From Myxococcota bacterium (lineage in GTDB: Bacteria; Myxococcota_A; UBA796; CAJQPC01), in the NCBI GenBank assembly GCA_036012755.1, contig DASCPX010000070.1, positions 192,001 through 256,000 of the forward strand: a stretch of 64,000 nt of DNA, in the 5' to 3' direction. A program made the translations under genes and the position numbers. The notes under the pieces are model-generated. The model was not told the DNA's origin. It was given only the letters and a program-made list of their open reading frames with translations, and did not search any database. Position 1 is the stretch's first letter; each line of letters begins with the position of its first letter. Shown here piece after piece: positions 1-64,000 of the stretch.

Positions 1-876
1 GAGCAGCTGCTGCTGTTCAGCGGCGACCCAGCCCTCGTCGAGTGGGCCGGCGGGGAGGACGCCGGAGGTCTGCTCGGGTCCGCCGGCGGTGCCTTGACCG
101 CGGTGGTCCAGGAGCTGCCGCGGCGGCTTGTCGACGCGCACTCGGGCGAGCGGATCGGCTGGGGAGAGGTCCGCGCCACGCTCGAGGCAGCCTCCGGCCG
201 CGACCTGGAGGGCTTCTTCAGCTTCTGGATCGAGGCTGGCCGGCTGCCCAGGGTGGAGGCCACCACCCTCGTCGAGTCCGACCGCGTGATCGTCGAGGTC
301 GAGTCGGACCTGGCCGGCACCTTCCGCGTGCCCGTCACCGTGGGGAGCGGCGACGCGCACCTGGTCGAGATCGAGGACGGATGAGGCCACCTCGGGCTCG
401 AGCGGAGCTCCATCGAGCTCCCGATCGTCGGGATCGATCCGGCTGGCCGGTACCCCCTGCGCGAGCACACCGGCTGGCCCCCCGACGACCTCCTGGTGCC
501 GATCGCCGACTTCGAGGCCGGCGCCCCCTGGCGAGCCGGAAACGGGGCGGCGCTCCAGCGGGTCGAGGTCGACGGCGGGCACGCCCTGAAGGTCACCGCG
601 CCAGCCGGCGGCGCGGTCCGGTCTCCTCGACTCGAGGCCAACAACTGGGAGCACGGACGCGCGCTCGTCTTCAGGGTGCAGAAGCTCCCCGACAGCGACC
701 CGGTCACCGTGAGGATGTTGTCTCCCTCGGCCAGCGCGATGTCGGCTGCCGACCATGCCGAGACGCCCTCGGCTTCCCCCGAGTCCCCGCCCTGTATGGA
801 TCAGCTCACCGACACCACGTCTTCCCGGGAGACACCCTCCAGCGTGACGGCGGCGCTGTCGGTGGCCAGGTCGTAG
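1..876 (+). pseudogene. 5'-partial, disrupted ORF with an M1-aminopeptidase-like C-terminal region; in-frame TGA at 382-384; coding character fades near 700
   Basis: Frame +1 is open from base 1. 'LEAASGRDLEGFFSFWIEAGRLP' resembles the post-catalytic region of M1 peptidases. After the TGA the same frame continues (GHLGLERSSIELPIVGIDPAGRYPLRE) into ORF 496..876. Confidence 0.45.
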
Positions 877-1040
877 CCCCAGTTGGGGGCGGTGATGACC
901 ACGAGCGGACTCTCTGAGCTCGCCAGTTCGGTCTCCGAGGGCCCCTCCGTGTCCGCAGACTCGCCAGGTGTGGGACCAGGCGTGTTCGGCCCAGAAGGGT
1001 CGTTGCACGCGAACAACGCGAGAAGTGACACGGGCAGCAT
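700..1040 (-). pseudogene. Lipoprotein with Ig-like domain, interrupted by TGA at 801-803 and apparently truncated near 700
   Basis: Starts MLPVSLLALFAC, with TACGTT 7 nt upstream. Read-through gives VSVS*SIQGGDSGEAEGVSAWSAADIALAEGDNILTVTG, a typical Ig-like pattern in which the stop falls where Trp is expected. Confidence 0.55.
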
Positions 1041-1129
1041 GGCCGAGAACGTACCATCGTGCCGGGCAGCGCGGGCCGGTGTCTGGCCTGGGCGTTTGCC
1101 GTCACGGTTCGCGGGGACTACACGGCGCC

Positions 1130-1759
1130 GTGAGCCCCCGCCTGCTGACGCGTTTCGACGACCACTTCTACGCCTTCGACAAGCCGGCGGGCATGGCGGT
1201 CCACGCCAACGCAGAGGGCATCGGAGACCTGGTGTCCTGGCTGCGCACCCAGCGCTCGCTGCCGAGGGGGCTGGCCCCAGCGCACCGCCTCGATCGGGGC
1301 ACCTCCGGCGTCGTGCTCTGTGGCTCGAACCGCAAGGCACGGGCGACGATCTGCGACTGGCTCACGAGTGGCCGCAAGACCTACCTGGCCCTCGTCGCCG
1401 GCACGCCAGAGGCCGACGAGGGCTGCCTCGATGCTCCGCTGTTCGACGCGCGGCGGAAGAGGAAGCTGGAAGCGCGGACGCAGTTCCGGGTCTCCCGCCG
1501 CCTCGGGGGATTCAGCTTGCTCGAGGTGGACCTGCTCACCGGTCGAAAGCACCAGCTGCGCCGCCACCTCGCCGACGCCGGGCTCCCCGTGGTCGGTGAC
1601 CAGCGCCACGGTCCGAAGCGCCCGCGCCGCGTGCCGGGCTTCCCCGGTCGTCTGTGGCTTCACTCCTGGCGGATCGAGCTGGGGGCCCGCACGATCACGG
1701 CGCCGCTGCCGGCAGAGCTCCGGGAGCACCTCGACTCGATGGGCCAGGTCCGTCGGTGA
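1130..1759 (+). CDS. RluA-family RNA pseudouridine synthase
   Basis: Motifs DKPAGMAVH, HRLDRGTSG (catalytic Asp), KTYLALV, TGRKHQLRRHL, PVVGD, LWLHS. GTG start chosen at 1130. Confidence 0.92.
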   Translation: MSPRLLTRFDDHFYAFDKPAGMAVHANAEGIGDLVSWLRTQRSLPRGLAPAHRLDRGTSGVVLCGSNRKARATICDWLTSGRKTYLALVAGTPEADEGCLDAPLFDARRKRKLEARTQFRVSRRLGGFSLLEVDLLTGRKHQLRRHLADAGLPVVGDQRHGPKRPRRVPGFPGRLWLHSWRIELGARTITAPLPAELREHLDSMGQVRR

Positions 1760-1775
1760 CGGGCTACGTGCCCCC

Positions 1776-3026
1776 ATGTTCCTGCTGTGGCTGGCCTGCG
1801 AGGAGGCTCCCCCCGAGACCTCGATCCCCACCTGGCTCGCCCCAGAGGTCGTAGACGCCGTCTCGATGGAGCGGGTCAAGGCACACGTCGACGTGCTCGC
1901 GGACGACAGCCTCGGGGGTCGCATCCCCGGCTCATACGGACACTCACTGGCGCAGGACTACCTGCTCGGGGAGCTCCAGGAGATCGGCCTCGAACCCCTG
2001 GGCTCGGACGGCTATCGACAGGACTACGTCAGCGAGCCCGTCGACGGCCGCTTCCAGCTCCTCGAGGACGGCACGGTCGCGGACGCCGAAGACGACCACG
2101 GGACCAACCTCGTCGCCCTGCTGCCCGGCAGCGACCCCGAGCTGGCCGACCAGCACATCGTCGTCATGGCCCACTACGACCACCTGGGCGTGAACAGGGA
2201 CGGCGAGGTCTACAACGGCGCCTTCGACGACGCCACCTCGGTCGCGGTCCTGCTCGAGCTGGCCCGGGTGCTGGTGGAGGAGGAGGTCGAGCTCGGCCGC
2301 TCGATCGTCTTCTTGCTCACTGACGACGAGGAGAGCGGGCTGGAGGGCGCCGAGTGGTTCCTCGCCGACGAGCTCGTCCCACACAGTGAGATCAGCTTCG
2401 CGATCGCCTTGGATCCCATCGGCCGCGGGGTGCTTCCCGACTACTGGCCGCTGGCCCTGATGGGGCTCGAGCGCAGCCCGGACCTGCTGGCCAGCTGGAA
2501 GGAGGTCTGCAGGTACGCGGAGACGACCGTCTCGTTCGTGCACCGGGACACGATCCCCTTGTTCGCCTCTGATCAGGACGAGTTCTACCGGCTCGACGAC
2601 CCCATCCCCGCGGTCTGGTTCACCAGCCCGGGCATGGCCTTCTATCACACGGTCGATGACACCCCGGAGACCATCGACTACCGCTCGGTCCGCCCCCAGG
2701 CCCGCTTCCTGCTTCAGGCCCTCGCCTGGTTCGCTCAGAAGGGCGACGACTACGCCTACGAGGGTCCACCGGAGCTTGCTCCAGAGCACGCGGCGGACGC
2801 TCGAGCGCTCGTGGCCGGCTACCTGGGCTCGGAGCACCTGAGCGACAGCGAGCGCGCCGAGGTCGAGAGCATCCTGCACGATCTCGACGCCATCATCGAG
2901 GCCGACAACCTAGACGTCGTAGACAACCCGGAGGGGCTCTTCGTCTACGCGATGTACTACTTGGTCTTCGAGCTGCCAGGGGAGCACATCGGCGAGATCC
3001 CGCCGCCCTTTCCAGAGGATGGATAG
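1776..3026 (+). CDS. M28-family metallopeptidase, predicted lipoprotein
   Basis: N-terminus MFLLWLAC; motifs AHYDHLG, NGAFDDATS, DEESGL, SDQ, YHTVDDT. Confidence 0.9.
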   Translation: MFLLWLACEEAPPETSIPTWLAPEVVDAVSMERVKAHVDVLADDSLGGRIPGSYGHSLAQDYLLGELQEIGLEPLGSDGYRQDYVSEPVDGRFQLLEDGTVADAEDDHGTNLVALLPGSDPELADQHIVVMAHYDHLGVNRDGEVYNGAFDDATSVAVLLELARVLVEEEVELGRSIVFLLTDDEESGLEGAEWFLADELVPHSEISFAIALDPIGRGVLPDYWPLALMGLERSPDLLASWKEVCRYAETTVSFVHRDTIPLFASDQDEFYRLDDPIPAVWFTSPGMAFYHTVDDTPETIDYRSVRPQARFLLQALAWFAQKGDDYAYEGPPELAPEHAADARALVAGYLGSEHLSDSERAEVESILHDLDAIIEADNLDVVDNPEGLFVYAMYYLVFELPGEHIGEIPPPFPEDG

Positions 3027-3048
3027 CGAGCCTGGTGTCTCGGGAGGG

Positions 3049-3114
3049 ATGAGCTCGTCGGATCCACACGCGCCCCTTCGAGACGACGTGCGCGTGCTCG
3101 GCATGATGCTCGGC
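3049..3114 (+). pseudogene. ppc: N-terminal remnant of phosphoenolpyruvate carboxylase
   Basis: SD-like GGAGGG, then MSSSDPHAPLRDDVRVLGMMLG, matching the LRxDVRxLGxxLG N-terminal motif of PEPC. Similarity ends after about 22 codons. Confidence 0.6.
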
Positions 3115-3187
3115 GCGATCGGAGCACGAATCGGGGACGGGCGTGCCGCTGCCTCCTTGGGCGAACCCCAGCCCCAACGGAGCTACC

Positions 3188-3499
3188 ATGACCATCCGCA
3201 CCGCCATCGTTGCCCTCGCCTACTTCCTTCCCTCCGCCGCCTTCGCAGCCGACCTCGTCGTGCCCGTCGAGTCCCTCTCCGAGATGGAGATGGAGGTCCT
3301 CGGGTGGGAGAGTGAAGACAGCATCGCGGTCAACATCGACAACTCTCACCGCACGCTCGAGCTCGTGTGGGACGAGGACGGAAGGCCCTTCGCCGTCATC
3401 GGCAGCGTCGACGACGAGATCGCGGTCACGATCACCAACGACCACCGGGTGGCGGGCGAGGACGGGACGATCAGCGTGAGCATCGACAACTCGCACTGA
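3188..3499 (+). CDS. Small secreted acidic hypothetical protein with internal IxVxIxNxH repeats
   Basis: GGAG before ATG; signal peptide ending AFA-AD; repeats IAVNIDNSH / IAVTITNDH / ISVSIDNSH. Confidence 0.7.
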   Translation: MTIRTAIVALAYFLPSAAFAADLVVPVESLSEMEMEVLGWESEDSIAVNIDNSHRTLELVWDEDGRPFAVIGSVDDEIAVTITNDHRVAGEDGTISVSIDNSH

Positions 3500-3552
3500 G
3501 AGCCTGCGGTCCGGGTAGGCGAGGGTCTCCCTCGTCGCCCGGACCTTGCACG

Positions 3553-5223
3553 TCACCCCCGGCGCTTCGCCTGCCGCTTCTTCTTCTCCCGACGCTTGCG
3601 GTCCTTCTCCTTTCGCACCACCGCGTCGTGGCTCAGGTGGTCGTCAGCGTGGCGCCGCACGAACGCGCGGTATCCCCCCGGATGGTCCACGATGCCATCG
3701 TGTCTGATCTCGATGACGCGAGTGGCGAGGCGGTCGACCAACCAGCGGTCATGGCTCACGAACAAGAGCGTGCCCTCGTACTTTCGCAGGGCCCTGGCCA
3801 GGGCGCGGATGCTCTCGATGTCCAGGTGGTTCGTGGGCTCATCCAGGACCAGCACGGTGGGCTCGACGACCCCGAGCCGTGAGAACAACAGGCGCGCGGC
3901 CTCGCCTCCCGAGAGGCTCTTCACCCTCTTGTCGCCGTCGTCTCGATCGAAGAGCACCTGGGCGAGTCGACCCACGATGGAGCCGAGGGGCTCCAGGGGA
4001 CATGACTCCCAGAGCGCGGACAGCAGCGTCTGGTCCGGGTCGCCGAGGGCTTCGTGGTGGTCCTGGGGGAAGTACCCGAAGTCGGCCTCGTAGCCCCACT
4101 CGAAGCTGCCGGAGTCCGCCTCGAGGGCCCCGACGAGGATCTTCAGGAGCGTGCTCTTGCCGATCCCGTTCGGGCCGACGATTGCGACCCGCTCGCCGCG
4201 GAGCACGTCGAAGCTGACGTCTTCGAGCACCGGGTGGTCCCAGGCCTTGCTGATCTTCCGAACCGCCAGCACGTGGCGTCCGCTCTTGCGTCTCTGCTCG
4301 AAGCGGAAGTTGGGGCTGCGGCGACTGCTGCGAGGCAGCTTCTCGATGACCATCTTCTCTACGCGCTTCTGGCGGCTGTTCGCCTGGCGGGCTTTGGTGG
4401 CCTTTGCCTTGAAGCGCTTGATGAAGGCCTTCTGCGCGGCGATCTCCTTTTCGCGCTTGCTGATCTCTTTTTCCTGCCGCTGCCGCTCCTCCTTCTTCTG
4501 TTTCGTGAACGCCGTGAAGTCCCCCCGATAGACCATGACGCGTTCGTAGTCGACGTCCAGGATGTGCGTGCAGACCCTGTCCAGGAACCGGAGGTCGTGG
4601 CTCACGACGACCGCGCAGCCCTTGAACTTGGCCAGGAAGGTCTCGAGCCAGACGATCGCGAGGATGTCCAGGTGGTTCGTGGGCTCGTCGAGGAGCAGGA
4701 TGTCCGGCTCGGCGACCAGGGTCTGGGCGAGCAGGGCTCGCAGCTTGTAGCCGCCGGACAGTGCGCTCATGGGCAGCTCGTGCTGGGCGACGGGGATGCC
4801 GAGCCCCCCGAGCACCTCTGCCGCTCGGCTCTCCAGCGAGTAGCCGTCGAACTGCATCACGATGTCCTCGAGCTCCGCGTAGCGGTCGTCGTCGAAGTGC
4901 TCGTGTGCCTTCGCCAGCAGCGCTTCCTTTTCCTCCATGGCCTCCCAGAGCACGGCGTTGCCCATCATCACCACGTCGAGGATGCGGGTCTGCTCGTAGC
5001 GGAAGTGGTCCTGCTCCAGCACTCCCATGCGGCAGTTGCGGGGCAGGGCGACCTTGCCCTCGCTGGCCTCTTCCTGGCCCGCGAGGATGCGCAGCAGGGT
5101 GGACTTGCCGCTGCCGTTGGCGCCGACGATGCCGTAGCGCTGGCCTCGGTCGAGCTGCAGGCTGCAGCCGGTGAACAGCGTCTGTGCCCCATAGGACATG
5201 GCGAGGTCGGTTGCGGTGAGCAC
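3553..5223 (-). CDS. ABC-F family ribosome-associated ATPase (YbiT/YheS-like)
   Basis: Two ABC cassettes (GANGSGKST, LSGG, LDEPTNHLD; GPNGIGKST, LSGGE, LDEPTNHLD), a coiled linker and no TM segments. GTG start at 5223. Confidence 0.93.
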   Translation of the reverse strand: MLTATDLAMSYGAQTLFTGCSLQLDRGQRYGIVGANGSGKSTLLRILAGQEEASEGKVALPRNCRMGVLEQDHFRYEQTRILDVVMMGNAVLWEAMEEKEALLAKAHEHFDDDRYAELEDIVMQFDGYSLESRAAEVLGGLGIPVAQHELPMSALSGGYKLRALLAQTLVAEPDILLLDEPTNHLDILAIVWLETFLAKFKGCAVVVSHDLRFLDRVCTHILDVDYERVMVYRGDFTAFTKQKKEERQRQEKEISKREKEIAAQKAFIKRFKAKATKARQANSRQKRVEKMVIEKLPRSSRRSPNFRFEQRRKSGRHVLAVRKISKAWDHPVLEDVSFDVLRGERVAIVGPNGIGKSTLLKILVGALEADSGSFEWGYEADFGYFPQDHHEALGDPDQTLLSALWESCPLEPLGSIVGRLAQVLFDRDDGDKRVKSLSGGEAARLLFSRLGVVEPTVLVLDEPTNHLDIESIRALARALRKYEGTLLFVSHDRWLVDRLATRVIEIRHDGIVDHPGGYRAFVRRHADDHLSHDAVVRKEKDRKRREKKKRQAKRRG

Positions 5224-5330
5224 CCGCCGACATATCCCGCCGCGGGCCCTCGCGGTCTGCGAGGCCACGACCTCTGAAACCCTCCTGCAACGAAGTGGAG
5301 GGTGCACCTCGGCTACCGTGAACGCGGAAG

Positions 5331-6315
5331 GTGCCCTTGCTGCTGAGCTGTGTCTCCCTCGTCCTCGCCCGGGATCTGGAGGTCCAGGTGGACACGAAGC
5401 AGGCGGAGCGTGCGGGGATCGACGTCCCCTCTTTCGAGGCCGAGTTCTCCGAGGCGGTGGAGGACAAGCTCCACCTGCTCGATCAATGAGGACTACCTCC
5501 GCCAGATGGCAGAGGCGGCGGCGCTCTCGACCAAGGGCATGGGGGTCGACTACGCCAGCAACGCCGAGCGCTTCGTGCTCGGAGCGAGCGTCGGCTCGGC
5601 GGCCAGTTCCGGGCTGCGGATCGGAGAGGGACAGTCCCAGCTCCCCCAGGGGGGCTTCGCTTTCCAGGTCTCGGCGATGGCGGGCATGAACCTGGGGGCG
5701 TTCGCAGACGAGGACAGCCCCGCGAGGCGGTTTCTGATCTACGCCAACGGCATGCAGATGGAGCGACATGAGACACAGTTCGACAGCGAGCTGATGAACG
5801 CCGGGGCTCACCTGCAGGTGAAGCTCCTGAGGCCGCGGATCGAGGACAACAAGGGCTGGGGAGGGCTGGACCTCACGACGGGATACGAGTTCAGCCAGTA
5901 CTCCCGGCGGCTCACCCAGGGTGTCTCCATCGAGCGTGGCAAGAACGGGTGGGACGCGACTGGGGACTACGCCATCGACTCGACCACCTAGGCCCTGCCC
6001 CTGGAGCTGTCGACCAACGTCCGGATGGGAGCGCTGAGTCTGTACGCCGGCGGTGGATACGATCTCTGGCGGCGTGGACACTCGGCGAGTGACATCGCGC
6101 TGGACGGCACGCTGACCACCAAGGTCGAGGGAGAGGAGGCGATGTTGGGTTCGGCGAGCCTCTTGCACGCCCAGCAGGTGAGCCTCGGGGACGCTGTCCC
6201 CCGCGGCTTCTTCGGTCTGCAGATGAACGTCTTCGTCGTGGGGGCATACGCCCAGGTCAACCTGCAGCCAGGCACGGCCTTCGGCGGCCACGCGGGGATG
6301 CGAGTCGCGCTCTGA
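5331..6315 (+). pseudogene. Outer-membrane beta-barrel-like protein broken by a +1 frameshift (~5487) and an in-frame TAG (5989-5991)
   Basis: The frame from GTG 5331 (MPLLLSCVSLVLA-RDLEV...HLLDQ) stops at 5487-5489. Coding continues in the +1 frame (EDYLRQMAEAAA...), then STT*ALPLELSTNVR reads in frame to 6315. Amphipathic beta-strand pattern ending GHAGMRVAL. Confidence 0.7.
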
Positions 6316-6340
6316 GTAGTGGGCTCCGCGCGGCTGGCCG

Positions 6341-8263
6341 TCAGCGGACGTAGACCTCCAGCTCCGCGACCCCCACGTCCTCGTTGCTCGACTCCTGGTT
6401 GCTCATCAACCGGGCCTCCAGGTCCTCGCTGGTCGTCGCCGACAGGGACACCTGGGCCCAGGTCGTGGAGAACAGCGCCGTCGAGTACCAGGTGGAGGTC
6501 CACGTGCTCGCCGTGTTGCCGGTCTCGCAGGAGTAGTCGGTGCCCACGAAGGCCGCGGGGGCCTCGCCGCCGTCGGCGGGGCAGTCGTAGGTGCTGTAGT
6601 AGCCAGGGGTCAGGCCGATGGCCCAGGTGTAGACGTGGCTGCGGCTGCCCGTGCCGTCGTCCACCGTCAGCGACACGCCGTCGACGTAGTCGTCGTCGAT
6701 GCCGTAGCTGCTCCGAGACTGCCCGAAGGCGTCCATGGAGTGGTACTGGTAGGCCTCGACCCGGGCGAGGACCTCGCCGTAGTCCACCTCGAGGCTGTCG
6801 ATCGTGGCGCTCACGGCTCCCTCCGCCGAGACGTCCCGGTAGCAGTAGCTGCCGGTCTGTACCCAGTCGTCAGGGCAGCCGTCCACGCTGAAGTCGTAGT
6901 CTGCGAGCTGGGTCCAGCCGCCGCCGTCGGTGCTCATGTCGCACTCGACCTCGACGGTGGTTCCGTCACCGTCCGGGTCGATGTCGTAGCTCCCGTCGGT
7001 CGCCGAGGAGTTGGCGCTCAGGATCTCGAGGCAGCTGCCGCAGGGCCCGACGCTCTTGTCCCCGTCGTCGCAGTCGTCCCCGCCGCAGCTGGCGTCGGCG
7101 TAGCCGTCCCCGTCACCGTCGTTGTCGATTGATCCGTCACAGTCGTAGTCCTCTCCGTCGCAGCCCGCGGCCGCGCCCGGACTGTATGCCGTGTCCCCGT
7201 CATCACAGTCGTCGCCGCTCGCCACATAGGCGCTCGTCGGCGCCGAGCAGGCCTCGACTGCGGTGCCGGCGCCGTAGCCGTCCCCGTCCATGTCCAGGTA
7301 CCAGTCGGACAAGACGCCGTCGTCGATGTCGCCGTCGCAGTCGTCGTCCTCTCCGTCGCAGACCTCTGTGGCGCCGGGCCAGGTGTCCGCGTCGCTGTCG
7401 TCGCAGTCCGTGTCGTCCTCGACGTAGCCACTGGGAGCATCACAGGCCTCCAGGGCGTAGTCCGCGGCCCCGAAGCCGTCTCCGTCGGCGTCGGCGTACC
7501 AGGTGCTGCGGTCCGTCGCCGAGTCGTCGTCGGTCTGACCATCACAGTCGTCGTCGACGCCGTTGCAGACCTCGTCAGCGTCCGGGTTCACCGCTGAGTC
7601 CGTGTCGTCACAGTCCCCGGTGACGACCGCCCACCCTTCCGGCTGGTCACAAGCCCGGCTGCTCGTGTCGCTCCCGTAGCTGTCGGCGTCGCCGTCTTCG
7701 TACCAGGTCGCGGCGTCGATCGCCGAGTCCTCGTCGGTCTCTCCGTCGCAGTCGTCGTCGATCTCGTTGCAGAGCTCCTCCGCGGCGATGTTGACGGCGG
7801 CGTCGTCGTCGTCGCAGTCGGTGGCGTCAGCGACCGTGCCGTCTCCAGCCTCGCAGGTCTGGCTCGACGAGTCGGGATCCCCGAAGCCGTCGCCGTCGCC
7901 GTCGTCGTACCATGTGCCACCGGCGCTGTCGTCGATCTCTCCGTCGCAGTCGTCGTCTTCGCCGTTGCAGACCTCGACCGCGTCGGGGTTGACGTCCTCG
8001 TCCGTGTCGTCGCAGTCGTCTTCGGCGGGGAAGCCGTCCTCGTCGAGGTCGTCGTCCAGCGTGGCCTCGTCGCAGTCGTCGTCGACGCCGTTGTAGGGCT
8101 CCTCCACGTGCTCTGGGGAGCGCGCCGGGTCCCCGTCGTCGCAGTCTTCTTCCTCGGGGGAGCCGTCACCGTCCGCGTCGACGATGGGCACCTCGCTGTC
8201 CTCGACGAAGCCGGAGTCGTGTGTGTCTTTGTTGCGGCAGGCCAGCAGGATCAGGAAGGTCAT
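6341..8263 (-). CDS. Lipoprotein with DCDD/CNGxDDDCDG putative metal-binding repeats, fibrinogen-like (NEC) module and variable C-terminal domain
   Basis: [13 protein letters not shown]; multiple DCDD...ExCNGxDDDCDG repeats; [32 protein letters not shown] 8263 is preceded by TAGACT. Confidence 0.85.
7063..7114. repeat. 52-nt exact direct repeat, copy 1 (copy 2 at 9911-9962)
   Basis: cgtcgtcgcagtcgtccccgccgcagctggcgtcggcgtagccgtccccgtc is identical in both paralogs and encodes [17 protein letters not shown]. Confidence 0.9.
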
Positions 8264-8344
8264 GCCCGAGTCTACAGCGCTGCTGTCCGGAAGGCGGGGG
8301 TCGGGGTTCTGGCTCCGTATCGGGGGTACACCCGCGAGGAGATC

Positions 8345-9070
8345 ATGGCCGCGACATCTACGATCGAATGGACCGAAGTCACCTGGAACCCCGTCACCGG
8401 CTGCACGAAGGTCAGCCCCGGCTGCAAGTTCTGCTACGCCGAGGTCATGGCCCGTCGGCTCCTGGCGATGAGAATGAAGCGCTACAGAAACGGCTTCGAC
8501 GTCACGCTGCAGCCCGACATTGTCGAGCTGCCCCTGCGGTGGCGCAAGCCTCGCGTCGTCTTCGTGAACTCGATGTCGGACCTCTTCCACGTCGACGTGC
8601 CAGAGGAGTACATCCTGCGCGTTTTCCAGACCATGGAGCGGGCCTCCTGGCACACCTTCCAGGTCCTCACGAAGCGCTCGGAGCGTCTCGCCGAGCTGGC
8701 ACCGAGGCTGCCCTGGCCCGACAACGTCTGGATGGGTGTGTCGGTCGAGGACCGCAAGCGCGTCTCACGGATCGGGGACCTCGCCAAGGTGCCCGCCGCC
8801 GTGCGCTTCCTCTCGATCGAGCCGATGCTGGAGGCCCTCCCGGAGCTCCCGCTCGAGGGCATTCACTGGGTCATCGTCGGCGGCGAGTCGGGGAGGCGGC
8901 CGCGCCCCATGGAGGCCTCATGGGTCCGCGACACGCAGATCCAGTGCGAGGCCGCCGGGGTCCCGTTCTTCTTCAAGCAGTGGGGCGGTACCAACAAGAA
9001 GAAGGCCGGCCGCCTGTTGGACGGTCGCGTCTGGGACGAGATGCCTACCTCACCCAGAGACGCTGCTTGA
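8345..9070 (+). CDS. DUF5131 / phage Gp37-Gp68 family protein (three-Cys, radical-SAM-like)
   Basis: [73 protein letters not shown]. Confidence 0.92.
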
Positions 9071-10913
9071 ACTCCGCGTTCGCGACGTTCGTGTAGCCGC
9101 AGTAGGTGTAGCAGTAGTTCGGGCCGGGGCTTTGGCCAGTGCGCCCGTAGCCGTTGGAGACCCAGCTCCCGGTGACGCCGAACTTCGTGACCGAGGCGTC
9201 CGAGCTGTTCGTGTAGAGGGCCTGTGAGCTGGTGGTCGAGTACCAGTTCACGTGCAGGCTGAGCTCGGTCGTGTAGTCCGAGCCGCTGGGGTCCGCGGAC
9301 ATGATCAACAGTCCGTCCACCCCCCAGTCGCCGGAGTAGGCCGTCGCGTTGTTCTTGGAGTGGCTGCTGGCAGTGCCGGAGCAGGCATGGAGCGCCGTGT
9401 AGTTGTAGATGTTCGCTGGCTGGTTGTAGTTCGCGAACAGCAGACGCCGGCCCCCGCTGTCGTCTACGAGGCAGTCGAACTCCAAGGCGCCGTCGTCGTG
9501 AATCTGTGTGAAGAAGTCCTCGTCGTCCAAGAGGTAGGTGCCAGAGGTCAAGACCGTGCTGTCGGAGACCTGCACGACCTCGCCGATGAGCTCTGTGGTG
9601 CCGGCGGTGACGGGCATGAGGTTGCAGAAGTTGCCCTGGGTGGTGCTGTCGCCGGACAGATCCGTGTCGCCCCACTCCTCGGCGAGCAGCTTGTCGCGAG
9701 CCACGGACACGGAGCTCCACTCGCTGGAGTCGTAGCTGCTCGTGTCATAGGCGAAGCAGAGGGTCCACCCGCCGCCATCGGTGCTCATGTCGCACCAGGC
9801 GTCGAAGCTGCCGGCGCCGTCGGGATCGATGCTGTAGACCCCGTCGGTGGAGCTCGGCGCAACGGACAGGATCTCGTCGCAGGAGCCGCAGAGGCTGACG
9901 CTGGTGTCGGCGTCGTCGCAGTCGTCCCCGCCGCAGCTGGCGTCGGCGTAGCCGTCCCCGTCCGCGTCGTTGTCGACGCTGCCGTCGCAGTCGTAGTCCT
10001 CGCCGTCGCAGCCCGCCGTGGCGCCAGGGTTGTAGGCGGTGTCGCTGTCGTCGCAGTCGCCGCCGGTCGAGACGTAGTCGGAGCTGGGCCGGTCGCAGTC
10101 GCTCACTTCGTAGTCGTCGTCGCCGTAGCCGTCCCCGTCGTAGTCGAGGTACCAGCTCTTCTCGACGTCCTCGTCGACGTCTCCGTCGCAGTCGTTGTCC
10201 GCTTCGTCGCAGACCTCTTCGGCGCCGGGGTTGCTGCCGTCGTCTCCGTCGTCGCAGTCCGTGCCGTCCTCGACGTAGCCCTCGGGTCGGTCGCAGCTCT
10301 CCACCGTGTAGGCATCGGAGCCGTAGCCGTCGCCGTCGTAGTCGATGTTCCAGGTGCTCGCGTCCTCTGCGTCCTCGTCGACGTCCCCGTCGCAGTCGTC
10401 GTCGATCTCGTTGCAGGTCTCGCTGGCGCCGGGGTTGATCTGTGGGTCGTCGTCGTCACAGTCGCTGTCATCGTCGACGAGCCCGCCGCCGCCGTCGCAG
10501 TCGGTCTCGGTCACTTCAGGGTCGCCGAAGCCATCCCCGTCGCCGTCGACATGCCAGGTGTCACCCACGGCGTTGTCGGCTTCTCCGTCGCAGTCGTCGT
10601 CGAGCCCGTTGCAGATCTCCGTGGCCCCCGGGAAGACATCGTCGTCCTCGTCGTCGCAGTCGAGCGCTGCCTCGTAGCCATCGCCGTCGAGGTCGTCGTC
10701 CGGCGTGCTCTCGTTGCAGTCGTTGTCGAGGCCGTCGTAGGCGATCTCGTCGGCGCCGGGGTTCACGTCCGGGTCGCTGTCGTCGCAGTCGAGGTGCTCC
10801 TCCCAGCCGTCGCCGTCGACGTCGGTGACCGGCGGCGTCGAGTCCACCGGCGAGGTGTCGATGTAGGGGTAGTCTTTTGATCGGCAGGCGAGGGCGGCGA
10901 GGAGCAAGAGCAT
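9045..10913 (-). CDS. Lipoprotein with DCDD repeats, fibrinogen-like (NEC) module and a different C-terminal domain (paralog of 6341..8263)
   Basis: [14 protein letters not shown]; same repeat stalk; [28 protein letters not shown], then unrelated sequence. Confidence 0.85.
9911..9962. repeat. 52-nt exact direct repeat, copy 2
   Basis: Identical to 7063-7114. Confidence 0.9.
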
Positions 10914-10930
10914 CTGCCGAGCCTACCGGA

Positions 10931-11032
10931 CTGATCGGGTCTCAAGGACCGCCAAACGGTCCTTGAGGCCTGATCAACCCCTCTGATCGGCCTCCAAGGA
11001 CCGTGCTGCGGTCCTTGGGCTCCGATCAACCC
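10931..11032. repeat. Two tandem REP-like imperfect palindromes (10931-10980, 10983-11032)
   Basis: CTGATCGGGTCTCAAGGACCG-CCAAA-CGGTCCTTGAGGCCTGATCAACCC and CTGATCGGCCTCCAAGGACCG-TGCTG-CGGTCCTTGGGCTCCGATCAACCC; 52-nt period; adjacent to a RAYT-like gene. Confidence 0.8.
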
Positions 11033-11801
11033 TGCTCGAGGGCTGGGTCAGGGCGATGAGGCGCCGGTCACCCAGGCAGATCCGCGCGGCCGGCGAGGGG
11101 GCCTCGCGCCAACTCCTGCGGACGGCGTGGGCTCCGACACCGGCCAACCGGGCGAGGAGTCCTGCATCTTGCCAGCCCTGCTCGTGCGCGAGACGGAAGA
11201 ACTCGGCGCGCGCCGGTCCCCGGTGACGAAGCCCGCCGAGCGGTGTGCGGGTCGCTGCGAGCGCCGCGCGGGCGATGTCCGCGATGGGCCGCGTCGCGAC
11301 CGGGCTCGGTGGTGAGGTGCGCGGGGGTGCCGTGCCGACCACGGAGACGTGGGGATCCGAGGACACGTAGGCGTGGTGCCGGTCGGCGGAGCCCTCGATC
11401 CGAAGCAGCCGGGCCCGGTCCAGCCAGGGGTCCATCGCGGCCCCGAAGACCTCGCGGTGGGTGCTCCAGACCCACTCCAGCGGATCGTTGCAGAGCTCCG
11501 CGCGGCAGGGGTTGAGCGCGATGTAGCGAATGTCCCGGCGGACCTTGACTCGCCCCACAGCCTCGCTGAAGTCCACGTTCACGCCGCGCCAGCCTCGCAT
11601 CCTTCGCAACGATCGGCCGAGCCAGAGCGCTTCTTCTCGGCCGTCGATCTCCTCGACGAGCACGTGGAGGTGATTCCCCATGAGGCAGGCGGCGAGGACG
11701 CGGGGCCATCGAGAGCGCATGGCGGCCCAGGTCCGACGGCGGCACGAGGGATCGGCGAGCGGGAATCCGGCGGAGCGGGCGGTGAGCTGTGTGGCATGCA
11801 T
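10974..11801 (-). mobile_element. REP-associated tyrosine transposase-like (RAYT / IS200-type HUH Y1) protein
   Basis: CLMGNHLHVLV (HUH), RYIALNP (catalytic Tyr), PLEWVWST, and a C-terminal helical extension. ATG at 11801. Confidence 0.78.
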
Positions 11802-11813
11802 GCCAAGCCGCAC

Positions 11814-11829
11814 AGCAAGCGCCGCGCCA
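11814..11829 (-). promoter_or_regulatory. Sigma-54-type -24/-12 promoter element
   Basis: Minus strand reads TGGCGCG-GCGC-TTGCT versus consensus TGGCACG-N4-TTGC(A/T). The predicted start site falls about 2 nt before ATG 11801. Confidence 0.6.
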
Positions 11830-11912
11830 GCCCCAGGTCCCCGAGATCACTTGCCCGCTCGTCCGCTCTCTGGCGGTTGGCCGTCACCAGCTGGAGCAGA
11901 AAGCGCCAGGCC

Positions 11913-13385
11913 CTACTCGGCGACGAAGCGGATCGCTGATCCGACAGCGCCCATGCAGCGATCCGTGATCTCTCCGTCCACGACGGTGACGTTCAGCGCC
12001 CGGTCGTAGCGGTCGGGCACGAAGAAGGAGGCCAGGGCGTCGTCGTCGGCGGGCATGCACTGGAGCTGGTCGGGGAGCCAGGCCTCCGGGTCGCACTTGG
12101 ACGCGTCGAAGAGCACGTCCTGGTCAGCGAGCTCTGCAAACAGCGTGGCCAGGCCGACGAAGTCCTCTGCGCCGGTCCTGGACACCTGGGTCGCCAAGTC
12201 GCGGATCAGGTCGGCCTCCTCGTCGTCCAGGCCCGGGGCGATGAGGGGCTCTGTCACCACCGGGTAGAACCAGTCCCCCGGCATGACCGTCAGGGTGGTC
12301 GAGAGCTCGAAGTCGTCGCTGTCGATTTCTTCTTCGACCAGGACCTGGCCCAGCTCCGCGTCCTCGATGTCCTCCTCGGTGGAGGCCCCCCCGGTGCGGA
12401 TCTGCAGCTCTCCGCCGGACGCGCGACCCACCCGGACCAGGAGCGTGATCTCCTCGCCATCGGCTGGGATCGGGACCTCGTCGCCCATCTGCCAGCTCCC
12501 CGAGTTCGTCTCCACCTCCACGAGCACCTGGGCCGAGGCCGGCGTCCTCGACACGAAGCTGTGGCGGTCGCCCAGGCCGTCGAGCAGGGCACCTTCGGTC
12601 TCTCCGTCGCTGCGGATCCAGGTCGTCGGGAAGCCAGGGAGCAGCACTGCGTGACGGTCGCTGCCTCCGATCACGGCGAGGTGCCGGCCGATGGCCAGCT
12701 GGGCCTCGTACCAGGTGAGGCTCTGGTCCGAGGCGAGGCCGCCCTGGTGCTGCACGGCCCGTCGGAAGGTGGCCCCGGCGTCCCCATGGCTGGCCTCCCA
12801 GGCTTCGAGATCCTCTGTCCGGAAGGGCGGCGCCATGAGCGCCCAGCCGCTGTTCCAGACCTCTACAGCGTCCTGGTCGGTCGTGTCCCAGGGCCAGGGG
12901 ATGTCTCGCAGGAAGGGGTGGTTGGGCGAAAACAGCGCCCCCTGGTCGTGGGTCGCGACGATGGCCAGCAGCGCGTCCTCCAGGGTCACGCCGTCGTCGT
13001 CGGGATCGTGATCGACGAACTCGTGGACGCCGTGGAGCCCAGCGTGCCCAGTGCTGCCGTACTCCTCGCCACCGATGAGCACCAGCGAGTCGCTCTGGTA
13101 GCCCTCGTCCTGCTGCTGATCGACCATGCGGTGGTCGGTCAGGGACACGAAGTCCAGCTCGTTCTCGCGGTACTCGGGGTGGGCCTCCTGGAAGGCAGGC
13201 TCGGCGAGCGAGGCGGCCAGCGCGAGGTTGGTGGCGACGTCCTCGAAGCCGCCCTCGTAGTCGCTGTGGACGTGGAGGTCGCCGCGCAGCCAGCCGTCGG
13301 CGCGGAGAGCGATCCCGGGGGTGGGCTCGGAGGGCACGGACGAGTCCTCGACCGTGGGTTTGCAGGCCAACAGTGCGATGAGCAT
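11913..13385 (-). CDS. PHP-fold metallohydrolase (CehA/McbA-like), predicted lipoprotein
   Basis: MLIALLAC; WLRGDLHVHS, FVSLTDH, GEEY, NHP, VEVWN, GGSDRH. Confidence 0.82.
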   Translation of the reverse strand: MLIALLACKPTVEDSSVPSEPTPGIALRADGWLRGDLHVHSDYEGGFEDVATNLALAASLAEPAFQEAHPEYRENELDFVSLTDHRMVDQQQDEGYQSDSLVLIGGEEYGSTGHAGLHGVHEFVDHDPDDDGVTLEDALLAIVATHDQGALFSPNHPFLRDIPWPWDTTDQDAVEVWNSGWALMAPPFRTEDLEAWEASHGDAGATFRRAVQHQGGLASDQSLTWYEAQLAIGRHLAVIGGSDRHAVLLPGFPTTWIRSDGETEGALLDGLGDRHSFVSRTPASAQVLVEVETNSGSWQMGDEVPIPADGEEITLLVRVGRASGGELQIRTGGASTEEDIEDAELGQVLVEEEIDSDDFELSTTLTVMPGDWFYPVVTEPLIAPGLDDEEADLIRDLATQVSRTGAEDFVGLATLFAELADQDVLFDASKCDPEAWLPDQLQCMPADDDALASFFVPDRYDRALNVTVVDGEITDRCMGAVGSAIRFVAE

Positions 13386-13409
13386 GTGGCCCTCTATCGC
13401 GCCGACCGC

Positions 13410-14543
13410 TCAGTCCTCGACGGCGGCCAGCACGTACTCGATCACCAGGTCGTGGGCGTCGTAGTCCGGGGCGTAGTCACGGGTGTTGGTCGTCACGACC
13501 ACGACGATGTCCTGCTCGGGCAGCAGGTAGACCAGCTGGCCGCCATAGCCCCAGGCCACGGCGAACTCGTGGTCCCCTGGGCGCCACAGCCACCAGAGGT
13601 AGCCGTAGCCGTGGCCCCAGCCGGCGTCCTGGTGCCACTGGTGGCTTGCCTCCAGCCAGTCCGCCGAGACGATCTGCTGGCCCTCCCAGCTCCCGCCGTC
13701 GAGGGCGAGCTGGCCGAAGCGAGCCAGCTCACGGGGGACCATCGCCACCCCGTAGCCGCCGGAGAAGTAGCCCTGGGGGTCGCGGCTCCAGTGCTCCGCC
13801 TCTGCGCCCAGTGGGTCCAGCAGCCGCTCGTGGGCGAGGTCGCAGAGGCTCCAGCCCGTGGCGTGGGCCAGGGCCGCCCCGAGGAGGTGGGTGGAGCCGG
13901 TGCTGTACTCGAAATGCTCCCCCGGTGTGTGGTCCTGGGGCAGGGCCAGGTAGGCAGCCAGCCAGTCCTCCTCGTCCTCGATCTCGTACTCCGTCTCGTC
14001 CTCGGTCCACGCCAGCCCCGAGCTCATCGTGAGCAGGTGCTCCACCGTGATGTCCCGCTTGCCGGGCTCCAGGCCCTCGAAGAGCTCCGGGAGCAGCTCG
14101 TCCACCGGCTGATCGAGCTCCATCTCTCCGCCCTCGATCGCCTGGCCGACCAGGAGCCCGAGCATGCTCTTGCTCGCCGAGTGGATGCTGTCGCTCTGGG
14201 TCTGGCTGGCGCCGTTGAAGCTCTCCTCGAGCACGACGTGTCCGTGTCGCAGGACCAGCAGGCTCCAGGCGAAGGGCTCGCCGGCCAGCTCGTCGGCTGC
14301 CCCCCCAAGGACCTCGGAGTCCAGGCCCTGCTCCTCTGGAGTGCTGCTGGGCAGCAGCTCTTCGACCTCGTCGGTGTAGCTCGGGTTGTCCTCGTAGAAG
14401 CCCGTGATGCTGGAGGGCCCAAGGGCCTCGCAGCGGCTGCTGACGGCGATGACAGGATCCTCGACCGGCTCCTCGATGACGGTGCGTCCCGGCGTCTCCC
14501 CCTGTCCTTGCACGCAGGCCAGCATCGCCGCGAGGGTGTTCAC
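13410..14543 (-). CDS. Serine hydrolase, beta-lactamase class C / NylB-like, predicted lipoprotein
   Basis: SASKS (SxxK), LLTMSSG, FEYST, YGYLWW, AWGYGGQ; starts MNTLAAMLAC. Confidence 0.85.
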   Translation of the reverse strand: MNTLAAMLACVQGQGETPGRTVIEEPVEDPVIAVSSRCEALGPSSITGFYEDNPSYTDEVEELLPSSTPEEQGLDSEVLGGAADELAGEPFAWSLLVLRHGHVVLEESFNGASQTQSDSIHSASKSMLGLLVGQAIEGGEMELDQPVDELLPELFEGLEPGKRDITVEHLLTMSSGLAWTEDETEYEIEDEEDWLAAYLALPQDHTPGEHFEYSTGSTHLLGAALAHATGWSLCDLAHERLLDPLGAEAEHWSRDPQGYFSGGYGVAMVPRELARFGQLALDGGSWEGQQIVSADWLEASHQWHQDAGWGHGYGYLWWLWRPGDHEFAVAWGYGGQLVYLLPEQDIVVVVTTNTRDYAPDYDAHDLVIEYVLAAVED

Positions 14544-14555
14544 CCGACCATTGTG

Positions 14556-16163
14556 TCAGCTCGCGACCAGGGTCTTCTGTCCAGGTCGGTAGCTTCCGCG
14601 AACATCCGGGCTGTCCATCACCCGAGCGAGCTCCGCAAAGCCCGGGTGACGCTCCGCCTTCAAGACCAGCAGCGAGGCGTTGCTCGCCGCCTTGACCGCG
14701 ATGGGCACGCCACCTCCGTACTCCGCCCAGTGGCCGCTGAGGAACATGTTCGGCACCGGGGTCTCGTAGTGGGCGACCCCGGCCTTGATGTTCTGCTTGT
14801 TGGGCCTGGCCGCCATGATGCTGCCGCCCCGGTTGTGCGTGTAGCGCCAGTGCGTGATCGGCGTGGCCACGTCCATGAGCTCGATGTGGCCGCGCAGACC
14901 GGGCGCAAGCGTTCGCTCGACCCGCTCGATCAGCACCGAGGCGTAGTCCTTCTTGGCTTCTCTGTACTCGGCGGTGCGCTCGTTTCCGGGACCGAGCTTC
15001 CAGTCCTGGTCCATGGTCGCCGAGCAGTAGATCGTGAGCGTGCCCTTGCCCTCTGGCGCCAGCGATCGGTCTCGGAAGGATGGAGCCAGCACGCTCAGTC
15101 CGGCGAGCTGGGGGTCGCCCTTGCCGTAGTCCTCGCGAGCGTGGCCCGCGTCTGTGAGGAAGACGAACTCCTCGTCGAAGCCGAGCTCCTCCACCGGGCA
15201 GTCCAGGCCCAGGTTCACCGACACCGACGAGGGGTAGAGATCGGCACCACGGATCTTCTCGAGCATCGGCTCCGGCACGGTGCCGGCTGGCAACATGCGC
15301 TCGTAGACCGTCTCCAGGTCGCAGGCAGCGAGCACGTAGCGACAGCGCACGACCTCGTCTTCGTGTGTGCGCACGCCGACGGCGAGGCCGTCCTCCAGCA
15401 GGATCTCCTCGACGCGACGCCTCAGCACCACGTGGCCGCCGTTTCCTCGGATCTGCTCGACGAGCCAGCGCGGGAAGGCCATCGAACCACCCTTCGGCGG
15501 CGCCTGGTAGTCCCCGAAATAGGCCCAGCCCAAGGGCACGAGGATCGACAGGAAGTCGAGCTCGGAGCACCACAGCTGCGCCAGGTCCGGCTCGAGCCCG
15601 AGCTCGGAGAGGCCCTCGACGGCCGTCTTCTTGTAGACCCGGATGAAGGGCAGGCCCCAGAAACTCAGGCGCATGCCGGCGTAGGCCTTGCCGAAGATGT
15701 TCCGGGTCTCGAAGGCCCGGTTGAACTCGGCGTAGCGAGCCATGCGGTCGCCGATCACCCGGGCCTTGTCGAAGAGCTCGTGCACCCCCCTGGCGGAGCT
15801 CGGAAAGTCCCGACACAAGGCCTCGCGCAGCTGGTCCGGCTCGTCGGTCAACAGGTAGTCCAGCTCTCCGCAGCGGACCCGACGGATCCGGTGCAGCGGC
15901 GGGCAGCTGGGGTGGTCGCGATCGATGTGGCCGAAGACCTTGTGGACGAAGCCCCCCGGCCCGCACTGGTTGAGCCAGTGGATCGCCGAGTCGAACTGGA
16001 ACCGCTTGCGCTCGAAGCCGGCGAGGTAGCCCCCAGGCTTGAGCTCCGGCTCGATGACGCAGACGCTCATGCCGGCCTTGCTCAGGAGCGCCCCCGCCGT
16101 GAGCCCGCCGATGCCACCGCCGACTACGACTACGTCCACCTGTGCAGGGATGTCGGGCTTCAC
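14556..16163 (-). CDS. FAD-dependent oxidoreductase, phytoene-desaturase (CrtI) / retinol-saturase-like family
   Basis: VVVVGGGIGGL, PGGY, FDSAIHW, PKGG, LAPEGK, ATPITHWRYT..GS, LSGHW..GGGVP. GTG start at 16163. Confidence 0.85.
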   Translation of the reverse strand: MKPDIPAQVDVVVVGGGIGGLTAGALLSKAGMSVCVIEPELKPGGYLAGFERKRFQFDSAIHWLNQCGPGGFVHKVFGHIDRDHPSCPPLHRIRRVRCGELDYLLTDEPDQLREALCRDFPSSARGVHELFDKARVIGDRMARYAEFNRAFETRNIFGKAYAGMRLSFWGLPFIRVYKKTAVEGLSELGLEPDLAQLWCSELDFLSILVPLGWAYFGDYQAPPKGGSMAFPRWLVEQIRGNGGHVVLRRRVEEILLEDGLAVGVRTHEDEVVRCRYVLAACDLETVYERMLPAGTVPEPMLEKIRGADLYPSSVSVNLGLDCPVEELGFDEEFVFLTDAGHAREDYGKGDPQLAGLSVLAPSFRDRSLAPEGKGTLTIYCSATMDQDWKLGPGNERTAEYREAKKDYASVLIERVERTLAPGLRGHIELMDVATPITHWRYTHNRGGSIMAARPNKQNIKAGVAHYETPVPNMFLSGHWAEYGGGVPIAVKAASNASLLVLKAERHPGFAELARVMDSPDVRGSYRPGQKTLVAS

Positions 16164-16285
16164 GCGGACGCCGATAGCACGCCCGGCCCAGCGGCGAGTG
16201 CCCCGTCGTCCCAACCGGAATAGACGTGCGCGCTCAGGAAGGTCGCACAATCACGCCAGAACAGCCAACCACAGCTCTCGAACCG

Positions 16286-17446
16286 GTGAACCACAAGACG
16301 TGGTTCTTCTGGAGGACCCTCGGTCGCCTCGCGCAGGGGCCTCTCTTCCGCTTGCGCACGCGGCGCCTGGCTCCCACGCCGTCGAGTGGTCCCCTCGTTC
16401 TGCTCGGCAACCACGCCGGCTTCGCCGACCCCTTCGTGATGGCTCTGTCGATGGCGCGGCCTGTGCACTTCATGGCCTCCGAGCAGCTCTTTCGCCACCC
16501 TCGAATCGGGCCGCTGATCCGCGGCGTGGGAGCCTTCCCCAAGGCCAAGTACGCGCGGGACAAGGCGGCCATCGCCAAGGTCCGGCTCCACACCGAGGCG
16601 GGCCACATCGTCGCCCTGTTCCCCGAAGGAAACCGGAGCTGGGACGGGCGCCCTCAGCCAGTCCTCCCGGGGCTGGGCTGGCTGCTCAAGAAGATCGACT
16701 GCCCTGTCGTCTTCGTTCGCAACCTCACGGGCTGGCTCGGCCACCCCCGGTGGGCCCAGTACCCCCGATACCTTCCGCTGCGGCTCGAGCTCAGCGAGCC
16801 GGTCACCTTCCCAGAAGACTGGTCCACCCAGCAGATCGAGGAGGAGTGCTCCCGGCGCATCGCCATCGACCCGGACACCATCGAGCTCGAGGGCTTCACC
16901 TGGAGCTACAAGCTGGCCCACGGGCTGCCGGTCTACCTCTGGGCCTGCCCGAGCTGTTTCGCGATGGACAGCCTGGCCGCGGACGGCGACCGCTTGCGCT
17001 GCGGCGGCTGTGGTGACGGTTGGACGATCGACGCGCTCACGCGTCTCCACCCGGATGGCGAGGGCGAGTTCACGACCGTCGCGAAGGCCTACGACCGCAT
17101 CATCGAGCACTTCGGCGAGCTCCCCACCGTCGACAGCGACCGCTTCGTCGACACCGGCGTGGCGCTGGAGGCCGACCGGCTGCGCGTCCTCCGCGTCGAT
17201 GGCACCGAGCTCTACGACGAGGCCGAGGGCGCCGCGATGCTGAGCAACAGCAGGCTCGTGGTCGGCGAGTGGTTCCTCCCACTCAAGGACCTGAAGGCCA
17301 TCTCCATCGAGCTGGGAAACAAGCTGCAGCTGCGCTGCGCTGACACCCTCTACCAGCTCGAGACCGACAGCCCGCTCAAGTGGGAACACTTCCTGACCGC
17401 ACACCACGCCGCGAGCCGCCCACGCCGCCGCGGCCGACGACGCTGA
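16286..17446 (+). CDS. Lysophospholipid (PlsC-like) acyltransferase with zinc-ribbon and C-terminal extension
   Basis: NHAGFAD (HX4D), VHFMA, LFPEGNRS; CPSC...CGGC. Start uncertain (16226 or 16286). Confidence 0.85.
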   Translation: MNHKTWFFWRTLGRLAQGPLFRLRTRRLAPTPSSGPLVLLGNHAGFADPFVMALSMARPVHFMASEQLFRHPRIGPLIRGVGAFPKAKYARDKAAIAKVRLHTEAGHIVALFPEGNRSWDGRPQPVLPGLGWLLKKIDCPVVFVRNLTGWLGHPRWAQYPRYLPLRLELSEPVTFPEDWSTQQIEEECSRRIAIDPDTIELEGFTWSYKLAHGLPVYLWACPSCFAMDSLAADGDRLRCGGCGDGWTIDALTRLHPDGEGEFTTVAKAYDRIIEHFGELPTVDSDRFVDTGVALEADRLRVLRVDGTELYDEAEGAAMLSNSRLVVGEWFLPLKDLKAISIELGNKLQLRCADTLYQLETDSPLKWEHFLTAHHAASRPRRRGRRR

Positions 17447-17458
17447 GAGACCGAGACT

Positions 17459-28846
<11,388 letters not shown>

Positions 28847-28909
28847 TCGCTGGGCCAGCACCACAGCGGCCCACGCTTGCGGTAGGGTCGCCGACCCGCG
28901 GAGGTCCCC

Positions 28910-30808
28910 ATGATCCAGCTCTTGTTGATGTCGGTTCTCGTTCTCTGTCCTGCGCTCGCGCAGGAGCCGCCGGCCCTCGCGCCGTCGCCCCCGCCCGGGA
29001 CCGAAGCCCCCGCCGAAGCCGACGCTCCCGAGGCCGACGCTCCCGAGGCCGACGCTCCCGAGGCCGACGCCCCCGCCGAGGCCGACGCTCCGGTCGAGGC
29101 TGACGCTCCCGCCGACGCCCCCCCCGAGGCCGACGCCCCCGCCGAAGCCGACGCTCCGCCGGTCGCGGAGACCTCTGCGCCTCCCGCCGTCGAGACCTCC
29201 GACGAAGCTGGCGCCGAGCTCGCCGAAGAGGCTGGCCCGACCATGTGGGAGTCCCTGCGCGCGGGTGCATGGTCCCAGCTGTGGGAGGCCGTCAAGCCGC
29301 TCGCCTTCGGCCTGGGCTACTTCCTACTGGGTTGGCTGGCGGCGAAGGTGCTGTCCTACCTGGTCTTCAAGGGCCTCACCAAGACCGAGATCGACGACTG
29401 GATCGCCGAGAAGCTCGGCCTGGGACCCCTGTTGGAGGGTGGCGAGCCCAACAAGCTAGAGCGCTGGATCAGCCAGGCGGTCTTCTGGACCCTGGGCCTC
29501 TTCGTCTCCGTGATCGCCCTGGAGAAAGCAGGCTTCTCGCAGGCCGCCGCACCCATCCAGAACTTCCTGGAGTCCGTCACGGGAGCCCTGCCCTATGTCG
29601 GCAAGGCCGCCCTCATCCTGGCGGTGAGCGTCGTCGCCGGAAAGGTGCTCGAGACCATCGTGCGCACCGTCCTCGACAAGGCCGGCGTCGACAAGCGCTT
29701 CGCCGAGCTCTCCCACGCAGAGGACGACGCCCCAGAGGACGCCGAGGACCAGCCGGAGCTCGCCTTCAGCCAGAACGCCGGTCGGACCGTCTTCTGGCTG
29801 GTGATGCTGATCGGTCTGGCCTCCGCCGCCGACGCGCTGAACATCGGTCCCATCGCCGAGTCCATGCGCGGAGCCATCGAGACCGTCGTCGGCTTCTTGC
29901 CGCACCTCGGTGTCTCCATCGTCATCCTCGTCGGTGGATACGTCCTTGGTCGCATCGCCCGCGCGGTGGTGATGAACGTCCTGAAGACCGCCGGCTTCGA
30001 CAAGCTCATCGCCCGGATCCGCATGGACGCGCTCTTCGGTCAGCGCAAGGCCAGCGGCGTGATGGGCCTGCTCGTCAACCTCTTCATCATGCTCCAGGCG
30101 CTCATCGCGGCCCTGAACGAGATCGGCCTGGAGACCCTCGCCGGTCCTTTGACCGACATGATGGGCCGCTTCTGGATCCTGCTCCCCGAGCTCGCGGTCT
30201 CTGCGCTGATGCTGGCGGTCGGCGTGCTGGCCGGACGGGTCCTGCGGGGCGTCGCCACCAACGTCCTGACCACTGCCGGCTTCGACAAGCTCATGGCGGG
30301 CATCGGCTTCGGCAAGCTCTCGGACAAGGAGGAGTTCGAGACCCCCAGCAAGGTCGTCGGTGTCTTCGTCCAGATCGGCATCATCCTGATGGCCACGGCA
30401 CAGGTCCTCGAGAACCTGGCCCTCGACACCTGGGCTGCCTACCTCAACGACCTGATGTCCTACGGCATCAAGAACGTCGCTGTCTCCGCGTTCATCCTCT
30501 GCATCGGCTTCGCGGTCGCCAACGCCGTCCGAGCCTTGATCGCATCCCGCAATGACGCCGATCCCGACATGCAGAAGGGTCTGAGCACCGTCGCCTACTA
30601 CGGCGTGTTGGTGCTGGCCGCGACAGCCGCGGTCCGCCACCTCGACGTCGCAGAGGACTTCGTGCTCATGACGTTCGCGCTGCTCTTCGGCAGCCTCTGC
30701 CTCGCCACAGCCCTGGCCTTCGGCCTCGGCGCGCGCGAGGTGGCCTCGGACATCGTGCGCAAGCAGTACGACCGGGCTCGCGACAGCATGGAGACCCCAG
30801 AGGACTAG
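28910..30808 (+). CDS. Multi-pass membrane protein with repeated conserved TM-helix units (MscS N-terminal / CmpX-like) and acidic Ala/Pro linker
   Basis: SD GGAGG; signal peptide; four repeats of xLPx...GxxxGxxxR...GFDK; ends ALAFGLGARE; no MscS beta domain is evident. Confidence 0.8.
   Translation: MIQLLLMSVLVLCPALAQEPPALAPSPPPGTEAPAEADAPEADAPEADAPEADAPAEADAPVEADAPADAPPEADAPAEADAPPVAETSAPPAVETSDEAGAELAEEAGPTMWESLRAGAWSQLWEAVKPLAFGLGYFLLGWLAAKVLSYLVFKGLTKTEIDDWIAEKLGLGPLLEGGEPNKLERWISQAVFWTLGLFVSVIALEKAGFSQAAAPIQNFLESVTGALPYVGKAALILAVSVVAGKVLETIVRTVLDKAGVDKRFAELSHAEDDAPEDAEDQPELAFSQNAGRTVFWLVMLIGLASAADALNIGPIAESMRGAIETVVGFLPHLGVSIVILVGGYVLGRIARAVVMNVLKTAGFDKLIARIRMDALFGQRKASGVMGLLVNLFIMLQALIAALNEIGLETLAGPLTDMMGRFWILLPELAVSALMLAVGVLAGRVLRGVATNVLTTAGFDKLMAGIGFGKLSDKEEFETPSKVVGVFVQIGIILMATAQVLENLALDTWAAYLNDLMSYGIKNVAVSAFILCIGFAVANAVRALIASRNDADPDMQKGLSTVAYYGVLVLAATAAVRHLDVAEDFVLMTFALLFGSLCLATALAFGLGAREVASDIVRKQYDRARDSMETPED
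29003..29160 (+). repeat. Coding tandem repeat (EADAP / EADAPA; 15-18 nt units)
   Basis: Runs of gaggccgacgctccc and variants. Confidence 0.85.
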
Positions 30809-31008
30809 TGCCCCTCGGCAGAAGTCGCGACGCGTCTTCCACCGTCGCCTTCGGCGCGCGCCGCGGGGCGGCGCTGGGGCACTCGTTTCCCTCCAGGGGG
30901 GCCCTGCCCCCCGGGCCTACGGCCCTCCCCCCGGCGGCCCGCTGCGCGTGCCGTCGTTCACCCCGTCGCAGCCCCGACTGCGTCGGAACTCGCGCCGGGG
31001 AGAACTAG
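30805..31008. mobile_element. MITE-like non-coding element, CTAG-flanked, imperfect terminal inverted repeats
   Basis: CTAG at 30805 and 31005. Left end GACTAGTGCCCCTCGGCAGAAGTCGCGACGC versus right end reverse complement GACTAGTTCTCCCCGGCGCGAGTTCCGACGC (23/31 identical by hand, including flanks). Internal GC hairpins. Confidence 0.6.
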
Positions 31009-31422
31009 TCACTCCCCCTGGATCGTCACGACCACCGTTCGTCTCCTCCGCGGCCCATCGAAGTCGCAGAGGAAGACGTTCTGCCATGTCGACAAATCCA
31101 GCCTCCCACCCCTCACCGGGATGACCTCGCTCGGGCCGACGATGCCCGCCTGGATGTGGGCGTGACCGTTGTCGTCGACGCGGTCGTGACGCCAGCGCCC
31201 TTGTGGGACGAGACCCTGGAGGCAGTCGAGCACGTCCAGCGCGATGTTGGGGTCGTCGTTCTCCTGGATCATCAGCGCTGCGGTGGCCCCGTGGGCGTAG
31301 AGCGCGCAGATCCCCTCCGAGATCCCCGAGGCCCGGACCACGGCGCGCACGAGTTGGGTGATGTCCACGAGCTCTCGCGGGCCAGAGGTGGCAACAGCCA
31401 GGTTGGCGGTGTGTTGACGCAT
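31009..31422 (-). CDS. yjbQ: YjbQ / UPF0047 family protein
   Basis: ELVDIT, HGATAALMIQENDDP, HDRVDDNGHAHI, LSTWQNVFLCDFDGPRRR. Confidence 0.9.
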   Translation of the reverse strand: MRQHTANLAVATSGPRELVDITQLVRAVVRASGISEGICALYAHGATAALMIQENDDPNIALDVLDCLQGLVPQGRWRHDRVDDNGHAHIQAGIVGPSEVIPVRGGRLDLSTWQNVFLCDFDGPRRRRTVVVTIQGE

Positions 31423-31445
31423 GCACTCATCCTCTGGGCTCGCCG

Positions 31446-31982
31446 CTACTGTCCGGCGAGGTCCTGCAGAGCCGTCACGAGGCCCCAGTAGTTCGCGTCC
31501 TCGCCCAGGTTGTTGTCGGTCAGGTTGAAGACCGAGTGGAAGCGGCCCTCCCTGTCGACCAGGACGACGTCTCGGTAGGTCACGTCCCACTGGGTCCACA
31601 CGTCAGCGATGCCGCTGTCGCCGTCGATGTCCTGCAGCCAGGGCAGATCCCTGCCGTCGCAGAAGCCCTCGTTGCCGCTGTCGAAGCCGGCTTCGTTCAC
31701 GCCGATGATCACGACGTCACCTGGCACGTCCTGCTGCATCTCGTCGAGCTTCCCGAACTGGGAGCTGCAGTAGCTTCAGGTCGAGTGACCGAAGTACCAG
31801 GCGCTCACCTGGCCCGCCTGGGTCGCGGGTCCCAGGAACTCGCCGAAGCTGGCCGAGGTCGGGTTGACGTCCTCCAGGCTGAACTCGGGGCTCGCTTCAC
31901 CGGCCAGCGGGTGGGTCTCGCCGACCGCATCCCACTCCAGGTCCTCTGGCGGGGTCGAACAGGCCATCACGAACAAGAACAT
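31446..31982 (-). CDS. Probable selenoprotein: thioredoxin/redoxin-fold lipoprotein with UxxC (Sec at codon 69, TGA 31776-31778)
   Basis: SD GAGGAGG; MFLFVMAC; PEFSLEDVNP...AWYFGHST-TGA-SYCSSQFGKLDEM...VVIIGVN...LPWLQD...VWTQW...DVVLVDREG; SECIS-like hairpin immediately 3' of the UGA. Confidence 0.85.
31734..31770 (-). promoter_or_regulatory. Putative bacterial SECIS hairpin
   Basis: Minus strand after UGA: AGCUCCC-AGUUC-GGGAAGCU stem-loop, loop starting after a 16-nt spacer with G at loop position 2; possible lower pairing CUGCA/UGCAG. Confidence 0.6.
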
Positions 31983-32063
31983 GGCGCCTCCTCGACACCT
32001 CCTATCATCCGGGACTCGGGGTCCGAGACGCGCTACCTGGGCTCCCAGCCCCGGAGGAGCCCC

Positions 32064-32945
32064 ATGCTGCTGGTCCTGCTCGCCTGTTCCAGCGAGCCCC
32101 CGGGCGTCGAGGTCCCCCCCATCACCGACGGCGAGGCCTCGGAGGCGGCGGCAGCCGTGATCTGCGAGGCTGCCGCAGAGGCCCGGATGGACTGCGTTGC
32201 GGCCGGCAGCGTCGCCACCCTGGGCGAGGTGAAGCTCGAGACCGTCGCCTCGGTAGAGGGCTTCGTCACCTTGGAGCCCAGGACCATCGGCATGGGCGCA
32301 AGCGCTCAGCAGATCCCTGGCGAGGTGCAGCTCGTGCTGGCCATCGCGCTGGCCGTGGACGGGGCCCCGCTGATGACCGTCGATGTCTCCGTGGCGGCCC
32401 AGGACGTTGACCTGGACAAGGCCCGGTCCGCGGTGTTGGACCAGGCGGTGGAGCGTTGGATGGTGGGCTACGGCCTCGCGGTCCTCGACGCCGTCGCCGA
32501 GGATCCGACCGCTCCGGCACTTGCGAGCGTGGGCATGCAGGTGCCAGCCCAGAGTTCTGGCGCCATGCGAGCCTGGGCGGCCTACCCGATGCTGCGGGGT
32601 CAGAACCTCGATCCGAGCACCGCCAGCGGCCTCGGCGCAGGGGTGCAGTCGATGCTCGGGGCCCTGTCTCCCTACCTCGACACTATCGACCTGGAGGGGC
32701 TCCACAGCGTGCGCGTCAACGCCAGCCTCGGCGGCTCCGGTCCTCCCGGTCCCTGTGGTCTCGTGCCTCCTGTGGCCCTCGCCTCCGGCGCAACCGCGTC
32801 GATCGTGCCGTTGTCCGGCGTCGTCGAGGTCGACGGAGAGGCCACCGGCACCATCTGCGAGATGTCCGAGGCCGTCGCCTGGCCCCTGCCTCCCGCTGGC
32901 GTCGTGCTGGAGTGGGAGCAGTTCATGGTGCTCCGGGCGGAGTAG
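32064..32945 (+). CDS. Hypothetical lipoprotein
   Basis: SD GGAGGAG; MLLVLLAC; long ORF with typical GC3-rich codon usage. Confidence 0.75.
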   Translation: MLLVLLACSSEPPGVEVPPITDGEASEAAAAVICEAAAEARMDCVAAGSVATLGEVKLETVASVEGFVTLEPRTIGMGASAQQIPGEVQLVLAIALAVDGAPLMTVDVSVAAQDVDLDKARSAVLDQAVERWMVGYGLAVLDAVAEDPTAPALASVGMQVPAQSSGAMRAWAAYPMLRGQNLDPSTASGLGAGVQSMLGALSPYLDTIDLEGLHSVRVNASLGGSGPPGPCGLVPPVALASGATASIVPLSGVVEVDGEATGTICEMSEAVAWPLPPAGVVLEWEQFMVLRAE

Positions 32946-32949
32946 CCGT

Positions 32950-35004
32950 TCAGGGGTTCGTGACCGTGGGATCCCCGTAGTAGCTGCCGCTGTCGTTGTC
33001 GTACGCGAAGAACCCGATGGTCCCAGCCCCCACCGGACTCGAAGAGGCCGTGTGCGTCAGCACGTCGGTCCCGTCCCAGGACACGGTGATGTCCGCGCCG
33101 TCCACGCTGACGGCCATCACCACGACCTGTGAGTAGCTGATCGTGAAGTCGATAGTGTCGTCAGAGGCCACCACGCTGCACGAACCCGAGGCGCACTGGT
33201 AGAGCTCGACGCGCCCGGTGGGGCTGAAGCGCGAGTAGTACCCGGTCGGGTCGTTCACCCGGGCGATCCAGTAGTTGCTGGAGTCCTGGTAGTCGAAGAC
33301 CAGGCCGAGGTAGTCGGTGGCGGCGCCGCCCATGTAGGCGTTCGCGGTGAAGGTCCAGGTCTCCAGCTCGCCGAGATCCGGACCGAGCAGGAGGGTGGAG
33401 GCGGCGTTGCTCGCCTCGTACACATACGAACCGCTGATGCCCCAGTTCGGCGTGTTGCTCCCGCCCAGGTCGATGATGCTCCAGTCTGCGAGCGACCCCG
33501 TGCTGAAGTCATAATCCCACACAGAGCTGTCGATGCAGTTGTATGTGCCGTCACCGTCGGAGTCCACGCCGTCGGGATCGGTCGTCCCGTCACAGTCGTT
33601 GTCGACCCCGTCACAGACGTCCTCTGCGTCTGGGTTGATGTCTGCGTCCGTGTCGTCACAGTCGTCGTCGTCGTCGACGTAGCCGCTGGGCTGGTCGCAG
33701 GACTCGGTCGTGGAGGTGGCGTCCCCATAGCTGTCGGAGTCGCTGTCCGCGTACCAGGTGTCCGCGTCGAGGGCGTCGTCCTCGTCGGTGTCGCCGTCGC
33801 AGTCGTCGTCCTCGCTGTTGCAGTATTCGTCGGCCCCGGGGTGGACGTCGTCGTCCTCGTCGTCACAGTCTGTGTCGTCAGAGACATAGCCGGAGGGTTG
33901 GCTGCAGTCCGTGATGGATGAGGTCGCGTCGCCGTAGCTGTCCTCGTCGCCGTCTTCGTACCAGGTGTCCGCGTCCGTGGCGTCCTCGTCGGTGTCGCCG
34001 TCGCAGTCGTCGTCGATGGAGTTGCAGACCTCGCTCTCTGTGGGGTTCACATCGGCGCTGGTGTCGTCGCAGTCCGTGTCGTCCTCGACGAAGCCGGAGG
34101 GCTGCGTGCAGGCGACCCTGGAGGTCGTGGCGTCGCCATAGCTGTCGGTGTCGCTGTCGGCGTACCAGGTGGTCGCGTCGATGGCCGAGCTCTCGTCCGT
34201 GTCGCCGTCGCAGTCGTCGTCGATGGAGTTGCAGATCTCGTCCTCTCCGGGGTTCACGTCGCTGTTGGTGTCGTCGCAGTCTGTGTGGTCTTCTGAGAAG
34301 CCGGTGGGGACCGAGCATGCCTCGACCGTGCTCGTGCGATCCCCGTAGCCGTCGGCGTCGACGTCCGCGTAGAAGGTCAGGAGCACGTCCTCGTCGACCT
34401 CGCCATCACAGTCGTTGTCGGCTTCGTCGCAGGCCTCTTCTGCGCCGGGGTTCACGTCGTCACTGGTGTCGTCACAGTCCGTGCCGTCCGGGCTCCAGCC
34501 GTCCGGCGTCTCGCAGGACTCGACTCCGGTCGTCGGGTCGCCGTAGCCGTCCTCGTCGGCGTCGGCGTAGATCCAGAGCAGCACGTCCTCGTCGATGTCC
34601 TCGTCGCAGTCGTTGTCGATCCCGTCGCAGATCTCGAGCGCGCCCGGGTACACGTCCGGGTCGTCGTCGTCGCAGTCGGTGTTGTCGGCGACCTGTCCTC
34701 CCTCGCCCTCGCAGGCCTCTGCTTCGGTGGCGGGTGAGCCATAGGTGTCCCCGTCGGCGTCGTCGTACCAGAGGCCGGTCACGGCCTCGTCGATCTCCTC
34801 GTCGCAGTCGTCGTCCTTGCCGTTGCAGACCTCGTTCGCGTCTGGGTGGACGGTCGCGTCCAGGTCGTCGCAGTCGACGTCCGCGGTGTAGCCGTCGGCG
34901 TCTGCGTCCTGGAGACCGGTCTCGGCGGTCTCCTCGAGTAGTCCGGACTCGATGCGCTCGTAGTCCTTGTTCCGGCAACCGAGCAGTGCGAGCAGGGCGA
35001 TCAT
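32950..35004 (-). CDS. Lipoprotein with DCDD repeats and C-terminal ConA/thrombospondin-C-like lectin-fold domain
   Basis: SD GGAGG; MIALLALLGC-RNKD; many DCDD/CNxxDDDCDG repeats; C-terminal DYLGLVFDYQDSSNYW. Confidence 0.82.
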   Translation of the reverse strand: MIALLALLGCRNKDYERIESGLLEETAETGLQDADADGYTADVDCDDLDATVHPDANEVCNGKDDDCDEEIDEAVTGLWYDDADGDTYGSPATEAEACEGEGGQVADNTDCDDDDPDVYPGALEICDGIDNDCDEDIDEDVLLWIYADADEDGYGDPTTGVESCETPDGWSPDGTDCDDTSDDVNPGAEEACDEADNDCDGEVDEDVLLTFYADVDADGYGDRTSTVEACSVPTGFSEDHTDCDDTNSDVNPGEDEICNSIDDDCDGDTDESSAIDATTWYADSDTDSYGDATTSRVACTQPSGFVEDDTDCDDTSADVNPTESEVCNSIDDDCDGDTDEDATDADTWYEDGDEDSYGDATSSITDCSQPSGYVSDDTDCDDEDDDVHPGADEYCNSEDDDCDGDTDEDDALDADTWYADSDSDSYGDATSTTESCDQPSGYVDDDDDCDDTDADINPDAEDVCDGVDNDCDGTTDPDGVDSDGDGTYNCIDSSVWDYDFSTGSLADWSIIDLGGSNTPNWGISGSYVYEASNAASTLLLGPDLGELETWTFTANAYMGGAATDYLGLVFDYQDSSNYWIARVNDPTGYYSRFSPTGRVELYQCASGSCSVVASDDTIDFTISYSQVVVMAVSVDGADITVSWDGTDVLTHTASSSPVGAGTIGFFAYDNDSGSYYGDPTVTNP

Positions 35005-35113
35005 GGGGACCTCCATCCACTCCGTATTATCAACCAGGCGGAGGTCGCGTGCTCCTGCTCATTGCTCACTCGGGTGGCGGGTCGTGTTTGCTGGGGCGTC
35101 CTTGCTGCGTCGC

Positions 35114-36337
35114 TCAGCCGCCCGCGAGTCCCAGGAGGAGCTCGTTGCCGACGCTGTTGTTCTCGCCGGTCGGGAGCTTGCCGGCGTCGTTCTCTCCGCC
35201 GCTTGCGACCGGATCGTAGGGCCCGTTGACCGACCCGTCGTCGTCGTTGTCGGCGTAGGCCCACAGGTAGACGATGCTGTTCGCCGGAGCCGAGAGCCTG
35301 AAGGGCACGCTGGAGTTGCCTGCCAGCTCGTCCCACTCGAAGGACTGCATGTCGTAGGAATCCGCTTCGATCTGCGACAGCGCGATGTCCTCTGAGGGGC
35401 GGTACTTCAGCGCGGCGACGTGCACGCTCGCGCCCTCGTCGACCAGGTCGTCGAAGATGCCGCCGTCGACGGTCTCGACGGTTCCGGAGACCGTGACGAA
35501 GGGCACGACCGCAAACGGGCTCTCGCCGTCATTCAGTGGAATCTGGATGTCGTGGTCGGGGAGGTCCTCGTCCTCGATGGTGATCGGGTTCCCGTCGACG
35601 TCGACCTCTGTGATGTACGCGCCCCAGCTGTCCGAGGGGTCGAAGAGCCAGTTGTCGCCGTCGAAGCCGCCGCCGCCCCCGAGACCGCCGCCACCCCCGC
35701 TTCCGCTGCCGCCGCCGCCGCCGCCGCTTCCGCCACCCCCGCCACTTCCGCCGCTTCCGCCGCAGCTACCACCGCTGCCCTTGCTTCCGCCGTCGTCGTT
35801 GGGGTCTACGCCTTCGGTGACGATCGAGATGTCGACGTCCTCGTGGCCGGAGACCTCCGGGTGCAGCTCGAGCGCGTCGGGGTAGTTCCCGGTCGGCTCG
35901 TCGGGGCCGATGACCCGGTCGTTGGCTTCGTCCAGGATCGCGAAGACGCGGATCTCGCCGCGGGCCTCTGCGGGCATGCTCAGGCTGTAGGAGTCGCCGG
36001 CGGTGCTCGGGTACTTGATGACCGTCTCGTCGAGGTACACGAGGTCGCCGTCGTCGTCCTCGGTGTAGGCGGAGACCCAGATCCCGCCGAAGGGGAAGTC
36101 TCCGTCGAAGGAGTCCTCGAAGCTCGTCTCCTCTCGCTCGCCGTCCGCCTCGATCCAGAGCTCGACGGTGACCGTGCCGTGGATGCTGGTGGACCAGGCG
36201 CCAGGATCCTCGCATGCATCGGGGGCCGCGGTGCTGTCGGTACCCCCATCGCTGTCGTCGCCGGGCAGACCGCTGTCGGTGGTCGGGTCGTCGGGGCCGT
36301 GTCCGCAACCAATGATGGCGAGAAGGATGGTGACCAT
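35114..36337 (-). CDS. Hypothetical lipoprotein with central Gly/Ser-rich linker
   Basis: SD GGGAG; MVTILLAIIGC; poly-G/S stretch at about 35660-35790. Confidence 0.7.
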   Translation of the reverse strand: MVTILLAIIGCGHGPDDPTTDSGLPGDDSDGGTDSTAAPDACEDPGAWSTSIHGTVTVELWIEADGEREETSFEDSFDGDFPFGGIWVSAYTEDDDGDLVYLDETVIKYPSTAGDSYSLSMPAEARGEIRVFAILDEANDRVIGPDEPTGNYPDALELHPEVSGHEDVDISIVTEGVDPNDDGGSKGSGGSCGGSGGSGGGGGSGGGGGGSGSGGGGGLGGGGGFDGDNWLFDPSDSWGAYITEVDVDGNPITIEDEDLPDHDIQIPLNDGESPFAVVPFVTVSGTVETVDGGIFDDLVDEGASVHVAALKYRPSEDIALSQIEADSYDMQSFEWDELAGNSSVPFRLSAPANSIVYLWAYADNDDDGSVNGPYDPVASGGENDAGKLPTGENNSVGNELLLGLAGG

Positions 36338-36444
36338 GGTGTTCTCCCGGCCGTCCAGGAGACCGCTCTTCCACACTTCCGAGGCCCAGAATAATAGGAA
36401 TAATCGGAACTTCCCGGCGTGGCGCAGGGAGTTAGGGCGAGGGG

Positions 36445-37263
36445 ATGCTTCCCCTGTTGTTGGCCTGCTGGCACCACCCCCGTCCTGTCGACCACCTCTA
36501 TCCCGTCGGCGAGGTCGCCATCATCGGCCACCGCGGCGCCCGTGACATGGCCCCGGAGAACACCCTGGCCGCCTTCGAGGTCCCCGCCTCTCGCGGCTTC
36601 GGCTTCGAGCTGGACGTGATGCTCTCGGCCGACGGCGAGCTCGTCGTCATGCACGACGACGACCTCGAGCGGACGACGGACGGTTCGGGCTTCGTCGACG
36701 AGCTCCAGTGGAGCGCGATCGAGGGGCTGGACGCGGGCTCGTCGTTCTCGGCAGACTTCGCTGGCGAGCCCATCCCTCGGCTCGGGGACGCTCTGGCTCA
36801 CTACGGCGAGGACGTGGTCATCGACATCGAGATCAAGTCCCCGCGTGACAAGTCCACCCGGGCCGAGCTCGCTGGCGCGGTGGCGAAGCTCGTCGAACAG
36901 CACGGACTGGAGGATCGAGTGCTCGTCACCAGCTTCGATCCCTATGTGCTGGAGGCCTTGCGCCTCGCCAATCCGGAGATCCGGCGCGGCCAGATCTACG
37001 GGACCTTCGACGGAGCCGATCTGTCACCGGTCTCCAAGCTCATCCTCAAGCGGCTCCTCTTGAACAAGAAGGCCCAGCCCGACGTGCTCGCCGTCGAGGA
37101 CGCTTTCCTGTCTCCCCGCTACGTCCGCAAGATGAACAACAAGGGCTACCGCATCTTCGTGTGGACCGTCGACGACCCCGCGCGCATGGCGGAACTCGCC
37201 GAGTGGGGAGTGGGCGGAGTCATCACGGATCGGCCGGATGTCGCCGAGGACGTCTTGAGGTAG
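36445..37263 (+). CDS. Glycerophosphodiester phosphodiesterase (GDPD), predicted lipoprotein
   Basis: IIGHRGA, PENTLAAF, FELDV, VVMHDDDLERTT, DIEIK, SFD, VWTVDD, ITDRP. Confidence 0.93.
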   Translation: MLPLLLACWHHPRPVDHLYPVGEVAIIGHRGARDMAPENTLAAFEVPASRGFGFELDVMLSADGELVVMHDDDLERTTDGSGFVDELQWSAIEGLDAGSSFSADFAGEPIPRLGDALAHYGEDVVIDIEIKSPRDKSTRAELAGAVAKLVEQHGLEDRVLVTSFDPYVLEALRLANPEIRRGQIYGTFDGADLSPVSKLILKRLLLNKKAQPDVLAVEDAFLSPRYVRKMNNKGYRIFVWTVDDPARMAELAEWGVGGVITDRPDVAEDVLR

Positions 37264-37300
37264 TCCGCCCACCCTCCTCTTCGCGCGATAGGTTGACGGC

Positions 37301-39079
37301 ATGTTGCTCTTCGCCCTGTCCTGCTCCGACTACCAGCTCAACTCGAACCAGGACGTCGGGGATCCCTTCGACTCGGGCTACGACGACATCTGCGACAACC
37401 TCGCGGCCGAGGCGGGCGAGGTCGACATGCTCGAGGAGTGCATCATCGAGCCGGTCGTCGGCGGGTGGACGCCGGTGCTGGAGTGGGCGAACGAGGGCCC
37501 GGGCGACACCTACACGACCCCGGTCGTCGGCCACCTCGATGGGGACGACAACCCAGAGGTCGTCGTCGCCAACACGGTCGGTGTGCTCTACGCCCTCGAC
37601 GGCGTCACGGGTGAGATCGAGTGGTCCGGGGGTAGCTTCGGCAGCGAGCCCATGACCGCGGCGATCGGGGATCTCGACGGCGACGGGCTCGCCGAGGTCG
37701 TCGGCAGCGGCTCCTACGGGACCAGCGCGTACCGCGGCGACGGCACCCTGATGTGGCAGACCTCTGCCACCCCGGCTGGCAACACCCCCCAGTGCGGCGC
37801 GGTCGGCATCCACGACCTCGACGGGGACGGGCTCGCCGAGGTCGTCATCGGCAACCTCATCCTCAACGGAGCGGACGGCTCCACCCGGGGGATCGGTGGC
37901 CAGGGCGCTGGCGCCGGGCATCCCTGGGCTGCGCCCATGGGTGTGGCCGCGGACATCGACCTCGACGGTGACCTCGAGGTCGTCGTCGGCAACGCCCTCT
38001 ATGACGCAGACGGCAACACGATCTGGACCAACGGCCAGAGCGATGGCTTCGTCGCCGTGGGGAACTTCGACGACGACGACTACGGCGAGATCGTCGTGAC
38101 GCGAGAGGGCAGCCTGCGCCTGCAGGACGACGACGGCAGCGTCATCTGGCAGCGCTCCGAACTCACCGGCTACACGATCGGGCCGCCCACCGTCGCGGAC
38201 TTCGACGGCGACGGCGAGCCCGAGATCGGTGTCGCCGGAAACGGCGTCTACATGGTCGTCGACACCGACGGCGCCACGATGTGGGGCAACACCACCCAGG
38301 ACTACAGCTCGGGCTTCACGGGCTCGGCGGTCTTCGACTTCGAGGGCGACGGGATCGCAGAGGTCATCTACGCCGACGAGAACGACGTCTGGGTCTACAA
38401 CGGCCTCAACGGCGAGGTGAAGCTGAAGGAGACGCGGCACTCCAGCGCCACCTGCAGCGAGTACCCGGCCATCGCCGACGTCGACGCCGACGGCCACGCC
38501 GAGATCATCTACACCTCCAGCTCCTACACCGGCACCGAGCGCGGCGTTCGTGTCATCGGTGACGCCAACGACAGCTGGCAGAGCGCGCGAGAGGTCTGGA
38601 ACCAGCACGGCTACAGCGTCACGAACGTCGACGACGACGCCTCCATCCCCGCCTCGGTCGAGCCGAACTGGCTGCGCTACAACACCTTCCGCTCCGGAGA
38701 CGTGCTCGCCGGACTGCAGGGTGAGCTTCCGGATCTCACCGGCACCATCGATGTCTGCGAGGTCCACTGCGACGAGGGCGAGGTCGTCGTCTGGGTCCAG
38801 GTCATGAACCAGGGCGTCGCTGATGTCGTCGACCCCTTCCCAGTCGGTGTGTACGCCGTGACGGGAGACGGCCACGTCCTGCTCGAGGAACAGACCGTAG
38901 AGGATGGTGTCCGCGCAGGGCGCTCCAACGACGCCATCGAGTTCCGCGTCGACATCACCGGTCTCGAGATCTACGCGCTCGTCGCCAAGATCGACGGCGG
39001 GGACGAGGAGCTCGGGCTGGTCTCGGACTGTAACGAGTGGAACGACGCGGCGGTCTGGGGTCAGTCGGTCTGCGAGTAG
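37301..39079 (+). CDS. FG-GAP/VCBS-repeat beta-propeller lipoprotein with CARDB-like C-terminus
   Basis: MLLFALSC; repeated DLDGDGxxEVV; VFDFEGDGIAEVIYADE; WNQHGYSVTNV; LPDL...VxNQG...DCNEWND. Confidence 0.85.
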   Translation: MLLFALSCSDYQLNSNQDVGDPFDSGYDDICDNLAAEAGEVDMLEECIIEPVVGGWTPVLEWANEGPGDTYTTPVVGHLDGDDNPEVVVANTVGVLYALDGVTGEIEWSGGSFGSEPMTAAIGDLDGDGLAEVVGSGSYGTSAYRGDGTLMWQTSATPAGNTPQCGAVGIHDLDGDGLAEVVIGNLILNGADGSTRGIGGQGAGAGHPWAAPMGVAADIDLDGDLEVVVGNALYDADGNTIWTNGQSDGFVAVGNFDDDDYGEIVVTREGSLRLQDDDGSVIWQRSELTGYTIGPPTVADFDGDGEPEIGVAGNGVYMVVDTDGATMWGNTTQDYSSGFTGSAVFDFEGDGIAEVIYADENDVWVYNGLNGEVKLKETRHSSATCSEYPAIADVDADGHAEIIYTSSSYTGTERGVRVIGDANDSWQSAREVWNQHGYSVTNVDDDASIPASVEPNWLRYNTFRSGDVLAGLQGELPDLTGTIDVCEVHCDEGEVVVWVQVMNQGVADVVDPFPVGVYAVTGDGHVLLEEQTVEDGVRAGRSNDAIEFRVDITGLEIYALVAKIDGGDEELGLVSDCNEWNDAAVWGQSVCE

Positions 39080-39080
39080 G

Positions 39081-40909
39081 TCAGTCGGTCACACAGAGCG
39101 GCAGTACGAGGATGCTGTAGTAGGCATCCAGGGCGATCGTGGCTTGCGTTGCGTTCATCTGACCCGGGGGAGACTCGGACACGATCTGTACGGGATCGTA
39201 GTGTTCCTTCATCACTAGGAAGGCCTTCGCACAGTCCTCTTCCTTGCCCCTGACCACGCGCTCGGGGGCCGAGTGGATGTGGGCGTAGACCTCTTCCGCT
39301 GATGCGAAGCGGCCCGGGACGCCGACCAGGCAGCCGAGGTCGCGAGGTGAGGCGACCACGCTCCAGAGCTGCCGGGTGATCCAGTCGGGGTCCTCCTGGC
39401 CTTCCGCGAGCTGTTGGACTCGGAAGCTGGCCATCTCGGCCTTGGTGCGATGCAGCTCCCTGCACCAGTCTGTGTCGGTTCGTACGATGCCCCCTTCGAG
39501 TTCGGCGTATGCTCGTGTGACTCCCCACAGGACCTCTGGGGTCAGCCCGAGGTGTGCCGCCCTGTTCCGCTCGTAGCTCTCTGCGGCGACGACGATCGCC
39601 TGGATGTGGTCGTCGACCCACTTGGACTGGTCGACGGTGATGAGCCCTCCGATAGAGGACGTCGCCATGGCCTCTTCGATGCGCCCCGCCGAAGCGTAGA
39701 CCCTGGCCTCGTGGAGCAGCGCGAGATCACCGAGGGTCTCCGGAGAGTCCGGGCGAAGGGGGGTCTCCCCTGCTCCGCTGACCTCGACGAGGACGCGCAC
39801 CTCTCTCGCCTTCCTGGGACGTTGCTCAGTGGGAAGCAACGCTCGATGGCACCGAAGAGCCCATCGCTCTTTTCGATTCGCCAGTCGACCGCGTAGCCGG
39901 TGAGCTCGAAGAGGTAGTGCTCCTCGTCGCGGAAGAGGTTCACGGCGCTTCGCTGGACCTCGTGCTCGCCCTGGTTGTCGTGCGCGGCGACCAGTCCGTG
40001 CTCGATCCACAGCCCATACGCCTCTTCCAGGAGCTCGGGGTAGCTGTCGTGGTGCTTCGGGAAGCCGTGCTTGCGGGCGTGAGCCTACATCTCGTCGTAG
40101 CGCTGGCAGTCCCGTCCAAGGTCGCCAAGGGCGTCCAGGCGCATCGCAAACGCCGCCAACTGCTTGTTGTCGTTCGGATCTTCTACCGTGGACCCAACGG
40201 CGTCGAGGACGTCGATCCTGACCTGTTCCCAGGCGGTGTACGCCGCCGCAGCGCGGCTCGCCGTGCGCTCCTCGAGCCCGGCCTTCAGCTCGGCGAGGGC
40301 GTCGCGGGGCGCCTGGTAGCCAGGGTCCAGCATCACGGCCGGGGACCAGCTGTACTCGGCGGCCGTCGAGTCGCCGAGAGACTGTTCGTGCGTGCCCTGG
40401 CCGAAGGCCGCGAAGGCCTCGAAGGACTCCGTCGGTGTCTGGACGATGACCTTGCGCCTGGCCGCTCCGCTCAACTCCAGCTCGAGGTCGTCCAGGAGGG
40501 CCTCGACGAGCTCCTTTTCCACCGCGACGAAGTCCGCCGGCGTGCCGTCTGCTGCCGCTGCTTCGAGGATGTCGCCGGTCTCGACCGAGACGACGCGTGC
40601 CTCGAGCAGGAAGCGACCCTCGATGATGGAGTAGGTGCCCACGACCACCAGGTCGGCGCCCAGACCGGAGCCCGCCATCTGGGCGGTAGCAGGATCCAGG
40701 TAGCCCTCGGTACCCAGCTCGATCTCTGCGAGCACGGCGTCGAGCCGGGTCCGCTCGACGAGGGTCAGGCCCTCGACCTCGGACAGGTCGGCGACGATCA
40801 TGCCGGCCAGGGGCGCGCCGAGACCCTCGTAGCGCTCGCCGGCGGAGCCCTTCTCCAGGGGCAGGACCGCCAGGGTGGTAGCGCCAGCGAGGCCGAGGAG
40901 CGCGAGCAC
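39081..40909 (-). pseudogene. Secreted CsgG/TolB-N(FlgO)-like domain protein with helical C-terminus; in-frame TAG (40085-40087) and frameshift (~39830)
   Basis: TLAVLPL...LVERTRLDAVLAEIEL...GADLVVVG...ARVVSVETG. After YDEM* the frame continues into ORF 39542..39943, then coding shifts frame (TEQRPRKAREV...) and runs to 39081. Confidence 0.7.
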
Positions 40910-41266
40910 TCAGTCCGCTTCGAGGTCGAAGGAAACGGTCATGCGCTGGCCGACGAGCTCGACCCGGACCTGGTTTCGGTCCTCTGTCAACCGGTCGCCG
41001 ATGGGGATGTCGACGACCTTCAGGAGCTCTGGCCAGGTCCGTCGGAGGCTGGACTCGATGCCGCGGCGGGCGCGGTCGTCGAGCTCGCCGATCACCGTCG
41101 CCGTGAGCTGGCCGTGGAAGCGCATGTAGTTGTTCAAGCGCGGAACGCGGAAGGCGCTGTCGTCGTGGAAGTCGATGGAGATGCTGGAGAAGTCCACGGC
41201 GACGCCGTGCTCCAGCAACACCTCGACGACGGTGCCGAGCAGCAGTCGGCGGAAGAAGTCCCACAT
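40910..41266 (-). CDS. Hypothetical protein
   Basis: MWDFFRRLLLG...; tightly packed in a minus-strand operon. Confidence 0.65.
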   Translation of the reverse strand: MWDFFRRLLLGTVVEVLLEHGVAVDFSSISIDFHDDSAFRVPRLNNYMRFHGQLTATVIGELDDRARRGIESSLRRTWPELLKVVDIPIGDRLTEDRNQVRVELVGQRMTVSFDLEAD

Positions 41267-41270
41267 GGGC

Positions 41271-41708
41271 TCACCCGTGGTTCGAGAGGAGGTTGTCGAG
41301 CACCCGGCCCCACGCCGCGTCGAAGTAGTCGATGTAGGCGTCCCAGTCTTCGCCGGTGCCATCGATCAGCTGGGTCAGGCGCAGTCCAGTCCTGGGGCCG
41401 CGATCCTCGAGCTCCAGGATGACCTGGGTCCGTGCGCCTGCAGCGCGCAGCCGCGGGATCGTGGGGGGTGCGTTCCACGAGAAGACCAACAGCCGCGGAG
41501 GCAACAACGCGAGGATGCGACAGCGCTCCGCCCCGCGCAGTCCAGGGGGTGCCTCGGGCATGAAGTACCACTCGTAGGCGCCCCCCACGCGCGGCTCCAC
41601 CCAGGCCTCGGGCGGCCCCATCTCGCAGACCCCCGCGGCGGTGGTCCAGCTCGTCCACACGGCGTCGATCGCCGCGGGGACCTCGACCTGCTTGCCGATG
41701 GTGCGCAC
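41271..41708 (-). CDS. SRPBCC / AHSA1-like domain protein
   Basis: VPAAIDAVWTSWTT, PRVGGAYEWYF, PPRLLVFSWNAPP, YFDAAWGRVLDNL. Confidence 0.87.
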   Translation of the reverse strand: MRTIGKQVEVPAAIDAVWTSWTTAAGVCEMGPPEAWVEPRVGGAYEWYFMPEAPPGLRGAERCRILALLPPRLLVFSWNAPPTIPRLRAAGARTQVILELEDRGPRTGLRLTQLIDGTGEDWDAYIDYFDAAWGRVLDNLLSNHG

Positions 41709-41722
41709 GCTCGGCTCCTCGG

Positions 41723-42196
41723 TCAGGTGCTGTATCTCGCCATGAGCGCGACGCGCTTGTCCCCGCCCTCGGTGTCCTGCTCGCCGACGATCTCGAAGCC
41801 GTGTCGTCGATGAAAGCGCAACGATCCTGCATTCATCGGCCTGATGTTGACCTCGCAGGTGGTGGGCAACAGCGGTTCGAGGCGGAACAACTCCTGGTAG
41901 AGCCGCGCGCCGAGCCCCAGCCCCTGGTGATCGCTGTGGACGGCGATGCGGTCGACATAGGCATGAGCGTCGAAGCGCTCCTCGAACCAGCGGTAGTTCA
42001 GCGAGCCGTAGGGCTCGCCCGGACCGAGCACAATGAGAAAGGCGGTGATCTCGGGTCCTCCGGCGACGAGGAAGTGACTGGACCAGCCGACCAGCTCGCG
42101 CAGGCGCCGCATGTCGAGGTCCCCGACCGCCGGCCGGTTCGACTGGTTGATGGCGAGGACCTCGTCGAGATCCTCGGGACTCAGCGGCCGGATCAC
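41723..42196 (-). CDS. GNAT-family N-acetyltransferase
   Basis: YxSLNYRWF, YVDRIAV, QGLGLGARLY, CEVN..PMN..SLRFH...GF. Confidence 0.88.
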   Translation of the reverse strand: MIRPLSPEDLDEVLAINQSNRPAVGDLDMRRLRELVGWSSHFLVAGGPEITAFLIVLGPGEPYGSLNYRWFEERFDAHAYVDRIAVHSDHQGLGLGARLYQELFRLEPLLPTTCEVNIRPMNAGSLRFHRRHGFEIVGEQDTEGGDKRVALMARYST

Positions 42197-42201
42197 CAGC
42201 C

Positions 42202-42723
42202 CTACATCAGCACGAAGCGGAGCCGCGTGAGGCCGATCTGGACCTCCTCGCCGCCGAAGAGCCTCGCGCTCTCCACGAGGCGGCCGTTCACCAGGGTCCC
42301 GTTGGTGGAGCCGAGGTCCTCTACGTAGAAGCTGTCACCGTTGCGGGTGATCTGTGCGTGGTTGCGGCTGACCTCGCCATCCACGGAGATCTGGAGGTCG
42401 TTCTTCCGCCCTCGCCCGATCGAGAAGTGGAGCTGGGCCGGGCCGATGGCGTGGGCCTGCTCGGAGATCTCGTCCATGAGGTGCGCCACCGCCGTGCCCG
42501 GCATGGGATCGATGGCCTCGCCGCAGCTCGCGCCCTCTGGTCGCTCGCCGTCGAAGCCTCCAAAGACGCCGGTCGGCTCCTCGTCGTCCCAGGTGCGGAG
42601 CCAGTCGTCGTCGCCCACCTCTGGGCCGTCGTCGATCGTGATCGCCTCTTCGGCGGCTCGGTCGGCGGAGAGCTTGGCCGCGAGCTTCGCCCACTCCGCC
42701 GGGTCGTCGTGTAGTTCACCCAT
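42202..42723 (-). CDS. FHA domain protein
   Basis: IGRG..ND, VSRNHAQI, EDLGSTNGTLVNG. Confidence 0.9.
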   Translation of the reverse strand: MGELHDDPAEWAKLAAKLSADRAAEEAITIDDGPEVGDDDWLRTWDDEEPTGVFGGFDGERPEGASCGEAIDPMPGTAVAHLMDEISEQAHAIGPAQLHFSIGRGRKNDLQISVDGEVSRNHAQITRNGDSFYVEDLGSTNGTLVNGRLVESARLFGGEEVQIGLTRLRFVLM

Positions 42724-43654
42724 GGTCTGAATCTACCGCGATCAGCGAGGCGATCGCCGTCAACGCGCTGTCGCTGGCCCGGGACAGACCGGCGATGTTG
42801 AGGAAGCCGTGGACGAGGCTGTCGAAGCGGACCAGCTCGACCTCGCCTCCTGCGGCGCGCATGGCCTCTGCGTAGGCGATGCCCTCGTCGCGCAGGGGGT
42901 CGAAGCCGGCGACGATGACGTGGGCCGGAGGGAGGCCCCCGAGCTGGCCATTGATGGCCGACATCCGCGGGTCCTTCATGTCCGCTCCCTGGGCGTAGGT
43001 GAAGGTGAACCAGCGCTTGAGCTGCTCGGTCAGCATCAGCCCCTCGGCGAACAGCGCCTTGCTGGGGTAGGGCCCGACGAAGTCCGTGCCGGGGTAGATG
43101 AGGAGCTGGCGCTCGATGCCCTCGACGCGCTGTGACAGTACGGCCGCGAGGTTCCCGCCGGCGCTGTCGCCCCCCACGGCGAGCGAGTCAAGGCCGAGGT
43201 CCTGGCACTGTCGCCACATGGCCTCGACGTCCTCGATGGCGGCGGGGAAGGGGTGCTCCGGGGCCAGCCTGTACTCCCCCGAGATCACGACACGCCCGCT
43301 GTCGCTGGCGAGGCGGCGACAGATGCTGTCGTGGGTGTCGATCGAGCCGATGACGAAGCCGCCCCCGTGGAAGTAGAGCAGCCCACGGCTCGCGGCCGGG
43401 CCGGGTCGGTAGATCCGCAGGCGACCCTGGTCCTCGACCGAGTGGAGCTCGACCCGTGCGGGGCCTCCCAGGCGAGAGCTGCGCCGGTAGCGCGCCCGGG
43501 AGAGCTCCGGATCGATGTCGTGGAGGCGCGGCATCCACTCCTGGGCGGCGCAGAGGACGTGCAGCTCCGGGTCCAGGCACAGGCCGTCGCGCTCCAGCGG
43601 GGTGACGACGCGGCTCAGGGCGCGGGTGAGACCGATGGTGATGGGGCGAAGCAC
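42716..43654 (-). CDS. HSL-family alpha/beta hydrolase (esterase/lipase)
   Basis: YFHGGGF, YRLAPEHPFPAA, GDSAGGNLA, DPLRDEG, HGF. GTG start at 43654. Confidence 0.92.
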   Translation of the reverse strand: MLRPITIGLTRALSRVVTPLERDGLCLDPELHVLCAAQEWMPRLHDIDPELSRARYRRSSRLGGPARVELHSVEDQGRLRIYRPGPAASRGLLYFHGGGFVIGSIDTHDSICRRLASDSGRVVISGEYRLAPEHPFPAAIEDVEAMWRQCQDLGLDSLAVGGDSAGGNLAAVLSQRVEGIERQLLIYPGTDFVGPYPSKALFAEGLMLTEQLKRWFTFTYAQGADMKDPRMSAINGQLGGLPPAHVIVAGFDPLRDEGIAYAEAMRAAGGEVELVRFDSLVHGFLNIAGLSRASDSALTAIASLIAVDSDHG

Positions 43655-43678
43655 GGCCGGCGAGTCTACGCTCTGGCA
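43655..43678. promoter_or_regulatory. 24-nt bidirectional promoter with overlapping -10 hexamers
   Basis: Top strand TACGCT (43667-43672) lies 6 nt before ATG 43679. Bottom strand TAGACT (43663-43668) lies 8 nt before GTG 43654. Confidence 0.6.
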
Positions 43679-44761
43679 ATGTTCCTGATCGGCCTTGCCT
43701 GCACCGACCCGGCCCCCCTCCCACGTGAACCCAACGAGCTGCCCGACGACGATCTCGACGTCACCTGGCCTGAGCGCCCGGAGGTCGACGCCCTCGTCCT
43801 CGAGGAGATGGAGCGGGCCCACATCCCGGGCGTCGCCGCCTGCACGCTCTCGGACTTCCAGGTGGACTGGTGCCAGGGCTACGGGTGGGCCGAGCTCGAG
43901 ACGGAGACCCCTGCCACCGAGGCCACGCCTTTCTTGCTCGCCAGCGTCTCCAAGACCGTCATCGCCGTGACGGCGCTGGAGGCCAGTCGGGACGGCCAGC
44001 TCGCCCTCGACGCGCCATTGTCGGTGGGCTTCGCGGTCCAGCATCCGGTCGAGGTCGACCACGAGATCACGCCGCGCATGCTCGGGAGCCACGTCGCTGG
44101 CATCGTCGACAACTGGGACGTGCTCGAGGCCGACTACGTCCAAGGCGACTCGGAGGTGCCGCTGGGCCAGTGGTGCGAGAGCTATTTCGTCGAGGGCGGC
44201 GAGCGGTACTCGCGACGACGCAACTTCGGCGACGCCCCCGAGGAGAGCTACGAGTACTCCAACGCCGGGGCGACGCTGCTCGCCTACGGCGTCGAGTACG
44301 CGGTGGGGCAGGACTTCGCGGACTACAGCGAAGAGCGCGTCTTCGGCCCCCTCGCGATGGACGAGACCAGCTGGCACCTGGCCACCCTCGATGCCGAGCC
44401 CGCCATGCCCTACACCTACCGACAGGGCGAGTACGAGGCAGAGGGGCACTATGGCTTCCCCGACTACCCGGACGGTCAGCTCAGGAGCAGCGCTCGGGAC
44501 CTCGGCGTCTTCCTCGAGGCGTGGGGCCGGGACGAGGACCTCCGCGAGATCGCCTGGTCCGGACTCGACGAGGACCAGGGCTTCGTCTGGTACCGCTGGG
44601 AGTTCGCCGGCGAGGAGATCTGGGGCCACAACGGCGGCGAGGTCGGGGTCGCCACGGAGATCGCGCTCTTCGACGACGGGCGAGGCTTCGTGGTCCTGCA
44701 GAACGGTGAGGGGCGCTGGGACTCGCTCTACAAGATCGAGGAGGCGGTCCTGGGGCTGTAG
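43679..44761 (+). CDS. Serine hydrolase (beta-lactamase/PBP-like), predicted lipoprotein
   Basis: MFLIGLAC; ASVSKT, YEYSNAG, GHNGG. Confidence 0.88.
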   Translation: MFLIGLACTDPAPLPREPNELPDDDLDVTWPERPEVDALVLEEMERAHIPGVAACTLSDFQVDWCQGYGWAELETETPATEATPFLLASVSKTVIAVTALEASRDGQLALDAPLSVGFAVQHPVEVDHEITPRMLGSHVAGIVDNWDVLEADYVQGDSEVPLGQWCESYFVEGGERYSRRRNFGDAPEESYEYSNAGATLLAYGVEYAVGQDFADYSEERVFGPLAMDETSWHLATLDAEPAMPYTYRQGEYEAEGHYGFPDYPDGQLRSSARDLGVFLEAWGRDEDLREIAWSGLDEDQGFVWYRWEFAGEEIWGHNGGEVGVATEIALFDDGRGFVVLQNGEGRWDSLYKIEEAVLGL

Positions 44762-44787
44762 AACTGGGCTCCGGGTATCCTCCGTGG

Positions 44788-46737
44788 GTGTCCCTGCTGT
44801 GTCTGTTGGCCTGCGCGCCGGAGCTCCTCGCGCCGCCGGTCCTCGACAACCCCGTCCACGACTTCGATCACGACGGCTTCGCCGAGCTCGACGGGGACTG
44901 CGACGACGCAGCGCCCCTGGTGAACCCCGGCGCGGAGGAGCTCTGCAACGGCCTCGACGACGACTGCGATGGTCTCTCGGACGAGCCCGACGCCAGCGAC
45001 GCCCGGACCTTCTGGCTGGACACCGACGGCGACGGCTTCGGCACCACCGCGGTGCCGGCCTGCTCCCAGCCCCCGACAGCGTCGATCCTGGCCGGGGACT
45101 GCGATGACGCGGACCCCGCCATCAACCCCGGGGCGCTCGAGTTCTGCAACACCCTCGACGACGACTGCGACGGCGAGATCGACGAGGAGGACGCCACCGA
45201 CTGCTCCGTCTACTACGAGGACCTCGACGGGGATGGCTACGGCACACAGATCGAGGCCTGCCTTTGCGAAGCCACCGGGGACTTCAGCGCCACGTCCTCG
45301 GGCGACTGCGACGACAGCACGGACAGCGCCAGTCCCGACGCCGCCGAGGTCTGTGGAAACGGCCAGGACGACGACTGTGACGGGCTGTCGGTCAACAGCT
45401 GCTTCACCGACACGGTCTCCGCAGCGGATGCGGATCTGCGTCTCCGCGCAGAGGAGGGCGGGGACCGTCTGGGGCACGCCGCGGCGCTGGCGGACCTCGA
45501 CGGCGATGGGGATCTCGAGGTCATCCTGGGGGCCGTGAACCACGAGGGCGCCGAGCCCCAGTCCGGTCGGGCCTACGTGCTCGAGGGCCCCATCCACGAC
45601 AAGGCCTCCGGGGGGGTCGTCGATGTCGAGGCCGCCGAGTGGATCTGGGACGGCGCCGGCCTGAATCACCGCGTCGGCTCCTCGTTCGCGGTGTTGGACA
45701 GCGACGACGACGGCGTGTCCGAGCTGGTCGTTGGCGCGCTGGGCGCTGACGACAGCGGTGAGCTGGCCGGGGCCGCCTATGTCGTCTCGTGGCCACCCTC
45801 GGGCTCGGGAGCCATGGAGGACATCGCCGATGTCACCCTCCTCGGGCGAGGCGCCGAGGACAAGCTCGGAGGCTGGGTCTGTGGTCTCGGAGATGTCGAC
45901 GGGGACGGCCTGGACGACCTCCTCGTCGGAGCCGCACGGGCGACCTACGACTTCGACAAGGAAGGCGCCGCGTACCTGGTCCTCGGTCCGCTCGATCAGG
46001 GCGGGGTCGCGGACGAGCTGTCCGCCCTCGTGCTCACCGGAGAGTCCGACAGCTCGGCACTCGGTTCCGCCATGATGCCTGCCGGGGACCTCGACGCCGA
46101 CGGCCTCGACGACATCGTGCTGGGGGCGTACCAGTTCGCCGACACCGACAACGGCGCGGCCTATGTCATCTCGGGCACGGTTCGCGGGACCCATCGCGTC
46201 GGCGACGTCGCCCTCGTTCGCCTGCTCGGTGACGCCGCCGGCCAGCGCATGGGCGTGGGGATCACCGGCGACGTGGACGTGGACGGAGACGGCCAGGTCG
46301 ACCTCGTCGTCGCTGCGTCCCGAAACGACGAGGCGGGAGAAGAGGCAGGCATCGTCTATGTCTTCCACGGTCCGATCACGGCCCAGCTCGACCTCGAGGA
46401 GGCGGACTCGGTGCTCTGGGGTGACCGCAAGAACCAGCGCGCCGGGGGCCTGCTGCTCAGCGCGGGCGACTTCGACGGCGCGGGGCCCGACGAGCTCCTG
46501 GTGCATGCCCAGAACGCCCTCTACCTCGTGCACACGCCGCTGTTGGAAGAGGACCTCGTCCGTGAGACCTCGACGATGATCGAGGGAGAGGACCCCGTGC
46601 ACTCCTTCGGCTCCAGCGTCGCCCTCGGCGACCTCACCTACGACGGCGTCCCGGATCTGCTCGTCGGCGCCGAGTCCCACCCCGAGCAGGGCATGGAGAG
46701 CGGCGCGGCATACATCTTCCACGGGAGCACGTGGTGA
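44788..46737 (+). CDS. Lipoprotein with DCDD repeats and integrin-like FG-GAP propeller
   Basis: MSLLCLLAC; DCDD repeats; repeated GDVDGDGLDDLLVGA...GAAY units. Confidence 0.85.
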   Translation: MSLLCLLACAPELLAPPVLDNPVHDFDHDGFAELDGDCDDAAPLVNPGAEELCNGLDDDCDGLSDEPDASDARTFWLDTDGDGFGTTAVPACSQPPTASILAGDCDDADPAINPGALEFCNTLDDDCDGEIDEEDATDCSVYYEDLDGDGYGTQIEACLCEATGDFSATSSGDCDDSTDSASPDAAEVCGNGQDDDCDGLSVNSCFTDTVSAADADLRLRAEEGGDRLGHAAALADLDGDGDLEVILGAVNHEGAEPQSGRAYVLEGPIHDKASGGVVDVEAAEWIWDGAGLNHRVGSSFAVLDSDDDGVSELVVGALGADDSGELAGAAYVVSWPPSGSGAMEDIADVTLLGRGAEDKLGGWVCGLGDVDGDGLDDLLVGAARATYDFDKEGAAYLVLGPLDQGGVADELSALVLTGESDSSALGSAMMPAGDLDADGLDDIVLGAYQFADTDNGAAYVISGTVRGTHRVGDVALVRLLGDAAGQRMGVGITGDVDVDGDGQVDLVVAASRNDEAGEEAGIVYVFHGPITAQLDLEEADSVLWGDRKNQRAGGLLLSAGDFDGAGPDELLVHAQNALYLVHTPLLEEDLVRETSTMIEGEDPVHSFGSSVALGDLTYDGVPDLLVGAESHPEQGMESGAAYIFHGSTW

Positions 46738-47927
46738 TCTGGATGTCGCTGTCCCTCGCCGCCCCCCTCGCCATCCACGGGGCGGGCGAGGCCGAGCGCG
46801 CTGCGGAGGTCCTCGGGGAGGCCGGGGCCGGAGACGTCGAGCTGCGCTCCTTTGCCGAGGTCGTGCCCCTAGGAGAGCCCCGGCTCGAGGGCCGAGGCGT
46901 GCTCCTGGTCTGTGAGGGCGAGACCACCCACCGCTACCAGGTGGAGACGGCGCTCTCCACGGCGGAGGCCCACCTCGCCTACGTGAAGTGGGAGGAGGCG
47001 CGCGCGGCGCTGGAGGAGGCGGAGGCGGCCATGCTCTGCCTCGCGGAGCCGATCGACGCGGCGACCGCGGCTCGCGTCCACTACCTCTTCGGCGTCACCG
47101 CTGCCTTCCTCGGCGACGAGGTGGAGGCGCGCTCCTCCTTCGCCCGAGCCCACGTGCTCCAGCCGGGGCTGGTCTGGGATACGCAGTTCCCGCAAAGCGG
47201 GCAGGATCTCTTCGAGCAGGAGGGTCTCCTCGTTGCCGAGCGGCCCTTCGTCGACCTGCTGGTCGTGCCCGAGCCCCGCGCTGCGAAGCTGACGGTCGAC
47301 GGTCGACGGATCTATGCGGCCGGCCGGCGCGTGGAGCTGCGCGCGGGGACCCACATCGTGCAGGGGCCCGGCTGGACGGTCGAGGTCGATCTGTTCCCCG
47401 ACTCGGCCCCGGTGTTCGTCGTGCCAGAGGCCATCGAGGACATAGGCGGTGACTGGCTGATCGACGAGGACGCCTGCCGCTCCCTCGACCAGATCGTCGA
47501 CGCCCAGCCGCCCCTGTTCTTCGTCGCTGGGGACCAGGCCTGGATGAGGGACGGCGAGGGCTGGGAGGCCCTCTCGGACGGAGCCGCCGCGAGCTGCCTG
47601 GACCTCGACCCTCCGCCCACGATCGAGGGCTTTCGCCTGCCCCAGGAGGGTGCGCCTCGCGTGGTGGCGCTGGGTGGAGCCGGGGCGCTGGTCGGTGGTG
47701 GGGGCGTGGCGGTGGCCGGATACCTCGTGGCGGCGCGGGCTGCCCAGGGCGCTGACACCTGGGAGCACTACCAGGCCGCGAAGCCCACCCACGCTCGCGG
47801 CAGCGCCATGCTCTACGGTGGCGAGGCTGTGGCCATCGCCGGAGCCCTCGCCCTTGGTGGAGCCATCGTGGCCGACCGCACGGACCGGGTCCAGCTCGGG
47901 CCTGGGGGCCTGGTGGTGCCGTGGTGA
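46734..47927 (+). CDS. Secreted/membrane protein with TPR-like helices, PEGA-like domain and C-terminal hydrophobic segments
   Basis: GTGA overlap with the upstream stop; short signal MIWMSLSLA; LTVDG...LRAGTHIVQ; Gly-rich TM segments. Confidence 0.65.
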   Translation: MIWMSLSLAAPLAIHGAGEAERAAEVLGEAGAGDVELRSFAEVVPLGEPRLEGRGVLLVCEGETTHRYQVETALSTAEAHLAYVKWEEARAALEEAEAAMLCLAEPIDAATAARVHYLFGVTAAFLGDEVEARSSFARAHVLQPGLVWDTQFPQSGQDLFEQEGLLVAERPFVDLLVVPEPRAAKLTVDGRRIYAAGRRVELRAGTHIVQGPGWTVEVDLFPDSAPVFVVPEAIEDIGGDWLIDEDACRSLDQIVDAQPPLFFVAGDQAWMRDGEGWEALSDGAAASCLDLDPPPTIEGFRLPQEGAPRVVALGGAGALVGGGGVAVAGYLVAARAAQGADTWEHYQAAKPTHARGSAMLYGGEAVAIAGALALGGAIVADRTDRVQLGPGGLVVPW

Positions 47928-49702
47928 TCACCTGGCTGGCCTGTGCACCGCCGCTGCGGGCCCCAGAGGTCGTCGACAATCCCCACCAGGACTGGGATCG
48001 CGACGGCGTCACCGAAGCCGAGGGGGACTGCGACGACGACGATCGAGAGGCCCGTCCAGGGCGAGCGGAGACCTGCGACGGAAAGGACAACGACTGCGAC
48101 GGCGACGTCGACGAGGACGACGCCATCGACGCGGTGAGCTGGTACCAGGACCTCGACGGCGACGCCTACGGCTTCGGCGAGCGCGTCGCCTGCGCCCCTC
48201 CTGCCGGCTTCGTGAGCCTCGGCGGGGACTGCGACGATCAGGACGCCACCCGCAACCCTGGAGCCGAAGAGGTCTGCAACGAGCTCGACGACGACTGCGA
48301 CGGCACCGTCGACGGGGGGGCCGCCGACACCAGCACCTGGTACCGCGACGCGGACGAGGACGGCTTCGGGGGCGACGAGCTCTCCCTCGAGAGCTGCGAG
48401 GCCCCCGCTGGCTACATCGCGGAGGCTGGCGACTGCAACGACGACAGCGATCTGGCCTGGCCCGGCAACCCCGAGGTCTGCGGTGATGGCCTCGACAACG
48501 ACTGCAATGGCCTGTCCTCCGAGCCCTGCCTCGGCGAGGCTCTGGAGGGCGCTCAGCGCATCGACGGCGAGGCCGGAGGGGACCACGCGGGGAGGGGACT
48601 GTTCGGCCCCGGGGACCTCGACGGCGACGGGCTCGACGACCTGCTCGTCAGCGCCACCGAGCACGACGGGACCGCGGCGCTCAACGCCGGCATGGTCTAC
48701 CTGCTGCGCGGGCCGGTGAGCCCGGGGACGACCCTGGAGCAGGCGGACTGGACGCTGGAAGGGCTCGGAAAGAACGAGGAGACCGGGGCCGAGTTGGCCG
48801 CAGGCGAAGGCTGGCTCGCCATCGGGGCTCCTGGTGCGGATGTCGGGGATGGGACCATCGATCGGGCAGGGAAGGCCTGGCTGGTCCCTGCCGTGCCGGA
48901 GAGCGGGAGCGTGGAGGATGCGGCGATGCTCACCGTCGCGGGCCGGCACGAGAGCCAGCGGCTGGGCTCGGCCCTTGCCCTCCTCGACGACGACACCCTG
49001 GCCGTCGGAGCCGAGCGGACCTGGCTCGCCGAGCAGCAGCCGGGGGCCGTCTACCTCGTCGATCTCTCGCTCTCCGGCCTGATCGTGGCCTCTGAGGTGC
49101 CGCGGCTCGATGGCTACGGAGCCGGGTCCTACGCCGGCTCGGCGCTGGCCAGCGGGGACGTCGACGGCGACGGGCTGGACGAGCTCCTCGTCGGCGCCTG
49201 GGGCCGGAGCACCTATGGCTCCGCCTACCTGCTCAGCGGCCCATGGTCATCGGGACCCCTGACCGCGGGCTCCGAGCTCACGGGCTCCGAGGGCTCCGAC
49301 TTCGGCTGGTCCCTGCTCATCGAGGACCTCGACGGCGACGGGCTCGGCGAGGTGGTCGTCGGCGCCCCCGGGGACGACTCCGTGTTCGTCGATGGTCACG
49401 CCACCCTCATCGGTGGCGAGGGCTTCGGCACGGCGCTGGGGCACGCCGACCTCGACGGGGACGGCGTCGATGAGCTCCTGGTCGGTGGTGCTGACTCCGC
49501 CTGGGTCGTCCATGGGCCGGTCTCCGGCGTGCTCGAGCTCCCATGGGGCGACAGCGGCGAGCTCGGGGCGCGCGTGGAGGGCCTCGGTGACATCGACGGT
49601 GACGGGCACGAGGACCTCGCCATCGGCGCTCCTGCTTCTGGCGACGCGGAGGAGGGCGCAGTGCTGCTCTTGCGCGGAGCCGCCGAGGGACTGCCGTGGT
49701 AG
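47924..49702 (+). CDS. Lipoprotein with DCDD repeats and FG-GAP propeller (paralog of 44788..46737)
   Basis: GTGA overlap; MITWLAC-APPLRAPEVVDNP, similar to APELLAPPVLDNP in the paralog; same domain order. Confidence 0.85.
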   Translation: MITWLACAPPLRAPEVVDNPHQDWDRDGVTEAEGDCDDDDREARPGRAETCDGKDNDCDGDVDEDDAIDAVSWYQDLDGDAYGFGERVACAPPAGFVSLGGDCDDQDATRNPGAEEVCNELDDDCDGTVDGGAADTSTWYRDADEDGFGGDELSLESCEAPAGYIAEAGDCNDDSDLAWPGNPEVCGDGLDNDCNGLSSEPCLGEALEGAQRIDGEAGGDHAGRGLFGPGDLDGDGLDDLLVSATEHDGTAALNAGMVYLLRGPVSPGTTLEQADWTLEGLGKNEETGAELAAGEGWLAIGAPGADVGDGTIDRAGKAWLVPAVPESGSVEDAAMLTVAGRHESQRLGSALALLDDDTLAVGAERTWLAEQQPGAVYLVDLSLSGLIVASEVPRLDGYGAGSYAGSALASGDVDGDGLDELLVGAWGRSTYGSAYLLSGPWSSGPLTAGSELTGSEGSDFGWSLLIEDLDGDGLGEVVVGAPGDDSVFVDGHATLIGGEGFGTALGHADLDGDGVDELLVGGADSAWVVHGPVSGVLELPWGDSGELGARVEGLGDIDGDGHEDLAIGAPASGDAEEGAVLLLRGAAEGLPW

Positions 49703-49722
49703 CGCTGGGGTAGCCTGCGCCC

Positions 49723-51186
49723 GTGGAGCGCCTTCCCCGTCGGCTCGCGGACAGCCGCTACGTCCTGCTCGATGTCCTCGGCGAAGGAGGCATGGCGGTA
49801 GTGTACCGGGCCCGCGACGAGGGGCTGTCCGTCGAACGGGCCATCAAGGTGCTCGACCCCGGGTTGACCTCCGGCCCGCTGCGGAGGCGCTTCGTCCTCG
49901 AGGCCCAGACCATGGCCGGGCTCGATCACCCGAACCTCGTCACGGTCCACGACGTGCACGCCGACGACCCGGTCTTCCTCGTCATGGAGCTCATGGCTGG
50001 CAGCGTCCACCGCTGGCTCGGAAACCACGGGCCGATGCCGCCGCGCATGGCGGTCCAGGTCACCCGCGCGGTCCTTCAGGGCCTCGCCTATGCCCACGCC
50101 CGGGGCATCGTGCACAGGGACGTCAAGCCCCAGAACATCCTCGTCTCACCGGGGGGGACGGCGAAGCTCACCGACTTCGGCATCGCCCGGGTCGCCTCGG
50201 CTCGCACGAGGACCCGGACCGGTGCCGTGATGGGCACCTATGCCTACATGCCGCCAGAGCAGCGGGCCTCGGCCAAGCACGTGGACCACCGGGCGGACAT
50301 CTACGCCATCGGCGCCACGCTCTATGCGCTCGTCACGAACGACGAGCCTACGGATCTCTTCGCCAGCGAGTCCCACGCCCTCCGCTTCGAGGGTGTGCCC
50401 GAGCAGCTCCGCTCGGTCATCGTGGCTGCCTGTCGCTACGAGCCAGGGGACCGCTTCGCCGACGCAGAGGCCATGGACAAGGCGCTTGCGGTCGTCACGG
50501 CCGAGCTCCCCGACGTCCCCGAGGACACGCCACAGCTGTGGCGATGTGGGCCAGCCAGGCGGCACACGACCATCGACGACGAGGAGCACAGCTTCGACCA
50601 GCCGAGGGCCGCGGAGACCTGGCAGCCCCGGGCCGGGAGCGACACCCTGCCAGAGGCCCACACGACGGACGTGCCGATCACGGCTGCGCCGGAGTCCGCG
50701 CCGCGTGGTCCCCTGTTGGCAGGTCTGGCCTTGCTGATCGGAGTCAGCGGGGTGGCGGCGTGGAACTGGAGCCAGAGCCCCGAGCCGATCACGGTCGTCG
50801 TCGAAGAGCTCCCGGTCGAGACCACCGAGGTCGTACTCGACGAGCCCGAGCCCCCGGAGATCGCCGAGGTCGTCGAGATCGTAGAGATACCCCCAGCCGT
50901 CGCCGCCGTGGAGCCCGTAGTGATCGAGGAGGTCATCGAGCCGGTCTCCACCGACCCGGGGAGGCTGGTCGTGAACACGATCCCCAACGGCAAGGTGAAG
51001 GTCGACGATGGCGCTCGCCGTCCCGCTCCATGGCAGGGCGAGCTCTCCCCCGGAGACCACGTCGTGGTCATGGAGGCCTACGACGGCCGCCCACCCAAGA
51101 CGGTGACCCTCCCGGTCCCCCCCGGCGGCGAGCTGGTCTACTGCTGGGACTTCAACCGCGAGGACCGCTGCGCCGGGTCGCCTTGA
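49723..51186 (+). CDS. Ser/Thr protein kinase with TM helix and C-terminal PEGA-like domain
   Basis: LGEGGMAVVY, AIK, HRDVKPQN, DFG, GTYAYMPPEQ, DIYAIG; TM LLAGLALLIGVSGVAAW. Confidence 0.93.
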   Translation: MERLPRRLADSRYVLLDVLGEGGMAVVYRARDEGLSVERAIKVLDPGLTSGPLRRRFVLEAQTMAGLDHPNLVTVHDVHADDPVFLVMELMAGSVHRWLGNHGPMPPRMAVQVTRAVLQGLAYAHARGIVHRDVKPQNILVSPGGTAKLTDFGIARVASARTRTRTGAVMGTYAYMPPEQRASAKHVDHRADIYAIGATLYALVTNDEPTDLFASESHALRFEGVPEQLRSVIVAACRYEPGDRFADAEAMDKALAVVTAELPDVPEDTPQLWRCGPARRHTTIDDEEHSFDQPRAAETWQPRAGSDTLPEAHTTDVPITAAPESAPRGPLLAGLALLIGVSGVAAWNWSQSPEPITVVVEELPVETTEVVLDEPEPPEIAEVVEIVEIPPAVAAVEPVVIEEVIEPVSTDPGRLVVNTIPNGKVKVDDGARRPAPWQGELSPGDHVVVMEAYDGRPPKTVTLPVPPGGELVYCWDFNREDRCAGSP

Positions 51187-51202
51187 CGAGGTAGTAGTGC
51201 CC

Positions 51203-51814
51203 ATGCTCGAGCTCCTCGCCCGCATCGCGCTGCCTGCTACTGCGTTCACCATGGCCACCGCTGCCTTTGCCTGGCCGGCGCTCCGTCTCTACCGGCAGAC
51301 CGGTCTGTTCGTGCTCACCGCCGGGCGCAACCGCGAGGGTGTGGAGCTCTTCGTACACGTCCTCTTCGTCGTCGGGCTGGCCATCTACATGGGCTTCGCC
51401 GGCGCCTACGGGGCCCTCGGCGCTTCCTACCTGGGCGTCGAAGCGCCAGGGATCATCCCGCTCGTCGCTGGCATCGGAGCCTGCGTCTGCGGGCTCGTCG
51501 TCGTCGTCGTCGCCCAGCAGCAGATGGGACAGAGCTGGCGGGTGGGCATCGACACCGAGGAGACCGAGCTCGTGACCAGCGGGCTGTACTCGGTCATCCG
51601 CGCGCCGATCTACCTGGGCATCCTCGTCATGCTCGCAGGGGTCGTCCTCCTTGCACCCCTCCTGGTGCTCGTCGCCGGCTACCCGCTCGTGCTCGGCACG
51701 CTGATGTGGCAGGCCAGGCGCGAGGAGCAGCACATGCGCTCCCTCCACCCAGAGGCCTTCGACGCCTGGGCCGCGAAGACCGGGCGCTTCCTACCCGGGA
51801 TCGGGCGTCTCTGA
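51203..51814 (+). CDS. Isoprenylcysteine carboxyl methyltransferase / PEMT-family membrane protein
   Basis: QMGQSWRVGID, LVTSGLYSVIRAPIY, REEQHM, TGRFLP. Confidence 0.87.
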   Translation: MLELLARIALPATAFTMATAAFAWPALRLYRQTGLFVLTAGRNREGVELFVHVLFVVGLAIYMGFAGAYGALGASYLGVEAPGIIPLVAGIGACVCGLVVVVVAQQQMGQSWRVGIDTEETELVTSGLYSVIRAPIYLGILVMLAGVVLLAPLLVLVAGYPLVLGTLMWQARREEQHMRSLHPEAFDAWAAKTGRFLPGIGRL

Positions 51815-52369
51815 CCGGGCTCGCTGCAGCCAGGCCTCGGCGCTCTCTCCACGGCGCATCCGCGCCCTCGTCGCTTTTGTCTCCGGGGCCTCGAGCCGGC
51901 CGATGACGACCTCTGCGTCGCTCGGCGAGGTGCCCGTCAACAGCGCCGCATAGAGGCCCTCGTCGATGTGGAAGAGGTGGTCCTGCTCTGGGCGGCTCGC
52001 CTCCCGCAGGGCCGCGGTGAAGCCCTGCACATCAGCGGTCGTCTCGAAGACCACCAGGGTGTTGATGCCCCTGAGATCAGAAGACAACAAGGCCATGAGC
52101 CCCTTGTCGTTGCCCAGGCCGGTCACATCGTCCCTGCGCTCGACGTCGGTCTGGGCACGGGCGAGCAGCACCGCTCCGAGCCGGGAGTGAACGCGCCTCG
52201 CGACGATCCACGACAAGCCGAAGGCGACCGCCGCTGCGATGAGGACGGCCCGCTGACCCGGGCCCGCTCCGAGATCGACACCGCCCAGGCCAGCCGCGAT
52301 CGCGATGCCCGCCAGCGCCGGCAGCACCAGCTGCAGTGCAAGGAACAGCGTCGCGCGGCTCTCAGCCAT
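51791..52369 (-). CDS. Membrane protein with degenerate GGDEF-like domain
   Basis: Two TM helices, DDVTGLGN, and FHIDEGLYAALL in place of RxGGDEF. Confidence 0.6.
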   Translation of the reverse strand: MAESRATLFLALQLVLPALAGIAIAAGLGGVDLGAGPGQRAVLIAAAVAFGLSWIVARRVHSRLGAVLLARAQTDVERRDDVTGLGNDKGLMALLSSDLRGINTLVVFETTADVQGFTAALREASRPEQDHLFHIDEGLYAALLTGTSPSDAEVVIGRLEAPETKATRARMRRGESAEAWLQRARSETPDPG

Positions 52370-53201
52370 CGGGCGGGGGCTCGGTCTGGCCCCAGGTGTT
52401 GTCGCCCCAGCACTCGGCGTGCCCGTCGGTGGTGAGGGCGCAGGTGTGGCCGAGTCCAGCCTCGATGCTGGTGTACTCGCCGGGGATCGTCGTGGACTGC
52501 TTCAGGGCGTCCGAGCCCCAGCAGCGCGCTGTCTCGTCGTTCGCGAGCACGCAGGTGTGCTCGGCTCCGGCGGCCACCGAGAGGAAGACCCCAGAGGAGG
52601 TCGTCGTCTGGCCCTCGTCGTTGTTGCCCCAACAGCTCACGGCGTCGTCCGTGTCGATGGCGCAGCTGTGGCGCCCCCCTGCGGAGACCTCGACCCAGTC
52701 TCCTTCGGGCGCATCGGTCTGGCCGTCGGCGCCCTCTCCCCAGCAGACGAGCTGCTTGTCGGTGTCGATGGCGCAGCTGTGGTTGCTGCCAGCGGAGACC
52801 GCGGTGTAGGAGCCCTCTGGCACCTCGAGCTGACCCTCGAGGTCGCGCCCCCAGCAGGTGATGTCCCTGCCGTCCAGGCCGCATGTGTGCTCGTCCCCCA
52901 GGGCGAGGGCGTCGAAGCGGCTGTCATCGGGGGGCGAGGCCTGGCCGAAGAGATCGTCGCCCCAGCACGCGGGGACGCCGCCCACGACAAGGACGCAGAC
53001 GTGTCGCAGGCCGCTGGCCACGAGCGCGAAGCGGCCCTCTGCGGGCGCGTTCGTGACCTGCCGCTCGTCCTCTTCCCTGCCGTCGTCCTCGATGCCCCAG
53101 CAGGTGATGCTGCTGTCTTCGCGGAGGACACAGCTGTGGTAGCCGCCGACGGAGACCTGCTGCACGTCGCCGCCGCAGGCCAGGAGGAACAACCAGCTCA
53201 C
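52362..53201 (-). CDS. RCC1/BLIP-II-like repeat lipoprotein
   Basis: MSWLFLLAC; seven repeats of VSAGxxHxCAL...CWG. Confidence 0.88.
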   Translation of the reverse strand: MSWLFLLACGGDVQQVSVGGYHSCVLREDSSITCWGIEDDGREEDERQVTNAPAEGRFALVASGLRHVCVLVVGGVPACWGDDLFGQASPPDDSRFDALALGDEHTCGLDGRDITCWGRDLEGQLEVPEGSYTAVSAGSNHSCAIDTDKQLVCWGEGADGQTDAPEGDWVEVSAGGRHSCAIDTDDAVSCWGNNDEGQTTTSSGVFLSVAAGAEHTCVLANDETARCWGSDALKQSTTIPGEYTSIEAGLGHTCALTTDGHAECWGDNTWGQTEPPPDG

Positions 53202-53256
53202 GCCGGGAGTCTATCAATCAGCTCCGTAGTCACTCACCGGAGGCTATTGTCTGGAC

Positions 53257-54831
53257 GTGTCAAGGCCGAGTCGTCGAGACCTGCTGCGTGGACTGGGCGC
53301 GACCGCTGCGCTCGTCTTCGCGAGGCCCGCCTTCGCCGAGGACAGCGCCTGGCAGGTGAGCTACTGCGCCTGCTCCGACCTCGACGAGGCCCTCGACCAG
53401 CTCGCCGAGGTCGAGGCGGTGCTCGGCGAGGACGTCGCTCGCCGCATGGGCGTAGTGCTCACATCCGAGCGCGCCTACCACGTCGTGCTTCCGGTGGAGG
53501 GGGGCGAGGCCAAGGCCGCGGCCATCGTGGAGCAGCACGACCAGGTGCTCAAGGAGGCCTGGGGTGCCGACGAGGCCCAGGCGACGCTGCTGCAGGTCCG
53601 AGTCGAGACCGAGCTCTACAACGTCAGCTACGGCCTCGGCCCGAACTTCGACGCGCTGAAGCGGGACTACGACCGCGTGGCGCGAATGCTCGGCACGGGG
53701 GTGGCGCGGGACCTCGTCATCGAGCGGACCCAGAAGGGCAACTACGCCCTGGTCTACAGGCGCTACGGCGACCTCACCTCGACCCGCCGGGTGGCCTCGA
53801 AGCACGACTCGCTGTTGCGCAGCGTGGGCGTGGACGCCTCGGTCATTCGCCACAAGAACAACGCCATCGTCTGGAGCGGCTCGTCCGCTGTCGTGCCGCG
53901 GGTCTCGGTGGTCGTCCCCGACCCCGCAGAGGACCCAACGCTGGAGACGCCCGCGCTGGAGGTGCCCGCTCTCGAGGTGCCCGCTCTCGAGGTGCCTGCT
54001 CTCGAGGTCCCGGAGTCCCTCGTCGAGCTCATCGCGATGGCCGCTCCGGACTCGGCCCTCGCTGCTTCCATCGAGGGCCACGTCAAGGCCATGCGCGGTA
54101 GCGGCATCGTGGCCAGCGACGAGCACACCAGCTGGCTGGTCTACGACCTGCAGGAAGACAGGCCGCTGGCGTCGATCAACGTCGAGGTCCCGCGGCAGTG
54201 CGCATCGATGATCAAGCCGTTGGTGGCGCTCGCCTACTTCCACCGCGTGGCGGCAGAGGAGCTGAGCTACGGCGACGACGAGAAGCTGAAGTTCGAGCGC
54301 ATGATCCAGAAGTCCTCGAACAGCTCGACGGACTGGGCGATCGGAGAGGTTGGCGGCCCCGGAGCGGTCGACCGGCTGCTGGAGGAGCACTACAGCCACC
54401 TCTTCCCGCAGACAGAGGTCGTCGAGTACATCGGCAGCTCTGGTCGCACCTACCTGAACCTGGCCTCCGCCGGGGACCTCGGGCGCTTCCTCCGGGCGTT
54501 GTGGAGGGACGAGCTGCCGATGTCCAAGGAGCTCAAGCGGCTCATGAACCTACCCGGCCGCGACCGCCTCTTCGACGGCGCCCCGGCGATCCCGGTGGGC
54601 ACCGCCGTCTACAACAAGACCGGCAGCACGGCCAGGCTCTGCGGCGACATGGGCATCCTCGTCGCCCACAAGCCCGACGGATCGAGCTGGGCCTACGCCA
54701 TCGTCGGCATCATCGAAAAGGACTCCCGCACCTCGAGCTACACGAGCTGGATCCGCAACCGCAGCAAGGTCATCCGCTCGGTCTCGAACCTGGTCTATGT
54801 CGAGCTGAAGGACCTGGAGGGGCTGCTCTGA
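53257..54831 (+). CDS. Tat-exported class-A beta-lactamase-like serine hydrolase with N-terminal accessory domains
   Basis: SRRDLL twin-Arg signal; ASMIK, SSN, NKTGS; PALEV-repeat linker. Confidence 0.85.
   Translation: MSRPSRRDLLRGLGATAALVFARPAFAEDSAWQVSYCACSDLDEALDQLAEVEAVLGEDVARRMGVVLTSERAYHVVLPVEGGEAKAAAIVEQHDQVLKEAWGADEAQATLLQVRVETELYNVSYGLGPNFDALKRDYDRVARMLGTGVARDLVIERTQKGNYALVYRRYGDLTSTRRVASKHDSLLRSVGVDASVIRHKNNAIVWSGSSAVVPRVSVVVPDPAEDPTLETPALEVPALEVPALEVPALEVPESLVELIAMAAPDSALAASIEGHVKAMRGSGIVASDEHTSWLVYDLQEDRPLASINVEVPRQCASMIKPLVALAYFHRVAAEELSYGDDEKLKFERMIQKSSNSSTDWAIGEVGGPGAVDRLLEEHYSHLFPQTEVVEYIGSSGRTYLNLASAGDLGRFLRALWRDELPMSKELKRLMNLPGRDRLFDGAPAIPVGTAVYNKTGSTARLCGDMGILVAHKPDGSSWAYAIVGIIEKDSRTSSYTSWIRNRSKVIRSVSNLVYVELKDLEGLL
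53950..54009 (+). repeat. 15-nt coding tandem repeat x4 (PALEV)
   Basis: Units of cccgctctcgaggtg and variants. Confidence 0.9.
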
Positions 54832-54969
54832 CGGGGCCAGCGGAGCGGCGCGACCGTTCAGCTGCTACGGCAAGACCATCTCCAGCCTGAACCAGCCGTC
54901 TCCGAGCGCTCGGCAGTTGCTGTCGGTCCACACCCACTGCGCTCCGGTCCCCGTGATGTCACTGGGGGA

Positions 54970-55602
54970 GTGGCGACCGCGGCCGTGCCCCTGACCCTGA
55001 AGACCCTGCCGTCCGCGGACGACGATGACGGTGACGGCTTCGGCGCGCTCGACTGTGACGACACCGACGCCAGCGTCTTCCCGGGCGCCGACGAGGCGCC
55101 GGACTGGCTCGACAACGACTGTGACGGCGACGACGACTGCGACGGGTTGGTCGATGACGCCTGTGTCGGCGAGGTCTCGACCTCGATCGTCGGTGATCTC
55201 CGGCTCTCCCAGACCACCATCGAGAGCGGCCAGAGCCTGACCTTGTCGGTCTGGCTCGACGGGCCTGGGCAGCTGTTGTTCACCCTGCCGGAGGGCGAGA
55301 CCATGGAGTCCGACTACGCCACGTGGACCGCACCGGCCGTGGAGGAGCCCACCAGCTTCGTCGTTGCGGTCGAGGTCTACCAGGACGGGGAGCGCACGGA
55401 CTTCCGGACGGGCGAGCTCGGTGTCTGGCCTCCGGACACCCTCGCCGTGGCCGAGCCCGAGCTGGTCGAGGTCCCCTCCGGTTGCTCGACGAGCCGTGGA
55501 CCAGCTGGCACGGTCCTTGTCATCGCCGGATTGCTGCTCGTCGTTAGAAACCGGCGATGCTCTTCGCACTGCTCGCCTGCAACGGCCCCCAGACCTTCCT
55601 GA
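54970..55602 (+). CDS. Probably 5'-truncated surface protein: DCDD repeat, Ig/PKD-like domain, MYXO-CTERM-like tail
   Basis: DGDGFGALDCDD..DNDCDG; C-terminal SGCSTS-hydrophobic helix-RNRR; no signal peptide or SD. Confidence 0.6.
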   Translation: MATAAVPLTLKTLPSADDDDGDGFGALDCDDTDASVFPGADEAPDWLDNDCDGDDDCDGLVDDACVGEVSTSIVGDLRLSQTTIESGQSLTLSVWLDGPGQLLFTLPEGETMESDYATWTAPAVEEPTSFVVAVEVYQDGERTDFRTGELGVWPPDTLAVAEPELVEVPSGCSTSRGPAGTVLVIAGLLLVVRNRRCSSHCSPATAPRPS

Positions 55603-56588
55603 CCTACAACGCCGGCCTCGCGGTCGGCTTCGTGCCCGGCGCCGAGGATCGGGCTGCCAAGACGGCGGCCGCGGTCAACGGCGTCGAGGCCGACCTCGTC
55701 TGCCTGCAGGAGGTCTGGCGCTCCGACCACGCCGAGCTCTTCACGGGGGGCTGGGCCTCGACCTACGTGCCGGATGCCCAGCAGGACCTCGGCGATGGCG
55801 CCGCCTGCACAGAGGACGATCTGTCCAGCCTCGTCGAGTGCCTGGACGAGAACTGCTTGGACGTCTGCACCGACGAGCTCGTCGACTGTGTCTTCGACAA
55901 CTGCGCCTTCCCCTTCCTCGGGCTCGAGACCGGCTGCCAGAGCTGCGTGATGGCGAACGTCGGCGGCGACATCGACGCGGTCACCGAGACCTGCCTCGTC
56001 GAGTCGACCACCTACGCCTACGACGGCAGCTTCGGCACGGCGCTGCTGTCCCCCCATCCGCTGGTCGGCGCAGAGGAGCACGTCTTCTCCAGCACCACGA
56101 ACCGGCGCTCGGCGCTGCACGCCGTGATGGAGGGGCCCGCCGGAGACGTGGACGTCTACTGCACGCACCTCACGGCGGTCTTCGATCTCATCCCGTACAC
56201 CGGCGACGCCGGCTCATGGGACGAGGAGCAGGAGGCGCAGGTCGCGGAGCTCCGGGACTGGGTCGACCAGACCGCCACCAACCCGGTCGTGATGCTCGGC
56301 GACTTCAACAACGGGCCGACGGACAACGTCAACAACTACAACGACCTGTCCAAGGGCTTCGACAACGCCTACCTCGAGGCCGGGCTGGACTGCACCTACT
56401 GCTCCGACAACCCGCTGAACTCGGAAGACAGCGAGGATCGCGTCATCGACCACGTGCTCACCCGGGATCTCGGCGGGGAGTTCGTCGCCGAGCGGACGCT
56501 CGACGCCCCGGTCGAGATCGAGTCCTGCGGGACCTCGTCAGAGGGCGCCTACTCGGACCACTACGGCGTCAGGGTCACCAATCAGTAG
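55557..56588 (+). CDS. Endonuclease/exonuclease/phosphatase-family lipoprotein with Cys-rich insertion
   Basis: MLFALLAC; TYNAGL, DLVCLQEV, CTHL, GDFN, IDHV, SDHYGV. Confidence 0.88.
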   Translation: MLFALLACNGPQTFLTYNAGLAVGFVPGAEDRAAKTAAAVNGVEADLVCLQEVWRSDHAELFTGGWASTYVPDAQQDLGDGAACTEDDLSSLVECLDENCLDVCTDELVDCVFDNCAFPFLGLETGCQSCVMANVGGDIDAVTETCLVESTTYAYDGSFGTALLSPHPLVGAEEHVFSSTTNRRSALHAVMEGPAGDVDVYCTHLTAVFDLIPYTGDAGSWDEEQEAQVAELRDWVDQTATNPVVMLGDFNNGPTDNVNNYNDLSKGFDNAYLEAGLDCTYCSDNPLNSEDSEDRVIDHVLTRDLGGEFVAERTLDAPVEIESCGTSSEGAYSDHYGVRVTNQ

Positions 56589-57112
56589 CGCCGCGCCGAC
56601 CGCCGGCGCGCCGACCACCGGGACTTGGAGGCCAGGGTGGGCCCCCAGGCGATGATGGCGCTGTAGGCGACGCTGGCGATGACGCAGCCGGCGGCCACGC
56701 CGTAGATGTCCTCTTCGGGCGGCAGCGCGCTGGTCAGGATGAGGGCCGGGACGGCGCCTGCCACGAAGCCCCCGAGGGTGGCGGGGATCATCCAGGTCAC
56801 GGCCCCTGCCGCCTGGATGCCGAAGGGCTGGCCGTTGACGATCCAGCTGCCCAGGCTCGCGGTCATCACCCCCATCGCCGGGATCGTCACCAGCCAGGGG
56901 TAGACGGGCAGGTTGGGGTCGGAGAAACGCCAGGCGGTGAGACCTACGGTGGTCGCGCTCATGGCCACGGCGGTCGAGAGCGCCGAGATCTCCCAGGTGC
57001 GGGCTGTCGGGAAGCGATCGTAGGAACCGGCGATCCAGCCGTAGCCTGTCGGCTCGTGGACGCCGAGATCGGTCGCGGCGGCCGTACTCATCGTGGCGAG
57101 AAGCGCTAGCAT
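56582..57112 (-). CDS. Hypothetical membrane protein
   Basis: SD GGAGAG; short signal followed by about four hydrophobic helices. Confidence 0.6.
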   Translation of the reverse strand: MLALLATMSTAAATDLGVHEPTGYGWIAGSYDRFPTARTWEISALSTAVAMSATTVGLTAWRFSDPNLPVYPWLVTIPAMGVMTASLGSWIVNGQPFGIQAAGAVTWMIPATLGGFVAGAVPALILTSALPPEEDIYGVAAGCVIASVAYSAIIAWGPTLASKSRWSARRRSARRY

Positions 57113-57193
57113 GCTCTCTCCACCTGCCGATCTCAGCCTACGCCCTTTCTGCAGGGGCTGTGACACTCGTTGGCGGATACTCCGCGGGCTGTG

Positions 57194-57760
57194 ATGCTCC
57201 GGCTGTCATTCCTTGCCTGCGCCGCGAAGCAGGACATCGGACTCTCTGACGGCGAGGTCGTCGAGCAGTTCAAGGGACTCCACGCCCCGGTCTACGAGGT
57301 CTATGACCTCGCCGGCGATCGACAGGCCATCCACGAGCTGCTGAGCGACAGCTTCACCGGCGAGGCCCTGACCAGGGAGTACGTCGAGCACTGGACGACC
57401 CTGGCCCACATGGAGCGCGAGCAGACCTCGATCCGCGTGAAGAAGGTGGACTACGAGACGGTCGAGGTCCTCGAGCGCGCCCCGGGCGAGGTCCGGGTGG
57501 ACGTGGACTGGTCCGTCGGCGGCATCGTGACCCACCAGGCCCACAAGCACCCCCGGGTGAATCGCTACCGCGCCGTCTACACGTTGCGAGAGACCCCGGA
57601 CGGCCTGCGCATCACCGCCACGCGCATGCGCAACCTCGAGCGCATCAAGAACGTGCTCTCGACCACCGACGACGAGGGCTTCCTGCTCGACGAGCTCCCC
57701 AGCGGCGGGGGCGGCTTCATGGATCCCCTGGACCTGCTCGAGCTCATGGAGGGGGAGTGA
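57194..57760 (+). CDS. Hypothetical lipoprotein, first gene of the ABC operon
   Basis: MLRLSFLAC; GIVTHQAHKHPRVNRY; stop overlaps the GTG of the next gene. Confidence 0.72.
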   Translation: MLRLSFLACAAKQDIGLSDGEVVEQFKGLHAPVYEVYDLAGDRQAIHELLSDSFTGEALTREYVEHWTTLAHMEREQTSIRVKKVDYETVEVLERAPGEVRVDVDWSVGGIVTHQAHKHPRVNRYRAVYTLRETPDGLRITATRMRNLERIKNVLSTTDDEGFLLDELPSGGGGFMDPLDLLELMEGE

Positions 57761-58425
57761 TCCGGGCTCGGGAGCTCCGCTTCTCGTACCCGCAGCGACC
57801 CGGCGAGGAGCGCTTCTCGCTTCACCTGCCCGCCTGGGAGGTGGCCGCTGGTGGTCGCGTGGCGCTCTTCGGACCGAGCGGCTGCGGCAAGTCCACGCTC
57901 CTGAACCTCGTGGCGGGGGTCCTCTGTCCCGACGCAGGCTCCCTGAGCGTCGCCGGCTCCGACCTCGCGGCCATGTCCGAGGTCGAGCGCCGGGCCTGGC
58001 GCATCAAGAAGATGGGCTTCGTCTTCCAGGACTTCCCGCTCGTGGACTACCTGCCGGCGGAGGAAAACGTCCTGCTGCCCTACCGGCTGAATCCGGCGCT
58101 GTCCCTCGACAGCGCGGCGCGCGCGAGAGCGAGGGATCTGTTGGGTCTGCTGGGCATCGGCCAGATGACCCGCCGTCGCCCAGGCGAGCTGTCCCAGGGC
58201 GAGCGCCAGCGCGTCGCCATCGCCAGGGCGCTCGTGACGGAGCCCTCTGTGCTGCTCGCCGACGAGCCGGCGGCGGGCCTGGATCCCGAGTGCACCACCT
58301 CCTTGATGGACCACCTCGACTCGCTCTCAGAAGACTTCGGGCTCACGCTCTTGCTCGTCACACACGACCCGGGCCTGCTCGAGCGCTTCTCCTCGCGGCT
58401 GGCCGTAGAGGAGCTGCGGGCGTGA
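57757..58425 (+). CDS. ABC transporter ATP-binding protein (LolD/MacB-like)
   Basis: GPSGCGKST, GFVFQDF, LSQGERQRVAIARAL, LADEP, VTHD. Confidence 0.92.
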   Translation: MIRARELRFSYPQRPGEERFSLHLPAWEVAAGGRVALFGPSGCGKSTLLNLVAGVLCPDAGSLSVAGSDLAAMSEVERRAWRIKKMGFVFQDFPLVDYLPAEENVLLPYRLNPALSLDSAARARARDLLGLLGIGQMTRRRPGELSQGERQRVAIARALVTEPSVLLADEPAAGLDPECTTSLMDHLDSLSEDFGLTLLLVTHDPGLLERFSSRLAVEELRA

Positions 58426-59576
58426 TCCGCCACGCCCTCTTCCTGGCCTTGCGGTACCTGGCCTCGGCGCCGGGTCGCACGGTGGTCCTCGTGCTCGGGA
58501 CGAGCGTCGCGCTGTTTCTGCCCCTGTTCACGTGGCAGGCCTCGCAGCTCATCGAGGACACCCTGATGGCCAGGGCGGAGTCGTCGCCGGTGCTGGTGGG
58601 CGAGAAGGGCAACGAGTTCGATCTCACGATGACGGGCCTCTACTTCCGGGGCCAGGTCAAGGAGACCATCCCCAGCGCCAGCGTCGAGCGGGGCGCCGAG
58701 GCCGGGATCGCCGTGCCGCTCTATGTCAGCCACAGCATCGGCGGTTCCCCGCTGGTGGGCACATCGCTGGACTACTTCAGCGCTCGGGACCTGGAGCTCT
58801 GGGATGGCCGCAAGCCGGCCCTGTTGGGCGAGATCGTGGCCGGGTGGGAGACCGCCGCCGCCTTCAACATCCAGGTCGGCGACAGCGTGCGCTCGGACCT
58901 CACGAACCTCTACAACATCGCCGGCGCCTACCCGATCCTGCTCGAGGTCGTCGGCATCCTGGAGCCGACCGGGACCCCCGACGACCACGCCTTCTTCGCC
59001 GATCTCAAGACGACCTGGGTGCTGGACGGGCACCTCCACGGCCACGAGGAGGTCACCCTCGACAACTCCCTGAACCGGGACGCCGGCACCGGAGAGAACC
59101 TCGAGGCCACGGCGGCCATCTTCATGATCACGGAGGTCACGCCAAGGAACCGCGCCTCCTTCCACTTCCACGGCGACACGGGCCACCTGCCGATCTCGAG
59201 CGTGCTGGTCTTCCCCGATGACCAGCAGGCCCACGACCTGCTCCTGGGTGACTACGCCCTCGACGAGCAGCTCCAGGCCGTCCGTCCGGTCACCGTCGTG
59301 CGCACCATCCTCGGCATCGTCCTGCGGGTGCGCGAGGGAGCCACCGTCTACTTCGCCGCGGTCGCCGTCTCGACGCTGGCCTTCTTCGCGCTGGTGCTGG
59401 TGCTGTCGTTGCGGCTGCGGCGCGCCGAGCTGAGGCTCATGGAGCGCATCGGCTGCAGCCGCGGGACCGTCGCTTCGATGGTCGCTGCGGAGGTGTTGCT
59501 GGTCGTGGGCGCGGCTGCTTTGGTGGCGATACTGAGCACCTTCGGAAGCCTCACCTTGCTGGAGAGTGTCCTGTGA
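58422..59576 (+). CDS. FtsX/MacB-like ABC permease
   Basis: N-terminal TM helix, large periplasmic domain (VGT, GEIVAG, VVGILEPTGTPDD), C-terminal TMs with LRRAELRLMERIG; His motifs GHLHGH and FHFHGD. Confidence 0.85.
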   Translation: MIRHALFLALRYLASAPGRTVVLVLGTSVALFLPLFTWQASQLIEDTLMARAESSPVLVGEKGNEFDLTMTGLYFRGQVKETIPSASVERGAEAGIAVPLYVSHSIGGSPLVGTSLDYFSARDLELWDGRKPALLGEIVAGWETAAAFNIQVGDSVRSDLTNLYNIAGAYPILLEVVGILEPTGTPDDHAFFADLKTTWVLDGHLHGHEEVTLDNSLNRDAGTGENLEATAAIFMITEVTPRNRASFHFHGDTGHLPISSVLVFPDDQQAHDLLLGDYALDEQLQAVRPVTVVRTILGIVLRVREGATVYFAAVAVSTLAFFALVLVLSLRLRRAELRLMERIGCSRGTVASMVAAEVLLVVGAAALVAILSTFGSLTLLESVL

Positions 59577-60397
59577 TCGCCTTGTTGCTCGCATGCTCCG
59601 GCGACCCCGAGATCACGACCGCTCCGGAGCCCGCCGGGCCGCTGACCGTGAGCACGACCGACTGGCCGGCCCACTACCTCGTCGAGCGCATCGGTGGACA
59701 GCACGTGAGCGCGACCTGCATCCTGCCGGCCGGAGAGGACCCGCCCGCCTGGCAGCCTCCTGGCGAGGTCGTCGCCGCCCTCGCGGACGCCGACCTCATC
59801 GTCACCAACGGCGCTGGCTTCTCTGCCTGGATGGCGACCGCGAGCCTGCCCTCGGCCAAGGTGGTGGAGACCGCCACCGCCGTGGAGCTCATCGAGTTCG
59901 CCGGGGCGACCCACAGCCACGGGGTCGAGGGCGACCACAGCCACGCCGGCATCGACCCCCACACGTGGTCGGACCCCCAGAGCTATGGCCTCCAGGCCGG
60001 CACTGTGCGGGACGCCCTCACCGGCGTCGATCCCGCCCACGCAGAGGCCTACGCCGCCAACACCGCTGCGCTGCTCGCCGAGCTGGAGGTCCTGGACCAG
60101 TCCCTCGCGGTGGCCACTGCGGACCTGGTCGAGCTGGAGATGGCGGCGAACCATCCGGCCTTCAACTACCTGGCCAGGCGCTACGACCTGTCGATCCAGA
60201 GCTTCGACGTCGAAGGCGAGGCGCTGGGAGCCTGGGCCGAGGGGCGCGAGGACCCTGTGATGCTCTGGGAGACCACACCGGGTCTCGAGATCGTGGGTCT
60301 TCGCGACGTGGAGCTCGACCCGCTGGAGTCCGGCGAGCCCTACGACTACCTCGCGCAGGCCAGGGCCAACGTCGTGGTATTGGACGGCATCCTGTGA
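59573..60397 (+). CDS. ZnuA/TroA-family metal-binding lipoprotein
   Basis: MIALLLAC; ADLIVTNGAG; His-rich loop HSHGVEGDHSH; DPHTW; HPAFNYLARRY. Confidence 0.88.
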   Translation: MIALLLACSGDPEITTAPEPAGPLTVSTTDWPAHYLVERIGGQHVSATCILPAGEDPPAWQPPGEVVAALADADLIVTNGAGFSAWMATASLPSAKVVETATAVELIEFAGATHSHGVEGDHSHAGIDPHTWSDPQSYGLQAGTVRDALTGVDPAHAEAYAANTAALLAELEVLDQSLAVATADLVELEMAANHPAFNYLARRYDLSIQSFDVEGEALGAWAEGREDPVMLWETTPGLEIVGLRDVELDPLESGEPYDYLAQARANVVVLDGIL

Positions 60398-60750
60398 GCT
60401 TCGTCCTCATCAGCCTGGCCCTCGGCGCCGACCTGGAACGCCCGGTCCTGGGCCAGTACGCGCCGCAGCCCCGAGCGCTCTGGCTCCACGGGCCGGACGG
60501 ACCCGGGATCCCCGACGAAGGCTACGAGTACGACGAGCCCGGCAACGGCCTCGGCTGGATCGCGCTCGGGCTCGCCGCTGGGGCCGGAGGGACCGCCATC
60601 GCCATGCGTCAGTCCCGCCTCGCGATGGAGGACGCCACCTGCCGCTACGACCTCGATCAGGCCTACACGAAGAACAAGCGGCGGGGCTACTCCACCTACG
60701 GACTCCTTGGAGGCGCCGCGGTCTTCCTGGGCCTGGCGATAGCGTTCTGA
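60394..60750 (+). CDS. Hypothetical membrane protein
   Basis: GTGA overlap; MSFVLISLALG-AD; two hydrophobic segments. Confidence 0.65.
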   Translation: MSFVLISLALGADLERPVLGQYAPQPRALWLHGPDGPGIPDEGYEYDEPGNGLGWIALGLAAGAGGTAIAMRQSRLAMEDATCRYDLDQAYTKNKRRGYSTYGLLGGAAVFLGLAIAF

Positions 60751-60863
60751 TGGCCCTGTTGCTGCTCATCTTCGCCTGCATCCAGCACGACCTCTACGAG
60801 GATCGCGTCGACGAGGTCGACACATGCGACACCGGCGGCGAGCTCGTCGAAGAGGCCGACTGA
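60750..60863 (+). CDS. 37-aa acidic mini-lipoprotein (not in the ORF track)
   Basis: TGATG coupling; MALLLLIFACIQHDLYEDRVDEVDTCDTGGELVEEAD. Confidence 0.6.
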   Translation: MALLLLIFACIQHDLYEDRVDEVDTCDTGGELVEEAD

Positions 60864-60939
60864 AGGAAATCGAGGGGATCAAACGTATTTCCAGTGAGAA
60901 CCACTCGCGGGTCTGACCTGTGAGACCACGGAGTACGCC

Positions 60940-61587
60940 ATGACCCGCATCCATCAGCCCAACGAGATCGACCTCTTCCTCCGCCGCATCGTCGAGGACA
61001 AGCGCAGCTCCCGCCTCTTCCTTCCGGGTGGCGCGGTGGTGGAGGGCCGCCTCGGTCCACCTGAGGCACACCGGATGATGGCGTTCTCCACGGAGAGCGC
61101 GGTCGTACCCCCGCGGACCGGCGCCTCGGTTCGGCTCGAGGGAGGCTGCAACAGCGGCAGCTACGAGGCCGTGACGGACCTGCTCGGGATCGACGAGATG
61201 GGCTGGCTGGTGCTGGCGACGCCGACCTCGCTCACCCTGGTCGAGCGCAGAATGGAGCGCCGCCGCGCCGCGGTGTCCGGGATGTCGCTGTCCATCCACC
61301 TGAGTCACCGCTTCTACAAGGCGGTCCTGCGGGACGTGTCCCAGAGCGGAATGTCCTTCTCCCTCTGGAGCCTGCCGCTGGAGGTCAAGCCCGGCGCCCG
61401 GCTCCAGTGCACCCTGGACCTTCCCCTGATGCGCGGCATCCCCGTCGTCGTCGAGGTCGCCGCGCTCCGCGGACCGATCGCCGGGGCTCGCATCGTGGCG
61501 ATGCCCGAGACGGCCCGAGTCGCCCTGGTCGGCTTCGTTCGAGGCCCTGCCGTCGAGCGCCGGCTCAACGAGGTGTCGCTCTACTGA
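60940..61587 (+). CDS. PilZ-domain (c-di-GMP receptor-like) protein
   Basis: SD GGAG; ERRMERR (RxxxR) and DVSQSG (DxSxxG). Confidence 0.75.
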   Translation: MTRIHQPNEIDLFLRRIVEDKRSSRLFLPGGAVVEGRLGPPEAHRMMAFSTESAVVPPRTGASVRLEGGCNSGSYEAVTDLLGIDEMGWLVLATPTSLTLVERRMERRRAAVSGMSLSIHLSHRFYKAVLRDVSQSGMSFSLWSLPLEVKPGARLQCTLDLPLMRGIPVVVEVAALRGPIAGARIVAMPETARVALVGFVRGPAVERRLNEVSLY

Positions 61588-62012
61588 TCTTCGCGCACTC
61601 GCTTGCGTGACGCCTTGCGCTCGGACCTCGCGCGCTTGGCTTGGAGCCGCCTCTGCTTCGCCCCCCTGGAGATCCGGCGCTTCTTGCGCTTCGGTCGGAT
61701 CACCAGGGCCTCGCGGACCAGCTCCGCCAGGCGCTCCCGGGCGAGCTGGCGGTTTCGATGCTGACTGCGCTCGCTCTGGACCGCGACCTGGAGGAGACCG
61801 CCAGCCCTGATGCGGCTCGCGAGGTTGCGGAGCAGGCGCGCCTGCTGGGCCTCGTCCAAGGCGGAGGAGCCCTGGACCCGCCACTGGAGCTGCACCCGCG
61901 AGTTGGTGGTGTTCACGCCCTGGCCGCCGGGCCCACCGCTGCGCGAGGTGAGGACCCGGAGCTCGGCGCCGGGGATCACCAGGGTGTCGTCGATGGGGAG
62001 GTCGGCTTCCAC
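61581..62012 (-). CDS. arfB: Alternative ribosome rescue factor ArfB (peptidyl-tRNA hydrolase)
   Basis: RSGGPGGQGVN, RSQHRNR, and a basic C-terminal tail KRKKRR...KQRRLQAKR. Confidence 0.92.
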   Translation of the reverse strand: MEADLPIDDTLVIPGAELRVLTSRSGGPGGQGVNTTNSRVQLQWRVQGSSALDEAQQARLLRNLASRIRAGGLLQVAVQSERSQHRNRQLARERLAELVREALVIRPKRKKRRISRGAKQRRLQAKRARSERKASRKRVREDQ

Positions 62013-62052
62013 GGCGCCAGGGTAGTCACGGCTGGCTCGGGGGCGAACCCGC

Positions 62053-62631
62053 TCAGGGCTTGTCGACGGTGACCGAGAACTCGCGCATGGCCTCGTCCCG
62101 GGTCCAGCGACCCTCCTGCGCGAGGTCGAGGTCCTTGGCCTCTCCGAGCAGGACCTCGGCGGTCGAGGCGGTCACGGTCCAGGGCTCGACCGCGCTCGCG
62201 CCGCCGCTGTAGACCATCTTCTCCTCGGCGTAGCCGGAGTTCTGGATGACGACCGTGTAGCCGCCCGCGGGGAGATCGCTGCTCGGGATGTCGAAGCCGA
62301 CGAGGTAGAGGAAGAAGCCCTCCGCGGCCTTGCCGTTCATCTCGTGGCTGATCGGCCGCCAGGTCACGTCTTGGACCTCGCCGTCGATGCTCACGCTCAG
62401 GGTCGAGGCCATGGTGTCCCAGGTGGCCTCGTTGTACTTCTTGACCTTGAGCTTCTTGATCGGCCCCGAGTCGTCCTCTGAGACGCCGATGCCTCCGAGC
62501 ACCACGGGGATCGGGACCTCGAGCACGACGAGGCCGACCAGGACTGTCTCGGACGCCTTCACCTGGGTCCGGAGGCTGTACTCGTCGGTGTTGAAGGGGT
62601 GGGCCAGAGCGCTCGCGACGAGGAGGATCAT
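62053..62631 (-). CDS. Secreted hypothetical protein (mature N-terminus HP)
   Basis: MILLVASALA-HPF; coupled to the upstream gene by ATGA overlap. Confidence 0.7.
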   Translation of the reverse strand: MILLVASALAHPFNTDEYSLRTQVKASETVLVGLVVLEVPIPVVLGGIGVSEDDSGPIKKLKVKKYNEATWDTMASTLSVSIDGEVQDVTWRPISHEMNGKAAEGFFLYLVGFDIPSSDLPAGGYTVVIQNSGYAEEKMVYSGGASAVEPWTVTASTAEVLLGEAKDLDLAQEGRWTRDEAMREFSVTVDKP

Positions 62632-63188
62632 GCTGGTCGCGTCAGGCTGAAGTAGGCACCCTCGGGCTTTCCGCTGCGGTAGGCCGCAGAGATGATGAGG
62701 TCCCGGCTCACTCGCCGGACCACGTCCTTCATGTTGCCGTAGACGAAGCGGTAGGGGAGCTCCAGGTTCGACGCCACCGGCGGCCAGTCACCCGGGGCCT
62801 CGTCGGGCTCCCAGGTGTAGTCGAAGACGAGCTGCTCGCCGTGCTGGTCCCCGTCCACGCGGACCAGGAAGTGACCGGGTCCGCCGAACCACGCGGCGAG
62901 GCCGCTGTTCACGTTGTAGCCCTGGACGCGGGCCCTGTGATCGGCGAAGGCCTTCGCGAAGTCGTTGAAGGCAGGCAGGCTGTTCCGACCCGCCCAGGTC
63001 TGGGCCTCGCCCTCCGGTGAGAGGAAGAAGTTGGGCTCCACGTCGCGCCCCTCGGACTTCCCGTAGAGGACCTCCATGTCCTTCTTCTTCAGCGAGCGCA
63101 TCCACTCCAGCCGCTCGCTCGACGTGGCCGCATCCAGCGCGGCCTCGATGGCCTCGATCTCGGCGGCGTCGGGTCGGGGGATGGGCAT
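62628..63188 (-). CDS. Hypothetical protein
   Basis: SD GGAGG before MPIPRP; GRNSLPAF, GPGHF, VYGNMKDVVRRV. Confidence 0.7.
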   Translation of the reverse strand: MPIPRPDAAEIEAIEAALDAATSSERLEWMRSLKKKDMEVLYGKSEGRDVEPNFFLSPEGEAQTWAGRNSLPAFNDFAKAFADHRARVQGYNVNSGLAAWFGGPGHFLVRVDGDQHGEQLVFDYTWEPDEAPGDWPPVASNLELPYRFVYGNMKDVVRRVSRDLIISAAYRSGKPEGAYFSLTRPA

Positions 63189-63233
63189 CGGGCCTCCAGT
63201 GTCGCTGGCTATCCTGTCCATGGGAGGCCCTCC

Positions 63234-64000
63234 ATGTGGCTGTTGTTCATTGCCTGTAGCGGAAAGACCCCCGAGGCCGGAGGACCATCCGACGACTCCT
63301 CGACGGACTCGCAGCAGCTCGACGACACGGCGCCGGTGGTCGGTGGCGAGGACTTCGCGCTCTTCACCGGCGGCGCGGAGCTCGAGGTCTGGTTCAACGA
63401 TGACTACGATCTGCCCGAAGACAGCGACGAGGGCTGGTCGCTCGGCGAGATCGGCGACTGGACGGCGCTTGCGGACTTCGACGGCGACGGCCTCGACGAC
63501 TTCTGGCAGATCGAGGACACGGCGGCCAAGGTGCGCATCTACATGAACCAGGGCGGGAGCTACGAGACCGAGCCCAGCTTCGAGCCCACCTCCGGTGTCG
63601 GCCAGAAGCGTCCGGCCATCGCCGGAGACTTCGACGGCGACGGTCGCGCCGACATGATGCTGCTCAACACGACCTCTGGCCGGGCCCTGACCTTCCTCAA
63701 CGTCACGGGCGGCTTCGACACCGACAACAAGATCTCCACCGCCACCAGCCTCGGCGCCTCAGGCGCCTTCGCCGCAGCCGACATGGACGGCGACGGGACT
63801 GACGACCTCGTCCAGCTCGCCGGCAGCGACGTCAGCGTCTGGAGGGTCCAAGACGGCGTCATCGACGAGAGCGCCGCGATGCACGAGCTGAACCTCCCGG
63901 GCACGATCCAGGCCCTCGGCATCGACCTCGACGACGACGGCATCTCCGAGCTCGCCACCTGGTCCGGCTCGACCCTGTATGTGCACGGCAACGACGGGAG
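63234..64000 (+). CDS. FG-GAP/VCBS-repeat lipoprotein, runs off the window end
   Basis: SD GGAGG; MWLLFIAC; ADFDGDGLDD, GDFDGDGRAD, ADMDGDGTDD. Confidence 0.85.
   Translation, partial: MWLLFIACSGKTPEAGGPSDDSSTDSQQLDDTAPVVGGEDFALFTGGAELEVWFNDDYDLPEDSDEGWSLGEIGDWTALADFDGDGLDDFWQIEDTAAKVRIYMNQGGSYETEPSFEPTSGVGQKRPAIAGDFDGDGRADMMLLNTTSGRALTFLNVTGGFDTDNKISTATSLGASGAFAAADMDGDGTDDLVQLAGSDVSVWRVQDGVIDESAAMHELNLPGTIQALGIDLDDDGISELATWSGSTLYVHGNDG

What the first reader, a model, noticed from the sequence alone, without database searches (positions are those of the whole stretch)
1040..63257. Ultra-short, n-region-less lipoprotein signal peptides on 21 proteins: candidate non-canonical lipoprotein export route
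Seen: 21 ORFs begin with Met, a short hydrophobic run and a lipobox-like [L/M/F/I]-[A/S/G]-C, with Cys at residue 7-12. They are MLPVSLLALFAC(1040-), MFLLWLAC(1776), MTFLILLAC(8263-), [10 protein letters not shown](10913-), MLIALLAC(13385-), MNTLAAMLAC(14543-), MFLFVMAC(31982-), MLLVLLAC(32064), MIALLALLGC(35004-), MVTILLAIIGC(36337-), MLPLLLAC(36445), MLLFALSC(37301), MFLIGLAC(43679), MSLLCLLAC(44788), MITWLAC(47924), MSWLFLLAC(53201-), MLFALLAC(55557), MLRLSFLAC(57194), MIALLLAC(59573), MALLLLIFAC(60750) and MWLLFIAC(63234). Only one has K/R before the Cys. Many starts are pinned by an SD, a stop/start overlap or a -10 box just upstream. The cargo (ZnuA-like, M28, FG-GAP, disulfide-rich repeats) is typically extracytoplasmic. 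Established: Sec/Lgt/LspA substrates normally have a basic n-region and the Cys at roughly residue 15 or later. Inference: this lineage uses a minimal signal too short to span a bilayer, implying adapted SecA/SRP, Lgt or LspA.
Basis: partly seen in the sequence, partly recalled or inferred. Interest (0 to 1): 0.88.

Follow-up and report, generated by a model that had tools for sequence, protein, structure and literature searches.

The report
Seven-residue uncharged export signals, genome-wide
In this uncultured myxobacterium-like genome, hundreds of exported and probably lipid-anchored proteins start with a signal of only about 7-10 uncharged, leucine-rich residues, roughly half the textbook length, and related genomes carry ordinary signals on the same proteins.

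Summary
All 21 N-termini sit at the stated coordinates. Eleven cannot be extended to any upstream ATG/GTG/TTG. Three (79, 68 and 37 aa) are doubtful genes.

The pattern is genome-wide. Of 946 ORFs with a lipobox Cys at the coding onset, 436 cannot place the Cys beyond residue 12, and 97 are certainly canonical. In 144, an in-frame stop lies within 14 codons of the Cys. Signal length is bimodal. Cys at 6-11 carries K/R in 4 of 387; Cys at 16 or later carries it in 39 of 43.

Orthologues in related genomes carry canonical signals on the same aligned Cys. Short uncharged signals also occur on non-lipoproteins, so the trait is not lipoprotein-specific.

SecY, SecA and Ffh are single-copy. The Lgt and LspA paralogues occur across the order and do not track the trait. 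The extreme form was found only in some genera of this one order.

Best reading: minimal signals made of the hydrophobic core alone, handled by the ordinary Sec/Lgt/LspA machinery. A dedicated route is not supported.

This scan noted the same trait before, on other pieces of this genome and in other Myxococcota genomes. My paper searches found no description of it.

The parts
1776..3026 (+). M28 peptidase, signal MFLLWLAC (Cys 8)
   Evidence: coding onset within 2 codons of the start
6341..8263 (-). MopE-repeat protein, signal MTFLILLAC (Cys 9); TAGACT at -12
   Evidence: best hit in G015 has MRLMTLVSLSIVFTAC
9045..10913 (-). MopE-repeat protein, signal [10 protein letters not shown] (Cys 10); in-frame stop 4 codons upstream
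11913..13385 (-). Protein with no Pfam family, signal MLIALLAC (Cys 8); start pinned
13410..14543 (-). Beta-lactamase-family protein, GTG start, signal MNTLAAMLAC (Cys 10); start pinned
32064..32945 (+). Protein with no Pfam family, signal MLLVLLAC (Cys 8); GGAGG Shine-Dalgarno upstream
32950..35004 (-). MopE-repeat protein, signal MIALLALLGC (Cys 10); alternative ATG 4 codons upstream
35114..36337 (-). Protein with no Pfam family, signal MVTILLAIIGC (Cys 11); alternative GTG 13 codons upstream
36445..37263 (+). GDPD phosphodiesterase, signal MLPLLLAC (Cys 8); start pinned; orthologues carry canonical signals on the same Cys
37301..39079 (+). FG-GAP protein, signal MLLFALSC (Cys 8); start pinned
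43679..44761 (+). Beta-lactamase-family protein, signal MFLIGLAC (Cys 8)
44788..46737 (+). MopE/FG-GAP protein, GTG start, signal MSLLCLLAC (Cys 9); no upstream start codon
47924..49702 (+). FG-GAP/MopE protein, GTG start, signal MITWLAC (Cys 7, or 8 from the adjacent GTG)
52362..53201 (-). RCC1-repeat protein, GTG start, signal MSWLFLLAC (Cys 9); TAGACT at -13; start pinned
55557..56588 (+). Endonuclease/exonuclease/phosphatase protein, signal MLFALLAC (Cys 8); start pinned; orthologues carry K/R-bearing signals
57194..57760 (+). Protein with no Pfam family, signal MLRLSFLAC (Cys 9); the only one of the 21 with K/R
59573..60397 (+). ZnuA-like binding protein, GTG start, signal MIALLLAC (Cys 8); no upstream start codon in 107 open codons
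63234..64000 (+). FG-GAP protein (runs off the window), signal MWLLFIAC (Cys 8); coding onset exactly at the start
801..1040 (-). Doubtful 79-aa ORF beginning MLPVSLLALFAC
   Evidence: no Pfam family; not called by the gene finder
31776..31982 (-). Doubtful 68-aa ORF beginning MFLFVMAC
   Evidence: no Pfam family; not called
60750..60863 (+). Doubtful 37-aa ORF beginning MALLLLIFAC; the next gene is a PilZ protein
28910..30808 (+). Not in the finding: mechanosensitive-channel-type protein with an uncharged SPase I-like start, MIQLLLMSVLVLCPALA|QEPP
62053..62631 (-). Not in the finding: protein with a 10-residue SPase I-like start, MILLVASALA|HPFN
53257..54831 (+). Contrast case: canonical twin-arginine signal MSRPSRRDLLRGLGATAALVFARPAFA on a beta-lactamase2-domain protein

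Best explanation
These are genuine but minimal Sec-type signal peptides. They consist of a Met followed directly by 4-8 very hydrophobic, leucine-rich residues and then the cleavage motif: a lipobox L-A/G/S-C for lipoproteins, or A-x-A for others. There is no basic n-region.

They replace canonical signals on orthologous proteins and present the same mature N-terminal Cys. The proteins are therefore most likely exported by the single ordinary SecYEG/SecA/SRP system, then lipidated by Lgt and cut by LspA as usual.

Inferred mechanism (not shown):
- Extra hydrophobicity compensates for the missing positive charge.
- The strongly acidic first 30 residues of the mature protein, and the alpha-amino end, supply the charge asymmetry that orients the hairpin.
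- After translocation, the 7-10-residue peptide cannot span the bilayer. It sits as a hydrophobic stub in the outer leaflet, where Lgt and LspA act.
- That geometry works only if the N-terminus is uncharged. This would explain why short signals almost never carry K/R, and why lengths fall into two classes with few intermediates.

The short form probably arises in one step, when a start codon inside the hydrophobic core takes over.
For: Starts are real.
- 436 of 946 lipobox ORFs cannot place the Cys beyond residue 12 with any ATG/GTG/TTG.
- In 144 of the 436 an in-frame stop lies within 14 codons of the Cys, so no start codon of any kind could give a longer signal.
- The median start lies 1 codon from the onset of coding potential.
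- Of 327 single-start genes, 45% have a Shine-Dalgarno core and 22% a TANNNT box at -14 to -11. Internal control codons show 14% and 0.4%. A TANNNT box about 12 bp upstream is the published signature of leaderless genes (PMC3160421, passages).

Selection on the peptide.
- Position-specific composition: L/I/F at residue 2, L at 55-80% of core positions, A/G/S at -1.
- The hydrophobic core is more hydrophobic than in long signals: Kyte-Doolittle 3.03 against 2.45, Leu 57% against 36%.

Same cleavage site as canonical signals.
- GDPD orthologues share the Cys before WHHPR. G000 has MLPLLLAC; relatives have MRLVRRLLLSIAAGLSTLFTAC, MKLHDLFLLPALLVGC and similar.
- EEP orthologues: MLFALLAC against MTPRFLSIVALFSLAAC and MRHTLPLLSLALAAC.
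- In about 6-7 of 17 interpretable best-hit pairs between G015 and G000, G015 is long and G000 is short.

Breadth.
- The 436 certain-short proteins fall into 323 sequence clusters.
- Cargo is of extracytoplasmic type.
- Non-lipoproteins show the trait too.

Two classes of signal. Cys at 6-11: K/R in 4 of 387. Cys at 12-15: 9 of 18. Cys at 16 or later: 39 of 43.

Machinery is ordinary. One SecY, one SecA, one Ffh and one Lnt above its cut-off. Both LspA copies keep the GNxxDR and FNxAD motifs.

Charge. Mature residues +2 to +31 have net charge -5.1, against -1.3 in background windows.

Site of action. [quoted passage not shown]
Against: - There are no expression, N-terminal or lipidation data. 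No RNA run was listed.
- All starts come from my own simple gene finder and rules, not from a trained predictor.
- 388 of the 946 ORFs are ambiguous and were resolved only by coding onset.
- The short set was selected with a no-charge filter, so its zero K/R count is circular. The unbiased figure is 6 of 327.
- The acidic mature N-terminus is equally strong in long-signal lipoproteins (-4.9), so it is not a compensation specific to short signals.
- A hydrophobic core of 5-7 residues lies at or below the minimum I recall for model Sec systems.
- The stub-in-the-outer-leaflet step and the orientation argument are inference only.
- Why the trait is strong in some genera and weak in sister genera is unexplained.
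Confidence: 0.68

Rival explanations
1. The short signals depend on an adapted translocon or targeting factor. Examples would be a SecY with naturally relaxed signal proofreading (prl-like), or an altered SecA, SRP or membrane lipid composition. The signals would fail in ordinary bacteria.
For: - The extreme form is confined to some genera of one order. Counts of the Cys-8 pattern: 46-109 per genome in 9 of 61 order genomes, and 0-9 in all 131 genomes outside the order.
- Two SecY columns (G000 positions 238 and 370) show Gly to Ala in 8 of 10 high-trait genomes against 3 of 25 low-trait genomes. This appears in two separate clades.
- 9 of 11 genomes with at least 5 pattern hits per Mb have two LspA copies, against 15 of 50 below that level.
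Against: - The SecY changes are missing in high-trait G001 and G019, and present in low-trait G050.
- They are the best of about 450 columns, uncorrected for multiple testing or phylogeny.
- Canonical signals still work in the same cell: 97 are certainly long.
- SecY, SecA and Ffh have no paralogues.
- Only SecY and LspA were compared. SecA, SecE/G, YidC, Ffh and lipid genes were not.
Confidence: 0.15
2. One reading: a separate, non-canonical lipoprotein route served by specialised Lgt and LspA paralogues.
For: The genome has 2 tandem LspA and 5 Lgt genes, four of them in one lspA-lspA-lgt-lgt cluster. Two discrete signal classes coexist.
Against: - Lgt is present in 2-6 copies in all 61 order genomes, with no correlation to the trait (rho 0.03).
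- The same tandem cluster occurs in low-trait G005, G010 and G017.
- The 23 aligned LspA sequences share the same insertion and catalytic motifs in high-trait and low-trait genomes.
- The short uncharged form also occurs on SPase I-type proteins, which never meet Lgt or LspA.
Confidence: 0.08
3. The N-termini are real, but they are not cleaved, lipidated signals. They would act as uncleaved hydrophobic anchors. Alternatively, a share of the proteins stay cytoplasmic and the Cys motif is incidental.
For: There is no experimental evidence for export or lipidation. The segment is shorter than any signal I know to be functional. Three of the 21 window ORFs are doubtful genes.
Against: - The Cys aligns with the lipobox Cys of canonical signals in orthologues.
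- Strict A/G/S at -1 and L at -3/-2.
- 47-fold enrichment at coding onsets.
- Cargo such as ZnuA-like binding proteins, M28 peptidases and FG-GAP and MopE repeats is periplasmic or surface type.
- Linker-like acidic, proline-rich sequence follows the Cys.
Confidence: 0.07
4. The starts are mis-assigned. Translation begins upstream, at rare start codons or through assembly errors, and adds a normal n-region.
For: 6 of the 21 window genes and 388 of 946 genome-wide have some upstream in-frame start candidate.
Against: - In 144 genes a stop codon lies within 14 codons of the Cys, whatever the start codon.
- 327 genes have only one possible start.
- Shine-Dalgarno or -10 signals sit at the right spacing.
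- The same pattern appears in independently assembled genomes.
Confidence: 0.02

Closest known systems
Canonical bacterial lipoprotein (Sec/SPase II) signal peptides, E. coli Lpp type
   Same: - A lipobox with L at -3/-2, A/G/S at -1 and an invariant Cys +1.
- A hydrophobic core.
- Extracytoplasmic cargo.
- Lgt, LspA and Lnt present.
- Orthologues with canonical signals share the same Cys.
   Different: - No basic n-region: K/R in 6 of 327 single-start signals.
- Cys at residue 7-10, with a mode of 8.
- The n-region / h-region / lipobox description is from PMC8048626 (passages).
- The 'Cys at 15-35 plus K/R in the first 7 residues' rule (PROSITE PS51257) is recalled and comes from no call.
Engineered signal sequences in which extra core hydrophobicity compensates for a missing N-terminal charge (E. 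coli alkaline phosphatase studies from the Kendall laboratory; recalled, not retrieved)
   Same: An uncharged N-terminus tolerated when the core is very hydrophobic. Here the short class has a more hydrophobic, Leu-richer core than the long class.
   Different: Those are laboratory constructs on one protein, with cores of roughly normal length. Here the form is natural, much shorter, and used by hundreds of unrelated proteins.
Leaderless mRNAs with a TANNNT -10 box about 12 bp upstream of the start codon
   Same: 22% of single-start short-signal genes have TANNNT at -14 to -11. 60 of 327 have an in-frame stop (47 of them TAG) exactly 4 codons upstream, which forms the TA of that box. PMC3160421 (passages) describes this signature.
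   Different: Leaderless transcription is not needed for the trait: 45% of these genes have a Shine-Dalgarno core instead. No transcript data are available here.
Twin-arginine (Tat) lipoprotein and secretory signals
   Same: They coexist in the same genome, for example window 53257 and 11 of the 97 long lipoprotein signals.
   Different: Tat signals here keep their long, RR-bearing n-region. The shortening affects Sec-type signals only.

Membership tests
Sec/SPase II lipoprotein signal peptide | Lipobox [LV][ASTVI][GAS]C with an invariant Cys | tested here: met
   Position tables show L at 45-80% of core positions and A/G/S at 100% of -1, though the -1 set was a selection rule. The 21 window peptides all end in [LMFI][AGS]C.
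Sec/SPase II lipoprotein signal peptide | Positively charged n-region | tested here: not met
   K/R in 6 of 327 single-start short signals. K/R in 4 of 387 with Cys at 6-11, against 39 of 43 with Cys at 16 or later.
Sec/SPase II lipoprotein signal peptide | Cys at about residue 15-35 (PROSITE-type rule, recalled) | tested here: not met
   The mode is residue 8. 436 of 946 cannot exceed 12.
Sec/SPase II lipoprotein signal peptide | Modification enzymes Lgt, LspA and Lnt encoded, with catalytic motifs intact | tested here: met
   5 Lgt, 2 LspA and 1 Lnt score above their cut-offs. Both LspA copies align to solved LspA structures and keep the two Asp motifs.
Sec/SPase II lipoprotein signal peptide | Same processing site as proven or canonical family members | tested here: met
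   The Cys aligns with the lipobox Cys of canonical signals in GDPD and EEP orthologues.
Sec/SPase II lipoprotein signal peptide | Actual diacylglyceryl modification and globomycin-sensitive cleavage | not testable with these tools
   No proteomic or biochemical data exist. No RNA run was listed.
Sec/SPase I signal peptide (the non-lipoprotein members of the trait) | N-terminal hydrophobic core followed by a small-x-small cleavage site on an exported protein | tested here: inconclusive
   382 of 1487 pinned non-lipobox genes have a signal-like N-terminus. 216 of these lack K/R, and in 115 the core begins right after the Met. Examples are MWLILSLASA|EAPY, and MFALLLTLSLPAVAA|KNQ on the BamD homologue. 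Cleavage sites were judged by eye, not by a predictor.
Tat signal peptide | Twin-arginine motif in the n-region | tested here: not met
   Short signals have no Arg. RR motifs occur only in the long class, in 11 of 97.
Leaderless genes | TANNNT box about 12 bp upstream of the start codon | tested here: inconclusive
   Present in 22% of 327 single-start short-signal genes, against 0.4% of internal control codons and 4% of long-signal genes. No transcription start sites are available.

The most novel reading that the evidence does not exclude
Bacterial Sec signals exist in two discrete natural forms. One is the textbook membrane-spanning hairpin, anchored by a positive n-region. The other is a 'half-membrane' form of 6-10 uncharged residues that cannot span the bilayer and needs no positive anchor. 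An unmodified Sec/Lgt/LspA/LepB machinery serves both forms in the same cell. The switch between them happens in one step, by start-codon capture inside the hydrophobic core. If true, the n-region and a bilayer-spanning length are dispensable in vivo for about a sixth of a proteome, and current predictors miss most of the envelope proteome of these lineages.
Probability: 0.45. Interest if true: 0.8.

Novelty: new variant of a known kind. Interest (0 to 1): 0.7.

Why it matters
Signal-peptide rules, such as a basic n-region, a length of about 15-30 residues and lipoprotein Cys at 15 or later, underlie genome annotation, secretome prediction and models of how SecA, SRP, SecY, Lgt and LspA recognise substrates.

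A lineage in which about 700-800 of some 5800 genes use 7-10-residue uncharged signals would show how little of the textbook signal is needed in vivo. In the same lineage, orthologues elsewhere use ordinary signals. It would offer a natural set of hundreds of minimal signals for testing recognition models.

It would also mean that much of the envelope and surface proteome of these uncultured Myxococcota is probably mis-annotated as cytoplasmic or given wrong starts.

In my paper searches I found no description of the trait. Those searches cover only open-access papers and bioRxiv.

Tried and rejected
- **RNA evidence.** The look-up of sequencing runs for window 32000-39500 listed no RNA holder.
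- **LptE (PF04390) and MlaA (PF04333).** I sought both as conserved lipoproteins to inspect. Neither was found in this 96%-complete genome with those models.
- **BamD.** The homologue was found but has no lipobox Cys.
- **Paralogue hypothesis.** Lgt copy number against trait density gave rho 0.03. LspA count gave rho 0.18 (p 0.16). The LspA alignment showed no trait-specific change.
- **SecY comparison of 41 genomes.** The best columns track the trait only partly. I treat this as a weak lead.
- **Foreign origin of the long-signal genes.** GC3 is 0.897 against 0.909 and the codon score 0.475 against 0.500 (p 0.16). No clear signal.
- **Expansion of a few families as the cause.** Rejected: the short-signal proteins fall into 323 clusters.
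- **The Cys-8 DNA pattern as a trait index.** It proved too narrow. G008 scores 1 hit, yet a 180-kb sample holds 9 short of 22 lipobox ORFs, mostly with Cys at 9-10. Pattern counts therefore measure only the extreme form.
This was corrected by BLAST against the G000 protein.
- **Not run.** Complex prediction, structure prediction, the protein atlas and the search for homologous proteins were not used. None would decide export or lipidation.

Full report
**Setting.** The window is G000:C70:192001-256000 of a 6.73-Mb, 250-contig, 68% G+C genome that is 96% complete. The closest named relatives of one window protein are records titled 'MAG: Myxococcota bacterium', at 42-48% identity. Earlier notes of this scan also call it an uncultured marine Myxococcota. 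Those notes report the same trait on other pieces of this genome (e1-7819839, e1-7686112) and in other Myxococcota genomes (e1-7069640, e1-2195045). I treated them as leads and re-tested the claims.

**The observation.**
- Eleven have no in-frame ATG/GTG/TTG upstream before the stop.
- Four have a nearby alternative start (47924, 57194, 35004, 36337).
- Six have candidates only 40 or more codons upstream, where a codon-usage model shows no coding signal.
- Three ORFs of 79, 68 and 37 aa are doubtful genes.
- Fourteen of 21 have Pfam families: M28, MopE repeats, beta-lactamase family, GDPD, FG-GAP, RCC1, EEP and ZnuA.
- A motif scan gives 27 hits in the window, about 20 distinct starts. The reversed sequence gives 2, and Markov simulations a mean of 2.0.

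**Genome-wide census.** I built a simple gene finder (5797 ORFs). I then listed ORFs with a lipobox Cys near the coding onset, with no filter on charge. There are 946 such ORFs.
- In 436, no ATG/GTG/TTG can place the Cys beyond residue 12.
- 97 are certainly long (15 or more).
- 25 lie at 13-14.
- 388 are ambiguous. Taking the start nearest the coding onset resolves 295 as short, 74 as long, 17 as 13-14 and 2 as far.
- Among 327 genes with a single possible start, the start codons are ATG 204, GTG 113 and TTG 10. The modal Cys position is 8. K/R occurs in 6 and D/E in none.
- In 144 of the 436, an in-frame stop lies within 14 codons of the Cys, so even an unusual start codon could not add an n-region.
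- The motif occurs at 9.6% of start codons near coding onsets and at 0.2% of internal ones.

**Start signals.** Of the 327 single-start genes, 45% have a Shine-Dalgarno core at the right distance and 22% have TANNNT at -14 to -11. Internal control codons show 14% and 0.4%. Long-signal lipoproteins show 48% and 4%. Sixty of the 327 have an in-frame stop exactly four codons upstream, 47 of them TAG. This is the TA of that box. A TANNNT box about 12 bp upstream is the published signature of leaderless genes (PMC3160421, passages). In those genes the transcript itself would begin at the start codon. No transcript data could be obtained.

**Two classes, not a continuum.** Among 448 genes with one plausible start:

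| Cys position | Genes | With K/R |
|---|---|---|
| 6-11 | 387 | 4 |
| 12-15 | 18 | 9 |
| 16 or later | 43 | 39 |

The long class (97 genes) holds 11 twin-arginine-like signals, 69 with K/R in the first eight residues, and 17 with neither. Its base composition is close to that of the short class (GC3 0.897 against 0.909). The window itself has a textbook Tat signal at 53257. Short signals have a more hydrophobic, Leu-richer core: Kyte-Doolittle 3.03 against 2.45, Leu 57% against 36%. That short set was chosen with a no-charge filter, so only its hydrophobicity and downstream figures are informative. Mature residues +2 to +31 are strongly acidic in both classes (net -5.1 and -4.9), against -1.3 in background windows.

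**Not one expanded family.** The 436 certain-short proteins fall into 323 clusters (BLASTP E below 1e-10, at least 40% coverage, single linkage).

**Not lipoprotein-specific.**
- TonB-receptor and OmpA-like proteins show a mix. Some signals are canonical (MKNSFSRCLLGLSLLWSSTALA). Others are short and uncharged (MIWMLAGLAQA|QDD, MLQLLIGLAQA|QST).
- The BamD homologue starts MFALLLTLSLPAVAA|KNQ, with no Cys and no K/R.
- Of 1487 non-lipobox genes with a pinned start, 382 have a signal-like N-terminus. 216 of these have no K/R before the core. In 115 the core begins right after the Met.
- Other window genes do the same, for example 28910, 46731 and 62631.

This moves the question from Lgt and LspA to the shared Sec step.

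**Orthologues.**
- The GDPD protein (36445) has orthologues across the order, with the lipobox Cys aligned before a conserved WHHPR. G000 has MLPLLLAC. Relatives have MRLVRRLLLSIAAGLSTLFTAC, MFSRHSLVRCHSWLALAATAC, MKLHDLFLLPALLVGC and MPLRRRFLAPLLGLFLPAC. A few others are also short.
- The EEP protein (55557) has MLFALLAC, against MIRSLPLLLLVAC, MTPRFLSIVALFSLAAC and MRHTLPLLSLALAAC.
- I sampled 396 kb of G015, the sister of the G000 clade on a SecY tree. It holds 32 lipobox ORFs among 343 genes: 14 short, 13 long and 5 at 13-14. Of 21 best-hit pairs with G000, about 17 are interpretable. About 6-7 are long in G015 and short in G000, 2 are long in both, about 7 are short in both, and 1 may run the other way. 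These are one-way best hits, not reciprocal, and I counted them by eye.
- One relative has MRVLDKALPMLTLLAGC, with a Met at the start of the core. This shows how a single change of start could jump from 17 to 8 residues.

**Phylogenetic spread.** I used the DNA pattern ATG-(NYN)3-(NTN)2-GCN-TGY, which encodes Met, five uncharged residues, Ala and Cys.
- Within the order (61 genomes), the highest counts per genome are:

| Genome | G000 | G031 | G039 | G051 | G026 | G001 | G044 | G032 | G014 |
|---|---|---|---|---|---|---|---|---|---|
| Hits | 95 | 109 | 108 | 73 | 64 | 60 | 60 | 52 | 46 |

- Most other genomes of the order have 0-30 hits. The reversed-pattern control gives 0-2.
- All 131 genomes outside the order, from the same class and phylum, have 0-9.
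- The same pattern with CTG in place of ATG, meaning the signal continues upstream, gives 26 in G000 against 95. In low-trait genomes the ratio reverses: 50 against 14 in G027 and 58 against 13 in G024. The index is therefore not just a count of lipoproteins.
- On a SecY tree, the high genomes sit in at least three clades that have low sisters.
- The index sees only the 8-residue form. G008 has 1 hit, yet a 180-kb sample holds 9 short of 22 lipobox ORFs, mostly with Cys at 9-10.
- A Cys-10 pattern is raised in further genomes of the order (G029 24, G001 23, G000 20, G015 18) and stays at 0-6 outside it.
- A weaker form is thus widespread in the order, and the extreme form is patchy. Kin are not independent, and the samples of G008, G026 and G032 are small.

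**Machinery.**
- SecY, SecA and Ffh each have one match, and Lnt has one above its cut-off.
- There are 2 tandem LspA and 5 Lgt genes, four of them in one cluster at C59:100000-102591.
- Across the order, Lgt has 2-6 copies everywhere, with rho 0.03 against trait density.
- Two LspA copies are present in 9 of 11 genomes with at least 5 hits per Mb, and in 15 of 50 below that level. The same tandem cluster is present in low-trait G005, G010 and G017.
- Both G000 LspA copies align to solved LspA structures and keep the GNxxDR and FNxAD motifs.
- An insertion of about 13 residues between those motifs, relative to the S. aureus enzyme, is shared by all 23 order LspA sequences I aligned, high-trait and low-trait alike.
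- In SecY from 41 genomes, the best-discriminating columns are Gly to Ala at G000 positions 238 and 370. They occur in 8 of 10 high-trait and 3 of 25 low-trait genomes. They are absent in high-trait G001 and G019 and present in low-trait G050.
- I did not compare SecA, SecE/G, YidC, Ffh or lipid genes.

**How it most likely works.**
- *Shown:* real starts, strong position-specific constraint, the same Cys as canonical orthologues, exported-type cargo, and ordinary machinery.
- *Inferred:* the hydrophobic core alone suffices for Sec targeting, because its extra hydrophobicity offsets the missing charge. This compensation is known from engineered E. coli signals, which I recall but did not retrieve. 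The acidic early mature region and the alpha-amino end orient the hairpin. After translocation the peptide sits in the outer leaflet, where the Cys must be for Lgt and LspA. PMC8048626 (passages) places the Cys and the LspA catalytic residues at the membrane-periplasm interface.
- A stub this short could not keep a charged N-terminus at the cytoplasmic face. This fits the near-absence of K/R below 12 residues and the scarcity of intermediate lengths.

**Known or new.** Six searches of open-access papers and bioRxiv found no description of such signals. From these papers I saw search listings, and passages of PMC8048626, the SignalP 6.0 preprint and PMC3160421. That preprint sets a minimum n-region of 2 and c-region of 3 for its region labels. 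Subscription journals were not covered. I rate the finding a new variant of a known kind.

Noticed in passing
window 17459-28846 (+): A single 3795-aa ORF. Its first 1000 residues read AMP-binding (FAAL-like), then PP-binding, then ketoacyl synthase. It is a polyketide or lipopeptide megasynthase, lying among the lipoprotein genes.
   Followed up: partly
G000:C59:100000-102591 (outside the window): A tandem lspA-lspA-lgt-lgt cluster, plus three more Lgt genes elsewhere. Lgt is present in 2-6 copies in all 61 genomes of the order that I searched. This is unusual multiplicity and remains unexplained.
   Followed up: partly
LspA of the order (L001, L119-L138): All 23 aligned LspA sequences carry an insertion of about 13 residues between the two catalytic Asp motifs, relative to S. 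aureus LspA.
   Followed up: partly
Genome-wide, 12 nt upstream of short-signal starts (e.g. window 10913-, 36445+, 37301+, 53201-, 55557+): 60 of 327 single-start genes have an in-frame stop exactly 4 codons upstream, 47 of them TAG. It doubles as the TA of a TANNNT -10 box. This suggests leaderless transcripts, at 22% against 4% in long-signal lipoproteins.
   Followed up: partly
SecY, G000 residues 238 and 370 (G000:C80:13592-14611): Gly to Ala changes in the conserved ER[G/A]QRR loop and in a TT[G/A]GAIY segment. They recur in the G000/G039/G051 clade and in the whole f7 clade, but not in their sister G015.
   Followed up: partly
G000:C149:39926-40537 (-): The BamD (YfiO) homologue has no lipobox Cys and starts MFALLLTLSLPAVAA|KNQ. 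The LptE and MlaA Pfam models found nothing in this 96%-complete genome.
   Followed up: partly
L040 (JBLHMA010000313.1, titled Cognaticolwellia sp. MAG): A 6.8-kb contig binned to a gammaproteobacterial MAG encodes a ZnuA-like protein, 41% identical to the window's, with the short signal MLFSLLFAC. The contig may be mis-binned.
   Followed up: no
window 31776-31982 (-) and 32064-32945 (+): Two lipobox-type starts face away from each other, 82 bp apart. The minus-strand ORF is only 68 aa and may be a remnant or a small lipoprotein.
   Followed up: no
window 40085-40909 (-): A CsgG-like protein (Pfam E 8e-8) that starts MLALLGLAGATTLA with no Cys. CsgG family members are usually lipoproteins (recalled).
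   Followed up: no
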